From: Raillietiella orientalis
Taxonomy: Eukaryota
DNA: 64,000 nucleotides
Assembly: GCA_036172245.1 (NCBI GenBank)
Contig: JAYWIR010000119.1
Coordinates: 1 to 64,000 of the forward strand
Direction: 5' to 3'
Notes under the pieces: model-generated
What the model was told of the DNA's origin: nothing
Seen by the model: only the letters and a program-made list of their open reading frames with translations
Databases searched by the model: none
Part shown: positions 1 through 64,000 of the stretch, in pieces
Layout of the letters: every line of letters begins with the position of its first letter
Position numbering within the stretch: position 1 is the first letter of the stretch
Made by a program: the position numbers and the translations under genes

Positions 1-2665
1 TAGGCCGTTAAGGTGGAGGGAAGCTCATGCGATTAAGAAGCTCCAGGAGGAGCTCCTGGTCCATGCAGTTGAACGCTTTATGAAGATCGACTGCGATCTC
101 TAGGGCTCCCTTACCTGCCCGTTGTCTCTTCCATGACCATCGGTCTCCCTTAGATTGGGGTTTATGAGAGTTTATTTGCGTTCTTTTTTTCTTCTTTCAC
201 ATGGAACCATGTGCTGGCGAGGAACAGGTTAGCGTCCATGCTTCGCCCGGGAACAGCGTAAGTATGCTCCGGGCTAATTACGGATTCGGCTACCTGTCCG
301 AGCCGCGCAGCCCACAGTTTCGCGACCAACTTGACGCCCGTGTTGACGACCGTGATCGGACGCCAGCTGTTCAACTTACGGTGGTCTCCTCTCTTAGGAA
401 GGAGCCTCATCCTAGCTGACCGGAACGAGGCGGGAACATCGCCTTCTTCCCGGATCAGCTGTGTCAACCTAAGCACCAAGGGGGTCATCTCTGCCACGAA
501 GCTTGAAAAAATTCCGCGGGCAGGCCGTCCTCCCCTGCTGCCTTCCGCCTCTTGAGCCTTTTTATCGCGGTGATGACTTCACCGATCGTAAAAGGCTCGT
601 TTATGCTTTCCCTCTCCCCCTCCCCTATTGCCGGGGTTCCGTCCGGGAGTAGCAGTCGCGAGGTGTCCCGCTCGGGAGGCGCCCTGGCATATAGGGAGGA
701 ATAAAATTCCCTCAGGATGTGTCGAATCGCGGCCGGGGCGGAGTGTTCCCGGTCCTGGTCGTCCAGCAGGGTGGGCGCCCCGGACTGCCAGGCTTGGCGC
801 TCAGCCCCGGCTCGGTACTCGGCCAGGCGACGGACGTTGGGGGTGCTCGCGTAACGACGGGCGTATTACTGCTGAGGACATGTCGGCGTGCTCCTCGCCC
901 CGTCCTGCGAGAAGTCAGCTGGCAGCACCGCGGATTGGGAAGCCGACTCGCTCCCGTTCACCGCCGCATCGTACGCAGCTAAGTCCTGGGAGCCGACAAT
1001 CATCGCCTCGGGGTCGGAGCAGGGGCCAGGACCGCTTCCTCAGATCACGCTTTGGCTTCTGCAGCGGCCCTCTCGCGCGAAGCGACAGAGCACGCAGCCG
1101 TAGTGCAAACCTGGATTCGCACCTTCTGCGGCGTGCTTCGCTCCTGCCACCTACCTTCAAAATGAGGAATTGCGAAGGATCTACCTTCGTCTTCCCCTTT
1201 GTGGGCGTGCTGGCGACCCGAGTTCAGACCGCGTCGCTGTCCTTGGGAACGCCATGCTGGGAGGAGGACGCCTTCGTCGCCTGTTTGTCCGGAGCTACGG
1301 GCTCAGGTTTCGCTCTCGCGACGAGAGAAGGCGTTGCCCGCTTCACCTGCTCCTTCGCTGGTGCGGGCGAAACGGCGCTCATTGCCGCCATCGCGCCATG
1401 CGCTATTGCAGCCTTCACTGCCAGTGCTTTCGCCGTGGACGGAGTGCTCTCCTCGCACTTAGGGAGGCACGGCCGTTCAGAGGCAGTTCTGACGCTGTCC
1501 GCGCACGGTTTCCCGTGTTTTCCGGCCGCGGACGACCCAGCAGCCTTCGTTGAGTGCGTGTGTGCACTCTTAGGCTGCTCCGCGAGGGACGCTTTGCCCC
1601 CAGAGCGACGTGGCAATCTTCCCCGTCTGCGCGGATGTCTAGGACTGTGCCTTCCCTCAAGCAAGCACGCCCTTTTTCGCAGGGCCGTCGCTCGCTGCAG
1701 CAGCGTCATTCGCGCCCGATTTCTTCCCGGGCGCAGCGGGCGAAGTTTTCGGGTGGCCGGCGTCAGCTGGAGGCGATTCCTCGGCTGCCGTTTTCGCTTC
1801 AGCTCGGCGCACTCTTTAATGGAGTGACCGAGCAGTTTGCAATAGCGGCAGTTGCGAGAAGGGCACTTCCATGGACGGTGGCCCTCTGTGCTGCAAACGC
1901 CTCAAGCCGGTCGACGGCCGGCAAACTTAAGGTGAAAGATCGCGTCGTCCACATGTAATTGGGAAGGCATTAGCCTCCGATCCGCCATGGTCACTCGCGC
2001 CATGGCAAGTCCGCTGTGGAGACATGCTATCCTTTTAATCGGATTCTCTGCCCTCCACAGCGCGTGCACCGTGGCGAATGCACTCAGTGCACCGACGAGA
2101 ACGCGATCGGGAGTGTCCACCTGGACGGCGGACAATCGGACCACGAACGACTGGTCCATGGCCGACGGGACGACCTCCTTCCCGCGTATGTTTAGCGGGG
2201 TACCAAGAAGGCGCTGGACTAGGGCTGCCTCTTTGCAGTGCACCTCCCAGTGTCCAAGCGCGTTCACAGGCATCACAGCCAAGAGGTCTTCCTGCCTGAC
2301 ACCGACGCGTTCGAGATAGGCCCATAGATTTTCTCCGACCCCGTCGGAGACAGCAGCACAAACCGGATAGCAGAGAGCAGGCTTGTAGCCATGGGCTGCA
2401 TATGCCTGCATCCCCGCTTCGTCGGGCGGTGCTCCGTTTGCTGCCGCCGCCTTGACGATGGAGGCGAAGCGTCTCGGCGGTGGCGAGACCGAACCATCGG
2501 AGGCGGGCCGAGCATCAGGGGTAGAAACTCCAGTGTCGGCTGCAGCCTCCACACCCATCCTCTCATGCACGGGGGCCGTGGACATCCGAGTGGACGCACG
2601 CGAGCACACCACACACAAAGAAGACGGAAAGGAATCGCGCTCGAGGAGCAACGCAGGGCACGTCA
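1..2665 (-). mobile_element. Element J: L1/Tx1-like LINE with intact 5' end, disrupted ORF1, deleted endonuclease; RT runs off the window
   Basis: 5' end tgacgtg at 2665-2659. ORF1 from ATG 2585. ORF1 stop (tta 866-868) is fused to the post-EN ARRYAS segment. RT start LPKRGDHRKLNSWRPITVVN in ORF 162..497. Confidence 0.85.
866..2585 (-). pseudogene. ORF1 (gag-like, CCHC knuckle) of element J, interrupted by stops/frameshifts
   Basis: MSTAPV...GYKPALCY... is homologous to the other ORF1s. Knuckle reads (C>stop)GVCSTEGHRPWKC near 1905-1865. Confidence 0.75.
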
Positions 2666-2749
2666 GTGCAGCGTTGTCGAAGAGCGCGTTCCCGACGTTC
2701 CCGAATGCTGCGAGGAAGAACTCGCCGCTACCGTGGAGCAACGCTCAGT

Positions 2750-4377
2750 GGACATATTCATTTTTTTTTTCACATGTTTTTCTTTTCGCATTTAAAATAC
2801 ATGCTTTCTCTCGAACAGAGAAATATTGGGTAAGAATGTAAAAGTTTCGAACATATGTATTAAGATATACTTAGATCTGTATTGGATTAATATTTAATTA
2901 ATTTTTTTTGTTTTGCATCAAGAGTCTAGTGCCATTACGTTCACTGTTATTTTGTTAGGATTGGGGAACACTGGCACTGTTATAGTCAAAGAGAAAAGTG
3001 TTTAACCACGAGGAGGGAACTCAAAGTGTAGCTAGGATGGCTACGCCTTGTCCAAGTAGGGTACTGAAATCATTGGGATTTTCATCATGAAGAATTAGAG
3101 GGGTCCGTTCTTGGACAGCATGGATGTGGAAGGAAATCGAAGCTTCAGGAAGGTTTGGAGGCAGCAAGTTTTCCGGTGAATATCTCTGGAAAACTTAATA
3201 GTGGCGTAGCTAAATGGGCTGCCACATCTCTTAGGGTGTGGCTGTTCACTCCTTGGGATTTCAGTACATTGCCATTGATGGAGTCCCAGCTTCCTAGAGC
3301 ATTAATCACAATAGCGTCATTGAAGACGTTTAAGGAATTTTGTAGTGCCGAGCTGAATGCAACGGGACGATTCTCGAAGGGAACGATGATATCTATGATG
3401 ATCGCTGTAGTGGATGCAAGAAGATGTCGGGACGCAGGAAAGAGTCTACTGACTCGATTCTCTTGACCCGAGACGAAATTGGCCACGAAGGGGATAGTAA
3501 CGAAAACATCCAATCCGCTACGTAGTCGTGCCCTTTGGTAATCGAGGAGCTGAAATGGCGGGGACAATGGCACAATACATGCGCAAGTGTTTCTTTTTCA
3601 TATCCGCAGAAACGGCACGTTACGATGAGTCGACGTCCCACGACCGTGGGACGTCGACGACTTCCGTTCAGCACTAACTGGTTTAATCGTGCTCTGTGGA
3701 TAAATCGTTAATGAGAAAATCTTATACCACCAGACAGCGATAGGAAGGACATGGACGCGGGATGAAGGCTAGCGCATTCCATCATTCTTCCCTGATCAGG
3801 CTTCGCAAAGAGAGATTTGCATCTTTCGTCTCTTAGAAATAGCGAATGTTTCTTGCCATTTGCCTCCTATGTGAAGCCGAAAGAATTTTGGGGATTTCAG
3901 CAGTAGTAGAGTGGACGGAAATGGTGATGCAGTTCTCCTCAGAACCTGATTCGATAGGTAGATGTTTGGATGCTTCCCTGACCGGGGACCAAAATGTGCG
4001 TGGGTCACCACTCATGCAATTCAGGGGTTCCAGACAACACCCATCGAGAAAGCGGGTAATGAGGGTAATGTCAGGAGGGGCATGGTTGGCTATCGCTTCG
4101 CACCGTCCGACAACGTCATCTTTGCTAGGTCGGCAAGTCTGCTATCTGGGCAAGTAAGCAGTTGGAAGGAGGAATCTCCTGTCATCGAGCGCGCTTTCTC
4201 GATAAGGCGCATCACTCCAAGGCAGCAATCCCTTGTTTCTCCATAGAGATATTCGTACCATGACCCTTTTGAGAGGGGGAGGATAGACCGCTTCACGACA
4301 TACTTGATGATTTTGTCGAGCGCAGCACATGAGCTCCAAGGTTTTGTGGACAGACGAAAGTCATGAACAAGGCTCAT
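2750..4377 (-). mobile_element. Degenerate 3' fragment of a restriction-like-endonuclease non-LTR retrotransposon (NeSL/Utopia-like)
   Basis: Minus-strand RFIHRARLN, CRFCGYEKETLAHVLCHC, LRPDI, IIDIIVPFENR, ALGSWD. A-run (T10 on plus) at 2761-2770. AT-rich 3' UTR. Confidence 0.8.
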
Positions 4378-5026
4378 CAACAAGGAGGGAAGCGAACCGA
4401 CGTCGTCGTCCGTCATCGAGGCCGCGCTCGATGACGTCGCCTTCGAACGAGCGGCGGAAGTGCTGGCTTCCTCGCTGAAGCCGTCAACTTCCAAGGCCGG
4501 CAAGAAGGCCGTGAAACGTCCGACCTCTACTCAGGAGTCGGTAACTTCCGACCCCGAGGCTGAGGCCGGAAACGCAGCTTCCATCTCCGCGGCGCCCCGC
4601 AGGAAGGCTGGACGAAAGTCCAGCATACCCCTGCGGAAGACCGTTTCCCCCGCCGAAGAAGAAGAGATGGCTTCCGCAAGCGAGGGTGCCATGAGCGTGG
4701 GAGAATCTTGGAACTCGTTGCCCGAGAGACTCCCACGCTCGGAAACGGAGGGGGTGGAGGAAGAACATGTGTCTGAGGTGCCTGAGGAGGCCGAAACCCC
4801 CATGGCCATCTCACCCGCCTCGGAAAAGGCGGGTCCGCCACACCGACATCTTCCCAGCAGTAATGCCGAGAATATCCTGCCGCCGCCGTCTGCGCATCGC
4901 CCTTGGGAACGTCAACGGCATGACAGACGCCGGCAGCAGACGAGACCTGGCCGCCCTCCTAGGATCCTTCGACCTTGCGCTGCTGCAGGACATCCACGTG
5001 ATCTCTGCAGAACAAGAGCAGGAGAT

Positions 5027-5087
5027 TAGTCACCCGGTCACGCCGCCCGTGTATTTTACACAAGATTTTAGAACAATTACAGAAAAT
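5027..5087 (-). mobile_element. 61-bp 5'-truncated LINE 3' terminus with ~12-bp degenerate TSD (duplicated at 15028-15088)
   Basis: Minus strand ends aaatacacgggcggcgtgaccgggtgacta, like the family 3' end. Flanks are agagcaggagat (5015-5026) and agcgcgggagat (5088-5099). Confidence 0.75.
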
Positions 5088-5400
5088 AGCGCGGGAGATG
5101 GAGCGGATCTCCGCAGGACGGCCGCGGTATCGGTGTGGACAACCGCAGAGTTGCGGTCTTGCCTACCTGCTTCGGCCAGTCGTCGAGGACGCGGAGCGGG
5201 GCGTGCGGTTCGACGATCAAGGTCGTGTCGGCCAGCTGCTTCTCAGATGGTCCGACTCCATCGACCTGATTGTCAACGACCTGTATGCCCCGAGGGGCAC
5301 GGACCTGACGGACAGCTGCAAAGCGGCGCGACTGGCTGACCGAGGAAGGCGTGCGGAACTCTCATCCGGTTGCAGGAGAAGTCAACGTGCGTTTTCGTGT

Positions 5401-8391
5401 CGCTCCGTAGCTCCACCATTTTGTTGAGCATGTCTTTCCCACCGCTGAGTCACGAGGATGAGAAGTGAACAAGCCAACGTGGAAGTCGGTAAGCCAAGCG
5501 TTCCGGTTTTCCCTTCCCGCAGTGGGATCGATGGCGAAAGATATTGCGAGCCATTCGCCTCTGGCAAGCACGTTCGCAGACGTTGCTGCGGTAGCACCTA
5601 TACAAGGAAGCCGCCATGCAGACGCAGAGCTGCAGGCCTACGTAGCCGAGGGTCACAGATCTGCGCTTCGCTATAATGTAAGTAAGATGGGGATGAGTAA
5701 GTGGAAAAACCCTTCCCTGTGGGAGTCCGGCAGGAGGTCCTGAGAGACCTCATGACTGTACGCGCACTGGGCTACGATCAAGTCCGGTGCACTCAGCCTG
5801 AAATTGCCATCCGCACTCCCTTGTCCGTCGGAGGGAAAACTGTTTTTCCCATTGAGATGCACCAATCATTTGTAGCTGCTCTAAAGGACGTGCAGCCAGA
5901 GAGCAACTGCAAACTATGCTATCACCGCATGGCGGAATTAGCCACACAGTTCACGCCGTGAGGAGGAAGAGGAGTTCCTACAAGAAGTTCCCTTCCGTGC
6001 ACGCAGGAACTGCTTCGCCCAAGAAAACCATAACTAACCGTCGCAGGCTGTCTGCGCAGCAGGAATGCAGCACGTCAAACGAACCAATACAAATGCATCG
6101 AAACGCATCGAGGAGTCATTCTAACCAGACGATCCCAACTACTTCCAAGGACCTAAACATTCATCGCCAGAGGAACACGAATATTTTCCGCCCCTTCTCC
6201 AGAGGAGGCTGTCGGTTCAACAGGAAGAACGCCTCGAACAGGAGCAGTTACCATTCACGCACTGCAAAGATGCTTCGTAGGAATGAACAACGACGCGACC
6301 TCACGTTCCGCATGTGTGCTGGCGTGGTGCAGCCACATACACGTGCTCTACCTCCTTTGCTGTCCCGTTTCACCAACACCACCTTCTTCTTCACGAAGAT
6401 TACATCTCCGTAAGGCGGCCAGCGTTCGCGCTCACGACCTCCGCTCGGCAGTCGGCCAATCGCTTTCACACCCTCTTCCCCTTGATTCCTCAGCCAGCCT
6501 CTTTTCTCTCTCTTGCTAGCCTACGCCCATGCTCGACTCTTCCGCCGTCTCTCCGTCTGCAGACACTCGTTTCCCTCCTCCTGATTATCTCCAATTGGCC
6601 TCCCTCCTCCACTCCCTCCCTTGTAGCAGTCCCGTTTACTAAAAGACAACAAGGTTCCCTCCGGGGTTGGCTGTATTTCTCTGCAACGGCCCCCCGTCCG
6701 TCCAGATGATGTTATTACAGACCGGTATTCATCGTGCCCCACGCCTCCGATTCCTGGAAATAGAAGTGTCATCATCCGAGGAACAAATCCCTCAGCTTAC
6801 CCACACCACGATCAGCGGTGGCTCGGAAGCGCGCGGGCATTCCCCGGAATGCCCACACACGATCGAGGATGGACTCGTGGTGCCCCCCGACACCGCGCAG
6901 TCCTCTTCCTTCCGATCCTTGAATTCGGCATCCGAACTCTTGCGTGTGCAACGCCCGATGAGATTTTTCAGCTGCAACCACAAACAGGAATGTTAGAGTC
7001 CCTGCGCCGTCAGTGAACGGGCTCCCACCTCCTTCCTGTAAAACCACATGCCGGCTGCAGCTGCAAGACTGCAGACGAGCCACGTCTTTCCGGTTGGCAT
7101 CTTGAAGCTGGCGGATAAATGAGCAACACTCGACGGGATGGACTTTCTTTGCAGGGATGGTCTTGTGTCTTTTTTTTTCTTTGCACGATGCGTATCCTAG
7201 GAAACCTCTTAGGACAGGCCCCGTCTCACTCGTGGAAACTGCGATTTTCGGGCGGCTCGTTTTCGCGGTCGTGGCGGTGACACGGGATTTCCATCCGAGA
7301 AGGTGGATGGAGCGAAAAGAAAATCACCGCCACCTCTCGTCAACGGAACTCTCGAATAAGGCTTTTCCCGTCCATCCGTCCTTCTCTTCGTCCGAACCTA
7401 CGTGGACCGTCTTTTGCGCTCCCTGCCCCTCTGCCAAAATTACAAGCCTTGCTCTCTTCGTCTGCTTGCCGTCTTCATTCCTGCACCTCTCGTCCTACCT
7501 TGGTGCTGTGCCACTTTGTCGTCTTGCGCGCCTCTTCCTCTTCGTGCTCTTGCACGCACTCTCAGCTCCTGGATTCCTCTTCTCGCGATCTTCTCTGTTT
7601 TTCCCATTACTGCGGATAGGTGGTGCCTTCCTTGGTTCGCCTTCCCACGAGTGATGGAGACTGAGGATTTGCCCCAGGACTCGGTTCTTCACTTTGAGGG
7701 AGCAGAAAGTGCAGGAGCAACACTTTCCTGATGCTCCGCAGCTCTTCTGGTGTCGCGGATGCGTACTTCTGGAGAGCACGAAGCTATTTTGCAAGCCATG
7801 AAGAAACTTCATCGGCAGCAGAGAAGAAGGGAAGCAAACAACCGTCTGGATGCTTGGAGTTTCCCGCGATTGTGCTCCCATTTGTCGCGCATTCCAGACG
7901 GCGTCGTGAGGGTGTCATCTGCAGAGCGAGGTGTCTCCAGCAGTGGCGCTCATTCTGCCAGTGTGTCCGGCAGGAGGGTGTTTGCGGCGCACTACACGAA
8001 CCACGTGTACACACGTAGCCCTCTCACGTACTATGCTTCCCAATTGAGTTTCCGCTAGAGGGCATCTCGGTCGCTTCCTGTAAGCGATTCCGCTGGAGAG
8101 TCGGTTCATCTTTTTGCGTCAGGTTTCCCCATTTCTCGTTCATTGATGCGCTCACTGCGTCTGAAAGTACACCTCCGGAAACTGTGCATTGCAGCCAAGT
8201 CGTGCTGAGTTTTCACATGAATGACGGACAGTTCTCATGAGGAAATGCATTCCTGGAATGCACACGTAAGGACTGTGGAAAGGATCGGCGTGAGAAAACA
8301 TGCTAGCCAGGTGGCAAATGAAAAGTAAATAGATAAAGCATGTGCGTAAGGAGGAAAGGAGCCGCCAGCGTAGAGAAGAAATGTAAAGCAA
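5401..8391. other. Unidentified ~3 kb segment (duplicated at ~15402-18377)
   Basis: No homology to the surrounding LINE families is visible by eye; only short ORFs. Confidence 0.4.
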
Positions 8392-11300
8392 AGTTGATCG
8401 AGCGTTGCTACGATAGCGGCTGGCTGCAGGGCGTCCCTCACGGAGAAAAGCCGAAAAACGTCTCTGGGAGGGCTACCTTCCACGATCCCTGGGGTCGTAC
8501 CCAAGCGTTCCCAAAGAAGCCGGAGGGCAGCGCAGTCAACTAAGAGGTGCGAAAGGGATTCACGCTCCCCACACCTGGCACATTTTGGATTCACTCGTCC
8601 CCGTGTCCAGTGGTGGCGGCGCGCGTTGCAGCGGAGCCGCCAGTGCAACAGCATAAGCGTCAACTCCTGCCATTTTAGGGGAAGGATCCTTCTTCCGGTT
8701 ATCACTGGAGGCCACTTCAGGTCGTCCGTCGTGGTGCCGAGCAGCTCGCCCAATTTTTTGAGTCCTTGCGGAAGGACGCTCTTGCTTTGTGTCGTCTGCC
8801 AGCTGTCCCATGGTCCAACCGCTCATCAACTTTTCCCTGCCTGCGATACGGCAACAGACTTGCCACGTCGGCGTCCGGCTGCTCAAGGGCCGTACGCAGG
8901 AAGGGCACCACCGTCGCTAGGCAGGTCGTCCCTGCCCACGTGCTCCTGGCTGGACACTCCAGGATCTCGCGTAAAGTGCAGCGGGCGTATCGGCCGCGTC
9001 GCACGCTGTTCCACGTCTCATGGCTCCTCTGATTCACTACCGCCCATGTGCCAACTGCCGTTTCTTCCAGCCATGCGCTTGAGTTGACGGAGCCGCAGAT
9101 CATCCACGCATTCTCCTTCGCCTGGGTGGCTATTCGTCCGAGAAGAAGGCCGCATCTTCCTATCTTCCTTCCACGACATAAAAGATGAGATGTAAGTCCT
9201 CCCTGTTCTGGATATGCTGTCTGGCGAGAGGCGGGGCCGGAACACACAGCAAGGGGTGCTCCACAACTCCGCTGCGATGGCCAAGGTTCGCCATCACATT
9301 GAATTTCCATGCGCTCCAGCGTCAGGAGGCCTGGACCACCATCTCGACGCGGAGCGCACGAGTCCATCAAAGGGACTCGGGGCCTCCCCTTGCCCCAAAG
9401 GGCGATGCGCAGGAGATCCTTTATCCTCTTTTTTGTTTCCACGGGGACGGGGCAAACAAAAAGTAGGGGGCGAAGGATGGGAGCCGCAAACGCGTTCCAT
9501 ACCGCGTACTTCCAGGAACGGGCCGATAGCCAACTTCACTTTCCGGAGACGGCCTGACCAGGCTTCTGACGGGCGGAAGTCGCCCAGCGGAACGCCAAGG
9601 TACTTCAAATACCCGCCCGTTGGGATCCCCATGCGGATCCAATCAGGCCGTCCTACCCACGTCGCTCCAACTGCCACCACCGACGATTTTGCACGGAGCC
9701 CCATCCCACGGCTTAGCAGATCGAAGAAATATTCGACTGCCGTTGCCGGGGCGGACAGTGGGAGCAGGAGCAGCAGATCGTCGGTATATGGCGACACGGC
9801 AGGCGTGCCGGGGAAGGAGCTTGGCAAGGCAGCCAAAGTCGTCCTGTGCGCTCTCAGCACCAACTCGATGTAGGTTCTAAAGAGCAGGGCATTGAGGCTA
9901 TAGCCCCGCGGTATCCCGTGGCACGCCGTACACGTTTTGTCCTCTGAAAGAGATGTTCGTCAGCGCGGCGCGCCAGCAGGAGCGCAGGTACGCACTTAAG
10001 GTAGGTGGGAAGCCCATGCGATCCAGGAGCTCCAGGAAAAGCACGTGGTCCACGCAGTCGAACGCCTTATGGAGATCGACTGCGATCGCTCGGGCACCCT
10101 TTCCCGCTCGGCTGTCCCCACCCTGACCAGCGGTCACCCTCAAATAGGGGTTGAAGTCAGATCCCTTCCGCTCTTTAACTTCGCCTTGCACATGAAACCG
10201 TGGAATGGCGAAGAACAGGTTAGCCTCCATACTTCGCCCGGGAACAGCGTAAGTCTGCTCCGGGCTAATTACGGATTCGGCTACCTGTCCGAGCCGCGCA
10301 GCCCACAGTTTCGCGACCAACTTGACGCCCGTGTTGACGACCGTGATCGGACGCCAGCTGTTCAACTTACGGTGGTCTCCTCACTTAGGAAGGAGCCTCA
10401 TCCTAGCTGACCGGAACGAGGCGGGAACATCGCCTTCTTCCCGGATCAGCTGTGTCAACCTAAGCACCAAGGGGGTCATCTCTGCCACGAAGCTTGAAAA
10501 AATTCCGCGGGCAGGCCGTCCTCCCCTGCTGCCTTCCGCCTCTTGAGCCTTTTTATCGCGGTGATGACTTCACCGATCGTAAAAGGCTCGTTTATGCTTT
10601 CCCTCTCCCCCTCCCCTATTGCCGGGGTTCCGTCCGGGAGTAGCAGTCGCGAGGTGTCCCGCTCGGGAGGCGCCCTGGCATATAGGGAGGAATAAAAGTC
10701 CCTCAGGATGTGTCGAATCGCGGCCGGGGCGGAGTGTTCCCGGTCCTGGTCGTCCAGCAGGGTGGGCGCCCCGGACTGCCAGGCTTGGCGCTCAGCCCCG
10801 GCTCGGTACTCGGCCAGGCGACGGACGTTGGGGGTGCTCGCGTAACGACGGGCGTATTACTGCTGAGGACATGTCGGCGTGCTCCTCGCCCCGTCCTGCG
10901 AGAAGTCAGCTGGCAGCACCGCGGATTGGGAAGCCGACTCGCTCCCGTTCACCGCCGCATCGTACGCAGCTAAGTCCTGGGAGCCGACAATCATCGCCTC
11001 GGGGTCGGAACAGGGGCCAGGACCGCTTCCTCAGATCCCGGCGCTCTGGCTTCTGCAGCGGCCCTCTCGCGCGAAGCGACAGAGACAGAGTACGCAGCCG
11101 TAGTGCAAACCTGGATTCGCACCTTCTGCGGCGTGCTTCGCTCCTGCCACCTACCTTCAAAATGAGGAATTGCGAAGGATCTACCTTCGTCTTCCCCTTT
11201 GTGGGCGTGCTGGCGACCCGAGTTCAGACCGCGTCGCTGTCCTTGGGAACGCCATGCTGGGAGGAGGACGCCTTCGTCGCCTGTTTGTCCGGAGCTACGG

Positions 11301-12665
11301 GCTCAGGTTTCGCTCTCGCGACGAGAGAAGGCGTTGCCCGCTTCACCTGCTCCTTCGCTGGTGCGGGCGAAACGGCGCTCATTGCCGCCATCGCGCCATG
11401 CGCTATTGCAGCCTTCACTGCCAGTGCTTTCGCCGTGGACGGAGTGCTCTCCTCGCACTTAGGGAGGCACGGCCGTTCAGAGGCAGTTCTGACGCTGTCC
11501 GCGCACGGTTTCCCGTGTTTTCCGGCCGCGGACGACCCAGCAGCCTTCGTTGAGTGCGTGTGTGCACTCTTAGGCTGCTCCGCGAGGGACGCTTTGCCCC
11601 CAGAGCGACGTGGCAATCTTCCCCGTCTGCGCGGATGTCTAGGACTGTGCCTTCCCTCAAGCAAGCACGCCCTTTTTCGCAGGGCCGTCGCTCGCTGCAG
11701 CAGCGTCATTCGCGCCCGATTTCTTCCCGGGCGCAGCGGGCGAAGTTTTCGGGTGGCCGGCGTCAGCTGGAGGCGATTCCTCGGCTGCCGTTTTCGCTTC
11801 AGCTCGGCGCACTCTTCAATGGAGTGACCGAGCAGTTTGCAATAGCGGCAGTTGCGAGAAGGGCACTTCCATGGACGGTGGCCCTCTGTGCTGCAAACGC
11901 CTCAAGCCGGTCGACGGCCGGCAAACTTAAGGTGAAAGATCGCGTCGTCCACATGTAATTGGGAAGGCATTAGCCTCCGATCCGCCATGGTCACTCGCGC
12001 CATGGCAAGTCCGCTGTGGAGACATGCTATCCTTTTAATCGGATTCTCTGCCCTCCACAGCGCGTGCACCGTGGCGAATGCACTCAGTGCACCGACGAGA
12101 ACGCGATCGGGAGTGTCCACCTGGACGGCGGACAATCGGACCACGAACGACTGGTCCATGGCCGACGGGACGACCTCCTTCCCGCGTAGGTTTAGCGGGG
12201 TACCAAGAAGGCGCTGGACTAGGGCTGCCTCTTTGCAGTGCACCTCCCAGTGTCCAAGCGCGTTCACAGGCATCACAGCCAAGAGGTCTTCCTGCCTGAC
12301 ACCGACGCGTTCGAGATAGGCCCATAGATTTTCTCCGACCCCGTCGGAGACAGCAGCACAAACCGGATAGCAGAGAGCAGGCTTGTAGCCATGGGCTGCA
12401 TATGCCTGCATCCCCGCTTCGTCGGGCGGTGCTCCGTTTGCTGCCGCCGCCTTGACGATGGAGGCGAAGCGTCTCGGCGGTGGCGAGACCGAACCATCGG
12501 AGGCGGGCCGAGCATCAGGGGTAGAAACTCCAGTGTCGGCTGCAGCCTCCACACCCATCCTCTCATGCACGGGGGCCGTGGACATCCGAGTGGACGCACG
12601 CGAGCACACCACACACAAAGAAGACGGAAAGGAATCGCGCTCGAGGAGCAACGCAGGGCACGTCA
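8392..12665 (-). mobile_element. Element J' (second copy of J) continuing through a frameshifted RT and C-terminal Cys motif; EN deleted
   Basis: WRPITVVN, VDLHKAFDCVD (9898..10365), PYTDDLLL, KYLGVPL (9294..9863), CARCGERESLSHLLVDC (8235..8753). Confidence 0.85.
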
Positions 12666-15401
12666 GTGCAGCGTTGTCGAAGAGCGCGTTCCCGACGTTC
12701 CCGAATGCTGCGAGGAAGAACTCGCCGCTACCGTGGAGCAACGCTCAGTGGACATATTCATTTTTTTTTTTCACATGTTTTTCTTTTCGCATTTAAAATA
12801 CATGCTTTCTCTCGAACAGAGAAATATTGGGTAAGAATGTAAAAGTTTCGAACATATGTATTAAGATATACTTAGATCTGTATTGGATTAATATTTAATT
12901 AATTTTTTTTGTTTTGCATCAAGAGTCTAGTGCCATTACGTTCACTGTTATTTTGTTAGGATTGGGGAACACTGGCACTGTTATAGTCAAAGAGAAAAGT
13001 GTTTAACCACGAGGAGGGAACTCAAAGTGTAGCTAGGATGGCTACGCCTTGTCCAAGTAGGGTACTGAAATCATTGGGATTTTCATCATGAAGAATTAGA
13101 GGGGTCCGTTCTTGGACAGCATGGATGTGGAAGGAAATCGAAGCTTCAGGAAGGTTTGGAGGCAGCAAGTTTTCCGGTGAATATCTCTGGAAAACTTAAT
13201 AGTGGCGTAGCTAAATGGGCTGCCACATCTCTTAGGGTGTGGCTGTTCACTCCTTGGGATTTCAGTACATTGCCATTGATGGAGTCCCAGCTTCCGAGAG
13301 CATTAATCACAATAGCGTCATTGAAGACGTTTAAGGAATTTTGTAGTGCCGAGCTGAATGCAACGGGACGATTCTCGAAGGGAACGATGATATCTATGAT
13401 GATCGCTGTAGTGGATGCAAGAAGATGTCGGGACGCAGGAAAGAGTCTACTGACTCGATTCTCTTGACCCGAGACGAAATTGGCCACGAAGGGGATAGTA
13501 ACGAAAACATCCAATCCGCTACGTAGTCGTGCCCTTTGGTAATCGAGGAGCTGAAATGGCGGGGACAATGGCACAATACATGCGCAAGTGTTTCTTTTTC
13601 ATATCCGCAGAAACGGCACGTTACGATGAGTCCACGTCCCACGACCGTGGGACGTCGACGACTTCCGTTCAGCACTAACTGGTTTAATCGTGCTCTGTGG
13701 ATAAATCGTTAATGAGAAAATCTTATACCACCAGACAGCGATAGGAAGGACATGGACGCGGGATGAAGGCTAGCGCATTCCATCATTCTTCCCTGATCAG
13801 GCTTCGCAAAGAGAGATTTGCATCTTTCGTCTCTTAGAAATAGCGAATGTTTCTTGCCATTTGCCTCCTATGTGAAGCCGAAAGAATTTTGGGGATTTCA
13901 GCAGTAGTAGAGTGGACGGAAATGGTGATGCAGTTCTCCTCAGAACCTGATTCGATAGGTAGATGTTTGGATGCTTCCCTGACCGGGGACCAAAATGTGC
14001 GTGGGTCACCACTCATGCAATTCAGGGGTTCCAGACAACACCCATCGAGAAAGCGGGTAATGAGGGTAATGTCAGGAGGGGCATGGTTGGCTATCGCTTC
14101 GCACCGTCCGACAACGTCATCTTTGCTAGGTCGGCAAGTCTGCTATCTGGGCAAGTAAGCAGTTGGAAGGAGGAATCTCCTGTCATCGAGCGCGCTTTCT
14201 CGATAAGGCGCATCACTCCAAGGCAGCAATCCCTTGTTTCTCCATAGAGATATTCGTACCATGACCCTTTTGAGAGGGGGAGGATAGACCGCTTCACGAC
14301 ATACTTGATGATTTTGTCGAGCGCAGCACATGAGCTCCATGGTTTTGTGGACAGACGAAAGTCATGAACAAGGCTCATCAACAAGGAGGGAAGCGAACCG
14401 ACGTCGTCGTCCGTCATCGAGGCCGCGCTCGATGACGTCGCCTTCGAACGAGCGGCGGAAGTGCTGGCTTCCTCGCTGGAGCCGTCAACTTCCAAGGCCG
14501 GCAAGAAGGCCGTGAAACGTCCGACCTCTACTCAGGAGTCGGTAACTTCCGACCCCGAGGCTGAGGCCGGAAACGCAGCTTCCATCTCCGCGGCGCCCCG
14601 CAGGAAGGCTGGACGAAAGTCCAGCATACCCCTGCGGAAGACCGTTTCCCCCGCCGAAGAAGAAGAGATGGCTTCCGCAAGCGAGGGTGCCATGAGCGTG
14701 GGAGAATCTTGGAACTCGTTGCCCGAGAGACTCCCACGCTCGGAAACGGAGGGGGTGGAGGAAGAACATGTGTCTGAGGTGCCTGAGGAGGCCGAAACCC
14801 CCATGGCCATCTCACCCGCCTCGGAAAAGGCGGGTCCGCCACACCGACATCTTCCCAGCAGTAATGCCGAGAATATCCTGCCGCCGCCGTCTGCGCATCG
14901 CCCTTGGGAACGTCAACGGCATGACAGACGCCGGCAGCAGACGAGACCTGGCCGCCCTCCTAGGATCCTTCGACCTTGCGCTGCTGCAGGACATCCACGT
15001 GATCTCTGCAGAACAAGAGCAGGAGATTAGTCACCCGGTCACGCCGCCCGTGTATTTTACACAAGATTTTAGAACAATTACAGAAAATAGCGCGGGAGAT
15101 GGAGCGGATCTCCGCAGGACGGCCGCGGTATCGGTGTGGACAACCGCAGAGTTGCGGTCTTGCCTACCTGCTTCGGCCAGTCGTCGAGGACGCGGAGCGG
15201 GGCGTGCGGTTCGACGATCAAGGTTGTGTCGGCCAGCTGCTTCTCAGATGGTCCGACTCCATCGACCTGATTGTCAACGACCTGTATGCCCCGAGGGGCA
15301 CGGACCTGACGGACAGCTGCAAAGCGGCGCGACTGGCTGACCGAGGAAGGCGTGCGGAACTCTCATCCGGTTGCAGGAGAAGTCAACGTGCGTTTTCGTG
15401 T
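12666..15401 (+). mobile_element. Element O' (duplicate of O)
   Basis: Near-identical to 2666-5400. Confidence 0.85.
12750..14378 (-). mobile_element. Duplicate of the NeSL/Utopia-like RLE fragment
   Basis: ORFs 13146..13574 and 13394..13675 match 3145..3573 and 3393..3674. Confidence 0.8.
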
Positions 15402-18377
15402 CGCTCCGTAGCTCCACCATTTTGTTGAGCATGTCTTTCCCACCGCTGAGTCACGAGGATGAGAAGTGAACAAGCCAACGTGGAAGTCGGTAAGCCAAGC
15501 GTTCCGGTTTTCCCTTCCCGCAGTGGGATCGATGGCGAAAGATATTGCGAGCCATTCGCCTCTGGCAAGCACGTTCGCAGACGTTGCTGCGGTAGCACCT
15601 ATACAAGGAAGCCGCCATGCAGACGCAGAGCTGCAGGCCTACGTAGCCGAGGGTCACAGATCTGCGCTTCGCTATAATGTAAGTAAGATGGGGATGAGTA
15701 AGTGGAAAAACCCTTCCCTGTGGGAGTCCGGCAGGAGGTCCTGAGAGACCTCATGACTGTACGCGCACTGGGCTACGATCAAGTCCGGTGCACTCAGCCT
15801 GAAATTGCCATCCGCACTCCCTTGTCCGTCGGAGGGAAAACTGTTTTTCCCATTGAGATGCACCAATCATTTGTAGCTGCTCTAAAGGACGTGCAGCCAG
15901 AGAGCAACTGCAAACTATGCTATCACCGCATGGCGGAATTAGCCACACAGTTCACGCCGTGAGGAGGAAGAGGAGTTCCTACAAGAAGTTCCCTTCCGTG
16001 CACGCAGGAACTGCTTCGCCCAAGAAAACCATAACTAAGCGTCGCAGGCTGTCTGCGCAGCAGGAATGCAGCACGTCAAACGAACCAATACAAATGCATC
16101 GAAACGCATCGAGGAGTCATTCTAACCAGACGATCCCAACTACTCATGACCTAAACATTCATCGCCAGAGGAACATATCATTTTCCGCCCCTTTCCAGAG
16201 GAGGCTGTCGGTTCAACAGGAAGAACGCCTCGAACAGGAGCAGTTACCATTCACGCACTGCAAAGATGCTTCGTATGAATGAACAACGACGCGACCTCAC
16301 GTTCCGCATGTGTGCTGGCGTGGTGCAGCCACATACACGTGCTCTACCTCCTTTGCTGTCCCGTTTCACCAACACCACCTTCTTCTTCACGAAGATTACA
16401 TCTCCGTAAGGCGGCTGAAGCGTTCGCAAGCTCACGACCTCCGCTCGGCAGTCGGCCAATCGCTTTCACACCCCTCTTCCCGATTCCCTCAGCCTCTTTC
16501 TCTCTCTGCTAGCCTACGCCCATGCTCATTCTTCCGTGTCATTCTCCGTCTGCAGACACTGTTTCCTCCCGGATTATCTCCACTGGCCTCCCTCCTCCCA
16601 CTCCCTCCCTTGTAGCAGTCCCGTTTACTAAAAGATACCAAGGTTCCCCTCCACGTTGGCTGTATTTCTCTGCAACGGCCCCCCGTCCGTCCAGATGATG
16701 TTATTACAGACCGGTATTCATCGTGCCCCACGCCTCCGATTCCTGGAAATAGAAGTGTCATCATCAGAGGAACAAATCCCTCAGCTTACCCACACCACGA
16801 TCATGGGTGGCTCGGAAGCGCGCGGCATTCCCCGGAATGCCCACACACGATCGAGGATGGACTCGGTGCCCCCTGGACACCGCGCAGTCCTCTTCCTTCC
16901 CGATCCTTGAATTCGGCATCCGAACCTCTGCGTGCAACGCCCGATGAGATTTTTCAGCTGCAACCACAAACAGGAATGTTAGAGTCCCTGCGCCGTCAGT
17001 GAACGGGCTCCCACCTCCTTCCTGTAAAACCCCATGCCGGCTGCAGCTGCAAGACTGCAGACGAGCCACGTCTTTCCGGTTGGCATCTTGAAGCTGGCGG
17101 ATAAATGAGCAACACTCGACGGGATGGACTTTCTTTGCAGGGATGGTCTTGTGTCTTTTTTTTTCTTTGCACGATGTGTATCCTAGGAAACCCTGTGACA
17201 GGCCCTGTCTCACTCGTGGAAACTGCGATTTTCGGGCGGCTCGTTTTCGCGGTCGTGAAGTGGTGACACGGGATTTCCATCCGAGAAGGTGGATGGAGCG
17301 AAAAGAAAATCACCGCCACCTCTCGTCAACGGAACTCTCGAATAAGGCTTTTCCCGTCCATCCGTCCTTCTCTTCGTCCGAACCTACGTGGACCGTCTTT
17401 TGCGCTCCCTGCCCCTCTGCCAAAATTACAAGCCTTGCTCTCTTCGTCTGCTTGCCGTCTTCATTCCTGCACCTCTCGTCCTACCTTGGTGCTGTGCCAC
17501 TTTGTCGTCTTGCGCGCCTCTTCCTCTTCGTGCTCTTGCACGCACTCTCAGCTCCTGGATTCCTCTTCTCGCGATCGTCTCTGTTTTTCCCATTACTGCG
17601 GATAGGTGGTGCCTTCCTTGGTTCGCCTTCCCACGAGTGATGGAGACTGAGGATTTGCCCCAGGACTCGGTTCTTCACTGTGAGGGAGCAGAAAGTGCAG
17701 GAGCAACACTTTCCTGATGCTCCGCAGCTCTTCTGGTGTCGCGGATGCGTACTTCTGGAGAGCACGAAGCTATTTTGCAAGCCATGAAGAAACTTCATCG
17801 GCAGCAGAGAAGAAGGGAAGCAAACAACCGTCTGGATGCTTGGAGTTTCCCGCGATTGTGCTCCCATTTGTCGCGCATTCCAGACGGCGTCGTGAGGGTG
17901 TCATCTGCAGAGCGAGGTGTCTCCAGCAGTGGCGCTCATTCTGCCAGTGTGTCCGGCAGGAGGGTGTTTGCGGCGCACTACACGAACCACGTGTACACAC
18001 GTAGCCCTCTCACGTACTATGCTTCCCAATTGAGTTTCCGCTAGAGGGCATCTCGGTCGCTTCCTGTAAGCGATTCCGCTGGAGAGTCGGTTCATCTTTT
18101 TGCGTCAGGTTTCCCCATTTCTCGTTCATTGATGCGCTCACTGCGTCTGAAAGTACACCTCCGGAAACTGTGCATTGCAGCCAAGTCGTGCTGAGTTTTC
18201 ACATGAATGACGGACAGTTCTCATGAGGAAATGCATTCCTGGAATGCACACGTATGGACTGTGGAAAGGATCGGCGTGAGAAAACATGCTAGCCAGGTGG
18301 CAAATGAAAAGTAAATAGATAAAGCATGTGCGTAAGGAGGAAAGGAGCCGCCAGCGTAGAGAAGAAATGTAAAGCAA

Positions 18378-20059
18378 AGTTGATCGAGCGTTGCTACGAT
18401 AGCGGCTGGCTGCAGGGCGTCCCTCACGGAGAAAAGCCGAAAAACGTCTCTGGGAGGGCTACCTTCCACGATCCCTGGGGTCGTACCCAAGCGTTCCCAA
18501 AGAAGCCGGAGGGCAGCGCAGTCAACTAAGAGGTGCGAAAGGGATTCACGCTCCCCACACCTGGCACATTTTGGATTCACTCGTCCCCGTGTCCAGTGGT
18601 GGCGGCGCGCGTTGCAGCGGAGCCGCCAGTGCAACAGCATAAGCGTCAACTCCTGCCATTTTAGGGGAAGGATCCTTCTTCCGGTTATCACTGGAGGCCA
18701 CTTCAGGTCGTCCGTCGTGGTGCCGAGCAGCTCGCCCAATTTTTTGAGTCCTTGCGGAAGGACGCTCTTGCTTTGTGTCGTCTGCCAGCTGTCCCATGGT
18801 CCAACCGCTCATCAACTTTTCCCTGCCTGCGATACGGCAACAGACTTGCCACGTCGGCGTCCGGCTGCTGACAAGGGCCGTACGCAGGAAGGGCACCACC
18901 GTCGCTAGGCAGGTCGTCCCTGCCCACGTGCTCCTGGCTGGACACTCCAGGATCTCGCGTAAAGTGCAGCGGGCGTATCGGCCGCGTCGCACGCTGTTCC
19001 ACGTCTCATGGCTCCTCTGATTCACTACCGCCCATGTGCCAACTGCCGTTTCTTCCAGCCATGCGCTTGAGTTGACGGAGCCGCAGATCATCCACGCATT
19101 CTCCTTCGCCTGGGTGGCTATTCGTCCGAGAAGAAGGCCGCATCTTCCTATCTTCCTTCCACGACATAAAAGATGAGATGCAAGTCCTCCCGTTCCGGAT
19201 ACATGTCTGGCGAGGAGGCGGGCCGGAACACACAGCAAGGGGTGCTCCACAACTCCGCTGCGATGGCCAAGGTTCGCCATCGCACTTGAATTTCCATGCG
19301 CTCCAGCGTCAGGAGGCCTGGACCACCATCTCGACGCGGAGCGCACGAGTCCATCAAAGGGACTCGGGGCCTCCCCTTGCCCCAAAGGGCGATGCGCAGG
19401 AGATCCTTTATCCTCTTTTTTGTTTCCACGGGGACGGGGCAAACAAAAAGTAGGGGGCGAAGGATGGGAGCCGCAAACGCGTTCCATACCGCGTACTTCC
19501 AGGAACGGGCCGATAGCCAACTTCACTTTCCGGAGACGGCCTGACCAGGCTTCTGACGGGCGGAAGTCGCCCAGCGGAACGCCAAGGTACTTCAAATACC
19601 CGCCCGTTGGGATCCCCATGCGGATCCAATCAGGCCGTCCTACCCACGTCGCTCCAACTGTTACCACCGACGATTTTGCACGGAGCCGCATCCCACGGCT
19701 TAGCAGATCGAAGAAATATTCGACTGCCGTTGCCGGGGCGGACAGTGGGAGCAGGAGCAGCAGATCGTCGGTATATGGCGACACGGCAGGCGTGCCGGGG
19801 AAGGAGCTTGGCAAGGCAGCCAAAGTCGTCCTGTGCGCTCTCAGCACCAACTCGATGTAGGTTCTAAAGAGCAGGGCATTGAGGCTATAGCCCCGCGGTA
19901 TCCCGCGGCACGCCGTACACGTTTTGTCCTCTGAAAGAGATGTTCGTCAGCGCGGCGCGCCAGCAGGAGCGCAGGTACGCACTTAAGGTAGGTGGGAAGC
20001 CCATGCGATCCAGGAGCTCCAGGAAAAGCACGTGGTCCACGCAGTCGAACGCTTTGCGT
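18378..20059 (-). mobile_element. Element P': RT 3' part (from RKAFD to the C-terminal Cys motif); host of H
   Basis: ORF 18546..19850 has YTDDLLL and KYLGVPL. Begins at cgcaaagcgttcgac (RKAFD). Confidence 0.85.
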
Positions 20060-21255
20060 GCTCCAGTGTGGACGTGTTTTCTGGGTGCTTCTCGTGATAT
20101 GAAGTCTTCCCAGTGCTAGCGTCGTGTGGTTCGGTGGTCGATCAGGCAGCGATGCATAAGGCGACCACCAGGAATGGCCAGAGGGCAGCGGCTACGTTGC
20201 CTCCAGAGGCGATGGAGAGCCAGGGGGTGGCGTCAACGTCACCCCTAGAGGCGATGGAGGTGAAGGCATCCGCCCCCACAGAATCGGTCCCCGCTGCAGC
20301 GCGGGCGTGGAGCGCCGTTGTGTCGGCGCCATCGCCTGCAGCCGCGACGGAATTGTCGGTATATGTAGAGAAGGGGTACAATCCCTCATTGTTCTACAAG
20401 TTAGGCAATTTATATTCTTTAGAGAGCGCGCGCGCCTTCTCGAAGGGCATGCGCGCTCTCGATGTTAAAGAGGAGGAGCTCAGAGCTATGACCATCTGCA
20501 GCTGGGGTCAGTACTTTGAGGTCATCTGGAAACAAGCAGAGCTGGCCCAACGACTGCCTAAAACCTTTTTGGTGATTGGGACGCGCAGGCTTCTCCGTAT
20601 TACGGCGGACCGCAGCATGGTGGTTCACCTGTTAGGTGTTACCGCGCGGATGCGCAAGTTACAGGTTCGCGCCGCGTTGGAGGAATACGGAACGGTCCAC
20701 GCGCAGTGGGCAAAAGTTAGTCCTTTCGAGGACTACACGGGGCTACAACACGGCCTTACTGCTGCGCGCGTGACCGTTCGGGAGGGCTGCACTCTTCCCC
20801 ACAAACTGGTTGTCGAAGGCGAAACAGTCTTCCTCTGGTATGTGGGGAAGCCGAAATACTGCGGCTTCTGCAATATGTTGGGCCACCTCTAAAAGAGTTG
20901 TCCCAATGTGCAGTGCCAAGTATGCGGAATTATGGGACACACGAGGAAGGTGTGCGCTAAAGTAGCAGTGCGGGTGGTTTCTAAGAGAAACCTTAAAATA
21001 CGTGCCCGGCTTCTGCAGAAAAGGCTGGCGGCGAAAGCTGCCGCGAAGGCTGTGCCACCCTTCGCTCAAGGCCCAAGCCGCACTCGAGACTCCGGCGAAC
21101 AACGCCGAACAAGTTGAGGGAGCGGCCAGGAGCCTGGGTGGCAGGTGGCTACGGCCAAAAAATCAAAGAAGAAGAGGAGGATGGAGAAAAAGCTCGCCTA
21201 CCGCCAGAAAAAACAGCAGGCAAGCGAGCAAATTGAAGAATGCAGCGTTGTCGTT
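20060..21255 (+). mobile_element. Element H, 5' part (5' UTR plus ORF1 N-terminal part with premature stop)
   Basis: 5' end gctccagtgtggacgtg; ATG 20152; CGFCNMLGHL*KSC and CQVCGIMGHTRKVC knuckles; ends at EECSVVV. Confidence 0.85.
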
Positions 21256-23970
21256 CATTAACCGGTCGCGCCGGGACGTTTATTATAATATCAACTGAGA
21301 ACTGTGTTCCCAGGCAAGGGGAACAGAAAATGGGGAGTAGATTTCCAGGAACGCAGTCCGGACACACTGAAAGTTCGGAACGGGAGGGGGTGGGACAATA
21401 AATAAACTAAGTGGGGGGGCGGGGACAGGGGTATACAGTCTAGCCGTCTCTATTCTCAGAACCGGCGGTGAATGCCGCCGATCTCCATTCTCACTTCTGC
21501 TCCAAGATGTGGCCACCCGGCAGCCATTTGCAGGTTGTAGGCTGCGGTGTCGGGGACCGATGTTGGGACTGCTCGCATCTGCAATACGTGGCGGGCCCTG
21601 ACAATGGCGCGGACGCAGCAGATGATTGCGACGACCGCTCCAAGAGAAAGTCCGCCACGCGTGTAGAAGCGGCGCATCCAATCCAGTGCGGTGTGTCCAG
21701 GGTTCAGGAGCGCTGAAGACAGCCGCTGCCACAGCTCCTGGAGGGCACCGCACTCAAACAGCAAATGCGGAAGCGATTCCACCGCTCCGCATTTGGCACA
21801 GTTCGGGGACGCAACTCTCCCGGAAATCAGGTGCGCCCGCTGGTTGCAGTACAAACCCCAATGCACCAGCAGAAAAGCGTCCTGCATCCACCGAAGGGGG
21901 GAGAGAGTCGCGTCCAAACACGCAGAAGGGACCACAAGTTCATCGGTGGGCACCCCGAGGAGCTCACTCCACCGGAGAAGCCCCTTTGCAAGAATGCGAG
22001 GTGTGGCAGCGTCTGCCACTTCGCAAGTCCTCCAGCCGCCCAGCAGTCGGGTTTCGCCTGCGATTTCGCAAGTGATCTCCCACCTCGCCGGCAGGTCACT
22101 GTCATCTCGCACCATCAGTGCACACAGTGCTTCGGCGAGTGGCGTAGCGCCTAGGCGTGTCCACTGGTCCTGGTCTTCCAGCACCTCCCCCACTGGACAG
22201 TATGGGGAAAGTTTCACGCAACGGAGTTCCAAACGGGACACATCCTGTTGCGCTGCCCAGGACGATAAGGCTTCCTGCCTCCAGGCGTTGAAGTTCGTCG
22301 GCCGGCAGGAGATCCACTCATGCTTTCCCAGAAGCGTGGCGAGCTGCTTCAAAGGGAAGCCGAATCCTCTCTGGGCGCGCTCCGTGCGCAGATGCAACGA
22401 ACGTAGTCCGTCGCCACCCGTGCTGCGCCGCAGCAGCAGCCGCGCTGGAGCACACCAGGGAGTAGTCCAGAGCTGCGCACAAAGTGCCAGCATGCGGAAC
22501 TGCACAAGCAGTCCGATCCGCTCCAGCGTCAGGATGCCCAATCCTGCATCCCGCCGAGGAGCCGCCAAGTCCTTCAGGCGTATCCTGGACCTCGCCGGTC
22601 CCCACAGGGCGTTACGCAACAGGCGTTGCACCCGGCGCTTAGCCGAGTAGGGAGGGGGACAAACAAAAAAGAGGGGACGGAGGAGGGGGGCAACGAAAAT
22701 GTTCCACACGAAGGCCCGTTCCGACAGGAGAAACCTGCCGCCTTGGAACGGGCCCAGAGCAGTCTCGGCCTTGTGAAGGCAGTCCGACCACGCTTCTGCT
22801 GGACAGAAGGCGCCCAAGGGAACGCCGAGGTACTTCAAGCACCTGCCCATGGGGATCCCCAGGCGGATCCAGTCGGACTGCCCCTCCCACGTAGAGCCAA
22901 CCGGTACAACGGTTGATTTCGTCCTGTTCGCGCTCAGGCCAGCTCCCCGACGAATGAGATCGAAGAAGTCCTCGAGCCTGGACGCCGGGGTGGACATGGG
23001 CAGCAGCAGGAGAAGGTCGTCAGCATAGGCGGCCACGTTCGGTGTTCCCGGGCAGGAGCTCGGCAGGTTGGCCAGCGTCAGCCTGTACGCCCTCAGCACC
23101 AACTCAAAGAAGATGCTGAAGAGCAGGCGGCTTAAGCTGTCTCCCTGCCTGATACCCCGCCGTATGGAAACACCGTACACGTGACGCCCGCTGAAAGAGA
23201 TACAGCATAACGCGTGGCGCCAGCAGGAGCGCAAGTAGGCGATGAGGTGCGTCCGGAGGCCTAGGCGTCCCAGAAGCTCCAGAAGGAGGTTCTGGTTTAC
23301 GCTGTCGAACGCTTTGCAGAGATCGACGGCGACTGCTAAGGCTCCCGGCGTTCCATCGTGCCTTGAACACCGCCGCTTTCCTTTGGCAGCGGCGATTTCG
23401 GCTGCCTGGCTCTGCTGCGCCACGCGCTGCTGCAACTCGAACCATGTTCGCGCGAAGAAGAGATTCGCGTCCATGGACCGCCCCGGAACAGCATACGTCT
23501 GCTCCGGACTTACCAAGGACTCCACGATTCTCCCCAGGCGCGCGACCCATAGCCTGGAGAACAACTTGACGTCCGAATTCACCAATGTGATCGGACGCCA
23601 GTTGCTGAGGTGGCGCAAATCACCGCCTTTCGGCAGGAGCCGCACCTTTGCTGAGCGGAAAGAAGCGGGAACATCTCCCGTCTCACGCATCAGCGAGGAA
23701 AGGCTTAGCACCAGGGGGACGAGCTCCGCCGCGAAGCACTGAAAGAACTCCGCGGGCAGGCCATCCTCCCCAGGCGCCTTACGCCTCTTCAGATTCGCTA
23801 TGGCAGAAGATACTTCTTCCGCCGTGAAGGGCCAATCCAATCTGGCGCGTTCCTCCTCGTCGATAGCAGGGTTGCCCGTCGGAAGAAGCAGCTCGGAGAG
23901 ACTGCGTTCCGTGGGTTCCTATGCGTACAACGAGGAGTACTAGCGCTTGACTACGCGGCGCACGGCGGAC
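21256..23970 (-). mobile_element. Element I: 3' part of a LINE with intact 3' terminus (probably the 3' half of K)
   Basis: Long RT ORF. Terminus reads aataaacgtcccggcgcgaccggttaatg on minus. Confidence 0.88.
21456..23840 (-). CDS. ORF2 RT plus C-terminal Cys-rich domain of element I (794-codon open stretch, N-terminally broken)
   Basis: KAPGEDGLPAEF, WRPITLVN, VDLCKAFDSV, GIRQGDSLS, YADDLLL, KYLGVPL, CAKCGAVESLPHLLFEC. Confidence 0.9.
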   Translation of the reverse strand: MDWPFTAEEVSSAIANLKRRKAPGEDGLPAEFFQCFAAELVPLVLSLSSLMRETGDVPASFRSAKVRLLPKGGDLRHLSNWRPITLVNSDVKLFSRLWVARLGRIVESLVSPEQTYAVPGRSMDANLFFARTWFELQQRVAQQSQAAEIAAAKGKRRCSRHDGTPGALAVAVDLCKAFDSVNQNLLLELLGRLGLRTHLIAYLRSCWRHALCCISFSGRHVYGVSIRRGIRQGDSLSRLLFSIFFELVLRAYRLTLANLPSSCPGTPNVAAYADDLLLLLPMSTPASRLEDFFDLIRRGAGLSANRTKSTVVPVGSTWEGQSDWIRLGIPMGRCLKYLGVPLGAFCPAEAWSDCLHKAETALGPFQGGRFLLSERAFVWNIFVAPLLRPLFFVCPPPYSAKRRVQRLLRNALWGPARSRIRLKDLAAPRRDAGLGILTLERIGLLVQFRMLALCAQLWTTPWCAPARLLLRRSTGGDGLRSLHLRTERAQRGFGFPLKQLATLLGKHEWISCRPTNFNAWRQEALSSWAAQQDVSRLELRCVKLSPYCPVGEVLEDQDQWTRLGATPLAEALCALMVRDDSDLPARWEITCEIAGETRLLGGWRTCEVADAATPRILAKGLLRWSELLGVPTDELVVPSACLDATLSPLRWMQDAFLLVHWGLYCNQRAHLISGRVASPNCAKCGAVESLPHLLFECGALQELWQRLSSALLNPGHTALDWMRRFYTRGGLSLGAVVAIICCVRAIVRARHVLQMRAVPTSVPDTAAYNLQMAAGWPHLGAEVRMEIGGIHRRF

Positions 23971-24641
23971 GCTGGCTGGTGTGGCTTTCATGCTCAAGCC
24001 AGCCGTCGTTAATGCGCTGCGCGACGTGCACTTCAACGGGGAAGGTCAAATCGGGCAGCTTGTTGCCAAGTGGTCCGACGCGATCGACCTCGTCGTGACC
24101 AACGTGTGCGCGCCCGGCACGAGCCACAGGCGCGGGGAACGCACTGCGTTCTTCGAAGGCCTGCGGCGAGATTGGCTGGCCGAAGCAGACATGCGAAAGG
24201 CGCACCTCATTGCCGGGGACTTTAACGTCCGCCTGCTGGCAGGTGCGCCCGACATTCGCGCACAGCTGGTCAACGAGATGTGCGCTGCCATGCACGCGCG
24301 CAACTTGTTGGCCGGTGACGCCGGGACGGAGACGAGGATCGACCACATGTTCCTCGACAACCACCTGTGTTCGCGGGTGGGAAATCGAGGGGCAGTGCCA
24401 TCCGAACTTTCCGACCATCCCCGGCTCGTGCTAGAAATACACCCGCGAGGTAGAGGTCCACCCTCCACAGCGTGGCGTTTGCCAGGGGACTGGTTGCGCC
24501 TCGCAGGAGCAGCGCAACATCTTCGCTTGTTCCTCCAAGGCTTCCATCTGCAGTCGCTGGCGGACTGGGACGACTTGAAGAGCTCAGGCCGCGAGTTCTG
24601 CGACCAGTTTCCCCTGAACCGTCTCCCTCCAGGTTTCGGCG
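23971..24641 (+). mobile_element. Element A, endonuclease fragment (5' part lost)
   Basis: ORF 23981..24673: TNVCAP, IAGDFN, RIDHMF, SDHPRL, ending LPPGFG at the insertion site. Confidence 0.88.
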
Positions 24642-27586
24642 ATGCCACCCGGATACGCCGGGACGTTTATTAAAAACATTTCAACGGTCAATACAGAACG
24701 TGGTACAAGGCCCCACTGACGGCCACGGAATGCCGGAACTGCCGGGACACCGGGACGCAGCCCGGTGTGCGTCTCCTCGGCAGAGGAGGGGGATGGGGGA
24801 AAAAACAAAAATAAAATAAAATAGAAAAACAAACCACAAAAAAAAAAGTTTGGAGGGCCGGGAAGGGATCACAGAAAACTGCTGGGAGCGCCCATCCTTT
24901 GCAGGATGCCTTCTAGTTCCATTTTCAGCTTTCCTAGATGGGGCCATCGGGTAGCTCTCTGCAGGAAGCGCGAAGCATACTCGATGACGTCCCTCACGAT
25001 GCAGTCTTCATCTTCGGCATCACTCCAGGTCGCCACGATACCACGAATGCAGCAAAGTGCTGCCAGGGCTGCGGCTGGACTGAGGGCGTCCCGCACGAAG
25101 ACAAGACTGAAGATGCATTCAACATTGCCACCATCCGGTATCCGGAGGGCCGTTTTCAGACGATCCCAAAGAATCCGGACGGCAGGGCATTCAACTAAGA
25201 GGTGGGGGAGCGACTCCCGCTCCCCTCACCTGGCACACGCAGGATTTACTCTTCCCCGCGTCCAGTGGAAGCGGCGCGCGTTGCAGGGTAGACCCCAATG
25301 CAGCCACAGAAGCGCCGATTCTTGCCACTTCATGGGGAGAATCCTGGATCCAAGTAGAACCGGAGGCCACTTCAGGTCATCCAGTCGAATGCCGAGCAGC
25401 TCGCCCCATCTTCTTAATCCACGCGGCTGGAGACTAGGGGTCGTTGCATCTGTCAACTCTCCCATGGTCCAGCCGCTCATCATCTTCTCTCTGCCTGTGA
25501 TACAGCAGCAGACTTGCCACCTTGGCTTCCGGCTTCCGTGAAGCGCCCTTTGGAGGAAGGGCATCGCCGTAACAAGGGGTGTGCCTTCCGCCCACGTGTA
25601 ACTCGGTGGAAATTCAAGAATATCACGGAGAGTGCGGCGGAAGTATAAACCGACTCGCAGGCAGTTCATCCGGTCTTCGCACCTTTGGTTCTGCTTAGCC
25701 CAGGTGCCAGCAGTCTCTTCCAGCCAAGCGAAGGAGTTGGCAGGGCCACAAACCATCCAGTCGTTCTCCTTTGCCAGGGTTGCGATGCGGCCGAGCAGTA
25801 GACCGCATCTTCGAATCTTCCGGCCAGGGCACAGAAGAAACGATGCGAGTCCTTCGCAGCGGGACACACGCCTGGCCAGGAGGCGGGCCGGAATGCACCA
25901 AGCGGTGCTCCACATCTTCGCTGCGATGGCGAGGGTCCGCCATCACAGCTGGATTTCCACGCGCTCCAGCGTCAGGATGCTGAGACCGCCGTCCCGACGC
26001 GGAGCGCACAAGTCTTTCAAAGGGACTCGGGGCCTCCCCTTGCCCCAAAGAGCTATGCGGAGGAGGTCCTTAGTCCGCTTTTTTGATTCCACGGAGGCGG
26101 GGCAAACAAAAAGCAAGGGGCGGAGGATGGGGGCCGCGAAGGCGTTGCAAACCGCGGCCCGTTCCGGCAAGTGAAACTTGCCTTCCAGGAACGGGCCGAT
26201 CGCCGTCTCGACTTTTTGGAGGCAGCTGGACCACGCTTCCGCAGGGGAGAAGTCCCCCAACGGCACACCGAGGTACTTGATGCACCTCACCGTGGGGATC
26301 CCCAGACGGACCCAGTCCTGCTGCCCTGCGCACGTCGCTCCAACTGGCAACACTGACGACTTCGCCCTGTTAACCTGTAATCCGGCCCCACGGCTAAGCA
26401 GGTCGAAGAAATCTCCGACCGCCTTCGCCGGGGTGGACATAGGTAAGAGGAGCAGAAGATCGTCGGCATACGCCGCTACGGCTGGCGTGCCGGGGCACGA
26501 GCTCGGCAAGGGGGCCAAAGTCACCCTGTACGCTTTCAGCACCAACACAGCGTAGGTGCTAAAAAGCAGGGGGCTGAGGCTGTCGCCCTGCCTTATGCCC
26601 CGCCGCACCGGCACGCCATACACCTTTTGTCCACTGAAAGTAATCGAGATTATCGCGTTCCGCCAGCAAGAGCGCAGGTAGGTAATCAAGGAAGGTGGGA
26701 AGCCCATGCGACCCAGGAGCTTCAAGAGGAGTTCCTGGTCAACACAGTCGAATGCCTTATGGAGGTCGACTGTGATCGCTAAAACCCCCTTTCCCGCATG
26801 AGGGTGCCTTCCCTGTCCCACTGGCGGCCCCAAAGTAGGGTTGCAAATTTTCCCTTTCCCTTCTTTATTACTCCGCTGCGCGTGCATCCATGTGCTCGCG
26901 AAGAAGAGGTTGTCCTCCATACTTCGCCCGGGAACAGCGTAAGTCTGCTCCGGGCTAATTATGGAATTGGACACCTGCCCCAATCGCGACGCCCGCAGCC
27001 CGGCAATCAACTTGGCGTCCGTGTTCACAATCGTGATCGGACGCCAGTTGCAAAGTTTCCTGAGGTCTCCTCCCTTCGGGAGGAGCCTCACCCTGGCTGA
27101 CCGAAACGAGGCGGGATCATCGCCTTCGTCTTGGATTCGCCTTGTCAACTCGAGCACCAGGGGGGCCAGCTCTTCCGCGAAACTCTGAAAGAACTCCGCG
27201 GGCAAGCCGTCCTCCCCTGGCGCCTTACGCCTCTTGAGCCTTTTGATACCGGCGAGAATTTCACCGGTCGTGAAAGGCTCATCGAGGCTTTCTTTGTCCT
27301 CCTCCCCTATCGCCACGGAACCACTCATGAGCAATCGCCGCGAGGCGTCTTGTTCGGGTGGTGTTTTGGCGTAAAGGGAGGAATAAAAACACCGCACGGG
27401 ATTCCGTACCGCAGGCGGGGACGAACGTTCCCGGCCCAGGTCATCCAGCATGCTGGCTGACCCTGATTACCTAGCTTGTCGCTCGGCTCCGGCGCGGTAT
27501 TCGGCCAGGCGACGGACATTGGGGTTCCTCTCGTGATGACGCGCGTGCAAATACGCGCGTTCGTTGCGAGCCCCGTCGCCGAATCC
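24642..27586 (-). mobile_element. Element B, 3' half (post-EN linker, frameshifted RT, 3' UTR and terminus)
   Basis: ORFs 25943..27451, 25226..25915, 24869..25096. Terminus aataaacgtcccggcgtatccgggtggcat. Confidence 0.9.
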
Positions 27587-27596
27587 CTTGGCGAGT

Positions 27597-27603
27597 GGAC
27601 GTG
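27597..27603 (+). promoter_or_regulatory. GGACGTG, DPE-like internal promoter motif
   Basis: Present at all intact 5' ends: 20070, 27597, 44725 on plus; 35962, 39756, 55103 on minus; variant TGACGTG at 2665 and 12665 on minus. Confidence 0.55.
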
Positions 27604-27682
27604 TTTTTCCTTCGCTCCCGAGTGAGTCGACAGGAAGCGGTTTTTTGTTGTGTTGTTTAGTGCGGAACATCGTTGGTGTCCG

Positions 27683-29439
27683 ATGGCAGCGATGCCTGAG
27701 GACACCACGATGGAGGTAGGTGTGGGGGAGGCTTGCCCACCCCCACAGCCTACAGAATCAGTGGCGTCCGCCCCGGAATCGCCCTCGCCGCTCAAGGCGA
27801 GGAGCTGGAGCGCCATGGTGGCCGCGCCGAGCGCGGAAACCATGGCCGAGATGGCGGCCTACCGGGCAGCTGGGTACAAGCCCAGCTTGGTTTACCAGGT
27901 AGGCAATCTCTTTGACGGGCGAACTGCACGCGCTTTTTCGAAAGCGCTGCAGAACGCCAACGTATTAGAAAAGGACCTTGACGGTCTATCCGTGCTAAGC
28001 GGGGGTCAGCGCGTTGAGGTTGTCTGCAAGGACATCACCTTGGCGCAAAGCTTGATAACCACCCCGCTGAACGTGGACGGACGCAAGATCCTACCAGTCA
28101 CGATGGACCGCTCCGTAGTGGTCCATCTGACAGGGATCACCATCCGCATGACGCGGTCTGCGGTTGGTGATCAGTTAAGAAAGCACGGGGATGTTCACGC
28201 GCTTTGGCCAAAGGCCACAATCTTCGATGGCTACGATAGCCTTTTCGGAGGGCAGGCCGCCGCGCGCGTGACGGTGAACGAGAGTGGGCTTCCCCACAAA
28301 CTAGAGGTCAATGGCGAAGTCGTAGACCTCTGGTGCGTGGGGAAACCCCGCTTTTGTGGCTACTGCAATGCAGTAGGACACTTGCGCAAGCGGTGCCCGA
28401 ACATTGTGTGCCACTTATGCGGGGAGAAGGGCCACGTACGCCGCGTATGCCCTAAACTCCCCACTCCGGTGCCGCCTGCTGCAAAAAAAGCACAGGCAAA
28501 ACGCGGTAAACTGGTCGAAAGACCAAAAAGAGATACTGGCCGGCAGCAGCCGCTAGCCCCTGTTCCTCCCACACAGGCGTCGGAAGAAAAACCCTCCGAA
28601 GACGCGGGAGTCCAAGACGGCTGGCAGCTGGTCAAGGCCAGGAAGGAGAAAACGGTGCCCCCCGCGGAACCCGCAAAAGCGGTAAAAAAGACAGCCGGCA
28701 AGGCGAAAAAACCTGGGCCGCGCTCTAAGACCATGCAGGAGTGTACGGTAGCACTGGAGCGCATAGCCGTTCCCGAGATTGCCACCCGGGGCGACGAGCC
28801 TTCCCTCGCCGTTTCCGCCGCGCCCGAGGTTCGCGACGGCGAACCCTCTGTTTACACAGAGGGTGAGCCGCGCGACGCGCCGGTCGACACTGCGGACGCC
28901 GCGTTCGCAAAGGCGGCGGAGGAGCTCGCAGCCACGCTGGCGGAGCGTGAGAACCCCTCACGCAAGGCCGTGCGAAGGCCGGCTCCCGCGAAAAAGGCCC
29001 CCACAGGTGAGTCGGACCTGGGGGCCGGAAGTGCATCCTCCTCCTCGGAGGCACCCCCAGGAAGTCGGGACGCAAGTCCCAGAAACCCAGGAGGCGCCTC
29101 CCCTCCACCAGCGAGGAGGAGAAGCAGGAAGGTAGCGGTAGCGTGGGAATCCTGGAGGGGGAACTCCCACGCTCGGAAGCCGTCGAGCCGGCCACCCCCA
29201 TGGAGGAGGGTGAGCAGGGGGGCGAAGTCCTCCCTGCAGTCGCCGAGCCTGAACAGCCCGCCCCCATGGAGGAGGGCCAACAGGTAGGCGCGACCCCACT
29301 TAAGGGTGATCCGGACGACGCGCCGGCACCGATGGATGAGGAGGAAAAGGTGCCTTCAGTACCTGTCCCCCCTCCCCCTCCACCTAACGTCCCGCCCCAG
29401 CAGGTGGCGGACGCCGCATCGCCGTTTTCCCTGGACTAA
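27683..29439 (+). pseudogene. ORF1 of C (two CCHC knuckles), one frameshift near 29060
   Basis: CGYCNAVGHLRKRC and CHLCGEKGHVRRVC. The C-run before agg is one base shorter than in the intact B ORF1. Confidence 0.88.
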
Positions 29440-32400
29440 CACTTGGGCTCGCCAGTCGCCGTCGGATTCGCGCGGCCTGTTGGAACGTCAACGGGCTGCG
29501 CGACGACGGCAACAGGCGAGATACAGCCGACGCCCTGCGTGAGCTCGACCTGGCGCTGCTGCAGGAGATCCACGTGATCACCGCGGCAGACGCCCAGGAA
29601 ATCGAGACGATCGCGGGGGGTCGGCTGTATTGGCGATGCGGCCTCCGCAACACGTGCGGGGTCGCGTTCTTCGTGAAGCCGGCCATCGACGCTGCCGTAA
29701 AGCGCGTGCGGATTGATGACGACGGTCGGATCGGTCAGCTGATTCTCAGCTGGTCCGACTCGATCGACCTAATCGTCACAAACGTGTATGGCCCCAGCGG
29801 TAAACAGGGATACAGCGACCGTACCAGGCTGCTGGATTCCCTGAAGCGCGACTGGCTGGCGGACACGAACGTGCGGAAGGCTCACCTGATAGCGGGAGAT
29901 TTCAATCTCCGTCTGCTAACAGGTGAGCCAGAAACACAAGAGAACGCGATGAACGAGTTGTGCGCCGCCATGCGTGCGCGCAACTTGTTCGCGGGTGAGA
30001 GGGGACTGGTCCGCAGCATCGACCACGTCTTCCTCGACGCTGACCTGTGTTCACGGGTCGGCAAACGGGGGAGGGTTGCGTCGACGTTGTCGGACCATTC
30101 CCGGTTAATTTTCGAGATGCGGCCTCGTGACTAGGGACCGCCATCCAGGGATTGGCGTCTGCCGGGGGACTGGACGCGACTCTCAGGTGCGAAGGAATAC
30201 CTTCGCGAATACCTGAGAGGTGTCACGCTCCGGAATCTCCAGGACTGGGACCTTTTTAAGGAATCGGTCCGCGAGTTCTGTGAGCAGTTCCCCTGGATCG
30301 CCTGCCCCCCGGATTCGGCGAGGGTGCTCGCAACCATCGGGCCTATTTACAGGCTCGTAGGTACGAGAGAACCCCTAATGTCCGTCGCCTGGCCGAGTAC
30401 CGCGCCGGGGCCGAACGCCAAGCCTGGCAATCCGGGTCGGCCAGCTTGCTGGACGACCAGGGCCGGGAATGCTCGTCCCCGGCGTCGGTACGGCATCTCG
30501 TGCGGAGTTTCTATTCCTCCCTTTACGCCAGGCAGCCCCCGGATCGAAACGCCTCTCGGCGCTTGCTTCCGGATGGCGCCCCGGCAATAGGGGAGGAGGA
30601 GATGGAAAGCCTCGACGAGCCTTTTACCACCGGCGAAATTCTCGCCGGTATCAAAACGCTCAAGAGGCGTAAAGCTCCAGGGGAAGACGGCTTGCCCGCG
30701 GAGTTCTTTCAGAGCTTCGCGGAAGAGCTGGCACCCCTGCTGCTTAAGTTGATCAGGCTGATCCGAGACGAAGGCGATGTTCCCGCCTCGTTTCGGTCAG
30801 CCAGAGTGAGGCTCCTGCCGAAAGGGGGGACCTCAGGGATTTAAAGAACTGGCGTCCGATCACGATCGTGAATACGGACGCCAAGTTGATCGCAGGGCTA
30901 TGGGCTTCGCGTCTGGGGCAGGTGGCAGAATCCGTAATTAGCCCGGAGCAGACTTATGCTGTTCCCGGGCGAAGTATGGATGCCAGCCTCTTCTTCGCAA
31001 GCACATGGGTGCACCTGCAGAGAAGAGAGAAGAAAGGGATAGGGAAAGTCGGCAACCCCACATTAAGGCCGCCAGCCGGGCTGGGAAGGGACCCCCGGGC
31101 GGGGAAGGGGGCCCTAGCGCTCGCAGTCGATCTCCACAAGGCGTTCGACTGTGTAGACCAGGAACTTCTCTTGGAGCTCCTGGGTCGCATGGGCTTTCCA
31201 CCCTCCCTGATTTCCTACCTGCGCTCTTGCTGGCGGAACGCGATAATTACCGTCTCTTTCAGCGGTCAAAAGGTGTATGGCGTGCCGGTGCGGCGGGGCA
31301 TAAGGCAGGGAGATAGCCTCAGCCCCCTGCTCTTCAGCACCTACTTTGAGTTGGTGCTGAGAGCGTACAGGGTGACTTTGGCCCCATTGCCGAGCTCGTG
31401 CCCCGGCACGCCCGCCGTAGCAGCATACGCCGACGATCTTCTGCTTTTGTTGCCAATGTCCACCCCGGCAAAGGCGGTCGGAGACTTCTTCGATCTGCTC
31501 AGCCGCGGGACCGGACTGCACGTTAACAGAGCGAAGTCGTCGGTTGTGCCAATAGGTGCGGCGTGGGCAGGGCAGCAGGACTGGGTCCGTCTGGGGATCC
31601 CCACGGCGAGGTGCTTCAAGTACCTTGGTGTGCCGTTGGGGGACTACTCCCCTGCGGAAGCGTGGTCCAGCTGCCTCCATAAAGTCGAGACGGCGATCGG
31701 CCCGTTCCTGGAAGGCAAGTTTCACTTGCCGGAACGGGCCGCGGTTTGGAACGCCTTCGCGGCACCCATCCTCCGCTTCTTGCTTTTTGTTTGCCCCCCC
31801 ACCGTGGAATCCAAGAAGAGGACGAAGGACCTCCTCCGTATCGCCCTTTGGGGCAAGGGGAGGCCCCGAGTCCCACTGAAGGACTTGTGCGCTCCGCGTC
31901 GGGACGGCGGTCTTGGCCTCCTGACGCTGGAGCGCGTGGAAAAGCAGCTGCCGTGGCGAACCCTCGCCATCGCAGCGAAGATGTGGAGCACCCCTTGGTG
32001 CACTCCGGCCCGCCTCCTGGCCAGCCGTGTGTCCCGGTGCGATGGACTCGCGTCTTTTCTTCTGAGCCGTGGCCGGAAGATGCGAAGATGCGGCCTACTG
32101 CTCGGGCGCATGGCAACATTGGCCAAGGAGAACAGCTGGATGGTTTGCTGCCCCGCCAGCTCCCCCGCCTGGCTGGAGGAGAATATTGGAACGTGGGCAG
32201 TAGTCAACCAGAGAAGCCACGAGACGTGGAATCGTCTCCGATGCAGCCCCTACGCCCGCTGCACGCTGCGGAATCTCCTGGAGAGTTCAGCAAGATGCAC
32301 GTGGGCAGAGACGACCTGCCTAGCTACGGCGCTACCCTTCCTAAGGAGGGCACTTCACAGCACCCGGACGCCAAGGTGGCAAGTCTCCTGCTGCATCGAG

Positions 32401-33033
32401 GGACGCGAGAAGTTGATCAGCGGCTGGACAACAGGAGAACTGGCCGACGCCTCGACCCCGAGCGTCCAGCCGCGAGGATTATTAAGATGGGGCGAGCTGC
32501 TCGCCATCCCCCGGGATGAGCTGAAGTGGCCCCCGGTGATGAAGGAATCCAGGATCCTGCCCCTCAAGTGGCAAGAGTCGGCGTTGCTTTTGTTGCACTG
32601 GGGTCTACCCTGCAACGCGCGCCGCTTCCACTGGACGAGGGGGGCTGTGGATCCTGCGTGTGCCAGGTGCGGGGAGCGGGAGTCGCTTCCCCACCTTATT
32701 GTGGATTGTGCTGCCCTCCGACCCCTTTGGGAACGGTTCGGGACGACCCTCGGGCTCCCTACGGGTAGCACCCCCAGAGACGTTCTTCGGCCCCTCTTCG
32801 TGAAGGACGCACTGCAGCCAGCCGCAGCCATCGCAGCCTTGTGCTGCGTCCGTGGCATCGTGGGGGCATGGAGCGACGCCAACAACGAAGGAGTGGGTCC
32901 ACAGGCGAGGGATGTCATCCCGTATGCCAAACGCTTCTTGCGAAGAGCTGCCGGATGGCCCCAACTAGGGAATATGCAGGCTGACCTCGAGGGCTTCGTT
33001 CGACGGATGGGCCCTCCCCACAGCGACCAGTGA
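29439..33033 (+). pseudogene. ORF2 of C (APE-RT-Cys), with a stop at 30132 and frameshifts near 30290 and 30830
   Basis: WNVNG, LQEIH, GDFN, IDHVF, SDH; RT in ORF 30868..33033 with DLHKAFD, GIRQGDSLSP and YADD. Confidence 0.9.
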
Positions 33034-33209
33034 TCCCTTCCCTGCCCTCCAACTTCTTTTTGTTTGTTTCTTTTTTTATTTTACTTTTTGTCTCATCCCC
33101 ATCCCCCTTCGCTGTCGGGGAATGCCACGCCGGGCTGCGTCCCGGTGTCCCGACAGGTCCTGTGTTTACGGCCGTGGTGGGGCCTTGTACCACGCATGTA
33201 AAGTTTATC

Positions 33210-33240
33210 AATAAACGCCCCGGGCGTACCCGGGTGGCAA
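33210..33240 (+). terminator. Conserved LINE 3' terminus: AATAAA plus CCCGG/CCGGG hairpin plus TGGCAA, no poly(A)
   Basis: Same layout at the ends of A, B, E, F, I, M and the 61-bp insertion. Confidence 0.75.
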
Positions 33241-35972
33241 CGCCGAATCCGGGGGGCAGGCGATCCAGGGGGAACTGCTCACAGAACTCGCGGACCGATT
33301 CCTTAAAAAGGTCCCAGTCCTGGAGATTCCGGAGCGTGACACCTCTCAGGTATTCGCGAAGGTATTCCTTCGCACCTGAGAGTCGCGTCCAGTCCCCCGG
33401 CAGACGCCAATCCCTGGATGGCGGTCCCTTGTCACGAGGCCGCATCTCGAAAATTAACCGGGAATGGTCCGACAACGTCGACGCAACCCTCCCCCGTTTG
33501 CCGACCCGTGAACACAGCTCAGCGTCGAGGAAGACGTGGTCGATGCTGCGGACCATTCCCCTCTCACCCGCGAACAAGTTGCGCGCACGCATGGCGGCGC
33601 ACAACTCGTTCATCGCGTTCTCTTGTGTTTCTGGCTCACCTGTTAGCAGACGGAGATTGAAATCTCCCGCTATCAGGTGAGCCTTCCGCACGTTCGTGTC
33701 CGCCAGCCAGTCGCGCTTCAGGGAATCAGCAGCCTGGTACGGTCGCTGTATCCCTGTTTACCGCTGGGGGCGTACACATTCGTGACGATCAATTCGATCG
33801 AGTCGGACCAGCTGAGAATCAGCTGACCGACCCGACCGTCGTCATCGAAGCGCACGCCCTTCACGGCCGCGTCGATGGCCGGCTTCACGAAGAACGCGAC
33901 CCCGCAGGTGTTGCGGAGGCCGCACCGCCAATACAGCCGACCCCTCGCGATCGTCTCGATCTCCTGGGCGTCTGCCGCGGTGATCACGTGGATCTCCTGC
34001 AGCAGGGCCAGGTCGAGCTCACGCAGGGTGTCGGCCGTATCTCGCCTGTTACCGTCGTCGCGCAGCCCGTTGACGTTCCAACAGGCGGCGCGAATCCGAC
34101 GGCGACTGGCGAGCCCAGGTGTTATTTCTGGGAAGATGGCGATGCGGCGTCCGCCACCTGTTGGGGCGGGACGCTAGGTGGAGGAGGAGGGTCAGGCGCT
34201 GCGTGCACCTGGTCCCCCTCCTCCATGGGTAACGGCGCGTCGAGGGGGTCACCCTTAAGTGGGGTGGCGCCTACCTGTTGGCCCTCCTCCATGGGGGCGG
34301 GCTGTTCAGGCTCGGCGACTGCAGGGAGGACTTCGCCCCCCTGCTCACCCTCCTCCATGGGGGTGGCCGGCTCGACGGCTTCCGCGCGTGGGAGTTCCCC
34401 CTCCGGGATTCCCACGCTACCGCTCCCTTCCTGCTTCTCCTCCTCGCTGGTGGAGGGGAGGCGCCTCCTGGGTTTCTGGGACTTGCGTCCCGACTTCCTG
34501 GGGGGTGCCTCCGAGGAGGAGGATGTACTTCCGGCCCCCAGGTCCGACTCACCTGTGGGGGCCTTTTTCGCGGGAGCCGGCCTTCGCACTGCCTTGCGTG
34601 AGGGGTTCTCACGCTCCGCCAGCGTGGCCGCGAGCTCCTCCGCCGCCTTTGCGAACGCGGCGTCCGCAGTGTCGACCGGCGCGTCGCGCGGCTCACCCTC
34701 TGTGTAAACAGAGGGTTCGCCGTCGCGAACCTCGGGCGCGGCGGAAACGGCGAGGGAATTCTCGTCGCCCCGGGTGGCAATCTCGGGAACGGCTATGCGC
34801 TCCAGTGCTACCGTACATTCCCGCATGGTCTTAGAGCGCGGCCCAGGTATTTTCGCCTTGCCGGCTGTCTTTTTTACCGCTTTCGCGGGTTCCGCGGGGT
34901 GCACCTTTTTCTCCTTCCTGGCCTTGACCAGCTGCCAGCCGTCTTGGACTCCCGCGTCTTCGGAGGGTTTTTCTTTCGACGCCTGTGTGGGAGGAACAGG
35001 GGCTAGCGGCTGCTGCCGGCCAGTATCTCTTTTTGGTCTTTCGACCAGTTTACTGCGTTTTGCCTGTGCTTTTTTTGCAGCAGGCGGCACCGGAGTGGGG
35101 CGTTTAGGGCATACGCGGCGTACGTGGCCCTTCTCCCCGCATAAGTGGCACACAATGTTCGGGCACCGCTTGCGCAAGTGTCCTACTGCATTGCAGTAAC
35201 CACAAAAGCGGGGTTTCCCCACGTACCAGAGGTCTACGACTTCGCCATTGACCTCTAGTTTGTGGGGAAGCCCACTCTCGTTCACCGTCACGCACGCGGC
35301 GGCCTGCCCTCCGAAAAGGCTATCGTAGCCATCGAAGATTGTGGCCTTTGGCCAAAGCGCGTGAACATCCCCGTGCTTTCTTAACTGATCACCAACCGCA
35401 GACCGCGTCATGCGGCTGGTGATCCCTGTCAGATGGACCACTACGGAGCGGTCCATCGTGACTGGTAGGATCTTGCGTCCGTCCACGTTCAGCGGGGTGG
35501 TTATGAAGCTTTGCGCTAAGGTGATGTCCTTGCAGACAACCTCAACGCGCTGACCCCCGCTTAGCACGGATAGACCGTCAAGGTCCTTTTCTAACACGTT
35601 GGCGTTCTGCAGCGCTTTCGAAAAAGCGCGTGCAGTTCGCCCGTCAAAGAGATTGCCTACCTGGTAAACCAAGCTGGGCTTGTACCCAGCTGCCCGGTAG
35701 GCCGCCATCTCGGCCATGGTTTCCGCGCTCGGCGCGGATACCATGGCGCTCCAGCTCCTCGCCTTGAGCGGCGAGGGCGATTCCGGGGCGGACGCCCCTG
35801 ATTCTGTAGGCTGTGGGGGTGGGCAAGCCTCCCCCACACCTACCTCCATCGTGGTGTCCTCAGGCATCGCTGCCATCGGACACCAACGATGTTCCACACT
35901 AAACAACAATAGAAAAAACCGCTTCCTGTCGACTCACTCGGGAGCGAAGGAAACACACGTCCACTCGCCAAG
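33241..35972 (-). mobile_element. Element B, 5' half (5' UTR, ORF1, EN up to LPPGFG)
   Basis: 5' end cttggcgagtggacgtg at 35972. Candidate TSD ggattcggcg (35973-35982) and ggtttcggcg (24632-24641). Confidence 0.92.
34122..35876 (-). CDS. Intact ORF1 of B, 584 aa, nucleic-acid-binding protein with two CCHC knuckles and an acidic/Pro-rich tail
   Basis: MAAMPEDTT...CGYCNAVGHLRKRC...CHLCGEKGHVRRVC...SSQK* is open throughout. Confidence 0.9.
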   Translation of the reverse strand: MAAMPEDTTMEVGVGEACPPPQPTESGASAPESPSPLKARSWSAMVSAPSAETMAEMAAYRAAGYKPSLVYQVGNLFDGRTARAFSKALQNANVLEKDLDGLSVLSGGQRVEVVCKDITLAQSFITTPLNVDGRKILPVTMDRSVVVHLTGITSRMTRSAVGDQLRKHGDVHALWPKATIFDGYDSLFGGQAAACVTVNESGLPHKLEVNGEVVDLWYVGKPRFCGYCNAVGHLRKRCPNIVCHLCGEKGHVRRVCPKRPTPVPPAAKKAQAKRSKLVERPKRDTGRQQPLAPVPPTQASKEKPSEDAGVQDGWQLVKARKEKKVHPAEPAKAVKKTAGKAKIPGPRSKTMRECTVALERIAVPEIATRGDENSLAVSAAPEVRDGEPSVYTEGEPRDAPVDTADAAFAKAAEELAATLAERENPSRKAVRRPAPAKKAPTGESDLGAGSTSSSSEAPPRKSGRKSQKPRRRLPSTSEEEKQEGSGSVGIPEGELPRAEAVEPATPMEEGEQGGEVLPAVAEPEQPAPMEEGQQVGATPLKGDPLDAPLPMEEGDQVHAAPDPPPPPSVPPQQVADAASPSSQK

Positions 35973-38956
35973 GGATTCGGCGGAGGGCTGAGGAACGACC
36001 GGGCATACCACCACGCCCGTCTTTACTCTAGAACTCCCGACGTTCGACGCCTGGCGGAGTATAAAGCTGGGGCTGAGCGACAGACCTGGTAATCCGGGTC
36101 GCCCAGCTTGCTGGACGCCCAAGGCCAAGAATGCTCAGCTCCGGCGAGAATAAACCGCATCCTGCGGGACTATTACTCCTCCTTGTACGCGCGTAGAACA
36201 ACAGAGAACGCCGTGGCGCAGCGCTTGCTGCCGCAAGGCGCCCCCGCGCTGCAGGAGGAGCAGGCACATGAACTCGCGGAGCCTTTCTCGATGGCGGAGA
36301 TCGTCTCCGCCATCGGAAAGCTCCGTAAGAGAAAAGCACCAGGGGAAGACGGTCTGCCCGCGGAGTTCTACCAAGGCTTCGTGGCGGAGCTGGCCCCCCT
36401 GGTGCATCGGCTATGCATGCTGATCCGAGAACAAGGGGACGTCCCCAAATCGTTCCGGTCAGCTAGAGTACGTCTCCTGCCGAAAGGAGGAGACAATCGC
36501 AACGTAGGCAACTGGTGTCCCATCACAGTAGTGAATGCGGATGCGAAGCTGCTTGCCAAGCTTTGGGCTGAGCGACTGGGACGGGTGGCGGAATCCGTGG
36601 TGAGTACGGAGCAGACATACGCTGTTCCCGGACGAAGCATGGAGGCCAACCTGTTCCTCGCCAGTACATGGTGGCAGTTGCAAAAAAGCGAAGACCAGGG
36701 AGGTCAAGAGAATCCTGGATTCTCCTCTGACCAGGGAGGGTACGCCCTTTATGGAAGAGCTGCGCCCGGTGCCCTTGCGGTCGCAGTCGATCTGCGTAAA
36801 GCGTTCGATTGCGTCGACCAGGAACTGCTTCTGGAGCTCCTGGAACGCTTGGGATTCCCGGCCGTCTTCCGGGCTTACCTGCGCTCCTGCTGGCGCTTCG
36901 CTCTAATAAACATCTCTTTTAGCGGCCGGCACGTGTACGGCGTGCCGGTTCGGCGTGGCATAAGGCAGGGTGACAGTCTGAGCCCCATGCTCTTCAGCAT
37001 CTACTTCGAGCTGGTGCTGAGGGCATACAGGGAGATTCTGGCAACCCTGCCAAGCTCGTGTCCCGGCACGCCTGCCGTGTCGGCCTACGCCGACGACCTT
37101 CTGCTCCTGCTCCCCGGGTCCACCCCGGCGTCGGCGCTCGAAGATTTCTTTGAGTTGCTGCGCCGCGGGACGGGCCTCGAGGTGAACAGAGAGAAATCTT
37201 CCATCGTTCCAACATCACCACAACTTTTCAACAATACGGCGTGGGCCGGACGGCCGGACTGGATCCGCTTGGGGATCCCCACGGGCAGGTGCTTCAAGTA
37301 CCTTGGCGTTCCGTTGGGGGACTTCTGCGTTGCAGAAGCCTGGTCCGACCGTCTCCAAAAGGTGGAGTTGGCGATCGGCCCGTTCCGGAACGGCAAGTTT
37401 TACTTGCAGGAGCGGGCCGCGGTGTGGAACGCTTTCGCGGCCCCCCTCCTTCGCCCCTTACTTTTTGTTTGCCCCGCCCCTCCCATCATACAGAGACGGA
37501 CCAAAGCCCTCTGGAGGACTGCCCTTTGGGGCACAGAGAGGTCGCGAGTCCGATTGAAAGACTTGTGCGCTCCACGCAGGGATGGTGGCTTGGGCCTCCT
37601 TACGTTGGAGCGCATCCAACTTCAAACAAGAATTCGAAAGTTAGCCCTTGCGGCTAGCTTATGGATGACGCCATTGTGCGATTCGGCACGGCTCCTCGCC
37701 AGAAGAGCGACCGGCTGCGAAGGATTGTCCTCGATCCTCGTGGCCTACCAGCGCAGCCTCTCCAACTGTGGTCCCGATTTGCTCCAGATGGTCGCCCTGA
37801 TGAGGGAGAATACCTGGATCTCCTGCATCCCCGCGAACTGCACTGCCTGGCTTCAGGAGTCAGCTTCCGCGTGGGCTAAGATCAAGGGCACGAGCGAGGC
37901 GGAATACAACTGCCTACGACGAGGACCGTACGCTCGACAGCCGCTGCAGGATATTATCAACACGCCCCGGAAGTTTCTGTGGGCTTCTTTCAGTCCCCTT
38001 GCCCCAGTTCTGTCCTCCCTTAAAAACACTAGGAGCAGCAACGAGCGGGCATCGTGGGAAGTTTCCTGCCTTATCCGAGGCAGGAAAAAACCTTTAAAGG
38101 CGTGGACGACTTGGGAGCTCACGGACGCTGCCACCCCGAGCGTCCCGCCTCACGGACTTGCGCGCTGGGGAGAGCTGCTCGCAATACCTCCGGAGGAGGT
38201 GAAGTGGCCCCCAGCGTGTTGGGATTGCGGTACACTCCCGTTGAAGTGGCAGGAGACGGCGTTGCTATTTCTGCACTGGGGACTGTTAAGCAGAGCACGC
38301 CTGTCTCACTGGACACTGGGGAATGTGGATGCCCGCAATGTCGAGTGCGGAGAAAGAGAAACCTTCCCGCATCTCACCCTCGAATGTGTCGCCCTGGATG
38401 GACTCTGAAGTCAAATCGCCCCAATCCTCCATCATCCAGTAGGCGACCCTAAGGAAGTTTACCGTCGCCTCTTTCTGCGTGACGGCCTGCGCCCCGCTGC
38501 GTCTCTAGCAGTCCTCTGCTGCGTGCGCGGCATTGTGCAAAGGTGGCACGCCAGAAAAAGAGGCCCAAGATGCAGGGACGCCATCCACTGGACGACGATC
38601 TCTTTAGAGACGGCGACAAGGTGGCGTCTACCTTTCACAATAAAAACTGAACTTGACTGCATCCTCAACAGGATGCGGAGGACCGACCCAGGCGCCCAGT
38701 GATCCCTTCCCTTTCCCCCCCCTCTCCCCATACAACTGTTTCCCTCCCCGTTATCTCTCTTTATGTTTGTTTTTGTTTTAGTTTTCCCTTCCCATGCGCC
38801 TCGGGAATGGACCTAACCGGTCTATGCACCGGCAACCGACACGTCAACCAAGGTGGGAAAACCAAGTGTTTCCCACAATTAACTTTTGAAAGACTTTATT
38901 ATATAATTTTTGTAGAAAATAAGAATAATAAATGCACCGGCATATCCGGGTGGCAA
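35973..38956 (+). mobile_element. Element A, 3' half (linker, RT, 3' UTR, terminus)
   Basis: Starts GFGGGLRNDRAY. Terminus aataaatgcaccggcatatccgggtggcaa (38927-38956). Confidence 0.9.
36108..38408 (+). CDS. RT-containing open stretch of ORF2 of A (766 codons; frameshift before the true end ~38702)
   Basis: KAPGEDGLPAEF, DLRKAFD, GIRQGDSLSP, YADDLLL, KYLGVPL. Confidence 0.88.
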   Translation: MLDAQGQECSAPARINRILRDYYSSLYARRTTENAVAQRLLPQGAPALQEEQAHELAEPFSMAEIVSAIGKLRKRKAPGEDGLPAEFYQGFVAELAPLVHRLCMLIREQGDVPKSFRSARVRLLPKGGDNRNVGNWCPITVVNADAKLLAKLWAERLGRVAESVVSTEQTYAVPGRSMEANLFLASTWWQLQKSEDQGGQENPGFSSDQGGYALYGRAAPGALAVAVDLRKAFDCVDQELLLELLERLGFPAVFRAYLRSCWRFALINISFSGRHVYGVPVRRGIRQGDSLSPMLFSIYFELVLRAYREILATLPSSCPGTPAVSAYADDLLLLLPGSTPASALEDFFELLRRGTGLEVNREKSSIVPTSPQLFNNTAWAGRPDWIRLGIPTGRCFKYLGVPLGDFCVAEAWSDRLQKVELAIGPFRNGKFYLQERAAVWNAFAAPLLRPLLFVCPAPPIIQRRTKALWRTALWGTERSRVRLKDLCAPRRDGGLGLLTLERIQLQTRIRKLALAASLWMTPLCDSARLLARRATGCEGLSSILVAYQRSLSNCGPDLLQMVALMRENTWISCIPANCTAWLQESASAWAKIKGTSEAEYNCLRRGPYARQPLQDIINTPRKFLWASFSPLAPVLSSLKNTRSSNERASWEVSCLIRGRKKPLKAWTTWELTDAATPSVPPHGLARWGELLAIPPEEVKWPPACWDCGTLPLKWQETALLFLHWGLLSRARLSHWTLGNVDARNVECGERETFPHLTLECVALDGL

Positions 38957-39756
38957 ACGTCCACGGACGGTGGCCCTCGGCACCGTAAATGCCGCAAGCC
39001 GGTCGCTAACCGGCAAACTTAAGGTGAAAGATCGCGCCGTCCACATGTAATTGGGAAGGCATTAGCCTCCGATCCGCCATGGTCACTCGCGCCATGGCAA
39101 CTCCGCTGTGGAGAGATGCAATCCTTTTCATCGGATTGTCTGCTCTCCACAGCGCGTGCACCGTGGCGAATGCACTTCGTGCAGCGACGAGCACGCGATC
39201 GGGCGTGTCCACCTGGACGGCGGATAATCGGACCACGAACGACTGGTCCATGGCCGACGGGACGACCTCTTTCCCGCGGATATTTAGCGGGGTGCGAAGA
39301 AGGCGCTGGACTAAGAATGCCTCTTTGCAGTGCACCTCCCAGTGTCCGAGCGCGTTCACAGGCATCACAGCCAAGAGGTCTTCCTGCCTGACACCGACGC
39401 GTTCGAGATAGGCCCATAGATTTTCTACGACCCCGTCGAAGACAGCAGCACAAACCGGATAGCAGAGAGCAGGCTTGTAGCCATGGGCTGCATATGCCTG
39501 CCGCTCTTCTTCGTCGGGCGGTGCACCGTTGGCTGCCGCCGCCTTGACGACAGCGGCGAAGCTTCTCGCCGGTGGCGAGACACAAGAATCAGAGGCAGAC
39601 CGGACATCTGGAATAGAGTCTCCACTGTCAGTAGCAGCCTCCACATCCATCTTTTGCTGCAAGGGCTCCGTGGACATCCCAGTGGACGCACTTGGGCACA
39701 CCACACACAAGAAGACGGAAAGGAATCACGCTCGAGGAGCAACACAGAACACGTCC
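38957..39756 (-). mobile_element. Element K: J-family 5' end and ORF1 N-terminal part, interrupted by A at the zinc knuckle
   Basis: 5' ggacgtgttctgtgttgctcctcg; ATG 39677 MSTEP; ORF 39006..39710 is homologous to 1902..2741. Confidence 0.88.
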
Positions 39757-41794
39757 GTGCACCGTTGTCGTCGAGCGTATTCCCGACTGCTGCGAAAAAG
39801 AACTCCCCGCTACTGACGACAACCCCTCTGTTGCCTCTGTCAACAGCGAGGGGAGCGAGACGGCGGCGGCGTCGGTTATCGACACCACCATCGATGACGT
39901 AGTCTTCGCGCGAGCCGCGGAGGAGCTGGCAGCCTGGTTGCAGCCAGAACCCTCCAAGGCTGGCAAGAAGGCCGTAAGGCGTCCGGCCATCCCTCAGGAG
40001 TTTTCCACTTCCGACCCCGAGGTGGAGGCCGGAAGCGCAGCCTCCGTTTCCACGGAACCGCGCAAGAAGGCTGGACGTAAGTCCACAAAGCCAAGGAAGC
40101 TCGTGTTTCCCGTCGTAGGGGAAGACATGGCTTCCGCAAGCGAGGGTGCCATCAGCGTGGGAAACACTCAGGACCCGTCGCAGGAAAGACTCCCACGCAC
40201 GGACACGGAGGGGATTGAGGGGGTGAAGGCCAAAGCGGTGGCTCAGGTGCCTGAGAAGTCCGAGACGCCCCTAGGAAATCCCGCCCGCCTCGCAAGAGGC
40301 GGGCTCCCCCACAGTTTAATCTTCCCAGCAGTAATGCCGGGAATCTCCTCCCGCCGTCGACTGCGCATTACCGTTTGGAACGTGAACGGCATGACAGACG
40401 TCAACACAAGACGAGACATGGCCGCACTTCCGGAGTCCTACGACCTTGCGCTGCTGCAGGAGATCCACGTGATCTCTGGAGAACAAGCGCAAGAGTTCGA
40501 ACGGATCTCTGGAGGGCGGCTATAATACAGGTGTGGGAGAGCGAAAAGTTGCGGTGTCGCCTACCTGCTTCGGCCAGCCGTGGAGGCCGCGGCTCGGGGC
40601 GTGCGGTTCGACGATCACGGTCGTGTCGGCCAGCTGACTCTCGGGTGGTCCGACTCGATCGATCTGATCGTCACGAACGCGTACGCACCGAGCGGCGCAG
40701 ATCTGATGACCAGGAGGGCGAGGAAAGAGCTTTTCCTTGTTCTCCAGCGAGACTGGCTGACCGAAGCAGGCGTGCGGAATGCCCATCTGGTTGCAGGCGA
40801 TTTCAACGTTCGCCTGAAACCAGATGGGCAAAATCCAGAGCGTTACCTGGTCAACGAGGTGTGCATGGAGCTGCACACCTGTAATTTGTTGACCAGTGCA
40901 CCGGGGATGGAAGACTGCATTGACCACGTGTTTCTTGACGAGCACCTGTGCCCTCGCGTGGGCAGGCGCGGGAAGTTAACGTGCGAGCTGTCCGACCATC
41001 GCCTGCTAGTCCTCGAGATCCATCCGCGCGACAGGGGCCTCCCCTAGTCAGTGTGGCGTCTCCCAGGGGACTGGCTAAAGCTCCCGGACGCGGCGGAACA
41101 TCTCCACACGTTCATACGGAGCTTCAGGGTGCGGACACTCCAGGATTGGGACCGCTTCAAGCGGTCAGTCCACGAGTTCTGCGACCAGTTCCCTCTGCAC
41201 CGCCTACCTACGGCTTTTCGGACCGGGGTCCGGAACGAACGAGCCTACCTGCAGGCTCGTAGTTACGTTAGGACCCCCGACATCCGCAGGCTAACGGAAT
41301 ACAAAGCGGGAGCCGAGAGGCAAGCCTGGCAGTCCGGATCGGCCAGCTTACTGGAAGATCAGGGCCAGGAGCACTCGGTACCTGCTCAAATCCGCGGCAT
41401 GCTGCGGAGTTACTACTCCTCCCTGTATGCCAGGGCACCTCCGGAGAAGAACGTCTCACGACTCCTGCTTTCGGAAGGCGCTCCAGCGATCGGGAGAAGC
41501 AGAGAAAGACCTTCGACGAGCCTTTCACGATGGACGAGATCCTCTCGGCCATCGGAAAGCTCAAGAGGCGAAAGGCGCAAGGGGAGGACGGCCTGCCCGC
41601 GGAGTTTTATCAAACTTTCGCGGCTGAGCTTACCCCCCTGGTACAGCAACTCACCTTGCTGATACGCCAAACAGGTGACGTTTCCGCCTCGTTTCGTTCG
41701 GCAAAGGTGCGGCTCCTCCCTAAGGGAGGAGATCTGAGGAGCATGAACAACTGGCGTCCCATCACAATAGTGAATGCGGACGCCTAGTTGCTGG
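39757..41794 (+). mobile_element. Element H, 3' continuation (ORF1 tail, EN, start of RT), interrupted by E
   Basis: Resumes at CTVVVERIPD. WNVNG, LQEIH, GDFN, IDHVF, SDH; ends WRPITIVNADA*LL. Confidence 0.85.
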
Positions 41795-44714
41795 TTGCCA
41801 CCCGGTGACGCCGGGGCGTTTATTTCAAATACTCCATGATTCGTGGTACGAGGCCCCACTACGGCAAACTCAACTGGACCTGCCGTGTCGCCGGTACGCA
41901 GACCTGCGCGACTCTCCTCGGCAGCGGAAGGGGGTGGGAGAAAAAACAAAAAGAAAACTAAATCATGAAAACAAAAAGATTTGGGAGGGCAGGGAAGGGA
42001 TCAAGGTCCATTGGAAGGAGGATCCATCCTTTGCAGGATGCCCTTGAGGTTCGTGCGTATATTTCCCAGGTGGGGCCATCTGGTCGCATTCCGCAGGTAG
42101 CGGACTGCAAGTACGACGGCATCCCTGTCGTGGCTCGGTCTTCTGACGTTGCTCCAGCAAGTCACAATCCCGCGTATGCAGCAAAGTGCAGCCAGGGTAG
42201 CGGCTGGAAGAAAGGGAATCCTGCAAGAACAGAAGCCGAATAACGTCTCTGGGCTGGCTGCCCTCCTGGATCCGTAGGGAGGGACGAAGACGTTCCCACA
42301 GGGGTCGGAGGGCAGCACAATCAACAAGGAGGTGGGGGAGGGTTCCCCGTTCCCCACACCTGATGCAGGTAGGATCTGCTCGAACCCTGGTCCAGTGGTG
42401 GCGGCGTGCGTTGCAGGGTAGACCCCAATGCAACAACAGAAGCCCTTACTCCTGCCACTTCAGGGGGAGGATTCTAGAACCAATTACTACCGGGGGACAC
42501 TTCAGGTCATCCGGCTGGATGCCGAGTAGCTCGCCTCATCTCTGAAGTCCTCTCGGCTGGACACTAGGGGTAGTGGCGTCTGCCAGTTGCCCCGTGGACC
42601 AGCCGCTTATCAACTTCTCCTTGCCTGGGATGCGGCAGGAGAGTTGCCACCTAGGCTTGGGGCTGCTAAAGAGCGCCCTCCTCAGGAAGGGCATCGCCGT
42701 AGCTAGGGGGGTTGTCTCTGCCCACGTGCTTCTCGCGGGACACTGGAGTACCTTCCGCAGAGGGCAGCGGGAATAGGCGCCGCGTCGCAGGCAGTTCCAC
42801 ATCTCTCCGTTCTTCTGGTTTATCTTCGCCCTCGTGCCAGCTGTCTCCTCCATCTATGCGGAGGAGTTGGCGGGGCTGCATACCATCCAGCCGTTTTCCT
42901 TAGCCAGAGTTGCCATGCGTCCCAGGAGAAGTCCGCATCTCTTGATCTTCGAGTGGCGGCACAGCAGATGAGACGCGAGACCCTCCGTTCCGGATACACG
43001 GCTGGCAAGGAGTCGGGCCGGAACGCACCATGGGTTGCTGCATAACTTCGCTGCGATGGCCAGGGTGCGCCATCGCAGCTGGATTTCTACTCTCTCCACC
43101 GTCAAGAGGCTGAGACCGCCATCCCAACGTGGAGCACACAAGTCCTTCTAATGGACTCGGGGCCTCCCTCTTCCCCAAAGGGCAAACCTCAGGAGGTCCT
43201 TCGTCCTTTTCTTCATGTCCCTGGGGACGGGGCAAACAAAAAGCAGGGGGCGGAGGATGGGAGCCGCAAAGGAGTTCCACACCGCGGCCCGTTCCGGAAG
43301 CAGGAACTTGTTTTCCAAGAACGGGCCGATCGCCGTTTCCACTTTTTGGAGGCAGCCGGACCACGCATCCGAAGGGGAGTAATCCCCCAACGGCACACCG
43401 ACGTACTTCAAGCACCTGGCCGAGGGGATCCCCAAACGGACCCAGTCCTGCTGCCCAGCCCACGTCGCACCGACTGGTACCACCGACGACTTCGCCTTGT
43501 TAACCTGCAGTCCGGTTCCGCGGTTAAGCAGGTCGAAGAAATCCTCGAATGCCTTTGCCGGGGTGGACATCGGCAACAAGAGCAGAAGATCGTCGGCGTA
43601 CGCTGCTACGGCGGGCGTGCCGGGGCACGAGTTCGGCAAGGGGGCCAACGTCACCCTATACGCTCTCAGCACCAACTCAAAGTAGGTGCTAACGAGCAGG
43701 GGACTGAGGCTGTCGCCCTGCCGTATGCCCCGCCGTACCGGCACGCCGTACGCCATTTGACCTCTGAAAGAGATATTGATCAGCGCGCTGCGCCAGCAAG
43801 AGCGCAGGTAGGTCAGTAGGGAGGGAGGGAAGCCCATGTGTCCCAGGAGCTCCAGCAGGAGATCCTGGTCCACGCAGTCAAACGCTTTATGCAGATCGAC
43901 TGCGATCGCTAGGGCCCCCTTCACACCTGGGAGTCCTGTCCCTGCCCGGCTGACGCCCCCAAAGCGGGGCTGCCAATCCTTCCCTCTTCCTTTTCTACAC
44001 TACTCTGCACATGAAACAATGTGCTCGCGAAGAAGAGGTGGCCTACATACTTCGCCAGGGAACAGCGTATGTCTGCTCCGGGCTAATCATGAAATTGGCC
44101 ACCTGCCTCAGACGCGAAGCTTACAGTCCGGCGATCAGCTTGGCGTCCGTATTCACAATTGTGATCGAACGCCAGTTGCTGAGTTTCCTGAGGTCTCCTC
44201 CTTTCGGAAGGAGCGTCACTCTGGCTGACCGAAAAGAGGCGGGTACATCGCCTTCATCTCGGATCAGATTTGTCAACTCAAGCACCAGGGGTGCCTACTC
44301 TGCCGCGAAGCATTGAAAGAACTCCGCGGGCAGGCCGTCCGCCCCTGGTGCTTTCCGCCTCTTGAGCCTTTTGATACCGGCGAGAATTTCGCCGGTGGTA
44401 AAAGGCTCGTCTAGGCTTTCCTTCTCCTCCTCCCCTATTGCCGGGGCACCGTCCGGAAGCAGGCGCCGAGAGGCATCTTGGTCTGGGGGCGCCCTGGCGT
44501 AAAGGGAGAAATAATAACTCCGTACGATGTGCCGTATTCTAGCCGGAGCTAAGTGCTCCCTGCCCTGGTCGTCCAGCAAGCTGGCCGACCCGGATTGCCA
44601 GGCTTGACGTTTGGCTCCGGCAAGGTACTCTGCCAGGCGACGGACATTGGGGGTCCTCGCGTAACGACGGGCATACAAGTACGCTCGTTTGTTACGGATC
44701 CACTCCCCAACTCC
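41795..44714 (-). mobile_element. Element E: 3' half of a LINE (linker to terminus), degenerate
   Basis: ORFs 44295..44837 and 43148..43924 (YADD). Terminus aataaacgccccggcgtcaccgggtggcaa. Confidence 0.9.
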
Positions 44715-46754
44715 CTTGGCGAGCGGACGTGTTTTTCCTGAGCTCCCGAGCGAGTCGACAGGAAGCGGTTTTTTCTTTGTGTGTGTTCGTGTGGAACATC
44801 GTTGGTGTCCGATGACAGCGATGTCTGAGGACACCACGATGGAAATAGGTGTCGGGGAGGCTTGCCACCCCTAGAGCCTGCAGAATCAGGGGCGTGCGCC
44901 CCGGAATCATCCCCGGCAACGCCGAGGACGTGAAGCGCCATGGTTTCTGCGCCGAGCGCGGAAACCTTGGCAGAGCAAGCGGCCTACAGGGCCTGCGGAT
45001 GTAAACCATCTCTGGTTTATAAGGTAGGACCCCTGTTTGATGGTCGCACCGCCCGGGCTTTTAGTAGGGCACTGCAGGATTTCCCTGTACGCGAGGAGTA
45101 TCTTGACGGCCTCTCCGTACTCAGCGGGGGCCAGCGCGTGGATGTCGTCTGCAAAGACGTAGCCTTAGCACAGCGCCTCATTAACACCCCGCTGAATGTG
45201 GATGGCCGGAAGATCCTGCCGGTTAGCATGGACCGCTCCGTAGTGGTCCATCTAACCGGCATTACGAACCGCATGACGCGATCTGCGGTGAGTAATGCAC
45301 TTAGTAAGTACGGTGAGATACACGCGTTGTGGCCAAAGCCTACCATTTTCGAAGGCTTTAATAGCCATTTCTTAGGCCAGACCGCAGCGCGTGTAACAGT
45401 TGATGTGGGCAGTGCCTTGCCCCACAAACGGGAGGTCGCAAAGTAATCCGTCGACCTCTGGTACGTGGGGAAACCCCGCTATTGTGGCTACTGCGATGCA
45501 GTAGGGCACTTGCGCAAGCGGTGCCCGAATATCGAGTGCCACTTGTGCGGGGTTAAGGGACACGTTCGTCGTGTGTGCCCCAAACGCCCCACCCCGGTGC
45601 CACCTGCTGCCAAAAAGGCACAGGCTGAAAAAGGAAAAAAGGTCGAAAGACCTTATCGCGAAACTGGCCGGCCCCAGCCGCCATCTCCTGTTCCTCCCAC
45701 CCAGGCGTCGGAGGAAAAACCCGCTGAAGACGCGGGAGAGGAAGAAGGATGGAAGCTGGTAAAGGCCAGAAAACAGAAAAAAGTTCCCCCCGTGGAACCC
45801 GCGAGAGCGAAGAGAGAAAAGAGCGCGAAACCGAATAAACCCGGTCCGCGCTCGAAAACTCTTCGCGAGTGGACGGTGGCACTCGAACGGATTGCCGTCC
45901 CCGAGGCTGCCACCCGGGGCGACGAGCCTCCCCTCGCCGTTTCCGCCGCGCCCGAGGTTCCCGACGACGAACCCTCTGTTTGCACAGAGGATGAGCCGCG
46001 CGAAGCGCGCGCCGACGGCGAGGACGACGCGTTCGCGCAGGCGGCAGAGGAGCTCGCGGCCACACTGGCCGAGCGTGAGAACCCCTCACGCAAGGCCGTG
46101 CAAAGGCCGGCTCCGCCGAAGAAGGCCCCCGCAGGTGAGTGCGACCTGGGGGCCGGAAGTGCAACCTCCTCGTCGGAGGCACCCCCCCGGAAGACGGGAC
46201 GCAAGTCCCAAAAGCCGAGGAGGCGCCTCCACACCACGAGCGAGGAGGAGAAGCAGGAAGCCGACGGCAGCGTGGGAATCCCGGAGGGGGAAATCCCACG
46301 CGCGGAAGTCTTCGAGCAGGCCACCCCCATGGAGGAGGGTGAGCAGGGGGGCGAAGTCCTCCTTGCCGGCGCGGACCCTGTACAGCCCACCCGTATGGAG
46401 GAGGGCCAACAGGTAGGCGCGACCCCACCGGAGGGTGACCCGCCCGACGCGCCGTCACCGATGGAGCAGGGGAACCAGGTGCTCGAGGCACCTGTCCCTC
46501 CTGCTCCAACTAGCGTCCCGCCCCAACAGGTGGCGGACGCCGCAGAGCCGATTTCCCAGGAATAACACCTGGGCTCGCCTGTCGCCTTCGAGTCCGCGTG
46601 GCCAGTTGGAACGTCAACGGGCTGCGCGACGACGGCAACAGACGAGATACGGCCGACACCCTGCGTGAGTTCGAGCTGGCCCTGCTGCAGGAGATCCACG
46701 TGATCACCTCGGCAGACGTCCAGGAGATCGAGACGATCGCGGGGGGTCGACTGT
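44715..46754 (+). mobile_element. Element D: C/B-family 5' end, disrupted ORF1 and EN start, interrupted by F
   Basis: 5' cttggcgagcggacgtg; CGYCDAVGHLRKRC; WNVNG...LQEIH...IAGGRL. Confidence 0.9.
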
Positions 46755-49700
46755 TTGTCACCCGGGTGCGCGGGGGCGTTTATTATAAACTATCCGGGAA
46801 CAGGGTTCCCGGACAAAGGGGAAAACAAGAGACGAAGGGGGTGGGATCCCCGACACGCAGGTCGGTATGCCGAAAGTCCGGAACGGGAGGGAAGGGACCA
46901 CAAACACACTACTATATAAAAAAATAAAAGAAAAATATGGAGGGCAGGGGACAGCGGTCTTTGGTAAATCCGTTCCTTCCTTTCAAAACCGGCGATGGAT
47001 GCCGGCGATCTCTCTCCTTACGCCCTGTGGCAGATGGGCCCACTGGGCAGCCGACGACATGTTTGCGCTGGCTAATCCGGTGGGCTGACGAAGGATGGCC
47101 AGCTTCTCCAACTCTCGGTGGGCCTTGTCGATGGCGCGGGTGCAACACACGGTTGCAACGACAGCATTCAATGACAGGCCGCCTGCCGTGAAGAAGCGGC
47201 GCATCAACTTCCTCGCTGTGTCCCCCTGGTGCAGGAGAGCTGAGGCCAGCCTTCGCCAGAGTCCTAGAAGGACACCGCAGTCCAGGAGCAGGTGCGGGAG
47301 CGTTTCCACTTCCCCGCACCGCTTACAGTTTGGGGAGACGACTCCCCCGGAAACAAGGTTCGTGCGCTGGTTGGAGTGAAAACCCCAATGCACCAGCATA
47401 ATCACGTCCTGCTTCCACGAAAGGGGGAACACAGAAGTGTTCAGACACGAGGGAGGAACCACAAGTTCTTCAAGGGGCACACTCAAGTGTTCGCTCCACC
47501 GAAGGAGTCCCTTCGGAACGTGGCGAGGTGTGGCGGCGTCCGCCAGCTCGCAAGTCTTCCAGCCGCCAATAGGTCGCGTTGTTCTTGCGATGGTGCAGGC
47601 GACCTCCCATCTCGCCGGTTCGCAACTGTCATCTCTTGCCCTGAGGGCTGACAGTGCGTCTTCGAGGGGGGTGACGGCCAGGCGGGTCCACTTCTCCTGG
47701 CTGTTGCACACCTCATCCACCGTGCAGTACGGGGAGAGGTGAGCGCAAAGGAGTTCCAGGAGGGAAACATCCTGGTGCTTTGCCCAGCCATGCAACGGTT
47801 CCTGCCTCCAGGCTTCAAAGTTTGTTGGGCGGCAGAAGATCCATTCCTGGGCTTCCAGGAGCCGATACAGCGGTTTCAAGGGGAAACCGAAGCTTCTCGT
47901 GGCGCGCTCCGTGTGCGGCCGCAGCGACAGAAGTCCATCGCTGCCTGTGCAGCGCCGCAGAAGCAGGCGCGCGGGAGCGCACCACGGAGTGGACCAAAGG
48001 TTGGCGCACAGGGCCAACATCCGAAGCTGCACCTGCAGCTCGATTCTCTCCAGCATCAGGATGCCTAAGCCAGCATCCCGACGCGGAGCCGTTAAGTCTT
48101 TGAGGCGGATCCTGGACCTCGTAGGTCCCCACAGAGCGTTCCTCAACAGGCTTTGCGCCTGGAGCTTGGTCGAATAGGGAGGAGGACAAACAAAAAGCAG
48201 GGGGCGTAAGAGGGGGCAACGAAGGTGTTCCACGCTGTGGCCAGCTCCGGCAGGACGAACCTGCCATGGTGGAACGGGCTCAGGGCATTCGAAGCCTTCC
48301 GAAGGCAGTCCGACCACACTTCCACTGGGCTGATGTTCCTCAGCGGAACGCCCAGATATTGCACGGAGGAAGCGGTCGGGATCCCCAGGCGGATCCAGTC
48401 GGACTGCCCCTCCCACGCCGCACCAATAGGTACGACCACGCTCTTGCTCCGGTTTACGCTCATGCCCGCTCCCCGGCGAATCAGCTCGAAGAAATCCTCG
48501 AGACTGGACGCCGGGGTGGTCATGGGTAAGAGGAGAAGCAGGTTGTCAGCATAGGCCGCCACAAACGGCGTTCCTGGACAAGAGCTCGGCAGGTTGGCCA
48601 GCGTCAGCCTGTACGCCCTCAGCACCAACTCAAAGAAGATGCTGAAGAGCAACGGGCTTAAGCTGTCGCCCTGCCTGATGCCCCACCGCACCGGCACGCC
48701 GTACACGTGGCAGCCGCTAAAAGAGATGGAAGTGAGCGCGTGGCGCCAGCAAGCGCGCAAATACGCCACGAGGTGCACCGGGAGACCGAGGCGTTCCAGG
48801 AGCTCCAGCAGGAGATCCTGATTTACGCAATCGAATGCCTTGCGGAGATCGACGGCGACCGCCAAGGCACCCGGCGCTTCCCCAGGCCGAATGCAGCGAC
48901 GCCTAGCCTCGGCAGCCGCAGACGCGGTTGCCTGGCTTTCGTGCGCCACGCAGCGTTGCAGCTCGAGCCACGTGCGCGCGAAGAACAGGTTCGCCTCCAT
49001 GGACCACCCGGGAGCAGCGTAAGACTGCTCCGGAGTTACCACGGATGCAGCGATCCTGCCCAGGCGCACGACCCACAGCCTGGAGAACAACTTGACGTCC
49101 GCATTCACCAAGGTGATGGGACGCCAGTTGCTTAAATGGCGCATGTCTCCACCTTTCGGCAACAGACGCACCCTTGCTGAGCGAAACGAGGCCGGGACAT
49201 TGCCCGTCTCTCGCATCAGCGCAGAAAGCCTCAGCACTAGGGGGATGAGTTCCGCCACGAAGCACTGGAAGAACTCCGCAGACAGACCATCCTCACCTGG
49301 CGCCTTGCGCTTCTTGAGGCCCGTTATGGGGGAAGACACTTCTTCCGCCGTGAAGGGCAAGTCAAGAGTGGCGCGTTCCTCCTCGTCGACCGCCGGGGAA
49401 TACGCCGGAAGAAGCACCTCCGAGAGACTGCGTTCCGTCGTCTCCCTAGCGTACAACGAGGAGTGATAGCGCTTTAGGAAGCGGCGAACTTCGACCGCGC
49501 CCGAGCACTCCAGGCCCTGGTCGTCGAGCAGACAAGCTGCTCCTGACTGCCAGACCTGGCGCTCGGCCTTGGCCTTGTACTCCGCAAGGTACCGGACGTC
49601 CGGGCATCGGGAGAATTGGCGCGCCTGCAGAAACTCTCTGCTGTTGGCCACGCCTTCCCCGAAGCCACGGGGAAGCAGGCGCAAGGGGAACCGGCTGCAG

Positions 49701-50642
49701 AACTCGCGGACCGATCTTTTCAGATCGTCCCAGTCCACGAGCTCTCGAACGGCAAACGCCCGGAGATGCTGACGGAGGTGCTCCGCAGCCACCGGATTTC
49801 TCAACCAGTCGGCCGGCAACCTCCAGACGTGCGTCGGAGGGCCCTTGCCAGGCGGGAGTAGCTCAAACTCCAGCCTGTAGTGGTCGGAAAGCTCGGACGG
49901 CACGGGACCTCTTCGGCCCACCCGACAACGCAGGTGGTCGTCGAGGAAGACATGGTCCGGCAAAGCACGCATTCCGGGATCGTCGGCCAGCAAATTCGAG
50001 GCGTGCACCGACGCGCACACCTCGTTCACCAGCCGTTTCTCCCGGCGACGGTGAGACTCCTCCGATAGCGCGTAGACGTTGAAGTCCCCGGCTACGAGGT
50101 GAGCCACGTCGGGGCCGGAGTTGCTGAGCCAGCGGTCGCGCAGTCTCTAGAAGAACTCCAGTTTCTCGGTGTGACCCGCGGAGCCGCTCGGCGCGTACAC
50201 GTTCGTGACGACAAGGTTGATCGATTCGGACCACTTGAGAACAAATTGGCCCACACGACCTTCCTCGTCGAAACAAACGCTCCGCACCGCTCCCGCCACC
50301 CTGACCCGGACAAGGAATGCGACTCCGCAGGTATTCTGGGAGCCTGACCTCCAATGGAGCGTCTCGCCTGCGCGAACTTGCAGATCGGCCGCTTGCTGCT
50401 CGGAGAGTGCGTGAATCTCCTGCAGCAGGGCCAGATCGAAGTAGCGCAAGACGTTGGCAACCAATCGCCTCTTCTCGTTGTCCTGCAGCCCGTTGACGTT
50501 CCAACAGGCCACACGGACGCGACGGGAAGAAGCGAGACCGCGCATTGCTGCTACGGACATGGAGGTGCGTTCCTCGCCCCTTCCGGCGAGGCATCAGCCG
50601 GGAGCACGGCGGATGAGGTAGCGCAAGCGAGGCGCACACAAC
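46755..50642 (-). mobile_element. Element F: complete but frameshifted ORF2 (about 50560-46983) plus 3' terminus; ORF1 mostly lost
   Basis: ORFs 50147..50560 (EN), 48143..50107 (EN-RT, YADN), 46983..48416. Terminus aataaacgcccccgcgcacccgggtgacaa. Confidence 0.9.
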
Positions 50643-51883
50643 GCCCTTGGTGCGTTCCGGCCCTACTCCTTGCCAGCCGTGTATCCGGGACGAAGGGTCT
50701 CGCGTCTTATCTTCTGTGCCGTGGCAGGAAGATCAAGGGATGCGGACTTCTCCTGGGGAGCATGGCAACTCTGGCTAAGGAAAACGACTGGATGGTATGC
50801 AGCCCCGCCAACTCCTCCGAATGGCTGGAGGAGACAGCTGGCACGTGGGCGAAGATAAACCAGAAGAACGGAGAGATGTGGAACTGCCTGCGACGCGGCA
50901 GCTATTCCCGCTGCACTCTGCGGAAGTTACTCCAGTGTCCAGCGAGAAGCACGTGGGCAGAGACAACCCCCCTAGCAACGGCGATACCCTTCCTGAGGAG
51001 GGCGCTCTCCAGCAGCCGCAAGCCTAGGTGCCAAGTCTCCTGCCACATCGCAGGCAACGAGAAGTTGATAAGCGGCTGGTCCACGGGGCAACTGGCAGAC
51101 GCCACTACCCCTAGTGTCCAGCCGAGAGGACTTCAGAGATGAGGCGAGCTACTCGGCATCCAGCCGGATGACCTGAAGTGTCCCCCGGTAGTAATTGGTT
51201 CTAGAATCCTCCCCCTGAAGTGGCAGGAGTAAGGGTTTCTGTTGTTGCATTGGGGTCTACCCAGCAACGCACGCCGCCACCACTGGACCAGGGTTCGAGT
51301 AGATCCTACCTGCATCAGGTGTGGGGAACGGGAAACCCTCCCCCACCTCCTTGTTGATTGTGCTGCCCTCCGAACCCTGTGGGAACGTCTTCGTGCCTCC
51401 CTACGGATCCAGGAGGGCAGCCAGCCCAGAGACGTTTTTCGGCTTCTGTTCTTGCAGGATTCCCTTTCGTCCAGCCGCTACCCTGGCTGCACTTTGCTGC
51501 GTACGCGGGATTGTGACGTGCTGGAGCAACGTCAGAAGACCGAGCCACGACAGGGATGCCGTCGTACTTGCAGTCCGCTACCTGCGGATTGCGACCAGAT
51601 GGCCCCACCTGGGAAAAATACGCACGAACCTCAAGGGCATCCTGCAAAGGATGGATCCTCCTCCCAATGGACCTTGATCCCTTCCCTGCCCTCCCAAATC
51701 TTTTTGTTTTTATGATTTAGTTTTCTTTTTGTTTTTTCTCCCACCCCCTTCTGATGCCGAGGAGAGTCGCGCCGGTCTGCGTTCCGGCGACACGGCAGGT
51801 CCAGTTGAGTTTGCCGTAGTGGGGCCTCGTACCACGAATCATAGAGAATTTGAAATAAACGCCCCGGCGTGACCGGGTGGCAA
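50643..51883 (+). mobile_element. Element M: 3' fragment, inverted duplicate of the 3' part of E
   Basis: ORFs 51242..51715 and 41963..42436 are near-identical. Terminus aataaacgccccggcgtgaccgggtggcaa (51854-51883). Confidence 0.88.
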
Positions 51884-54800
51884 CCAGCAACTAGGCGCCC
51901 GCATTCACTATTGTGATGGGACGCCAGTTGTTCATGCTCCTCAGATCTCCTCCCTTAGAGAGGAGCCGCACCTTTGCCGAACGAAATGAGGCGGGAACGT
52001 CACCTGTCTCGCGTATCAGCAAGGTGAGTTGCTGTACCAGGGGGGTAAGCTCAGCCGCGAAAGTTTGATAAAACTCCGCGGGCAGGCCGTCCTTCCCTGG
52101 AGCTTTGCGGCTCTTGAGCTTTCCGAAGGCCGAGAGGATCTCGTTCATCGTGAAACGCTCGTCGAGGGTCTTTCTCTGCTCCTTTCCGATCGCTGGAGCG
52201 CCTTCCGGAAGAAGGAGTCGTGAGACGTTCTTCTCCAGAGGTGCCCTGGCATACAGGGAGGAGTAGTAACTCCGCAAGAGGCAGCGGATTTGGGCGGGTG
52301 CCGAGTGCTCCTGGCCCTGATCGTCCAGCAAACTGGCCGATCCGGACTGCCAGGCTTGCCTCTCGGCTCCCGCTTTGTATTCCGCCAGCCTGCGGATGTC
52401 GGGGGTCCTTGCGTAACGACGGGCCTGCAGGTAGGCTCGTTCCTTACGGACCGTGGTCCCAAAACCCGTAGGTAGGCGGGGCAGAGGGAACTGGTCGCAG
52501 AACTCCTGGACCGACCGCTTGAAGCGATCCCAATCCTGGATTGTCCGCACCCTGAAGCTTCGTATGAACGTGTGGAGATGTTCCGCCGCGTCCGGGAGCT
52601 TCAGCCAGTCCCCTGGGAGACGCCACACTCACGAGGGGGGGCCCCTGTCGCGCGGATGGATCTCGAGGACTAGCGGGCGATGGTCGGACAGCTCGCACGG
52701 TAACTTGCCGCGCCTGCCCACGCGAGGGCACAGGTGCTCGTCAAGAAACACGTGGTCAATGCTGTTTTCCATCCCCGGTGCACTGACCAACAAATTACAG
52801 GTGTGCACCGCCATGCACACCTCGTTGACCAGGTCACGCTCGGGATTCTGCCCATCTGGTTTCAGGCGAACGTTGAAATCGCCTGCAACCAGATGGGCAT
52901 TCCGCACGCCTGCTTCGGTCAGCCAGTCTCGCTGGAGGGCAAGGAAAAGCTCTTTCCTCGCCCTCCTGGTCATCAGATCTGCGCCGCTCGGTGCGTACAC
53001 GTTCGTGACGATCAGATCGATCGAGTCGGACCACCTGAGAGTCAGCTGGCCGACACGACCGTGATCGTCGAACCGCACGCCCAGAGCCGCGGCCTCCACG
53101 GCTGGCCGAAGCAGGTAGGCGACACCGCAACTTTTCGCTCTCCCACACCTGTACCATAGCCGCCCTCCGGAGATCCGTTCGATCTCTTGCGCTTGTGCTG
53201 CAGAGATCACGTGGTTCTCCTGCAGCAGCGCAAGGTCGTAGGACTCCAGAAGTGCGGCCATGTCTCTTCTTTTGTTGGCGTCTGTCATGCCGTTCACGTT
53301 CCAAACGGCCATGCGTAGTCGACGGCGGGAGGAGATTCCTGGCATTACTGCTGGGAAGATTAAAGTGTGGGGGAGCCCGCCTCTTGCGAGGCGGGTGGGA
53401 TGTCCTAGGGGGTTCTCGGACTTCTCAGGCACCTGAGCCACCGCTTTGGCCTTCACCCCCTCCATCCCCTCCATGTCCGTGCGTGGGAGTCTCTCGGGCG
53501 ACGGGTCCCGAGAGTTCCCCACGCTCATGGCACCCTCGCTTGCGGAAGCCATCTCTTCCCGTACGACGGGAAAGACGAGCTTCCTTGGCTTTGTGGACTT
53601 ACGTCCACCCTTCTTGCGCGGTGCCGTGGAAACGGAGGCTTCGCTTCCGGCCTCCACCTCGGGGTCGGAAGTGGGGGACTCCTGAGGGGAGGCCGGACGC
53701 CTTACGGCCTTCTTGCCAGCCTTGGAGGCTTTTGGCTGCAACGAGGCAGCCAGTTCCTCCGCGGCTCGCGCGAAGGCTGCGTCATCGATGGTGGTGTCGA
53801 TGACGGACGCCGCCGCCGGCTCGCTTCCCTCGCTATGACAGAGTCAACAGGGGGGAGGTCGCCGGTAGCGGCGAGTTCTTTCTGGCAGCGTTCGGCAACA
53901 TCGAGAACGCGTTCGACAACGACGCTGCACTCTTTAATTATCGCGCTACCGTGCTCTTTCTTCTTCTGTTGGTATGCGATTTTTTTTTTCGTCCTCTTCT
54001 CCTTCTTTGATTTTTTGGCCGTTGCCACTTGCCACCCAGTCTCCTGGCCGCTCCCTCAACTTTTTCGGCGTTGGAAGCCGGGGTCTCGGGTGCGGCCTGG
54101 GTCTTGGGCGCGGGTGGCACAACCTTCGCGGCAGCTTTCGCTGCCAGCGTTTTCTGCAGAAGCCGGGCGCGTTTTTTAAGGTTTCTCTTGGAAACCACCC
54201 GCACTGCTGCTTTAGGGCACACCTCCCTTGTGTGACCCATTGTGCCACATGCTTGGCACTGCACGTTGGGACACCTCTTTTTGAGGTGGCCCGACGTATT
54301 GCAGAAGCCGCAGTATTTCGGCTTCCCCACATACCAGAGGTCGACGGTTCCGCCTTCGACCACCAGTTTGTGGGGAAGAGTGCAGCCCTCCCGAACGGTC
54401 ACGCGAGCAGCCGTGAGGCCATATTGCAGCCCCGTGTAGTCCTCGAAAGGACTAACTTTCGTCCACTGCGTGTGGACCGTTCCGTGTTCCTCCAGCGCGG
54501 CGCGAATTTCTTCCTTGCGCTTCCGCGCAGTAACACCTAACAGGTGGACCACCATGCTACGGTTCGCCGTAATAGGGAGGAGACTGCGCGTCTCCATCAC
54601 CACGGGGGTTGTAAGCAGTCGTTGGACCAGCTCTGCTTGTTTGCAGATGACCTCAACGTACTGACCCCCGCTGCGGATGGTCATAGCCCTGAGCTCCTCC
54701 TCTTTCACATCGAGAGCGCGCATGCCCTTCGAGAAGGCGCGCGCGCTCTCTAAAGAATATAAATTGCCTACCTTGTAGAACAATGAGGGGTTGTACTCCT

Positions 54801-55113
54801 CCTCTACATAGGCCGACAATTCCGCCGCGGCTGCAGGCGATGGCGCCGACACAATGGCGCTCCACGCCCGCGCTGCAGCGGGGACCGATTCTGTGGGGGC
54901 GGATTCCCCCATTTCCATCGCCTCTGGGGGTGACGTTGCCGCCGCTTCCTGGCTCTCTATCGCGTCTGGGAGCTGCGTTTCCGCTGCCCCCTGTCCATCC
55001 CTGGTGATCGCGTCAGGCATCGCTGCCTGATCGACCACCGAACCACAGGACGCTTGCACTGGGGGAGACTTTTTGGCACGAGGAGCACCGAGAAAACACG
55101 TCCGCCCTCGAGC
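51884..55113 (-). mobile_element. Element L: H-family 5' end, ORF1 (ATG 55020), EN and start of RT, interrupted by M
   Basis: ORFs 53938..55059 (CGFCNTSGHLKKRC), 52629..53741 (EN), 51891..52628. Confidence 0.9.
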
Positions 55114-57110
55114 GCATAAGGCGTTCGTCTGTGTAGACCAGGAACTCCTCTTGGAGTTTCTGGAGCGTCTTGGGCTTCCGATTCAACTTTTCCTGTACTT
55201 GCGCTCCTGCTGGTGCCACGCTCTACTGAACTTGCATTTCAGTGGCTCTCGCGTGTACGGCGTGGCCGTGCGCTGAGGTATAAGGCAGTGCGACAGCTTT
55301 AGCCTGTTGCTCTTGAGCATCTTCTTTGAGTTGATGTTTAAAGCGTACAGGTTGACGCTTGCCGTCCTGCGCAGAGCCTCTCCCTGCACTCCGTCCGCAT
55401 CAGCATACGCCGACGACATTCTTTTTCTGTTGCCCATGTCCGTTTCTCCGGAGTCGTTCGAAGACTTCTTGGAGATGATCCGTCGTGGAGCAGGCATGAG
55501 CCTTAACAGGGCGAAGTGCTGCGTCGTGGCGGTGGGTGCGTCGTGGTTGGGGTAGGCCGAGTGGGTCCGCCTCGGGATCCCCACGTTCAGGTACTTCATG
55601 TACCTTGGCGTTCCGTTGGGCGACATCTGCTCGTCAGAAGCGTGGTCGGCCTATCTTCAAAAGGCAGAGATGGCTCTCGGCCCGTTTCTGGAAGGCAAGT
55701 TGGTCTTTTCGGAAAGGGCGTGCATATGGAACACTTTTCTTGCACTCCTCCTCCGACCCTTGTTTTTTGTTTGCCCGCCTCCCTATTCGGTGAAACTACC
55801 GGCGCAGCGTCTCCTACCCAAAGTGTCGTGGGGCGCTGCAGGCTCCAAGGTTTGCCTTAAAGATTTGGCTGCACCATGCTTGGTTGCAAGCTTAGGCATC
55901 CTGACCATATAGAAGATTGGACTGCAAGTGCAGTTCCGGCTTCTATCCCTATGTGGGAAATTCTGGTCTAGTCACTGGTGTGCTCCGGCTCGCCATATCC
56001 TCCAGCGATGTGTCGGCAGTGCATGACTGCTTTCGTTGCTGCCGCGCAACTTTCGCCGTAGAACTGGATTTGGCTACCCACTGAGGCATCTGTTTTCGTT
56101 GTTGTTAGCCCATTTTTGGATTTCCTGTCGTCCCTTCAGCTGGAATGCCTGGCAGCAGGAAGCTCTGGAGCATGGAATTCCACTTTGAATGTGCGTCCAG
56201 AGCAACTGGGACCTCTAAAGGGCCTCTTACGCAAACCGCTAGCAGTCATGCTAATGGACTGGTCGCTTTGGTCCCGGGTAGCCGTCTCACTCATCGCCGC
56301 AGGGCTGTCTGCCCTCAGGGCAAACAACGACAGTAGCCAACCGGCAAGGTGGAAGTTTTTCTGCAGCATTGCAGGAGTGGAAAGACTGCTGAGCGGCTGC
56401 AAAACAAGCGTATTGGTAGAAGCTGCCACTCCTCGTTACCCGGCAAAGGGACTCCTTCGGTGGAGAAAGGTTGTTGGATTACTCCTCGAAGATCTTGTGG
56501 TCCCTTCCTTGTGAGTGGACACCTCCGTGTTCCCGCTTCGATGGAAACATGATGTTCTGCTTTTCCTGCACTGGGGATTTCAGTGCAATAATCGCAGGCA
56601 CTTGGTTTCCGGAGAAGTTGCCTTCCTGAACTGCCTCTGGTGCGGGGAGTTAGAATTGCTTACGAACCTGCTCTTGGACTGCAGTGACTTGCGGGAGTTA
56701 TGGCGGAGACTTGCTTCGGCGCTTCGTCGTCCCCAGGACATTGCCATCGACCTACCGCGACGTTTCTTTAGGGAAAACGGACTATAAAAAGGCGCTGTGG
56801 TCGCAACAATCTGTTACATCCGCGCCATCGTAACGGCCCGCCGTAAGCTACAAGGAAGCTCCCGGCGAAAGGTCGCCGACAGGATATCCGCGAACCTCAT
56901 GAAGGCAGCTGTCAGGTGGCCTCATCTGTCCACATAATTCTCCAGGGAAGTCGCCATCGTCAAACAGCGCTTCTAGGAAGATGAGGAACGTTTAATACCA
57001 AAGATACCTGACCCCAACCTCCACTGTTTTTTGTTTGTTCTGTTCTTTTTTGTTTTTTTTGTACCCCTATCCCCCAGTTCGCTTCTTTTTGAAGTCGGCC
57101 TGCGTGCCCA
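55114..57110 (+). mobile_element. Element N: heavily decayed RT 3' half (I/F-like); host of L and outermost element of the cluster
   Basis: HKAFVCVDQE, YADDILF, YLGVPLG, CLWCGELE, with many stops. T-rich 3' UTR at ~57025-57090. Confidence 0.85.
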
Positions 57111-60100
57111 TGGTCCTTCCAGGCTGAACTTTTCAGGAATCAATAGGTCCTTTAAGAAGTTTTCTTCGTAGTCTTTCTAGGAGAGCCTGGAAGTTACACA
57201 AGGAACCTCAATCAAGGAGACCAGAGTCCCTCGATTTTTCTTAATATTACGTTCTGAGGGTCTAAGATGTCCCCACAGGTACTCCCTAGGTTTCCTTCAG
57301 TCTAGTAAGGAGCTTATCGTGACATTTCTTGATCTCTCCCTCGTTCGTGAAGGCACTCTTTCCCGAAACTCACGCAGGCAAAGAGAAAAAAAAACTCTTT
57401 CTTGGAATTCCTTGACAAAAGTCCATTTTTACTATGGGTTTATTTTCCAGAGGTTTGCATCATAGAAATGTTTGTAGCATGGAAGTATTTCATAAATTCT
57501 CTCAGTGTGAAGGTCTAAGTGTGAGAGAGACATGCAAGAACTCAGGATGCCTCTAGTATCGCCGTGTTGAGGAATGTTGATAAAGGGGAGTTAAAGGACC
57601 ACCCCTGGAGCTGCTCCACACTCTACTCTTCTTCCACCTACAGGATTCTAAAGCATCTACAGCTTTCTTAGTGGATACGAATCCACGTGTCTCCTTTCGA
57701 CTTTCCAAAAACTTCGCGCCAAAAGGAGAGAACTTAGCTCACGGCTCCTAATACAATGTTTCCTCGGCGACAGGAAGCTCTTCTGACCACTTCTTACAAA
57801 GAAGCATTCTGGATGATCCAGAGGGTGCGCGAGAATGTAAGAAAGAAAACAGAGTACACTGAGGAGAAGCAGAAAGAGAATGACCCACAGCCGCAAGGGA
57901 GACTTCACTAAAACACGGACACAGTCAGAGCTCACCTCACGAAAACAGATCTGATCGCCCGAATGAAGTGCTCTGCCGTGTGATTCCACGGGTTGCTGGT
58001 GCGCAAGAATGGCCAGCAGTCCTTGTGGACAAGCCAGAAGAGCAGTGTTTCGTTAAGTATTCAGGGGTAGAAAAGAAATAAGCGAGATACATCCAGGCAG
58101 TCAGAATCCCCCTTCCCCTACGATCAAACAGCTGTCACCGATAGCAGAATTCGGTCGATTCCGGTGAACAAATCACATGATTTTTGCCTTTCTCCTGCCG
58201 GAAGCGCTAGGGCTGCCTATCTAGCTTCACAGGGGATTCAGGACGATTGATAGTTCGACATCGACTCCTTCTTTCCTACAGCAAGGACAAGAAGCATGCA
58301 GCTCCGAACTGAATGGGAAATCACCGGCAAGGAGCACGTTAAGATCCCTCCGGACTGCCTCAGAGCTGACGCTTCTGCTGTCGTTGAAGAAAGACTGAAG
58401 AAGACTAAGGAAGCTGTCATCAAGTTGATTAGCCACGAATGGCAGAAGAAGGATGACAAACCGGACGCAAGTTGTGCGGCTTCTCAGAAACGAATAGGGC
58501 TGCCGGTTTGACAACAAAGACAAGAGATCACTGTTGACGTTAGGAGATAATCAAAGTTCAAGTGCATAGAAAAGCTGAAATCCGATCAACATCCAAGAAA
58601 CATGAAGGTAAATTTCATTAGCATTCAGAGTCGCACGTAGGGACTGCCCGAAGCTAGGATCTGCATACACATGCTACCTGCATTAAAAACAGGTTGACTG
58701 CTGCCGTTCAACGGAGACTCTGAAGACTAGCCCGTGTAGTCGATGGCGGTACTTCAATACCCTCATCAGAGCTGACTCATCGCTTTCGGAGACCTCACTC
58801 TGTCATACTTCATATGTCTCTGCATCCGTTTTTTTCACTCCCACTGTTCCACTCTTGTCTAGAAAAACAGACAGATCTGCATTGGTTTGGTGCTACTGCA
58901 TGGACACATCACTGTCATTCCCTTTTTAAAATGGCATATATTAGTCTTAGCAGTGTGTGTTCTTAAACTTTTTCCATGATTTATTCTCAGCTTTTCCGGG
59001 AGATTTTTAAACAAGAATTTCTATACAAAGCCTTTATACAGAAGATAACCAAGAAAAGAGTAAGAGTACCTCAACGGATTGCTCACATCGTGTGGACAGC
59101 CAAGCACCCGCTTCTGGGGACAGGAACAAGCAGCATTCGATTCATCCGTTGCAGAATGAGAAAGAATTTTAGAAAGAATAGACAGGAAGGAAGCACATCA
59201 CGGGACATACAAGAATCTTGTTCAGCTGGTAATTCCCAAAATCTATGTTGCACCGAAGATTTCATAGCACGACCATTCTCACTCATTGTAGCCGAAAGAA
59301 AATTCTGCACTCTATATGTATGCTACCATCACTAACTTAGTTTATGGGATGAAAGTATTCATGACGAAACCAGCACTCTGCGACTAAAACTGCACCTGAG
59401 CTTGCCAAGTTTCAAACAACATTAAGAGGGCCTTGAACTTCACAAAACTCCTGCAAAACTCACCTCACAAAACCGTGTCTACCTGAGTGGAATGTGTCCT
59501 TTCTGTAACTTAACGATGCAGATGCAGTTTCAGAAGGACATTCACAAACTGAACCACTACTGTGAACGACACCATTCATTAGAGACTTACAAAATGCTGA
59601 GGAGGAACGAAAAAGCATGAATTTGCCTCTTTCCTCTCTCTGTCATTTGGAGAAGAAATGTCTACCTATAATGCACATCCAGTTTACGTCTCACGTAATC
59701 CTCTTGTGCTTACGTACTATCCCGAAATGCGTGGAAGCTTCCTGGGAAATAAGCCCGCAAGTGTCTGCAAACGTTCATTGCATGTAAAATAGCCTAAGCG
59801 GAAACCTAAATGCACCTTCTAACATTAGAGTCAAAACAAAATCATCACATTCGAAACGAAAACTGCAAGAGAGAAATCGTACAGCACGTTCTTCATTTTC
59901 AGCCACTAGTCCTCCGCTTTCCTGCTCCACAAGTGATTTTGAACGAGGAAAACTGAGTCATACATAGTCAGCATAGTGCTGTACTATTTGAACAACTATC
60001 AAATTTTTCATGTTTCTCTGCTATGAAGACATTGTCATCGCACGAAAATTTCATCTCAGTACTAATTCTGGAAAAGGAAGTAGATCTAATTAAGCAGTGA

Positions 60101-63100
60101 AAACCTGGCACCACAGAAGGGTGTATGAAAAAGCAGTATGTAGGATGGGGATGTAGTAACGGGATGTAGTAGAACGGATGGGATGGGAGACTGGGAACGG
60201 ATGTAGTAGCCCTTTCAGTCTTGCGTAGCCGTTCTACACCCAATGTAAACTCGATTCTTGCAAATGATCAGAAGCTAGATTTTCTAGCTTTCACGCAAAT
60301 TCTCCACTTGTGCTTTTCCGCAGACACTTAGTCGACTGCACGCAAAATTTCCAGGTGCCGAGTGTCGCTTTCTTTTTTTTACCGTTCGGGATTTTTTCTC
60401 CATTGGGGGCTTACTAGGCTCTGGTGGACAATCCACTTAAGCAACATCCACCATCTTCTAGAAAATTTAACGGCATGTCCAGGTGGGTACTCTGATGCAG
60501 TTCTTCATTCCAATCTCCTTCTGAATCGCTCCTTGGAGGATGCTCTTCGAAAGCGCTAGGGCGTTGATGCTCCTCTCATCACGATGCTCGTAATAAAGAG
60601 GAAGATGGTGGTGCAGACCATGGGATCGTATCGCGGAACGTTCCTGTTTCCTTTAAACATTTCTGCCAAGGTCTTTTATGTCGTCTTCGATATCTGCAGA
60701 CCTGTCACCGCCTTGAGCGTTAACAATTTGGGCAGATGAGAACCTGAAGCTGGGTGACTCTGTCTCTACGTGCCTTGCAGAGTTCACCTTGTCTGCTGCC
60801 TGTCCAATACTTCTCTCTGTAGCCACTCAGGACTCCTCTGTGGTAGTACATCAGATGGTCATCCTGAGTGTCCGCTTAGGTAGGTCGCTTCTTTGCGCCG
60901 ACCGCTAGCAGATTCACGTTCCGGATCCCTGTAGCCGCTGGCGACCTTGTCCAGTGCGTCGTATCGGTTAACGTGTTTCTTCATTTCCTCGCGAGTCAGT
61001 TATGTGATCAGGCTCCAGGGATCGGTCGCTTAATGTTCCCAGAGCTCGCGGGTCCTGTGTCTGAATCTTCCCATCATTTTCTGATGCAGCAATATAGTCG
61101 CATTCTGTGTCAGTTTTCACTCGTAGAGAAACGTTCGCAGTCACGAATCCTCATTTCCGGCCTTTGGATCATCGATCTCCAGGTCTCTCATGAGACCCTT
61201 ACGGAATGAGGAATCACCATGGCCAGTTTTTCCTTTCACGAATCCTTGCTTCGAGCTACTGTCTTGAATCGGTGAGTCATCACCGATTCAATGTAATGCC
61301 TAGCATCGGATGCTTTAGCATCGGATGATCAGAAGCGTGGACCACGTGGTCTCTGACTGTCGAACGAGGTTCACTGAAAAATAGCACTCCGGAACCAAAT
61401 TGTAACGAGTGGAGTGCAGACCACGCTTCCAGTTCTTCAAGTTTGCTGTCAGCATTTCATGTTAGAGTAGCAGCCGTCTCATCTTCTGTCCTGCAGATAC
61501 GTCTTAAATTTGCTGCTTGGATTTCCAAACATTCAATGCAAACTTCCCAATGATCTGCAGACAGGGGAAAAAAGGGGGAAAAAATGCCACACCATCGCAC
61601 GAGCTTAAAGAAAAATCTGATTTCCTCCTACTACTTGATACACATGTTCCAGCGGATGTTAACGACCGTCGAAAGTGGTACCAATACAGCATGAAAATTT
61701 GAATTGTTCTATCGAGGCACATGGGCCGCTTTATACGCTTGATAATTTCCAGGTCGTCATAAGAAAGTACTCAAAGTATCAGTATGTCGTCTCAGAAGTT
61801 TTAAATTCAATTTCCTACATGCAGATAACATGCAACGTTCTTCGTTAGCTCTCTACACATGCTACTCTCACCATGCCTAAGAAATCCAGTTAAAATGAAA
61901 TATCCTACCGTCATCTTATTTTAGAGCATCCGAATATAAGCGATGAAAAGATTGATTACTGCAAAGGCATGTTTGTCTTCACTGCCGACTGACCAGTGCC
62001 CCTTGTTGCTGCAAATATGTTGCTTTTGCACTTTTTCCCTCCTGCTAACCCGGTCCTCTTGATATACGGAAACCAAAATTTTTGAATGAATGCGCAAAAT
62101 AGCTTGATTTATCAATCAAGAAGTTCTTGGCACTTGCGTACAGTTAGTGACATCTTTTTCATTTATATTATAAATTCATTGCTTCATTTATTCGTAAGTG
62201 CCGTTTCTAGTCATTTCTGCTCAGTATTATAAAAGTATCATTTTGGTTTATTTGTAGTCGTATTGGTTTTGTTTTAGCGCAATCGAGAACATATAAATTA
62301 GCCATTCCCACAGACAGAATAGAAAAAAGAAATTCCTCCTGAAACAAGGCAAGTCTCCTTGTAATCGGAAGCTCACGAAAGCCTTCACTGCTCTTTCGAT
62401 AAAGAGGCATATCATACCAAATTCCCCTTCTGCTGCTGTTAGTTTAATGTCTAGCGCATTGCCGGCGAAGGGGGGCTCCGAAACCACCAGAGCTAAACCA
62501 CGAACCACCGCAGAGGAATTTCGCTTGTGAAATATGCATGAAACAAACAAGCTCCAATTTGCAAAAGAAGACTAGGGAGTTTCTCAATATTTCTTCAGAA
62601 TTTCTTAGGTTTCCCCGCGTCTGTGTTGAGCCCACTTATGATCTCTTTGAAAAAAAAAAAAGCACGGAAAGTTGGTTAAAAGTTTTTTTCCCGCTAATTC
62701 TATGTTTGGAGAGATTTTTCATCCTAGTTTCCTCAGAAATATTCCATCTTGCTGCAGCTTCCTCCTCTGTCTGATTTGCATTTGAAGAATAACAACAAGA
62801 TTCGCCTATTTCGGATTTCACGCATTTCTTTTCGCTTTAGGTGCAATTTGCTTTTTGAGTAATGGACTGGAGCTGTTTAAAGTTTCTTACGTTGCCCCAT
62901 CATCGAGACAAAAAGTATTGCAATCATCGAGCCTCCACCTATTCCTCTTCGTTGAAAATCATTTTTCCTGTTTTTGTCCATCTTCGAGTTTAAAGCATCT
63001 GAGAATGCAGTAAGGTTCCACCCATGCCTTCAGACTTCGCCTCCAAAACACACAAAGAGAATGGTGGATGTCGTTCCTGATGGCTTCAATGATGGAGGCA

Positions 63101-64000
63101 TTGCATCAGTCTTTTCCATCCACAACGTTGTCACTGAGCATCGAAGTAGAGCTGCAACTCGAGAAACGTAAACGCGCTTCATTTTCTGAAACCTTTCCTG
63201 ATGCAGTGGGATGTGCACGGAGTTGTCCACTCATATGTGACTGCTGATAATTCAATATATAAATATGAGGTTTCCATTTTCTTTATGGAAACCTAATGTT
63301 TACTCTCCTTCCTACAATCCGCGTTGGAAAGCGCCTCTGTGTTCTCGGGCTCGTGCCTCAAAGTGAGTAGTGCAAAACGCAAAAAAACAAAAAAAAAAAT
63401 TGCATTACTCCGCTGGAAATTCATTTCTGTGGCACTCCTGGGTCTTTCAAAGAGAACGCAGTGAGCAGTTTTTCGCGAGAGGTATGTATCGAGTTTGCGT
63501 TGCCCCATGCGAGCCAAAGATAACTAAGGCACTTGCTCTTGCAGCAGCCGCATCTGCATCAAGCCTGGAATGAAGACTGAAGTTTTTGCCCGGACCTTCA
63601 TACTTTTTCAGATACCCCTTTAACATGACCTAGCCATCAGGCATGCTTCACCATCCCTCATCCAAACCCAATTAGACACATCAGCATCATTGTATAGCAG
63701 CTTATCATTTCAGGGATCGAGTGTTTCCACACAAATTTGAGCAGTTTCGCAGTTGACAGCATATCACAAATGATGATATAGAGAGAGAGAAGGAGCGAAA
63801 CAGACAGAGAACGTAGGACTCTTACAGAGAACTTCAAAGATTACATATACATATATATAAATTGCACATCCGTATATTATTCTTGAAGTTTTTCCCATTT
63901 ATAGTTTTTTAAACTCCTTTCGAATTAACTTCTAGTCATAGTTATCAATGTGTGATCATTTTTTCATACACACTTTTTTGTTCTTTAGAGTACGAAAATA
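57111..64000. other. AT-richer non-cluster flank with no supportable gene
   Basis: Composition shifts abruptly; only short ORFs without recognisable motifs. Confidence 0.55.

Follow-up and report, generated by a model that had tools for sequence, protein, structure and literature searches.

R1 and R2, the rDNA-specific LINEs, insert at one exact target nucleotide with precise 5′ and 3′ junctions, leave a short target duplication or deletion, and do not rely on a poly(A) tail; the R2 endonuclease is restriction-like, and R1 falls in a different APE clade. Both target a host gene array, whereas the targets at the locus described here are sibling elements.

Members of the Tx1 clade are described as inserting with exact sequence specificity into repeated DNA, other transposons included (PMC4494074, PMC6719617). 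Tx1 itself targets Tx1D piggyBac, and crocodilian Tx1 families target Mariner-N4_AMi or specific LTR retrotransposons; Keno, Kibi and Koshi are further named members. The elements described here resemble this clade in combining APE and RT in ORF2, in having CCHC knuckles in ORF1, and in entering a repeated target in a sequence-specific manner. Unlike that clade, they target conserved coding motifs of sibling LINEs, not DNA transposons, RNA genes or microsatellites, and several families target one another, always in antisense. The Zepp and ZeppL elements of the green algae Chlorella, Coccomyxa and Chlamydomonas are described as L1-type LINEs whose new copies land in existing ones and build nested clusters of LINEs alone, tandem arrays made up mostly of 3′ ends owing to 5′ truncation (PMC8226300). 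New copies likewise enter existing copies here and form a LINE-only cluster, a likeness of behaviour. Unlike Zepp, however, the cluster holds many full-length inserts from several families, placed antisense at defined internal coding sites with 9–16 bp duplications, and its elements lack poly(A) and carry AATAAA. The locus joins two known kinds of behaviour, the targeting of other transposons seen in the Tx1 clade and the self-nesting of the Zepp type.

The window, a stretch of 64,000 nucleotides from Raillietiella orientalis (contig JAYWIR010000119.1), is a recursive nest of related L1/Tx1-like APE-type LINEs (non-LTR retrotransposons), five deep (Q″ > H > K/I > N > A2 > A1), and all 11 insert/host pairs that could be firmly mapped in it are antisense. 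Each sibling has two reading frames, ORF1, which carries CCHC knuckles, and ORF2, which combines an APE endonuclease with a reverse transcriptase; these lie between a common 5′ end, (T)GGACGTGTTTT, and a common 3′ end, AATAAACG-short hairpin-TGGCAA(C). All six matches to the GGACGTG... 5′ motif are mapped 5′ ends, marking A1, A2, A4, H and L, and seven of the eight matches to the 3′ motif are mapped 3′ ends. LTRs are absent, the 3′ end is fixed while 5′ truncation varies, and target-site duplications are short (9–10 bp for A1 and A2, 13–16 bp for K/I). With these ends and the APE and RT domains below, the elements are APE-type non-LTR retrotransposons.

The APE domain is recognized in L (52629-53843; PF03372, E=5.3e-12, 46.4 bits against a cut-off of 24.5), with L1 endonuclease variants, including Tx1/R1 loop chimeras, as the best solved (PDB) matches (E=6e-8). 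Of 17 ORFs scanned, five (I, A2, A1, N and I2) have the RT domain PF00078 (about E=1e-18 to 5e-23), the best solved match being L1 ORF2p (E=5e-16). The ORF1 knuckles score 23.6 bits with PF00098 (cut-off 20.8) in A1 and A2, and a candidate C-terminal zf-RVT domain in ORF2 (PF13966, E=0.006-0.008) scores 17 bits, short of the cut-off of 27.5. Among feature-based Atlas clusters the top one is 'Transposon TX1 149 kDa protein family' (score 0.97), and the best named sequence matches carry zf-RVT, with RT identity to any outside named protein of at most 31%. The cluster name and these matches hint, indirectly, at a possible place in the Tx1 clade of L1-like elements.

One landing site, site 3, lies inside ORF1 of the H family: residues 21-378 of the A-family ORF1 match 20191-21258, and residues 373-477 match 39758-40060. 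The features around it are as follows.

1..990, minus strand: Q_up, A-like RT N-terminal/linker part, continuous with J and running off the window start (blastn 15-862 against A1 31202-30353, 77%)
990..2665, minus strand: J, 5′ end, 5′UTR and ORF1 of the J/K family (boundary at 990 approximate)
2666..2745, plus strand: G, H-family host of J, ORF1 directly 3′ of site 3 (CSVVEERVPD...); 79% to the H-right flank, 77.5% to L
4377..5391, plus strand: G continued beyond a 1.63-kb AT-rich insertion (2746-4376), ORF1 end and APE (tblastn with APE_L aa 1-328; 78.0% to H-right, 80.2% to L)
about 10990-12665, minus strand: J′, tandem copy of J
18402..20056, minus strand: Q″, Q-type RT 3′ portion, host of H, broken at the antisense of RT motif KAFDCVD
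20060..21255, plus strand: H-left, 5′ end (GGACGTGTTTT) and ORF1 up to site 3; 87.8% (1048/1194) to L 55112-53915; ORF1_A aa 21-378
21240..21255: site-3 duplication, left copy, atgcagcgttgtcgtt
38957..39756, minus strand: K, 5′ end (GGACGTGTTCTG...), 5′UTR and N-terminal part of ORF1; 89.5% (716/800) to J
39757..39772: site-3 duplication, right copy, gtgcaccgttgtcgtc
39757..41794, plus strand: H-right, ORF1 from site 3, APE and RT N-terminus; 93.1% (1893/2033) to L
51888..55112, minus strand: L, H-family element with site 3 uninterrupted (53913-53930)
55115-about 57000, plus strand: P, host of L, with the 5′ end of L in its KAFD motif

The minus-strand 5′ ends of J and K meet H-family ORF1 at the same nucleotide, within codons E|C(S/T)VVV. 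The junctions read cacgtca|gtgcagcgttgtcg for J, breaking after 2665, and cacgtcc|gtgcaccgttgtcg for K, breaking after 39756; all strings stand where the initial annotation had placed them, in identical register, and the junction of K coincides exactly with the start of the family's conserved 5′ terminus. The string at J′ (cacgtca|gtgcagcgttgtcg, break after 12665) is identical to that of J, as had been reported. It is not an independent third case, since J′ (99.7% identical to J) is a tandem-duplication copy: 251-10241 and 10242-20055 are a tandem duplication of 99-100% identity. Within the window, both independent 5′ junctions of the family are thus antisense at one exact position. L confirms the proposed empty site, its minus strand (53935-53910) reading ...aaagag tgcagcgtcgttgtcgaacgcgtt, which encodes KECSVVVERV unbroken. 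An apparent stop in L just upstream of site 3 is a frameshift, and the KECSVVVERV frame is open across the region shown. The motif TGCASCGTTGTCGT, allowing up to 2 mismatches, occurs five times in the window (2667, 12667, 21241, 39758 and, on the minus strand, 53916), against 0.70 expected from shuffling (0/100 shuffles reach 5). All five matches are homologous places, and none lies elsewhere in the window.

The shared position could in principle stem from one event, with an ancestral composite of H-type host and J/K insert copied by segmental duplication, gene conversion afterwards giving the inserts a younger look than their hosts, and site 3 not preferred at all. Such copying is frequent here: besides the 10-kb tandem duplication, inverted-repeat arms are 93-96% identical with a nonsense codon in common, and the 5′ and 3′ halves of A1 and A2 (95% and 81% identical, respectively) suggest conversion between nearby repeats. 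However, the identity shifts at the element boundary. The inserts are 89.5% identical (716/800; 86% in amino acids), the first 71 aligned flank bases 78.9%, and the hosts G and H-right 78.0% (732/939; Fisher p=8e-11, inserts against hosts). The hosts also carry different other insertions, and exact reuse of sites is seen elsewhere in cases that duplication fails to explain (A1 in A2 in N; H and L in 65%-identical hosts). We regard a single copied insertion as improbable. Assembly artefacts are less probable still. The near-identical 10-kb repeats and two joins that the logic of the nest leaves unexplained (23963/4 and 50643/4) would invite them, but the site-3 junctions separate non-homologous sequences and show both correct element termini and a duplication, features that mis-joining at repeats does not produce.

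The insertions of J into G and of K into H are independent events, and site 3 was entered at least twice. Two random insertions would share nucleotide and orientation in a 5.6-kb element with a chance of about 9e-5. Site 3 is a genuine, repeatedly used, sequence-specific landing site in H-family ORF1. The best explanation as a whole, to which we assign a probability of about 0.6, joins to this the nest of siblings and a single K–I insertion in H that N later split.

The 3′ side of the site is visible only in H, where a LINE 3′ end in reverse complement, that of I, comes directly after atgcagcgttgtcgtt at 21240-21255. Between this end and K lies a nested stack of insertions.

21256..23963, minus strand: I, 3′ end (AATAAACG, hairpin, ...ccggttaatg), RT and C-terminal domain (RVT_1 E=3.3e-18; 76.7% to I2)
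23964..24642, plus strand: N, 5′ piece, 5′-truncated in APE, up to site 1 (APE_L aa 232-404; A-coordinates 29721-30321)
24643..27586, minus strand: A2, 3′ piece, RT to 3′ end (A-coordinates 30311-33320, 81% to A1; 3′ end motif)
27587..33241, plus strand: A1, full-length A-family element (ORF1 of 553 aa, APE, RT), innermost in the nest
33242..35973, minus strand: A2, 5′ piece, 5′ end, ORF1 and APE up to site 1 (95.2% to A1 27433-30320; 5′ motif at 35962)
35974..38956, plus strand: N, 3′ piece, RT and 3′ end ...ccgggtggcaa, ending within ORF1 of K (RVT_1 E=5.8e-22; A-coordinates 30311-31935)

The initial annotation took K and I to be one element, and several of its observations hold. H-left and H-right are collinear on L and on the A-family ORF1, where they overlap slightly (ORF1_A aa 21-378 and 373-477), and they have a short duplication in common. 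The family-type 3′ end of I (motif at 21284-21269) adjoins H-left directly, and the orientations of K, I and H are those expected of a single antisense insertion. The duplication, described as degenerate and of about 14–16 bp, is present; as then delimited it is 13/16 identical. Its ends are uncertain by 1–3 nt, so that it is perhaps 13–14 nt long with 1–2 mismatches. Three mismatches in 16 would have P of about 0.004-0.04 if the copies had decayed only 2–5% in total, and the mismatches are acceptable at the shorter length.

Other observations fit less well. K is interrupted by N in the first CCHC knuckle of ORF1, and I, which has an open 820-aa frame (21456-23918), starts in the APE-RT linker of ORF2; from one break to the other 1.1–2.1 kb of element is absent (about 1138 bp measured on J, about 2.1 kb on A1). 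The RT attached to J is not I-like either. J, the sole other copy, is continued colinearly by the N-terminal region of an RT with 64.3% identity to I against 75-78% to the A family; in the second tandem copy the corresponding stretch (10916→10461) aligns with the A1 linker/RT at 65% amino-acid identity. Intact J/K copies with an RT unlike I had been named beforehand as evidence against unity; formally J answers to this description within the window, though it is not intact.

K and I may instead be the ends of two different elements. A J/K-type and an I-type element could both have entered site 3 of one H copy in tandem, or two occupied H copies could have recombined, the stretch between K and I having disappeared with the entry of N or in a deletion afterwards. 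Since neither junction of N has a target-site duplication, a deletion of some size did occur there, and the head-to-head join at 50643/50644, also lacking a duplication, indicates that large losses do happen in the nest. The RT of J, discordant although J and K are 89.5% alike, the 3/16 mismatches and the unequal similarity of the H halves to L (87.8% in H-left, lower than 93.1% in H-right, p=5e-7) fit this reading as well, though the last could reflect either two different H hosts or homogenisation of inverted-repeat arms. On the other hand, two elements would demand either that two families share a target or that more was lost (roughly 6–8 kb vs 1–2 kb). The nearest relative of I, I2, ends 3′ in the APE of A4 and not at site 3, which counts against either reading.

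The testimony of J is weakened by its structure. Its ORF1 is full-length-sized, with two CCHC knuckles (CX2CX4HX4C readable) and an in-frame nonsense codon at 1902-1904. No APE domain was detected after it (12700-10400 searched in the tandem copy), and no J/K 3′ junction is visible in the window, the downstream end of J lying off the window or being lost. In amino acids the J/K ORF1 is about 30% identical to A and likewise to H/L; A and H/L share 45% with one another. By ORF1 and RT phylogenies the pairing of J with an A-like RT is incongruent. With this pairing and no APE, J may be a chimera. The RT of I falls outside both the A+Q and the H/L groups; J/K ORF1 and I RT being both outlying, an I-type RT is a congruent partner. 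I, or else an N-type RT, is a possible natural partner of the J/K ORF1. On balance, K and I as the 5′ and 3′ ends of a single insertion into H is plausible, at somewhat better than an even chance; two separate elements are less probable.

From the arrangement of these sequences we infer the cleavage chemistry, the order of events and, with them, the unity of K and I. An endonuclease serving J/K-type elements would cut the antisense strand of H-family ORF1 at codons E-C-S/T-V-V-V, and reverse transcription would be primed at the cut (target-primed reverse transcription). The second strand would be cut 13–16 bp off, giving the short duplication, and the full-length 5′ end would be joined at a single exact nucleotide. 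J entered G and K entered H separately, L staying an unoccupied H-family copy. The K/I element in H would later have been split by antisense N (23964-38956), which bears A2, which in turn bears A1, with roughly 1.1–2.1 kb of K/I lost at the entry of N.

Site 3, with its two events, is not the only nucleotide to be reused. The elements between H and L provide further cases.

41795..44714, minus strand: A3, A-type, from the RT through to the 3′ end, lying in H at site 2
44715-46754, plus strand: A4, its 5′ end interrupting A3 at site 1
46755..50643, minus strand: I2, I-like element (APE C-terminal part, RT, 3′ end), 3′ end in the APE motif QEIETIAGGRL of A4
50644..51884, plus strand: A5, 5′-truncated A3-like element (95.6% to A3), 3′ end at site 2 of L

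The same 10-nt site in the linker (site 1) was used by A-type elements in three events (A1 in A2, A2 in N and A4 in A3), the first two each with 9–10 bp duplications; that of A1 in A2 reads (C)GCCGAATCC. The KAFD site in the RT received the 5′ ends of H and L in hosts only 65.4% identical. Site 2, where H-right ends (NWRPITIVNADA*LL|), was used twice, by A3 in H and A5 in L, possibly not independently. With other families at other fixed sites and 11/11 pairs antisense, the proposed partitioning of targets among sibling families is supported within the window.

Tentatively, these observations can be read together as a closed guild of sibling LINEs, comprising at least six lineages, in which the cleavage sites of each are conserved coding motifs of the others, always entered in antisense: ECSVVVER and the CCHC knuckle in ORF1, QEIET in APE, the LPPGFGEGAR linker, and NWRPITIVNADAKL and KAFDCVD in the RT. 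The elements would therefore live almost entirely in each other, as LINE-only islands. J/K may be an ORF1-plus-RT lineage lacking its own endonuclease, or a product of module swapping, with the site-3 nuclease borrowed in trans. Should the pattern be genome-wide, it would be a compact natural case of transposons splitting a 'safe' niche, each other's bodies, into exact landing sites, and would offer a set of close APE endonucleases with different long recognition sites. Their comparison could reveal the residues that set target choice in L1/Tx1-type enzymes, a question of interest for the origin of LINE-only islands, algal centromeric clusters among them, and for designing site-specific insertion tools that work from an RNA template. 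Site 3 alone yields a more modest gain, one target site read correctly and a K–I link that is plausible only.

The 50643/50644 join between I2 and A5 is the second head-to-head junction of its kind, without a duplication. Three elements are truncated at their 5′ ends, namely N, A5 and I2.

Related non-LTR retrotransposons, lying one inside another, account for ~57 kb of the 64-kb window, which has a G+C content of ~60%; from ~57 kb on, the sequence is AT-richer. In a Pfam scan of 17 long ORFs, RVT_1 was found in five (E=1e-18 to 5e-23), Exo_endo_phos scored above threshold in the ORF of L (E=5.3e-12), as did a CCHC knuckle in the ORF1s of A1 and A2, and zf-RVT gave below-threshold matches only. 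No Pfam family was matched by eight ORFs of 3145–3597, 5856–7654 and 57657–62774, nor by two ORFs from the C-terminal region of J ORF1 (10909–11223, 11227–11901). All mapped elements have a common 5' end, ...(T)GGACGTGTTTT, and a common 3' end without poly(A), composed of AATAAACG, a short hairpin and TGGCAA(C). Covariation in this hairpin is almost absent (1/7 pairs), so that it is best described as a conserved motif and not as a proven structure. The idea that translation meets a programmed stop where APE borders on RT was rejected, since A2, N and I2 are free of stops there and the stops of A1, H and L fall at differing codons.

Searched with the RT of N, the nearest outside protein is an RT (P0001, 63% identical) on a 2.9-kb metagenome contig; the remaining matches are ≤31% identical and L1/Tx1-like. 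The top Atlas cluster carries the automatic name 'Transposon TX1', and among solved structures the L1 endonuclease and L1 ORF2p match best. Scanning metagenomes with an alignment of J/K ORF1 gave 392 pattern matches and no relatives, while in a scan with the RT alignment the best 80 of 167 relatives were 23–32% identical and unrelated to the guild of the window. The copies, denoted by letters for LINE copies or families, were mapped in 'A-coordinates', using the full-length A1 (27587–33241, +) as the ruler.

Layout of the nested elements (arrows, minus-strand order)
251–10241 and 10242–20055: tandem duplication, 99–100% identical, each copy with J, its H-family host G and a Q-type RT
20060–21255 plus 39757–41794, +: H, as H-left and H-right
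21256–23963, −: I (linker, RT and 3' end), between the H halves
23964–24642 plus 35974–38956, +: N, between I and K
35973→33242 plus 27586→24643, −: A2, splitting N at A-coordinates 30311–30320
27587–33241, +: A1, splitting A2 at the same 10 nt (A-coordinates 30311–30320)
38957–39756, −: K (5' end and N-terminal part of ORF1), between the H halves
Right of H-right, in order: A3 (−), A4 (+), I2 (−), A5 (+), L (−), P (+)

Site 3 is formed by the E|C(S/T)VVV codons of the H/L-family ORF1. The initial annotation had placed the 5' junctions of J and K there in one register; every string it quoted was found in place, and each element opens with the family 5' terminus exactly at the junction. J and K are members of a single family (89.5% nucleotide identity, 716/800; 86% amino acid identity), and both adjoin H-family ORF1, whose frame continues as C(S/T)VV... 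The junction noted at 12665 is also present but is no separate event, as it lies in the second repeat of the tandem duplication (J and J' are 99.7% identical). In L, an H-family copy, the site is empty, as had been claimed, and KECSVVVERV is read across without a break; an apparent stop just upstream was rejected as a frameshift artefact. The motif occurs at only five places in the window, all homologous, against a chance expectation of 0.70. On the 3' side, the end of I, a family-type AATAAACG-hairpin tail, directly adjoins H-left, and the degenerate duplication reported at the H halves, by which these overlap, is confirmed (atgcagcgttgtcgtt / gtgcaccgttgtcgtc, 13/16 identical). Since its ends are uncertain by 1–3 nt, this duplication may be 13–14 nt long with 1–2 mismatches.

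We take J and K to have inserted independently at one nucleotide and in the same orientation. A copied composite of host and insert would be expected to show equal divergence on either side of the junction; the inserts, however, are 89.5% identical, whereas identity between the hosts, G and H-right, is 78.0% (732/939; Fisher p=8e-11). The first 71 aligned flank bases already show this difference (78.9%; Fisher p=0.011). Moreover, the two hosts differ in their other insertions, as G contains an AT-rich 1.63-kb insert and lacks A3. The chance probability of two insertions sharing nucleotide and orientation is ~9e-5, and site specificity of J/K insertion at site 3 is supported within this window.

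Similar reuse is seen at other landing sites. The APE-RT linker LPPGFGEGAR (site 1) holds the 5' ends of A1, A2 and A4, in A2, N and A3, respectively. For the 5' ends of H and L (20056/20060 and 55112/55115), the site is an RT motif, (R/H)KAFDCVD, in antisense; the hosts are Q'', the Q-type RT of the second tandem copy, and P, which are only 65.4% identical, against 87.8% for the inserts (p=8e-27). The 3' ends of A3 and A5 land at NWRPITIVNADAKL| of H and L (site 2). This last pair may not be independent: 39780–43034 (H-right and A3) and 53898–50644 (L and A5) are arms of an inverted repeat that are 93–96% identical and both read TAG at the corresponding codon, 8 nt short of the A3/A5 junction, and the arm ends coincide with the insertion of K and the truncation of A5, which fits homogenisation between the arms. 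Two sites are represented by single cases, N in the CCHC knuckle of K and I2 in the APE of A4. Each of the 11 insert/host pairs that are firmly mapped is antisense; an ORF1 fragment, 'R' (~5385), tentatively paired with G as its host, would be in sense orientation. The proposal that sibling families partition targets inside one another is supported within this window, where further exact reuses occur at the linker, KAFDCVD and A3/A5 sites.

Tx1-clade LINEs are described as targeting other transposons: Tx1D is the target of Tx1, and a Mariner or LTR elements are those of crocodilian Tx1 families (PMC4494074, PMC6719617). Zepp LINEs are described as nesting into existing copies (PMC8226300). In contrast to both, the window features several sibling LINE families that target one another, with defined coding motifs as targets, an orientation that is always antisense in the firmly mapped pairs, and many full-length inserts. 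A literature search found no description of mutual sibling-LINE targeting, although, being keyword-based, it cannot show that such targeting is unpublished.

Precise termini, short duplications, antisense orientation and reuse of sites by each family are all directly shown in the window. By analogy to APE-type site-specific LINEs, the endonuclease of a family would nick the antisense strand of a coding motif in a sibling, and reverse transcription of the element RNA, presumably cleaved at its terminal hairpin, ~24 nt downstream of AATAAA, would start from this nick; a second nick would fall 13–16 nt away at site 3, or 9–10 nt away at site 1. Target choice by base pairing of the element 3' end was rejected. 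A1/A2, A3/A5 and N all end in ...CCGGGTGGCAA and occupy three different sites, indicating that site choice does not depend on the 3' end.

That K and I are one element, as the initial annotation had it, is a plausible reading, which we favor at roughly 55%. K, I and H are arranged exactly as a single antisense insertion into one copy of H would leave them. When aligned to L, the H halves are collinear, with H-left proper 87.8% and H-right 93.1% identical, and they are also collinear on the A-family ORF1 (residues 21–378 and 373–477). An earlier blastn value of 80% for H-left was discarded, since it had been diluted by flanking host RT, which is 65.4% identical between the loci. The J/K ORF1 is ~30% identical in amino acids to the ORF1s of A and H/L alike (A vs H/L, 45%) and the RT of I falls outside both the A+Q and the H/L groups, making an I-type RT a congruent partner of a J/K-type ORF1.

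That K and I are two elements is a possible but distinctly weaker reading, to which several features lend weight. K breaks off within the first CCHC knuckle, at the 3' end of N, and I starts in the APE-RT linker, at the truncated 5' end of N; ~1138 bp (with J as measure) or ~2.1 kb (with A1 as measure) is missing between them, and the two junctions of N share no duplication. Three mismatches in 16 would be improbable in a young duplication, and the 3' end of I2, which is related to I, lies in the APE of A4 (QEIETIAGGRL), not at site 3. The initial annotation had also held that intact J/K copies with an RT unlike I would refute unity. In the window, the RT part of J is indeed A-like (75–78% identical to the A family, only 64.3% to I) and thus formally such a case, yet J is abnormal: its ORF1, of full-length size, runs colinearly straight into the APE-RT linker (10880–11230 and 880–1230), with no endonuclease domain detectable in between. 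Internal deletion, chimera formation or membership of an endonuclease-less lineage would each account for J; given this abnormality and its incongruent pairing of ORF1 and RT, J may be the chimera. The remaining and smallest share of probability goes to duplication or artefact.

An in-frame TAA precedes YARRY in both copies of this J segment. J and K carry private nonsense codons near the first CCHC knuckle (1902–1904 and 39006–39008, respectively), and the first 45 nt of I (23919–23963) contain two TAG codons, after which the frame is open for 820 codons.

The tandem duplication at the left of the window has its breakpoint inside a Q-type RT, as 1–250 and 9989–10241 are only 77.6% identical. 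The second copy ends exactly at the 5' junction of H; up to this point Q'' is identical to its counterpart Q', and the rest of the Q'' RT is absent from the window. No convincing 3' end of Q' was found in 5300–8500. The AT-rich insert of G (2746–4376 and 12747–14377) breaks its ORF1 tail and has no terminal repeats in a repeat search, Pfam match or LINE similarity. The region 5385–8414 (and 15386–18401) opens with a possible LINE 5' end and includes an ORF1 fragment (5557–6059, +, in the orientation of G) with 39–54% amino acid identity to J/K; the rest has no recognisable domain. At the right end, the nest stops within 56976–64000, where the decayed 3' region of P, devoid of the conserved 3' terminal motif, gives way to sequence of 40–46% G+C without a long ORF or Pfam match.

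At 23963/23964 and 50643/50644, a minus-strand I-type element is joined head-to-head to a plus-strand 5'-truncated element without target duplication. These joins imply host loss on a kilobase scale, at insertion or afterwards. The interval 24643–35973 is a case of recursive same-site nesting, with A1 (+) in A2 (−) in N (+), and a 9–10 bp duplication, (C)GCCGAATCC, accompanies both insertions; at A2, its two copies differ at one position. A1 and A2 are 95% identical in their 5' halves and 81% in their RT halves, a pattern that suggests conversion between the inverted arms.

Follow-up and report, generated by a model that had tools for sequence, protein, structure and literature searches.

The LINE cluster and its elements

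A single locus of Raillietiella orientalis (GCA_036172245.1, contig JAYWIR010000119.1) carries a 57-kb stack in which decayed LINE retrotransposons, members of several related families, lie piled together. The window, that is, the whole stretch of DNA analysed, comprises 64,000 nucleotides. When the window's own open reading frames (ORFs) were used in tblastn searches and the hits mapped to one polyprotein coordinate, 22 LINE fragments were obtained; in this map, fragments 7 to 22 (18386-56973) alternate in strand at every step (16/16), and no two neighbours among these 16 share a strand. GC content is about 0.60 in the cluster versus 0.40-0.49 in the flank. The flank was initially described as free of copies, which is true on the right, where searches with the window's own ORFs found no LINE-like match between 56973 and the window end, but not on the left, where positions 1-18385 are LINE-rich as well and lie within a 10-kb tandem duplication (8-10068 versus 9996-20055, 98.3% identity).

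The elements are L1/Tx1-like LINEs of the APE type, with an ORF1 containing a CCHC knuckle, an APE endonuclease (EN), and a reverse transcriptase (RT). The RT domain (PF00078, RVT_1) was found in five of the 16 ORFs scanned with Pfam (66.6-82.4 bits against a cutoff of 29.6; E 3e-18 to 5e-23), and the endonuclease domain (PF03372, Exo_endo_phos) scores 46.4 bits against a cutoff of 24.5 in the ORF at 52629-53843(-). By Pfam, EN is followed by RT within one reading frame in the ORF at 48143-50146(-), while element A gives the order ORF1-EN-RT, all in one direction. The ORF1 knuckle (PF00098, zf-CCHC) reaches 23.6 bits against a cutoff of 20.8 in two ORF1 copies and, at 19.1 bits, is below that cutoff in a third. 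The ORF2 C-terminus, a putative zinc-binding tail, gave zf-RVT (PF13966) scores of 17.3-24.9 bits, every one under the cutoff of 27.5; a C..C..H..C pattern is seen in the translation of this region. Among 57 homologues, one is at 63% identity and the others are at 31% or less, with the best named matches at 26-31%. The fragments are as follows, S1 to S4 being insertion sites described in the next section.

8400..12695, (-): I2, I-family element with 5' end, ORF1 (CCHC and basic tail) and RT, EN mostly deleted; at S4 of H2
12696-12750 + 14373-15391, (+): H2, left-flank host of I2 and S
12751..14372, (-): S, LINE 3' fragment, AT-rich and of poly(A) type, inside H2
15392..16059, (+): R, I-like 5' end and ORF1 fragment, starting at the exact H2(+) break
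18386..20055, (-): P', RT portion of an I2-type element, host of H; represents the third 10-kb tandem unit, which is incomplete (99.0% identity to 8200-10068)
20057..21256, (+): H, first part, 5' end and ORF1; 5' end at S2 (HKAFD) of P'; 87.5% identity to H'
21257..23972, (-): K, 3' part of K/I, with RT, an 820-aa ORF and the 3' terminus
~23973..24642, (+): C, start, 5'-truncated, EN C-terminal part; host of B; 5' junction with K located to within ~15 bp
24643..27586, (-): B, 3' part, RT to 3' end; host of A; 81.2% identity to the A 3' half
27587..33241, (+): A, full length (5,655 bp), with 5'UTR, ORF1 (CCHC), EN, RT and 3' hairpin terminus; ORF2 disrupted by one stop and one frameshift
33242..35972, (-): B, 5' part, 5' end, ORF1 and EN; at S1 of C; 96.7% identity to the A 5' half
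35973..38958, (+): C, 3' part, RT to 3' terminus; 68.8% identity to the B 3' part
38959..39756, (-): I, 5' part of K/I, 5' end and ORF1 start; K/I sits at S4 of H
39757..41793, (+): H, second part, ORF1 C-terminus, EN and RT start; broken at S3 by the E 3' end; 93.2% identity to H'
41794..44714, (-): E, 3' part, 3' end in H at S3; host of D at S1
44715..46754, (+): D, 5' part, 5' end, ORF1 and EN start; interrupted by the F 3' end
46755..50643, (-): F, EN-RT element whose complete 3' terminus lies in D; upstream it stops at a breakpoint with no 5' terminus
50644..51887, (+): N, 3'-terminal 1.24 kb of an E-type element (95.6% identity to the E 3' end); 3' end at S3 of H'
51888..55114, (-): H', unbroken copy of the H family, 5' end to RT start; 5' end at S2 of O
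55115..57050, (+): O, a further family, RT to C-terminus; contains H' and forms the outer layer on the right; 66.3% identity to P'

Insertion junctions and recurrent sites

The preliminary description presented the cluster as LINEs nested in one another with alternating strands, and this arrangement is real, the insertion junctions having been verified by element termini and target-site duplications (TSDs). Coordinates reconstructed from the fragment map give a first chain of A in B in C in K/I(-) in H(+) in P'(-), with A, at S1 of B, as the innermost doll; about 1.1 kb of K/I is absent where C breaks it, with I2 as the reference. The second chain also holds, running from H through E(-) at 41794-44714 and D(+) at 44715-46754 to F(-) at 46755-50643. 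The 3' terminus is conserved and consists of AATAAA, a small GC hairpin, and a GGCAAC-like end, directly after which the target begins. This 3' motif has seven matches at two mismatches or fewer, each at a fragment end; all seven have the hairpin and none of the seven mapped 3' ends has poly(A). A search for the 3' motif found no hairpin terminus for O, and the end given for O (57050) is approximate. At the other end, a 5' 23-mer occurs three times versus none expected (100 shuffles), and the conserved 5' motif GGACGTGTTTT occurs six times at one mismatch or fewer, in all six cases at an element 5' end. TSDs are 9-14 bp long overall: 9-10 bp for A in B, with (C)GCCGAATCC present on both sides; 10-11 bp with two mismatches for B in C (GGTTTCGGCGA / GGATTCGGCGG); and 14 bp with one mismatch for K/I in H. 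The nest junctions are thus true insertion junctions, with the exception of 50643/50644, which unites the interiors of two elements and is therefore a rearrangement rather than an insertion, so that two nests have been fused.

Strand alternation could also come from inverted segmental duplications, palindromes, or misassembly of repeats, with no insertion at all. There are two long inverted repeats of high identity, 27602-30320 with 33242-35957 (96.7%) and 39780-43034 with 50644-53898 (94%), and both the rearrangement at 50643/50644 and the 10-kb tandem duplication adjoining the cluster fit such an origin. However, a complete conserved 5' or 3' terminus stands at every junction but 50643/50644, three events have TSDs on both sides, and host and insert divergence are unequal at shared junctions (68.8% identity for B3'/C3' against 96.7% for A5'/B5'; 66.3% for P'/O against 87.5% for H/H'), which is not what block duplication yields. 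Duplication or misassembly as the whole explanation is highly improbable.

Two of the nestings first described need correction. Element L(-) was placed in N(+), but the relation is the reverse: the insert at 51887/51888 is N(+), since its complete 3' terminus lies there, and the host is the unbroken H'(-) at 51888-55114. A 61-bp end (-) said to lie in O(+) was not found: when the terminal 100 bases of A, E, F, C, and K, five of the seven mapped 3' ends, were aligned in both orientations, every score stayed at noise level.

A point beyond the earlier account is that insertion is site-specific. Four sites were each used repeatedly at one identical nucleotide, the basis being one locus with two to three insertions per site. 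S1, in the EN-RT linker, was used three times (A in B, B in C, and D in E), with a GGATTCGGCG-like TSD and hosts that are 68.8-77.4% identical. Seven copies cover S1, and four have the motif or a close variant: B, C, and E, which are occupied, and A, which is free. The motif is more diverged in H, H', and F, all three unoccupied. S2 lies in the RT motif HKAFD, where the 5' ends of H and H' fall at one nucleotide of CAT/AAGGCGTTCGAC; it was used twice, in P' and in O (hosts 66.3% identical), and is empty in eight of the ten copies with the conserved motif, so sequence alone is insufficient to decide use. S3, in the RT motif NWRPI..KL, was used by E in H and by N in H'. S4, in ORF1, was used twice at one nucleotide, by K/I in H and by I2 in H2 (inserts 90.7% identical, hosts 75.8%). 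The claim that several families target themselves and their kin is therefore supported, with at least four family-to-site relations recurring at the identical nucleotide in diverged hosts.

The repeat insertions at S1, S2, and S4 look independent of each other, because the hosts are merely 66-77% identical. The two events at S3 may be a single event that was later copied; the hosts are 93.2% and the inserts 95.6% identical, and the shared junction about 94%. For D in E and A in B, host and insert divergence are alike (77% and 82%), and composite co-mobilisation or block duplication may lie behind them. C in K/I, F in D, and S in H2 are single cases that give no sign of site-specificity, and all three are antisense. 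The loose nick motif RTTSNNS fits S1, S3, and S4; across seven elements the sense strands have 185 occurrences and the antisense strands 218, so the motif accounts for neither specificity nor strand.

Orientation of the inserts

Eleven antisense events were counted in the preliminary description; every supported event is indeed antisense to its host, while the supported number is ten (10/10 in 18378..57110, one pair possibly duplicate; p = 0.001). The left flank adds two antisense events and one probable sense junction, that of R in H2 (5391/5392, with a copy at 15392), for a total of 12 antisense among 13 resolvable events (p = 0.0017). As a specific site already sets orientation, the independent trials are the six to eight site classes and not the eleven events; collapsed in this way, six of six are antisense (p = 0.016), or seven of eight with the left flank (p = 0.035). 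What was called a strict orientation rule is thus a strong bias (12/13) at this one locus, drawn from only six to eight independent site classes and with one probable sense junction. Orientation appears to be set largely by recognition of an asymmetric site. Replication-fork or cluster-transcript polarity is ruled out as the cause of alternation, because strand tracks the immediate host.

A general mechanism that does not depend on site might instead favour a 3'-OH on the sense (non-template) strand of the host LINE, such as the strand displaced by a transcription bubble or R-loop in a copy that is being transcribed; every LINE entering another LINE would then come to lie antisense, with site reuse as a secondary matter. 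All six site classes of the interval are antisense, including the singletons C in K/I and F in D; S, an unrelated poly(A)-type LINE, is likewise antisense in H2, and alternation follows the immediate host and not a fixed chromosomal direction. Against this, the junction of R in H2 is probably sense, strand exposure alone does not predict exact single-nucleotide reuse, and seven of eight site classes gives a p of 0.035 only; a general mechanism of this kind is considered unlikely.

The bias could also be one of survivorship, in which both orientations arise and sense nests, being kilobase direct repeats of insert and host, are deleted by homologous recombination while antisense nests stay visible. 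Recombination or gene conversion does seem to be active in the cluster: the 5' halves of A and B, which are inverted neighbours, are 96.7% identical while their 3' halves are 81.2%, identity between H and H' climbs from 87.5% to 93.2% toward the shared junction, and K/I is a mosaic of an I-type 5' part (90.7% identity to I2) and an RT merely 67.3% identical to that of I2. In most events, however, insert and host families share no more than 66-77% DNA identity, and S is not related to its host at all, which makes them a poor substrate for homologous recombination; a site-specific insert is oriented at integration and leaves no sense events to lose, and the single probable sense junction (R in H2) has persisted. 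Loss of sense nests is accordingly an improbable source of the bias.

Proposed mechanism and relation to known LINEs

The reading that is probably correct is that these are decayed APE-type LINEs of at least five families, each of which integrates by target-primed reverse transcription (TPRT) at a specific short coding sequence of its own or a sister family. The first nick would fall on the sense strand of the host, and the endonuclease or ribonucleoprotein (RNP) of each family would read an asymmetric site, so that choice of site sets orientation. With antisense inserts, the insert cDNA strand joins the host sense strand at the seven visible 3' junctions. Fresh copies would bring an intact site with them, as A retains the S1 sequence, and become the next target, which would give dolls with alternating strands. 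For the placement of all recurrent sites on the sense strand, the candidates are a shared mechanistic preference and a filter removing sense families or insertions.

Target-specific LINEs are known for rRNA genes, telomeres, small-RNA genes, and other transposon classes. Among the Tx1-clade examples given by Kojima (2015, PMC4494074), Tx1L is found in the piggyBac element Tx1D, Tx1-Mar in Mariner-N4_AMi, Tx1-9_AMi about 300 bp into Harbinger elements, and Tx1-8_Crp and Tx1-4_AMi in LTR retrotransposons. The elements here are similar in being of APE type and integrating at a defined position within another transposon family, and the nearest named cluster in a protein atlas is 'Transposon TX1 149 kDa protein family'; this match is a lead only, the likeness to Tx1 being one of architecture and behaviour. 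Unlike Tx1, the members of this LINE guild insert into the guild's own coding sequences (HKAFD, NWRPI..KL, the EN-RT linker, and ORF1). Targeting is mutual among several families and directed at its own kind in one, the nests are recursive, and 12 of 13 inserts are antisense.

Zepp of Chlorella and Coccomyxa and the Zepp-like elements of Chlamydomonas are described as clusters of L1 LINEs (Blanc 2012, PMC3446292; Craig 2021, PMC8226300; Craig 2022, PMC9940879), with a cluster GC of 61% versus 53% in the account of Blanc (2012, PMC3446292). The comparison with Zepp made initially is apt in that LINEs enter existing copies and, as far as those accounts describe it, form one compact GC-rich cluster amid lower-GC DNA. 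Craig (2021, PMC8226300) describes Zepp nests as tandem arrays of mostly 3' ends, which on that description implies the same orientation. The comparison fails in other respects, as the present cluster has full-length inserts, strict strand alternation, and several families, and no tandem 3'-end arrays. Zepp bears a poly(A) tail, which is missing here from all seven 3' ends.

The rDNA- and telomere-specific LINEs R1, R2, TRAS, and SART combine single-nucleotide specificity with a conserved multicopy target and a site-fixed orientation, and some of these families recognise 3' ends without reliance on poly(A). R elements are inserted sense and thus co-transcribed. Such LINEs target host genes or repeats, whereas here the targets are LINEs and the inserts antisense.

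The cluster suggests jumping genes specialised in parasitising one another, and a network of LINE families that home to exact nucleotides within one another's catalytic motifs would clearly exemplify parasitism of transposons by transposons. A stronger version is possible, though doubtful: the families, at least five, would be obligate mutual hyperparasites, each homing to a single conserved motif in the coding sequence of its own or a sister family, with integration always primed from the sense strand and the strand flipping every generation. Kilobase inverted repeats (2.7-kb arms, 96.7%) might then fold read-through RNA into long dsRNA, a route to silencing or heterochromatin at a possible centromere-type LINE cluster. 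The antisense polarity prompts one to ask whether alternating strands, through the hairpin RNA they would give, have a part in silencing or centromere identity; it also shows cluster growth by recursion into the youngest copy and offers a natural system for studying the recognition of a long asymmetric site by an APE-type endonuclease or RNP. With four sites mapped and TSDs in hand, specificity is open to direct in vitro test.

Element type, nest structure and the left flank

The GC content is ~0.50-0.63 over positions 1 to ~57,000 and falls to 0.40-0.49 in the last 7 kb; no Rfam family reaches threshold anywhere in the window. Pfam identifies reverse transcriptase (RT) in five long open reading frames (ORFs), with an apurinic-type endonuclease (EN) upstream of the RT within one ORF and a CCHC zinc knuckle carried by a separate upstream ORF, and by these domains the elements are LINEs of the ORF1-EN-RT type. 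A C-terminal zf-RVT match is under the Pfam cutoff. Fragments were mapped by tblastn with the window's own ORFs, with all matches placed on one polyprotein coordinate (v1-1762), which gives 22 LINE fragments. Only copy A is full-length, with both ends present (27587-33241, 5,655 bp); no copy of the window has an intact ORF2, and the longest RT-bearing ORF is 820 aa. No LINE-like sequence is found by this map right of 56973. No ORF in the right flank (57000-64000) exceeds 131 aa, and the 13 ORFs tested gave no Pfam match.

A preliminary description, made from the sequence alone, reported eleven antisense insertions among nested LINEs in 18378..57110. The nest itself is essentially right: all 16 fragments from 18386 to 56973 alternate in strand without exception, and ten antisense events are supported. 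The 61-bp 3' end (-) reported in O(+) was not found, and the reported insertion of L(-) into N(+) is reversed at 51887/51888, where the insert is N, with its complete 3' terminus at the junction, and H' is uninterrupted. All junctions except 50643/50644 are insertion junctions; there the interior of F(-) is joined to the interior of N(+), which is read as a deletion or rearrangement fusing two nests.

Nests of LINE elements, each host to the left of its inserts
Nest 1: P' > H > {K/I > C > B > A; E > D > F}
Nest 2: O > H' > N

For inserts with both flanks preserved, the host sequence is duplicated. The target site duplication (TSD) on both sides of K/I in H settles a question left open earlier: because of it, K (21257..23972, minus strand, RT and 3' end) and I (38959..39756, minus strand, 5' end and ORF1) are one insertion.

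Target site duplications
A in B: (C)GCCGAATCC
B in C: GGTTTCGGCGA / GGATTCGGCGG
K/I in H: TGCA(G/C)CGTTGTCGT

Full-length inserts have clean junctions. C is the one demonstrably 5'-truncated insert, with ~1.1 kb of host sequence missing relative to I2, a left-flank relative of K/I; the upstream end of F adjoins the rearrangement join 50643/50644. Two other readings were dropped: a TSD of ~25 bp at the EN-RT linker site (S1), which is mostly the 5' end of the insert, the TSD being 9-11 bp, and a single host made of E and H' with a 600-bp duplication, since the overlapping parts are only 72.7% identical.

The same 3' terminus is found on seven fragment ends, consisting of AATAAA, a 5-7 bp GC hairpin, and then GGCAAC or a close variant, and abuts foreign sequence directly without poly(A). 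From AATAAA to the final base of the element is 25-31 nt in every case (33210-33241 and six other 3' ends), a distance typical of a polyadenylation signal, yet the DNA copies have no A-tail; reverse transcription may begin at the hairpin, with any poly(A) being ignored. At the 5' end, GGACGTGTTTT is present with at most one mismatch on six fragment ends, three of which have an exact 23-mer in common; none is expected by chance.

5'-terminal motif GGACGTGTTTT, common to all families
20070, plus strand
27597, plus strand
35962, minus strand
39756, minus strand
44725, plus strand
55103, minus strand

In all families a G(T)GCTCCTCG-like box comes after this motif, despite ORF1 proteins that are only ~30% identical. 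The shared motif may serve all of them as an initiator or promoter, or else as a signal for integration.

The left flank is part of the same cluster. It contains a tandem duplication of ~10 kb (8-10068 vs 9996-20055, 98.3% identity), and a third copy of the unit begins at ~19984, with 72 bp present before H interrupts it; further units may lie beyond the left end of the window. The duplicated unit is a composite of nested transposable elements.

Elements present in each copy of the duplicated unit
I2, minus strand: one element with EN mostly deleted
H2, plus strand: host of I2
S, 2751-4372 (copy 12751-14372), minus strand: LINE fragment of poly(A) type, AT-rich, within H2
R, plus strand: I-like 5' end and ORF1 fragment, starting exactly at the H2(+) break, 5391/5392
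Element with inverted ends, 6060-8255 (copy 16060-18255): 2.2 kb

Element S belongs to a quite different family, with a C..C..H..C motif at the C-terminus of ORF2 and an A10 tail abutting H2; the neighbouring families, by contrast, are GC-rich and have no poly(A). Pfam searches of 8+67 ORFs from left-flank stretches returned only a weak zf-RVT, which pointed to S. The 2.2-kb element starts exactly where the ORF1 similarity of R ends. Its inverted ends are imperfect, with arms of 25 nt that are 72% complementary (CAGGAATGCA...TGCATTCCTG), and a non-autonomous DNA transposon is a possible identity; neither a Pfam match nor a clear TSD was found for it. A candidate element 'Q(+)' at 10868 was discarded, as the stretch is the EN-start remnant of I2(-) and 8400-12695 is one element.

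Insertion sites and a proposed mechanism

The main new result is site specificity: the elements appear to be a LINE community in which several families insert at exact sites within one another and within their own kind. At S1, A, B, and D share one 5' end, and each lies at the same nucleotide of the host EN-RT linker (GGATTCGGCG), while the hosts B, C, and E have a mutual identity of only 68.8-77.4%. Seven copies cover S1; the site is occupied in B, C, and E, which have the motif or a near match to it, and is free both in A, the innermost copy, which has the motif, and in H, H', and F, whose sequence there is more diverged. At S2, the 5' ends of H and H' (87.5-93.2% identical) fall at the same nucleotide within the RT motif HKAFD (CAT|AAGGCGTTCGAC) of hosts that are 66.3% identical. 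At S4, K/I in H and I2 in H2 occupy the same nucleotide of H-family ORF1 (inserts 90.7% identical, hosts 75.8%), with 8 bp kept in H2 that are absent from H. At S3, the 3' ends of E (in H) and N (in H') follow ...GACGCCTAGTTGCTG, within the NWRPI..KL motif of the host RT; with hosts 93.2% and inserts 95.6% identical, the two could stem from a single insertion that was later copied, through either inverted duplication or gene conversion. C in K/I and F in D were each seen once.

Seven 3' junctions are visible in the window, and at each the insert cDNA strand continues into the host sense strand; the inserts have defined termini and short TSDs. Target-primed reverse transcription would account for this arrangement, with the first nick probably made on the host sense strand at a family-specific site, the RT recognizing a stringent 3' hairpin rather than poly(A), and a full-length new copy carrying an intact site that would be the next target. 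Together these steps would produce the series of nested S1 insertions, with the strand flipping at each level. Microhomology of the target with the RNA 3' end was considered as a means of priming and dropped, as the junction sequences, read by eye, do not fit.

Orientation of the insertions

All ten events within 18378..57110 are antisense to their hosts.

Antisense events
Nest 1: H in P', K/I in H, C in K/I, B in C, A in B, E in H, D in E, F in D
Nest 2: H' in O, N in H'

H2 in the left flank carries two further antisense inserts, I2 and S, and its junction with R is probably in sense orientation. Over both regions this gives 12 antisense events and 1 sense event (one-sided binomial p = 0.0017 over events), or 7/8 antisense when distinct site classes are counted (p = 0.035). 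The self-targeting system proposed earlier stands as a multi-family one with self- and mutual targeting at exact sites; its strict orientation rule gives way to an antisense pattern that is strong, not absolute, and rests on one locus. Site specificity explains the pattern at least in part.

A loose motif before the nick, RTTSNNS, is shared by S1, S3, and S4; it is about equally common on the two strands (185 vs 218) and therefore does not explain strand choice. Neither replication-fork polarity nor that of a single cluster transcript can give rise to alternation. Loss of sense nests through recombination is plausible for close relatives, and signs of recombination or gene conversion are seen in the mosaic identities of A/B (96.7% vs 81.2%) and of K/I versus I2 (90.7% vs 67.3%), but most events join elements that are only 66-77% identical. 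Transcription of the host copy, with its displaced sense strand preferred as the target, would fit the pattern.

The window has inverted repeats at 27602-30320 / 33242-35957 (2.7 kb, 96.7%) and 39780-43034 / 50644-53898 (3.25 kb, 94%), both far more alike than the remainder of the same elements (~80%). Such arm identity suggests either that neighbouring inverted copies have undergone gene conversion or that families have exchanged modules by recombination. In K/I, likewise, an I-type 5' part is joined to an unrelated RT.

Known systems and relatives

Tx1-type target-specific LINEs are described as inserting at defined positions of DNA transposons and LTR elements (Kojima 2015, PMC4494074), and the present elements resemble them in using exact positions in other elements. 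Zepp and Zepp-like LINEs are described as inserting into their own copies, which accumulate in a single GC-rich cluster (Blanc 2012, PMC3446292; Craig 2021, PMC8226300; Craig 2022, PMC9940879), and insertion into own copies in a GC-rich cluster is likewise seen here; however, Zepp as summarised by Craig 2021 (PMC8226300) has tandem arrays of 3' ends, which the window nest does not. Compared with Zepp, the nest is marked by the lack of poly(A), several families, and near-uniform antisense polarity. Nothing relevant to antisense or self-targeting LINE nests was found in the limited set of literature searched, and a prior description is possible.

No relative was found among prokaryote genome contigs. 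The closest protein relative is one unnamed match at 63%, all others being at 31% or lower, and the nearest named cluster in the protein atlas is a Tx1 family, which is a lead only. Metagenome contigs contain 7 related loci, only 27-32% identical.

Follow-up and report, generated by a model that had tools for sequence, protein, structure and literature searches.

The window (the whole 64,000-nt stretch of DNA that was analysed) is nearly pure LINE sequence up to ~57,100, where a nest of ~57 kb with a GC content of ~60% meets adjoining DNA of 40-49% GC. The elements of this GC-rich island are nested within one another and carry target site duplications (TSDs), and the nest is broken at 50644/50645 by a clearly non-insertional joint. 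The features on which the analysis rests are as follows.

10028..10111, minus strand: P1, an uninterrupted (empty) site in a tandem paralogue of P', found by alignment
18402..20058, minus strand: host P', the 5'-truncated LINE reverse transcriptase (RT) downstream of the site, from (R)KAFD to the head of H (tblastn, RT residues ~202/235 onward)
20059..21254, plus strand: H part 1, with the 5' head (TGCTCCAGTGT followed by GGACGTGTTTT), a 5'UTR of ~95 nt and an ORF1 with a stop; 87.9% identical to L
21255..39780, minus strand: antisense insertion or insertions splitting H in the ORF1-ORF2 spacer, flanked by the 8-bp direct repeat CGTTGTCG
27590..33241, plus strand: element A, a full-length sibling LINE lying antisense within element Y at a different fixed site and flanked by the 10-bp TSD CGCCGAATCC
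39781..41793, plus strand: H part 2, with the ORF2 start, the APE domain and the RT, which the tail of E41794 interrupts at about residue 155; 93.3% identical to L
41794..44700, minus strand: E41794, a LINE with its 3' tail against H part 2; 95.6% identical to Z
50645-51887, plus strand: Z, adjoining L at the RT position that E41794 occupies in H; 95.6% identical to E41794
51888..55114, minus strand: L, with the 5' head (CGCTCGAGGGC followed by GGACGTGTTTT), 5'UTR, an open ORF1 and the ORF2 start with APE, cut at RT residue ~160 by the tail of Z (domain match, tblastn)
55115..57110, plus strand: host N, RT sequence downstream of HKAF(V) from a degraded LINE in a different clade (tblastn, the site itself, and identity and clade comparison)

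H and L belong to one family, as the initial annotation had proposed: they are 88% identical across the 5'UTR and ORF1 and 93% across the start of ORF2, and their ORF1 products share 71% of amino acids. Both carry the head motif GCTCSAGKGYGGACGTGTTTTCT. All six LINE heads in the window share GGACGTGT, with 6-11 nt before it and the ORF1 ATG ~95-110 nt after it, and, judged against the four other heads, the sequences of H and L begin at genuine full-length LINE 5' ends. The repeat CGTTGTCG stands on both sides of the insertion in H and is present as a single copy in L. The coding order of an apurinic-like endonuclease followed by RT was read from an Exo_endo_phos match in ORF2 of L (5.3e-12; 52629-53843, minus strand), from RVT_1 matches in the sibling elements and from the upstream RT part of L placed by tblastn, the RT core of H and L having been removed by nested insertions; a zf-RVT domain was matched weakly. 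The two elements differ by 7-12% with a neutral codon-position pattern, which is of no help in proving that they descend from separate active masters.

The heads of H (20059, plus strand) and L (55114, minus strand) each adjoin a host LINE RT in the antisense orientation, and both breaks fall where the DL codons meet those of (H/R)KAFD. On the minus strand, the H junction reads cacgtccacactggagc-a-cgcaaagcgttcgac (20076-20060, 20059 and 20058-20044), and on the plus strand, the L junction reads cacgtccgccctcgagc-g-cataaggcgttcgtc (55097-55113, 55114 and 55115-55129). The strings quoted in the initial annotation for this alignment proved exact. When all ten RT copies of the window that reach the KAFD site were aligned, eight were uninterrupted, with GTCGATCTC running directly into CATAARGCGTTCGAC (AVDL/HKAFD), and the other two, P' and N, departed from the RT at one shared column, beyond which a LINE 5' head follows in reverse complement. 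The site is positioned two codons past the Asp of VDL within D-x-x-K-A-F-D, which we take to be the motif-A catalytic Asp of LINE RT. Its protein sequence is conserved in all ten copies and its DNA largely so, with synonymous changes between copies (AAA/AAG, GCG/GCA, TTC/TTT and GAC/GAT).

Both H/L heads (n = 2 only) thus occupy the same target to a precision of ≤3 nt; the H breakpoint is resolved only to ~3 nt because P' differs from P1 at three positions within 7 nt beside the head. By a simple geometric estimate of our own, two insertions would fall ≤3 nt apart in the same orientation within a 5.65-kb LINE with a chance of ~6e-4 per pair. Both events are known by their 5' junctions alone: the window contains no 3' junction or TSD at the KAFD site, no RT fragment terminating at AVDL, and neither the upstream halves of the two hosts nor the far ends of H and L. 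The motif of the tail hairpin was matched seven times, in six LINE tails and at one spurious internal position, and none of the six tails continues into the RT sequence of the KAFD site. An apparent resemblance of the reverse-complemented H/L head to the host upstream of the site was discarded as chance, as it needs a 5-nt shift picked by the aligner; in the natural register ~3 of 18 positions match (counted by eye).

P' and N are 60-61% identical over 900 nt and are separated by a split supported at 100/100; within the first 150 nt from the junction their flanks are 65% identical, with no rise near the junction. The assignment of the hosts to different subfamilies therefore holds, and they are not duplicates of one another, which the annotation had itself named as one way to refute its reading. 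Since the hosts are this divergent and fall in different, well-supported clades, the two junctions do not derive from one duplicated composite. P' does have a close relative in the empty paralogue P1: the two are 98% identical over 900 nt, and the last 70 nt of P' equal those of P1 apart from the three changes, all of which lie within 7 nt of the head of H. The tandem arrangement itself is a 10-kb duplication that was produced by crossover within the P RT. As to the earlier statement that the insertion inactivates its host, the condition of the hosts makes it moot: P' and P1, each 2.4 kb long and truncated at the 5' end, have a frameshift in common, and N has at least one stop and at least one frameshift, with no open frame of ≥200 aa.

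Reuse of an exact position is not confined to H and L, as the LINE lineage of this window inserts at fixed sites. At GGATTCGGCG, A is nested antisense within Y, and Y antisense within Y2, each with a 10-bp TSD; the head of A2 in E41794 lies at the same site. The interruption of H likewise has a TSD, the 8-bp CGTTGTCG. The site follows the subfamily: three of three A-type heads are at the first site, two of two H/L heads at the second, and two of two E41794/Z tails at the third. The third site is weaker support for a general rule, because its hosts are 93% alike and conversion could have spread both insertions. Other subfamilies use non-catalytic sites, for example a linker, a spacer and ORF1.

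From these results, H and L are probably two separate, sequence-specific insertions, by target-primed reverse transcription (TPRT), of one APE-type LINE subfamily, antisense, into a conserved multicopy RT target. The H/L endonuclease would nick the host LINE on its sense strand, a few bases into the KAFD codons; if the sibling sites are a guide, the nick may follow ..AAGGCG or ..AAGGCGT, which predicts a TSD of 9-10 bp starting with CATAAGG and a corresponding 3' junction at the KAFD site. The freed 3' OH would then prime reverse transcription of the element RNA; this RNA is expected to end, at its 3' side, in a short hairpin terminating in GGTGGCAA and to lack poly(A). Cleavage of the second strand would take place at a distance of 8-10 bp, at the boundary of the DL and HK codons, where the full-length 5' end would be joined. 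Specificity may reside in the endonuclease; as in R1/R2-type elements, pairing between the target and a read-through RNA could possibly assist it. Observed directly are the two 5' junctions, their matching position in unrelated hosts, the empty paralogous site and the TSD-flanked fixed sites of the siblings. Against this interpretation, there are two events only, and eight of the ten sites in the window carry no insertion. A straightforward recent insertion derived from an active master also fits poorly, as H and L are 7-12% apart, yet P' is 98% identical to the empty P1. H and L likely benefit from a landing site that is conserved, present in many copies and of no harm to the cell, and damage to the host LINE appears incidental because both hosts were already dead.

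An unlikely but still appreciable alternative is that the joints arose by rearrangement, either as a twin-priming inversion or by breakage and recombination at the conserved motif, which joined unrelated pieces. The head-to-head geometry is what twin priming yields, the far sides of both putative insertions are missing, the same nest contains the non-insertional break at 50644/50645, and crossover within the same RT is responsible for the 10-kb tandem duplication. However, twin priming requires one RNA for both arms, whereas P1 is an uninterrupted host whose upstream RT is its own, H/L and P are only ~72% identical in this upstream part of the RT, and the hosts of H and L lie in different clades, so that the arms do not come from one element. 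Moreover, both breaks are placed exactly at the full-length H/L 5' terminus, and no sequence common to both sides of the joint is present to drive recombination.

It is less likely again that the family merely enters LINE DNA with a weak nick preference, as Zepp-type elements enter their own clusters, and that two insertions happened to coincide. Such an explanation is favoured by the composition of the window, in which almost any insertion falls in a LINE because there is little else up to ~57,100, and by the conserved motif, which offers an identical short nick site in every copy. The coincidence in position and orientation estimated above speaks against it, as does the reuse of exact sites by the sibling subfamilies.

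We regard as very improbable, and as largely refuted by the divergence of the host sequences, the origin of both junctions in a single event, with one ancestral composite of RT fragment and H/L element copied by segmental or inverted duplication. H part 2 with E41794 and L with Z do make up an inverted repeat (3.2 kb, 93-96% identical) that includes the same nested junction, and the differences between H and L look neutral; nevertheless, the host flanks are no closer than stated above even in the first 150 nt, P' matches P1 instead of N, and the divergence is uneven (12.1%, 6.7% and 4.4%; p 8e-13), which one duplication would not give. A duplication would also need to end exactly at the 5' terminus of the element. 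Equally hard to credit is a hyperparasite selected to disable rival LINEs through a catalytic motif that they are unable to mutate: the conserved position beside the motif-A Asp suits it, but both hosts were defective beforehand, the synonymous variation among copies leaves escape possible, and the non-catalytic sites of the other subfamilies suggest that a conserved multicopy sequence matters and not the catalytic residue. The earlier proposal that the family targets a motif its hosts cannot mutate is accordingly speculation, and a safe multicopy target fits equally well.

Several known systems resemble the proposed one in part. Known targets of APE-type elements are rDNA, snRNA or tRNA genes, microsatellites, telomeres and a DNA transposon; elements of the Tx1 clade include Tx1L (in the Tx1D transposon), Keno, Kibi, Koshi, Mutsu and Dewa. 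The excerpted text of PMC4640811 gives Tx1 and R1 as the clades of APE-encoding target-specific elements, and counts 'transposons' among the sequences that target-specific non-LTR elements enter. Like H and L, the LINEs of these two clades combine APE and RT and use one exact sequence in multicopy DNA. Unlike theirs, the H/L target is the coding sequence of motif A of the RT of another LINE, entered antisense, and one nest holds several sibling subfamilies at different sites inside one another. The nearest named relatives are Tx1-like: an Atlas row was named 'Transposon TX1 149 kDa protein family' (score 0.96), and identity matches were at 27-31%, including a Danio 'pol-like protein' at 27%. 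Together with the weak zf-RVT match, the Atlas name and these identities provide leads only to a Tx1 affinity.

R1/R2 in 28S rDNA and ingi/RIME in the RHS genes of trypanosomes likewise return to a single nucleotide position of a conserved multicopy gene, disrupting the copy that is hit, but their targets are cellular genes, whereas that of H/L is the catalytic motif of another retrotransposon. In twin-priming inversions of L1, both arms come from one RNA and the joints are variable. A LINE 5' part joined head to head with a LINE 3' part is common to those and to H/L, but here the arms come from different families and meet at a fixed joint, and the host has an uninterrupted paralogue. The architecture and GC content of the nest find their likeness in Zepp and ZeppL of green algae, which, in the excerpted accounts, form GC-rich LINE-only islands by nested insertion targeting existing copies (PMC8226300), with 61% GC, local GC peaks and clusters of up to 42 kb for Zepp (PMC3446292). 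Those excerpts describe arrays mostly of 3' ends and mention no fixed intra-element sites, orientation rule or subfamily-specific targets; the window shows such sites and is rich in full-length heads.

A family with a fixed site inside other LINEs is therefore best described as a good lead and not an established case, with two one-sided junctions behind it. If true, a family aimed at a conserved catalytic motif of other LINEs would differ from the known APE-type cases. A broader reading, which we hold tentatively and at slightly less than even confidence, is that the sibling LINE subfamilies of the window make up a guild in which every member has a private, strand-fixed site inside other LINEs, H/L having settled beside the catalytic Asp of its hosts. 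Its tally comprises ten junctions, antisense throughout, at six sites: the APE-RT linker (GFG codons), RT motif A (KAFD), the RT near residue 155, the ORF1-ORF2 spacer, APE and ORF1. Should the guild be real, target specificity would have diversified within one lineage and one genome, and the LINEs would parasitise each other and not cellular genes, their self-nesting building a GC-rich LINE-only island. In some green algae, such islands act as the centromere, and the nest would then show how LINE-only islands, as possible centromere cores, grow by self-nesting. Programmable, site-specific DNA insertion from an RNA template has its natural models in target-specific LINEs, and siblings that each use another site in the same hosts would constitute a compact natural experiment on change in APE endonuclease specificity.

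Searches were also carried out beyond the window. A protein search with ORF1 of L returned no match at E≤0.001 among 8000 scored candidates of 211-674 aa, and a scan of prokaryote genome contigs for the head motif gave no matches; the sole locus from the same scan of metagenome contigs (L001) was rejected as a chance match, as it is otherwise unlike the window. Comparison of the public sequencing run X1 (share 0.12) with 50600-57200 at 80% likeness yielded 292 short related contigs. The junction 55113/55114 is absent among the loose ends listed (six, with 202 more), which has no bearing on the flanks of other H/L heads, and five of the contigs span the Z-in-L position, with the loose end at 51888.

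The two related APE-type LINEs H and L have their 5' ends (heads) at 20059 on the + strand and at 55114 on the - strand, abutting the reverse transcriptase (RT) of the host LINEs P' (18402-20058, -) and N (55115-57110, +), respectively. The junction strings quoted by the initial annotation are exact in the sequence. Read in host sense, the reverse complement of the H head is followed in P' by CGC AAA GCG TTC GAC (R K A F D), and that of the L head is followed in N by CAT AAG GCG TTC GTC (H K A F V). Ten RT copies reach this site, RT motif A, in the window; eight of them read AVDL|HKAFD there without a break, and the other two, P' and N, leave the alignment at one common column, so that the H and L junctions coincide in the host RT, as had been claimed. 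The probability of such a coincidence arising by chance is roughly estimated at 6e-4, and the observation is judged real rather than a product of chance. The 3' ends of H and L both lie outside the window; near RT residue 155-160 the two elements are interrupted by tails belonging to two further LINEs, E41794 and Z. No LINE tail identified within the window is followed by a motif-A RT site, and no RT fragment ending at AVDL was found there.

H and L were confirmed as one family: identity between them is 87.9% across head, 5'UTR and ORF1, rising to 93.3% in the first 2 kb of ORF2. H is a single element that a large antisense insertion has split; an 8-bp repeat, CGTTGTCG, stands on both sides of the insertion and occurs once in L. 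The hosts, also as annotated, belong to different subfamilies. Identity between P' and N is 65% for the first 150 nt and 60-61% over 900 nt, and a split with 100/100 support separates them, the LINE copies A, B and E41794 being on the P' side of it and V and W on the N side; P' and N are thus not duplicates of one host, a possibility raised by the annotation itself. Therefore, a duplicated composite as the source of both junctions is excluded. Conversion is not credible across 60% identity, and twin priming is excluded by an uninterrupted paralogue of P' and by arms that come from different families.

This paralogue, P1, crosses the site uninterrupted (10028-10111, -) into its own upstream RT, and is supplied by a 9,988 bp tandem repeat of LINE fragments that occupies 8-20056 (8-10065 versus 9996-20052, 98.4% identical). 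The last 70 nt of P' and P1 are identical but for three changes within 7 nt touching the H head (20052-20058 versus 10059-10065, CGCTTTGCG versus CGCCTTATG), hence the H breakpoint is known only to about 3 nt. These changes may have arisen at the 5' junction, either as altered bases or as added nucleotides, for instance at a capped 5' end. High identity in the tandem repeat starts only 167 nt past the site, at about 245/10233, inside RT; P0, the RT stretch at 1-244, has about 80% identity to P1 there. The repeat boundaries suggest an unequal crossover of two RT copies, probably before the arrival of H.

The head common to six elements consists of 6-11 nt and then GGACGTGT(T/G)TT, with the ORF1 ATG about 95-110 nt further on in a conserved context. 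The tail of six elements comprises AATAAACGYCCC, a short hairpin and GGTGGCAA, without poly(A); that of Y2 is a variant form, AATAAATGCACCGG..GGTGGCAA. Three elements are nested in one another:

LINEs of the three-deep nest
Y2, 23954-38956, + strand: outermost element, hosts Y
Y, ~35990 to 24699, - strand: antisense inside Y2, 10-bp TSD
A, 27590-33241, + strand: antisense inside Y, 10-bp TSD

A in Y and Y in Y2 occupy an identical host sequence, GGATTCGGCG, encoding Gly-Phe-Gly of the APE-RT linker, and a third A-type head, A2 (~44700), is found at the same GGATTCGGCG site of a third host, E41794. From the one site, the 10-bp TSDs and the like placement of A2 it follows that this lineage uses target-primed reverse transcription and inserts at fixed sites.

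Other insertions were also readable. The Y2 tail (38920-38960) lies antisense within ORF1 of a short element (39787 to 38957, -) that seems to consist of ORF1 only; the tandem unit carries a relative of this element without the insertion (89%) at 1865-2696, with the matching place at 1840-1870. LINE-in-LINE junctions lie at 20059, 21255, 24699, 27590, 33241, 35990, 38956, 39780, 41794, 44700, 46757, 51887 and 55114. All readable insertion events (10/10, six different sites) are antisense to the host LINE (two-sided binomial, 0.002 counting events and 0.03 counting sites), and nicking of the host sense strand seems to be the rule. The E41794 (41794) and Z (51887) tails adjoin the second part of H and L, respectively, at one RT position, with identical flanks (CCAGCAACTAGG); an inverted repeat (39789-43034 versus 53889-50644) contains both hosts, which share 93% identity, so these insertions may not be independent. 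At least five contigs of the public run X1 span this tail site without insertion.

Site-specific targeting is probably the best reading of the H and L junctions; it is partly supported, by two one-sided junctions. By analogy with the sibling sites, where nicks fall after ..GGCG and ..GTCG, the nick at the motif-A site would follow AAGGCG(T) on the sense strand of the host, with a predicted TSD of 9-10 bp. The use of multicopy sequences as harmless landing places, described in passages of PMC4640811 as the conventional view of target-specific LINEs, fits equally well as the annotated proposal that the family aims at a motif which its hosts cannot mutate; against the latter, synonymous variants of the motif-A site occur among RT copies, and sibling subfamilies use non-catalytic sites. 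Whether the insertion inactivates the host, as also proposed, is moot, since both hosts were already defective: P', like P1, is a 2.4 kb copy truncated at its 5' end, the two having a common frameshift about 50 codons past KAFD, and N is frameshifted, without an open frame of 200 aa.

The divergence pattern brings complications. H-L differences number 39/46/52 by codon position in ORF1 and 19/28/24 in APE, with about three non-synonymous per synonymous changed codon; the pattern is neutral. The ORF1 and APE frames are open in L and contain stops in H. Even so, P' is 98% identical to the empty P1, which leaves two explanations: an already decayed source for H, or conversion keeping the tandem units alike. 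Divergence is uneven, 12.1% between the first part of H and L, 6.7% between the second part and L, and 4.4% between E41794 and Z (p 8e-13). This speaks against a single duplication, though conversion between the 3.2-kb inverted repeats may still have a part.

The Tx1 and R1 clades contain the known APE-encoding target-specific LINEs, with transposons among their targets (passages of PMC4640811); if confirmed, H/L would join this class, with a target variant in the RT of another LINE. The nearest named relatives of the window RT are Tx1-like, by sequence likeness and not by a tree. In green algae, nested GC-rich clusters are built up by Zepp elements, which target existing copies; fixed internal sites, present in the window nest, are not mentioned in the relevant passages of the Zepp accounts (PMC8226300, PMC3446292). 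A keyword literature search found no report of a LINE aimed at the RT motif A of another LINE, which is not proof of absence. A protein search over 8000 scored candidates of 211-674 aa returned no relatives of L ORF1 at E<=0.001, and the head motif had one match, by chance, in metagenome contigs and none in prokaryote genomes. Short contigs related to the window occur in X1.

The LINE nest spans the window to about 57,100 at ~60% GC, with 40-49% GC beyond. Pfam matches are Exo_endo_phos (APE), RVT_1 and a weak zf-RVT, and ORF1 has a CCHC knuckle; about a dozen elements on both strands were laid out by tblastn of the window's own ORF1, APE and RT proteins. At 50644/50645 there is a non-insertional break, where W (-, starting inside APE) stands head to head with Z (+, starting at about RT residue 487). 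The head motif is absent there, and the rest of A2, E41794, H and L, expected from the nesting, is missing; a deletion, a rearrangement or an assembly join could each account for the break. Near the nest edge at 57,100 the N 3' UTR is cut short, and the AT-richer flank (57100-64000, 40-49% GC) has a longest ORF of at most 131 aa. In X1 the summed contig depth is very high in the bin 57009-57200, at 239 compared with 1-40 in the rest, a sign of another abundant repeat.

Follow-up and report, generated by a model that had tools for sequence, protein, structure and literature searches.

RESULTS

Nested LINE copies in the window

LINE pieces nested in one another span positions 1 to ∼57,000 of the 64-kb stretch of DNA analysed here (the window), and none of nine ORFs of the low-GC right flank had a Pfam match. 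The innermost of the copies described here is element C, a full-length element of 5654 bp (27587..33240, +) inside element B. Behind a 5′ leader it carries ORF1 with a CCHC knuckle (27626-29287, +), an AP-type endonuclease (EN; 29388-30134, +), a linker with its own G-F-G site and a reverse transcriptase (RT) ending at 33033 (+), and its 3′ end ..CCCGGGTGGCAA at 33240 (+) lacks poly(A). Both copies of its 10-bp duplication CGCCGAATCC, left (27577..27586, +) and right (33241..33250, +), are part of host B. The G-F-G codons of C's own linker form an unoccupied target GGATTCGGCG (30311..30320, +).

Element B lies on the opposite strand in two modules. Its 5′ module (leader, ORF1 and EN to the site; 33241..35972, −) is 96.7% identical to C positions 1-2734, and its 3′ module (G-F-G site, RT and 3′ end ..CCGGGTGGCAT; 24642..27586, −) is 81.2% identical to C positions 2725-5653. 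Twin priming was considered and rejected, since it needs an inverted and a sense piece derived from one RNA, whereas the overlap of C with the B 3′ module is complete and the two differ by 19%. B in turn sits in host A, so that the nesting order is C within B and B within A, and it is bordered there by the left copy GGTTTCGGCG (24632..24641, +) and the right copy GGATTCGGCG (35973..35982, +) of its duplication. Host A comprises the C-terminal part of the EN up to the site (23966..24641, +; 68% identity to C) and the stretch from the site through the RT to the 3′ end ..CCGGGTGGCAA (35973..38956, +; ∼72% identity to C).

Of element D, the window holds the 5′ part with leader, ORF1 and the first 81 EN residues (44715..46754, +; 81.6% identity to C). 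Its host, E, runs from the site GGAGTTGGGG through the RT to the 3′ end (41795..44714, −; 79.3% identity to C). Another LINE, G (46755 onward, −), cuts D at 46754 with its 3′ end; thus D offers a 5′ junction only, without a 3′ end, and target duplications are seen for C and B. We considered copy H (50644-51883) as the lost 3′ part of D, but H resembles E (94-98%) and its flank I resembles flank F (85-97%), which an inverted duplication fits better. Two large duplicated pairs are also present in the window, one in tandem (10 kb) and one inverted (3.2 kb), at 94-95% identity.

Encoded proteins and 3′ ends

An AP-endonuclease domain (PF03372, E = 6.6e-14) occupies the N-terminus of ORF2, with the motifs NVNG, QEIH, NVYGP, GDFN and SDH all present, and it is followed by a reverse transcriptase (PF00078, E = 1.5e-22) with an AYADD box. 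Among solved proteins, a PDB sequence search placed human L1 EN nearest to the EN (E = 5e-8) and L1 ORF2p nearest to the RT (E = 4.6e-16); the EN structures of TRAS1 and R1Bm were absent from the PDB sequence matches at E <= 0.01. In a protein search with the RT, the best relative was 67% identical, and the 119 others among the matches listed were at <=33%. Copy G holds EN and RT within a single open frame. C also has long open frames, with just three breaks in ORF2, which marks it as young.

No poly(A) or simple-repeat tail was found at any of the seven 3′ ends examined (one pair being duplicates). Five of them terminate in GGTGGCAA or GGTGGCAT, G (46755) in GGTGACAA and N (∼21262) in CCGGTTAA. 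A 3′ box is common to all seven, which belong to several LINE lineages, and consists of AATAAA and a CCGG..CCGG stem followed by GGTGGCAA or a variant. None of the seven predicted pairs in this box showed compensatory changes, and its conservation is that of sequence only. The box is consistent with recognition of the template through its 3′ UTR, known from other site-specific LINEs. In a search for ribozymes or other known RNAs at the 5′ end, no Rfam model reached gathering score anywhere in the window, and 27500-27800 gave a single match, at chance level. Taken as part of a joint site-specific reading, C, B and D probably form one non-LTR retrotransposon lineage with an AP-type EN and an L1-like RT.

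Three insertions in one codon register

The 5′ end CTTGGCGAG[T/C]GGACGTG has three matches in the window, at 27587 (+), 35972 (−) and 44715 (+). The 17-mer CTTGGCGAGYGGACGTG matches at these same three positions only, with up to 2 mismatches allowed, against 0.02 matches expected from shuffled sequence. Directly 5′ of the three 17-mer matches, the host sense-strand bases read GGATTCGGCGACGGG.. (GFGDGARNERAY), GGATTCGGCGGAGGG.. (GFGGGLRNDRAY) and GGAGTTGGGGAGTGG.. (GVGEWIRNKRAY), and they align in a single register without gaps. This register corresponds to the G-F-G codons in the EN-RT linker of the host LINE. Within the window all three 5′ junctions of the C/B/D lineage fall at it, both complete copies (C and B) have their 3′ junctions at one register adjoining the same 10-mer, and every insert (3/3) is antisense to the host ORF2.

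The duplications agree with this register. CGCCGAATCC occurs four times in the window, each time at such a site: 27577 (+), 33241 (+), 30311 (−) and 35973 (−). The first two flank C as a perfect 10-bp target duplication, and that of B matches at 9 of 10 bases, with GGTTTCGGCG at 24632-24641 (one mismatch) and CGCCGAATCC at 35973 (−). With the insert and one of the two duplicates taken out, host B reads as the continuous frame VREFCEQFPLDRLPPGFGDGARNERAY and host A as GREFCDQFPLNRLPPGFGGGLRNDRAY. The site in host E, GGAGTTGGGG (G-V-G), is 3 of 10 bases off the consensus. Three of eight target sites are filled; those left empty are the perfect one in C and the ones in G, F, I and K, which have diverged. 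A blastn search found no further match to C positions 1-1870 in the window.

The first-pass annotation had placed three junctions of the CTTGGCGAG end at the same host register, with a perfect duplication for C, a near-perfect one for B and the same site unoccupied within C. These observations were reproduced in full (junctions at 27587, 35972 and 44715; perfect 10 bp and 9/10; 30311-30320), and the proposed site-specific insertion that parts host EN from RT is supported by 3/3 5′ junctions and 2/2 3′ junctions in one register.

Were insertion equally likely anywhere along a 5.65-kb host, on either strand, the probability that the second and third events fell on the position of the first would be ∼(1/11308)^2 = 8e-9 by our own arithmetic. 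A chance of this order (∼1e-8) bears against the idea that targeting is merely regional, for instance that chromatin directs insertion to LINE islands, with the shared breakpoint being a fragile or recombination-prone spot of the linker or the product of template-switch chimeras. At precisely this site, the identity between B and C does drop from 99% to 79%, so module exchange or conversion does occur there, and Zepp and Cnl1 form self-targeting LINE clusters for which the excerpts surveyed state no base-level site. Nevertheless, the termini are complete, the duplications are 10 bp long, the inserts are constantly antisense and the host frames are restored, all of them marks of ordinary insertion and not of recombination, and we regard a regional explanation as quite improbable.

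Independence of the insertion events

C lies in B and B lies in A; these are thus two separate insertion events. The 500-nt host flanks are 65-79% identical pairwise. Between C-in-B and B-in-A the flanks are 65.2% identical and the inserts 97.8% (p = 3e-46), whereas between C-in-B and D-in-E the values are 78.6% and 77.2% (p = 0.65). Due to the similarity of flank and insert identity in the latter pair, the independence of the third event rests on substitution patterns. The dN/dS ratio is 0.30 for the inserts C and D (dS 0.50) and 0.24 for the hosts B and E (dS 0.49), i.e. differences are mostly synonymous, which shows that C and D, and likewise B and E, diverged under selection as active lineages before insertion.

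These data bear on whether all junctions descend from one old insertion that was segmentally duplicated and then diverged or was partly homogenised by gene conversion. In its favour, the window does hold 10-kb tandem and 3.2-kb inverted pairs at 94-95%, the flank identity of C-in-B versus D-in-E (78.6%) equals that of the inserts (77.2%), and differences between C and the B 5′ module are clustered, suggesting conversion. However, nesting of C in B and of B in A cannot stem from a single event, flank and insert identities are strongly discordant in two of the three pairs, dN/dS values of 0.24-0.30 indicate selection rather than decay of dead copies, and C is young yet differs from D by ∼18%. 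A common duplicated origin is thus largely refuted, and we give it hardly any weight. The earlier view that the hosts are diverged and not copies of one event stands (flanks 65-79% identical, C-in-B and B-in-A nested): segmental duplication is excluded for C-in-B versus B-in-A by nesting and by 65.2% flanks against 97.8% inserts, and for D-in-E the dN/dS values of 0.30 (C versus D) and 0.24 (B versus E) render it unlikely.

Other lineages in the island

A second lineage shows the same insertion habit at a different codon motif. Moreover, the RT/3′ module of element E is as near to those of B and C as those are to each other, the 3′ end of E lies elsewhere, within an RT motif of F, and the EN module of E is lost; E may or may not be a counter-example to the single-site rule. 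Tentatively, the island could be the work of several LINE lineages forming a guild, each specific for its own conserved ORF2 codon motif and inserting constantly antisense. The motifs observed are the PPGFG linker (C/B/D), KAFD in the RT (I-type lineage) and NADAKLL in the RT (E).

Searches beyond the window

A conserved 5′ UTR 20-mer hit six loci in a metagenome collection, none of them related, and the 5′ end 18-mer gave 19 matches in genome contigs, again none related (35-47 of 120 bases alike), and no match in viral contigs; all of these matches are at chance level. Sequencing run X1 contained 37% of the words. Over 25000-44999, runs X1-X3 yielded 494, 6 and 49 short contigs, and of the joints and loose ends listed, none coincided with 27587, 33240, 35972 or 44715, a result that is neutral with regard to the insertion sites.

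DISCUSSION

Probable integration at a coding motif of related LINEs

Independent events share the same position, the same orientation and 10-bp duplications, in elements with intact EN and RT motifs. From three events in one 64-kb window, we consider it likely that the C/B/D lineage integrates at one site, GGATTCGGCG, which encodes G-F-G in the PPGFG linker of related LINEs. The best reading, in which we have good though not full confidence, is a site-specific, L1-related LINE with an AP-type EN whose target is a coding motif conserved in related LINEs. It seems that the lineage targets LINEs of its own kind and not host genes.

In the proposed mechanism, the EN would nick the host sense strand directly 3′ of GGATTCGGCG, as predicted from the geometry of target-primed reverse transcription (TPRT), by which the lineage probably integrates, and from the duplication. 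The nicked 3′ end would then prime copying of the element RNA, starting at the conserved 3′ terminal box, and the other strand would be cut 10 bp away, leaving a 10-bp duplication and an insert constantly antisense to the host. In the host copy, the insertion parts EN from RT, and it also imports a fresh intact copy of the same site. Since each insert brings a new target, a LINE island can grow through nesting. We infer both the order in which the strands are nicked and the reading of the site sequence by the EN protein (alone).

The site might instead be set by nucleic-acid pairing after a less specific nick, so that protein recognition would not be needed. All resident copies sit in the site, and their read-through RNAs would have CGCCGAAUCC at the end, which is complementary to the nicked host strand GGATTCGGCG-3′; this pairing would fix where reverse transcription starts. 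R1-type elements have been described as making use of read-through target sequence, which lends this possibility some credit, as does the position of CGCCGAATCC, which directly follows both complete copies, with the conserved 3′ box just upstream of it. Against it, the 3′ terminus of the element itself, ..GGTGGCAA, is not complementary to the primer strand, pairing alone leaves the fixed second cut 10 bp away unexplained, and pairing of the 5′ leader with adjacent host sequence was not significant at five junctions. For the latter, a leader/host hairpin was rejected because the local alignment scores were ordinary compared with those at 5000 junction-like positions drawn at random from the window (p = 0.90, 1.00, 0.13, 0.09 and 0.36). 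We therefore regard pairing as an unlikely determinant of the site, albeit the most plausible of the alternatives.

Implications

Known targets of site-specific LINEs comprise rDNA, telomeres, small RNA genes, microsatellites and one DNA transposon. Self-clustering LINEs are already known as well, and the literature excerpts surveyed give no base-level target for them, nor do they describe a LINE that targets a coding site of LINEs at base level. If the EN is indeed aimed at a LINE coding motif, one rule would explain both why islands grow by nesting and why they stay confined, and rivals would inactivate each other because insertion splits EN from RT. The C/B/D EN would then represent a new specificity among the few AP-type nucleases with defined long targets. 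A direct test of the claim is within reach, given the 10-bp site, the predicted position of the nick and the compactness of the EN domain. Should the guild reading also hold, each insertion would disable a competitor or sibling and plant new targets, the island would be self-propagating and held away from host genes, and there would be a base-level route to LINE-only islands, e.g. Zepp-type putative centromeres.

Comparison with known systems

Human L1 has a loose TTTT/A-type nick consensus and a poly(A) end. The elements described here are like L1 in their nearest solved EN and RT, two-ORF layout and staggered-nick duplications; unlike L1, C/B/D lack poly(A), carry a conserved 3′ box and use one 10-bp site in the window.

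Closer in behaviour are the target-specific LINEs, such as R1 in 28S rDNA, TRAS/SART in telomere repeats and Tx1L, which inserts in the Tx1D transposon. According to the excerpts available, an AP-like endonuclease is a feature of those Tx1- and R1-clade LINEs that are target-specific, and transposons are among the targets listed (PMC4640811). C/B/D resemble R1/Tx1-clade LINEs in an AP-type EN, a single defined insertion sequence within a target present in many copies, a fixed orientation and short defined duplications, a likeness that is behavioural. However, R1/Tx1-clade targets are an RNA gene, a microsatellite, a telomere repeat or a DNA transposon, whereas the C/B/D target is a protein-coding motif of related LINEs, their own included.

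Zepp (Chlorella, Coccomyxa) and ZeppL (Chlamydomonas) are described in the excerpts surveyed as L1-type LINEs that cluster in their own copies, as here, and this likeness is again behavioural. As far as the available text goes, Zepp arrays are tandem and consist mostly of 3′ ends owing to 5′ truncation (PMC8226300). Unlike Zepp, C, B and D are complete at the 5′ end and inverted with respect to the host copy; moreover, they sit at one codon register with 10-bp duplications, whereas the Zepp descriptions, in the portions surveyed, give no base-level target. Cnl1 of Cryptococcus, judging from the excerpt available, prefers its own copies as insertion site, leading to nested arrays (PMC9942834). 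In that account Cnl1 copies lie in tandem (same) orientation near telomere repeats, whereas C/B/D lie opposite to the host in the EN-RT linker.

Organization of the LINE nest

The evidence base of this analysis is the window itself, and the layout was derived from blastn with insert C as query and tblastn with the proteins of C. Positions 1 to ∼57,000 have 55–63% G+C and consist almost wholly of nested LINE pieces on both strands, whose long open frames encode a CCHC zinc knuckle (ORF1), an endonuclease/exonuclease/phosphatase domain (EN) and a reverse transcriptase (RT), while G+C falls to 40–49% in the final 7 kb. The right edge of this LINE island lies within 56000–64000, where G+C drops from ∼60% to 40–49%, and none of the nine ORFs tested there had a Pfam match.

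At the centre of the nest, C (27587–33240, plus strand, 5654 bp) lies inside B, a minus-strand copy of the same lineage split into 33241–35972 (96.7% identical to C 1–2734) and 24642–27586 (81.2% to C 2725–5653). B in turn lies inside A, a plus-strand LINE with its EN end at ∼23966–24641 and its linker, RT and 3′ end at 35973–38956. The third insert, D (44715–46754, plus strand, 81.6% to C 1–2042), adjoins its minus-strand host E (41795–44714). The 3′ end of a further minus-strand LINE, G (46755 onward), breaks D within its EN, and the 3′ junction of D is thus lost. An inverted duplication (39845–43034 versus 50644–53834, 94–95% identity), which spans the junction of E with LINE piece F and that of H, the duplicate of E, with piece I, has eliminated what remained of D together with the 5′ portion of E.

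Elsewhere in the window, positions 1–10000 and 10001–20000 form two ∼10-kb tandem units, mostly 100% identical and each containing LINE pieces K, J and M, which may have arisen by recent duplication or in the assembly; a third copy of this unit, an 88% identical remnant, starts at 38938. At 10863/10864 (and 862/863), the minus-strand RT part of K is joined directly to a same-strand ORF1-like piece without EN, so that K may be an EN-less deletion derivative.

Three inserts in one host register

The 5′ end of the lineage reads CTTGGCGAG(T/C)GGACGTG, and the 17-mer CTTGGCGAGYGGACGTG was found in the whole window, with up to two mismatches allowed, only at 27587 (+), 35972 (−) and 44715 (+), against 0.02 matches expected by shuffles. 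At these three positions the host sequence ends in the identical place, confirming the shared register proposed in the first-pass annotation. Past the junction, the host sense-strand codons read G-F-G-D-G-A-R-N-E-R-A-Y (27587), G-F-G-G-G-L-R-N-D-R-A-Y (35972) and G-V-G-E-W-I-R-N-K-R-A-Y (44715), these runs align gap-free, and all three inserts are antisense to their hosts. The shared register is real and far beyond chance: by our own arithmetic, the probability that two further events repeat the position and strand of the first is ∼8e-9 under uniform insertion. Since the uninterrupted copy G carries this motif (PPGFG or PRGFG, then ..RN.RAY or a variant) between EN and RT within a single open frame, the target motif is the EN–RT linker of ORF2.

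The target duplications also stand as first described. C is flanked on both sides by CGCCGAATCC (27577–27586 and 33241–33250), a perfect duplication, and B by GGTTTCGGCG (24632–24641) and GGATTCGGCG (35973–35982); removal of the insert and one duplicate leaves the linker reading frame uninterrupted again in B and in A. The exact 10-mer occurs four times in the window, always at linker sites of this kind, and one of these occurrences (30311–30320) is C's own site, which is unoccupied as had been noted. Altogether, eight linker sites are present in the window. Those in hosts B (GGATTCGGCG), A (GGTTTCGGCG and GGATTCGGCG, the two duplicates) and E (GGAGTTGGGG) are occupied, all three by the C/B/D lineage; those in C (GGATTCGGCG), G (GGCTTCGGGG), F (GCTTTTCGGA), I (GGTTTTGGGA) and K (diverged, with ADFSQ replacing PGFG) are empty.

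Independence of the insertions

Three inserts in one register could be copies of a single event, a reading that the first-pass annotation had rejected and that our comparisons also argue against. C-in-B and B-in-A cannot be copies of one event because they are nested; moreover, identity is 65.2% between their host flanks (500 nt) but 97.8% between the inserts over the initial 500 nt (p = 3e-46). For B-in-A versus D-in-E the corresponding values are 67.5% and 78.3% (p = 1e-4). For C-in-B versus D-in-E, host flanks (78.6%) and inserts (77.2%) are alike (p = 0.65), and identity alone therefore cannot separate these two. Here selection is informative: dN/dS is 0.30 (dS 0.50) between ORF1 of C and D and 0.24 (dS 0.49) between the RT of hosts B and E, and dead copies of one junction would drift neutrally. 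Both pairs thus diverged mostly under purifying selection, as active lineages before insertion.

C itself is young, because its frames are long and open, ORF2 is broken at only three points (a stop near 30130, frame changes near 30289 and near 30823), and in contigs of sequencing run X1 the length differs by one base near 30289 and near 30823. D is 18% different from C. From these comparisons we conclude that the three insertions were independent.

An identity step at the insertion site

Over the 300 nt that precede the site, B and C are 99% identical (100% in the final 188 nt), and identity is 79% directly past it, the step falling exactly at the insertion site (30311 / 27586). Over longer spans, 27587–30310 and 33241–35972 are 96.7% alike, compared with ∼81% past the site. 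Within the 5′ module common to both, the 89 differences cluster (index of dispersion 6.1), with islands of 12–15% difference at C positions 1701–1900 and 2101–2200. Gene conversion between the inverted 5′ modules may have homogenized B and C after insertion, in a tract delimited by the insertion junctions; alternatively, active lineages may swap their EN and RT modules within the linker. Under either explanation, insertion at the site is needed, because the RT module of C is 19% off that of B and under selection.

In run X1 over 25000–44999, summed contig depth is 26–38 over the RT of C (30336–33003) and 1.4–6.6 over its 5′ module (27668–30335), reflecting either more RT-side sequence elsewhere or more cross-matching of RT between lineages. 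The contigs of this run are ∼300 bp long, and those listed do not cover the junctions.

Element ends and a putative mechanism

Seven 3′ ends were examined, those of B (24642, −), C (33240, +), A (38956, +), E (41795, −), H (51883, +), G (46755, −) and LINE N (∼21262, −). All seven lack poly(A) and contain AATAAA and a CCGG..CCGG stem. The terminal sequence is GGTGGCAA or GGTGGCAT in five of them, GGTGACAA in G and CCGGTTAA in N; a more diverged additional 3′ end is present at 5027 (−) and 15028 (−). This terminal box (AATAAA, the stem, and GGTGGCAA or a variant) is common to all LINE lineages here. None of its seven predicted pairs showed a compensatory change, and its conservation is at the sequence level. 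No Rfam family matched either element end. At the 5′ side, the motif GGACGTGTTTT is common to C/B/D and a second lineage, behind differing leaders of 9–12 nt.

Catalytic motifs of AP-type nucleases (NVNG, QEIH, NVYGP, GDFN, SDH) are present in the EN, whose nearest solved relative is human L1 EN, and the RT (AYADD) is nearest to L1 ORF2p. LINEs of this class insert by target-primed reverse transcription, in which the priming nick is marked by the 3′ junction. The first nick would thus lie in the host sense strand, immediately past GGATTCGGCG, in agreement with the first-pass prediction, and the target duplication suggests a second cut on the opposite strand, 10 bp off. B and C have nearly identical 5′ modules, with a dS of 0.36–0.47 between their RT modules; the RT module of E is about equally distant from B and C (dS 0.49–0.56), and E nonetheless sits at another site. 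This gives a hint that site choice may follow the 5′ module, which bears EN, rather than the RT/3′ module, and only a hint because E's own 5′ module is lost.

Other junctions in the window

The second lineage has two 5′ ends, at 20057 (+) and 55115 (−), 89.0% alike over 500 nt, which adjoin the RT K-A-F-D/V codons of host K (minus strand) and host Q (plus strand). These hosts are only 62.1% alike, and both inserts are antisense and within 1–2 nt of one register, so that the K-A-F-D/V codons resemble another target site specific to one lineage. E (41790/41795) and its duplicate H (51883/51888) both have their 3′ ends antisense in the NWRPIT.VNADAKLL motif of the RT of F and I. Four run X1 contigs continue through 41790, which suggests that F-type sequence is uninterrupted in other copies. 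Two further ends have a single junction each: that of G in the EN of D, after ..IAGGRL (46754/46755), and that of A in the ORF1 CCHC knuckle of J (38956/38957), the homologous place being uninterrupted near 1864 and 11864.

Comparison with known elements

Within the window, the interpretation first proposed is supported, and we consider it quite probable that the C/B/D lineage is a target-site-specific LINE aimed at the EN–RT linker of related LINEs. Searches returned 6 matches from a metagenome collection, 19 from prokaryote genomes and 0 from viruses, with no related sequence among them, and only one close protein relative was found (67% match). In the literature searched, no LINE with a base-defined antisense site in LINE coding sequence is reported. 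The R1 and Tx1 clades include site-specific LINEs with an AP-type EN, and the targets listed for them in PMC4640811 include transposons.

What the first reader, a model, noticed from the sequence alone, without database searches (positions are those of the whole stretch)
33112..33155. Covarying CUGCGU-hexaloop hairpin in the 3' UTR of nearly every family member
Seen in sense orientation: C gccggg-CTGCGT-cccggt (33135); B acaccggg-CTGCGT-cccggtgt (24760-24755); E ggt-CTGCGT-acc (41901-41896); M ccggt-CTGCGT-tccgg (51777); F ccgac-CTGCGT-gtcgg (46860-46855); I gga-CTGCGT-tcc (21356-21351); N ggc-CTGCGT-gcc (57100); A ccggt-CTATGC-accgg (38822). An outer stem also covaries (ctgtcgg/ccgacag in C, ctgccg/cggcag in B and E). 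Established: stringent LINEs recognise 3' stem-loops. Inference: an RT-binding cis element.
Basis: partly seen in the sequence, partly recalled or inferred. Interest (0 to 1): 0.7.

Follow-up and report, generated by a model that had tools for sequence, protein, structure and literature searches.

The report
Conserved hairpin in LINE retrotransposon tails
A family of jumping genes (LINE retrotransposons) keeps a small RNA hairpin in its tail whose stem changes in matched pairs; it is most likely a handle for the element's own copying enzyme, a known kind of signal, and its loop may also pair with a second hairpin at the very end of the RNA.

Summary
The hairpin is real at all eight sites listed. 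It lies in the 3' UTR of L1-type LINEs that nest into each other. Across 19 families from this genome the loop-closing pair is Watson-Crick in 19 of 19 and takes all four forms, so the stem is under selection. The loop is not fixed: CUGCGU occurs in 24 of 43 UTRs found without using the hairpin. Only C1, U2 and G5 hold, the pattern of a pseudo-triloop. The outer stem exists in 7 of 19 families only. The hairpin is one part of a longer tail: a middle hairpin, AAUAAA, an even more constant terminal hairpin, and 0-4 A instead of poly(A). RT binding is likely (about 0.55) but untested. New here: the hexaloop is fully complementary to the terminal hairpin's loop in 12 of 19 families, and family A changed both sides. 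Covariation of that contact is not significant and 7 families break it, so a kissing loop stands at about 0.25. The scan has reported the hairpin, the terminal hairpin and the self-nesting before on other pieces of this genome.

The parts
33126..33147 (+). SL1 of copy C: inner stem with hexaloop CUGCGU (loop 33135-33140)
   Evidence: covariation
33112..33156 (+). SL1 with its outer stem (33112-33119 with 33149-33156); outer stem in 7 of 19 families
   Evidence: (z -2.23, 6 of 200 shuffles)
33034..33111 (+). Pyrimidine block after the ORF2 stop: C/U tract, U tract, C tract
33173..33194 (+). SL2, middle hairpin; sequence differs between families
33210..33215 (+). AAUAAA poly(A) signal; folded into an A/U hairpin in 10 of 19 families, weakly in C (33203-33216)
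33219..33234 (+). SL3, terminal hairpin; its loop is complementary to the SL1 loop in this family
33235..33240 (+). Last bases of the element, ending in two A; no poly(A)
   Evidence: 30 of 30 C copies end in 2 A
33241..33250 (+). Target-site duplication, right copy (left copy 27577-27586)
27587..33240 (+). Full-length L1-type LINE copy C: ORF1 with CCHC knuckle, ORF2 with endonuclease, RT and C-terminal zinc region; frameshifted
24755..24760 (-). SL1 loop of copy B; AAUAAA and SL3 at 24648-24671
41896..41901 (-). SL1 loop of copy E; AAUAAA and SL3 at 41801-41824
51777..51782 (+). SL1 loop of copy M (closing pair broken); AAUAAA and SL3 at 51854-51877
46855..46860 (-). SL1 loop of copy F; AAUAAA and SL3 at 46761-46784
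21351..21356 (-). SL1 loop of copy I; AAUAAA and SL3 at 21262-21284
57100..57105 (+). SL1 loop of copy N; this copy lacks SL3, most other N copies have it
38822..38827 (+). SL1 loop CUAUGC of copy A; AAUAAA and SL3 (loop CAUAU) at 38927-38950

Best explanation
SL1 is a cis-acting RNA stem-loop of a stringent-type, L1-clade LINE. Shown: it is a selected RNA hairpin in a structured 3' tail, and insertions end at a fixed point 0-4 A behind a second hairpin (SL3). Inferred: the loop folds as a C1-G5 pseudo-triloop; the element's own protein (ORF2p most likely) binds SL1 to pick out its RNA; SL3 and AAUAAA fix the 3' end, so that reverse transcription starts at the base of the A tail on a site nicked by the endonuclease, with no poly(A)/poly(T) pairing.
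For: Closing pair WC in 19 of 19 family majority sequences, four pair types, 0 of 20000 permutations as good (families are related, so this is not a probability). On 17 real copies: 84.9% paired, 16 double-change cells, 0 of 500 shuffles; slid registers 18-45%. My hand count on the ORF2 tree gives 4-5 independent double changes at the closing pair, plus one each at two other pairs. G-U is tolerated in the stem, which points to RNA. Loop positions C1 18/19, U2 17/19, G5 18/19 against 13, 14 and 11 of 19 at positions 3, 4, 6 (with the two G1 loops read in a shifted register). A runs at the junction are 0-4 in 194 of 194 copies scored. Precedent: ZfL2 ORF2 binds its own 3' stem-loop and the loop gives specificity (PMC4176376, passages); one monocot L1 lineage has a covarying 3' hairpin (PMC3472496, first third of the text); HBV epsilon, an RT-binding RNA, has a CUGUGC pseudo-triloop (PMC1636360, passages).
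Against: No binding or activity data. The C1-G5 pair never covaries. The majority of family N keeps the loop with a collapsed stem. Only C and B fold better than shuffles (z -2.2, -2.4); the other six window copies give z from -1.6 to +0.8. In whole-tail folds SL1 has probability 0.00-0.02 in C, E, F, I and N because other pairings compete. SL1 lies 66-117 nt before AAUAAA, not at the end. Families that differ strongly in ORF2 share one loop, so the loop cannot tell them apart. No SINE partner found.
Confidence: 0.55

Rival explanations
1. The SL1 loop kisses the SL3 loop (UGCGU with GCGYR), folding the tail into a pseudoknot that brings the RNA 3' end to the bound RT. This may act on top of protein binding.
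For: Five of five pairs in one fixed register in 12 of 19 families, in three of four deep ORF2 clades. A random 5-mer would fit UGCGU with chance 0.016. Slid registers pair 12-63% against 82%. Among the 12, changes keep pairing (G-U with G-C, U-A with U-G, U-G with C-G). Family A changed both loops and has five WC pairs in most copies. About 10 hand-counted changes at loop positions 2-5 all fall in the two lineages whose SL3 loop departed from the ancestral form, which hold 35% of tree length, while their stems stay intact.
Against: Covariation is not significant: 46 of 500 shuffles for pairing, 96 of 500 for the score; permutation 0.06. Seven families have 1-3 pairs, among them the young family G2 (40 copies at 93-100%). 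G5, G3 and an older G4 group keep CUGCG with a non-matching SL3 loop. In G7 the SL1 loop varies with SL3 unchanged. An out-of-sample copy (CUGAGG with CUCAC) fitted, but only 2 of the 10 copies in its group have that loop. A's match has a chance of about 1 in 16 given the invariant positions, with six diverged families to draw from (my estimate). G5 of the loop cannot pair with C1 and with SL3 at once.
Confidence: 0.25
2. The tail structure serves 3' end formation or RNA stability, not RT recognition: SL1 to SL3 and the A/U hairpin over AAUAAA tune cleavage, read-through or decay, with host proteins as readers.
For: AAUAAA is nearly invariant and directly precedes SL3. It is paired at 0.87 or more in local folds of 10 of 19 families, in 7 of them above all 100 shuffles. 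HIV-1 folds its poly(A) signal into a suppressing stem-loop (PMC12789967, passages).
Against: The AAUAAA hairpin is absent in B, E, F, I, N and G11. SL1 is far from the signal. U-rich sequence upstream of poly(A) signals pairs with AAUAAA easily.
Confidence: 0.15
3. No function: conservation by descent in related repeats, or a DNA-level CCGG motif.
For: Most stem pairs are invariant CCGG arms, and covariation is concentrated in one pair.
Against: Mean column identity of the tails is 48%, yet 4-5 independent double changes at the closing pair left no mismatch in any family majority; G-U pairs are accepted.
Confidence: 0.05

Closest known systems
3' tail stem-loops of stringent L2-clade LINEs (zebrafish ZfL2-1, ZfL2-2; eel UnaL2), PMC4176376
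   Same: Stem-loop in the 3' UTR, stem sequence exchangeable, loop more conserved, no long poly(A).
   Different: Different clade (L1-type here); two hairpins plus AAUAAA and 0-4 A instead of one stem-loop and short repeats; many families share one loop; binding not shown here.
Conserved 3' hairpin of the monocot 1a L1 lineage (LINE1-1_ZM with ZmSINE2/3), PMC3472496
   Same: L1-clade LINE with a 3' hairpin, compensatory stem changes and conserved loop bases.
   Different: There it lies in the last 45-50 nt and is shared with SINEs; here SL1 is about 100-150 nt from the end and no SINE was found in the sample.
Pseudo-triloop hairpins (HBV epsilon CUGUGC; IRE; HIV-1 TAR), PMC1636360
   Same: Hexaloop with conserved C1 and G5 and a free sixth base; epsilon is bound by a reverse transcriptase.
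   Different: Unrelated elements; a likeness of loop pattern only, not tested structurally.
Zepp and ZeppL LINE clusters of green algae (PMC3446292, PMC8226300)
   Same: L1-type LINEs in GC-rich clusters of copies nested in each other.
   Different: Zepp arrays are described as tandem 3' ends; here most assigned insertions are antisense at family-specific sites in coding sequence. Kinship not tested.

Membership tests
Stringent-type LINE 3' stem-loop | Stem-loop in the 3' tail with compensatory stem changes and conserved loop bases | tested here: met
Stringent-type LINE 3' stem-loop | Needed for retrotransposition and bound by the element's ORF2 protein | not testable with these tools
   needs assays as in PMC4176376
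Stringent-type LINE 3' stem-loop | Lies next to the 3' end | tested here: inconclusive
   SL1 is 66-117 nt before AAUAAA; SL3 ends about 6 nt from the junction
Stringent-type LINE 3' stem-loop | Tail borrowed by a partner SINE | tested here: inconclusive
   0 of 41 tail-profile hits in 253 kb lack an ORF2 end upstream; not searched genome-wide
L1 clade LINE | ORF1 with CCHC knuckle; ORF2 with AP-type endonuclease, RT and C-terminal zinc region | tested here: met
   Pfam hits (zf-RVT below its cut-off); best solved structures are human L1 ORF2p at E about 1e-49, R2 at 1e-19 or weaker
L1 clade LINE | Short target-site duplication | tested here: met
   10 bp for C; 10 bp with one mismatch for B
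Tx1 group | Placement with Tx1 elements in an RT tree | not tested
   no named Tx1 reference among the hits; named relatives are 21-31% identical
Pseudo-triloop | Bases 1 and 5 of the hexaloop can pair, base 6 is free | tested here: inconclusive
   possible in 18 of 19 families (14 of 17 in the alignment's register); no covariation
Kissing-loop pseudoknot | Complementary loops with compensatory changes | tested here: inconclusive
   12 of 19 families 5/5; 46 of 500 shuffles; broken in 7
Rfam families, including small ribozymes | Match to a covariance model at the gathering score | tested here: not met
   0 in the window; one chance-level hit at E 4.2 in the tail
Zepp / ZeppL | Nested insertion into own copies | tested here: met
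   153 of 193 junctions assigned to family sequence, 40 unassigned
Zepp / ZeppL | Descent from Zepp; one cluster per chromosome at the centromere | not tested
   no Zepp sequence at hand; centromeres unknown

The most novel reading that the evidence does not exclude
The tail of these L1-type LINEs folds into a long-range kissing-loop pseudoknot between the CUGCGU hexaloop and the terminal hairpin. It holds the RNA 3' end at the RT and so lets the element start cDNA at a fixed base without a poly(A) tail. Two lineages lost the pairing; one rebuilt it with new letters (A) and another put a GAAA loop into the terminal hairpin (G2, G3).
Probability: 0.25. Interest if true: 0.6.

Novelty: new member of a known kind. 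Interest (0 to 1): 0.33.

Why it matters
As a stringent 3' stem-loop it extends a known signal to an undescribed L1-type group and gives a natural mutagenesis series of 19 families, useful for asking how L1-clade proteins moved between reading RNA structure and reading poly(A). If the loop-loop contact holds, it would be a tertiary 3' structure that sets the start of target-primed reverse transcription. I found no such contact in print for a LINE (searches; the library lacks most subscription journals). It can be tested with four point mutants.

Tried and rejected
Rfam: nothing. tRNA: none. Relatives in other organisms: the first metagenome scan found none; the second gave 80 loci at 23-33% identity, none with a match to the tail profile at E 1 or better, so all covariation comes from one genome. 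Sequencing runs: no RNA holder listed, no reads laid. HDV-like or hammerhead ribozyme: considered by eye, no core seen. Extended duplex of SL1 with SL3: predicted as the minimum-energy fold for several families, but double changes inside SL1 (F, G4, G10) are not mirrored in SL3, so not preferred. RNA-guided target choice by read-through: disfavoured because the first target base varies (17 of 30 in F) and junctions follow the host variant; not excluded. H-type pseudoknots of the loop with nearby UTR sequence: fits exist in single families, as expected by chance for 5-mers with G-U. CpG decay as a source of loop changes: transitions at CpG are not raised (43/4560 against 180/13380). No covariance model was built and R-scape is not available; a sequence profile was used. 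A genome-wide SINE search was not done. The C offset was wrong; C's A runs come. Dropped from the tree: one chimeric row, one row whose upstream DNA was the host copy, four duplicates; G12 and G1b have no row. Outputs were partly cut; the E, F, I and A parts were reprinted.

Full report
Observation. CTGCGT occurs 57 times in the window; 7 of these have at least 3 Watson-Crick pairs, where the background rate of 1.9% predicts about 1, and 6 of the 7 are the listed UTR sites. Copy M has a mismatch at the closing pair, and N is cut after the hairpin.

Host elements. The region from about 20 to 57 kb is a pile of LINEs with a CCHC-knuckle ORF1 and an endonuclease-RT ORF2. The closest solved structures are human L1 ORF2p. 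Copy C is full length (27587-33240) with a 10-bp duplication, inserted backwards into another member at the endonuclease-RT linker, and B sits at the same site in a further member. Of 193 junctions from seven families, 120 are antisense in family coding sequence, 22 abut a 5' end, 11 are sense in coding sequence and 40 were unassigned; each family prefers its own site. These copies are the best matches to each query, so they are the young ones, and the C query included 5 bases of the duplication. The organism was not determined here; earlier scan notes call it an animal.

Sample. I collected tails of seven window families (30 loci each), mined further tails with a pattern that ignores the loop, and fetched more copies of five deviant groups. 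This gave 19 families; G10 and G12 rest on one copy, G9 and G11 on two, G3 on three, G8 on four. For an estimate free of the hairpin, ORF2 ends were located by a coding profile in 253 kb of contiguous DNA: 45 ends, 2 cut before the UTR, 36 of 43 with a stem of 3 bp or more, 24 of 43 with the loop CTGCGT.

Covariation of SL1. On 17 real copies the stem is 84.9% paired with 16 double-change cells, above all 500 shuffles, and slid registers reach at most 45%. The signal sits mainly in the closing pair, which is Watson-Crick in 19 of 19 family majorities and takes all four forms. On the ORF2 tree I count by hand 4-5 independent double changes there, and one each at two other pairs (F, G10). RNAalifold keeps only SL1 and the terminal hairpin SL3 as common structure. 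The outer stem is limited to 7 families. Against: family N's majority has lost most of the stem, only C and B fold better than shuffles, and equilibrium folds of the whole tail often pair SL1 elsewhere.

The loop. Across families the loop reads C-U-N-N-G-N: C1 18, U2 17, G5 18 of 19, positions 3, 4 and 6 variable (reading the two G1 loops in a shifted register). That is the pattern of a pseudo-triloop, as solved for HBV epsilon (PMC1636360, passages seen). The C1-G5 pair does not covary, so this is a fit, not a proof.

The rest of the tail. After the stop come pyrimidine tracts, SL1, a variable middle hairpin, AAUAAA, three bases, SL3 with nearly invariant CCCGG and CCGGG arms, and about six bases. 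Copies end in 0-4 A in 194 of 194 cases, followed by target sequence. In 10 of 19 families AAUAAA is folded into an A/U hairpin, in six it is not.

Loop-loop match. SL1 loop positions 2-6 are complementary to the last stem G and first four loop bases of SL3 in 12 of 19 families, spread over three of four deep clades. Family A changed both loops and pairs fully. The match is specific to one register, and changes at loop positions 2-5 fall only in the two lineages where the SL3 loop had diverged (35% of tree length, about 10 changes by hand count). But covariation is within the range of shuffles (46 of 500), seven families break the match, including the young and abundant G2, G7 varies SL1 alone, and an out-of-sample test that fitted in one copy failed for most of its subgroup. 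Joint recognition of both loops by one protein would give much of the same pattern. I put the kiss at 0.25.

Mechanism. Most likely the element's own protein binds SL1 to select the RNA, SL3 and AAUAAA define the 3' end, and the RT starts at the base of the A tail on an endonuclease nick. Shown: selection on the stem, the tail anatomy, the fixed ends. Inferred: the reader protein, the loop fold, polyadenylation of the transcript.

Known systems. It works like the 3' stem-loops of stringent LINEs. ZfL2 ORF2 binds its own stem-loop through the endonuclease-RT linker (PMC4176376, passages). A monocot L1 lineage has a covarying 3' hairpin shared with SINEs (PMC3472496, first third of the text; its supplementary figures were not seen; PMC3747384, passages). 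The functional features that define that class could not be tested, and no SINE partner appeared in the sample. The nesting recalls Zepp (PMC3446292, PMC8226300, passages); kinship was not tested. No Rfam family matches. Searches for a kissing loop in a LINE tail and for Tx1 self-insertion listed nothing relevant, judged from listings only.

Earlier scan notes. The scan has already reported this hairpin (8 notes shown), the terminal hairpin without poly(A) (2 notes) and the antisense self-nesting (8 notes shown) on other pieces of this genome. I had reached these readings before the look-ups. None of the summaries shown mentions the loop-loop match.

Verdict. A real, selected RNA hairpin; a new member of a known kind; interest 0.33. 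The open lead is the possible contact with the terminal hairpin.

Noticed in passing
window 1-20055: A 10-kb unit repeated head to tail at 98% identity, holding a divergent ORF1-like piece and a LINE RT piece cut before its 3' UTR.
   Followed up: no
window 27587-30320 and 33241-35972: The 5' halves assigned to C and B are up to 99% identical near the junction, while their 3' halves are about 79% identical. One may be recombinant, so the nesting order is not certain.
   Followed up: partly
window 39780-43034 and 50644-53898: E and M with their flanks are an inverted duplicate at 94% identity, so they are probably one insertion event.
   Followed up: partly
L214 (G000:C119, about 102900-103400): A G2-type ORF2 end joined to a G1a-type 3' UTR at the pyrimidine tract after the stop; a single chimeric copy.
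   Followed up: partly
families G5 and G7: These older families have many copies deep inside large contigs, while young families sit mostly in clusters and small contigs; self-targeting may be a later trait.
   Followed up: no
L291-L310 (G2) and L155 (G3): The terminal hairpin carries a GAAA loop; in G2 it closes as a perfect 6-bp stem with a GNRA tetraloop.
   Followed up: partly
families C, B, E, F, I, A: No excess of CpG transitions in the tails of young copies, so no sign of CpG methylation decay.
   Followed up: partly
L111 (G000:C101:14098-14452): An F copy whose 3' tail is directly followed by a second copy of its last 120 or so bases, starting just before SL1.
   Followed up: no
window 57125-64000: Lower-GC (about 43%) sequence without ORFs of 150 codons, beyond the cluster edge.
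   Followed up: no
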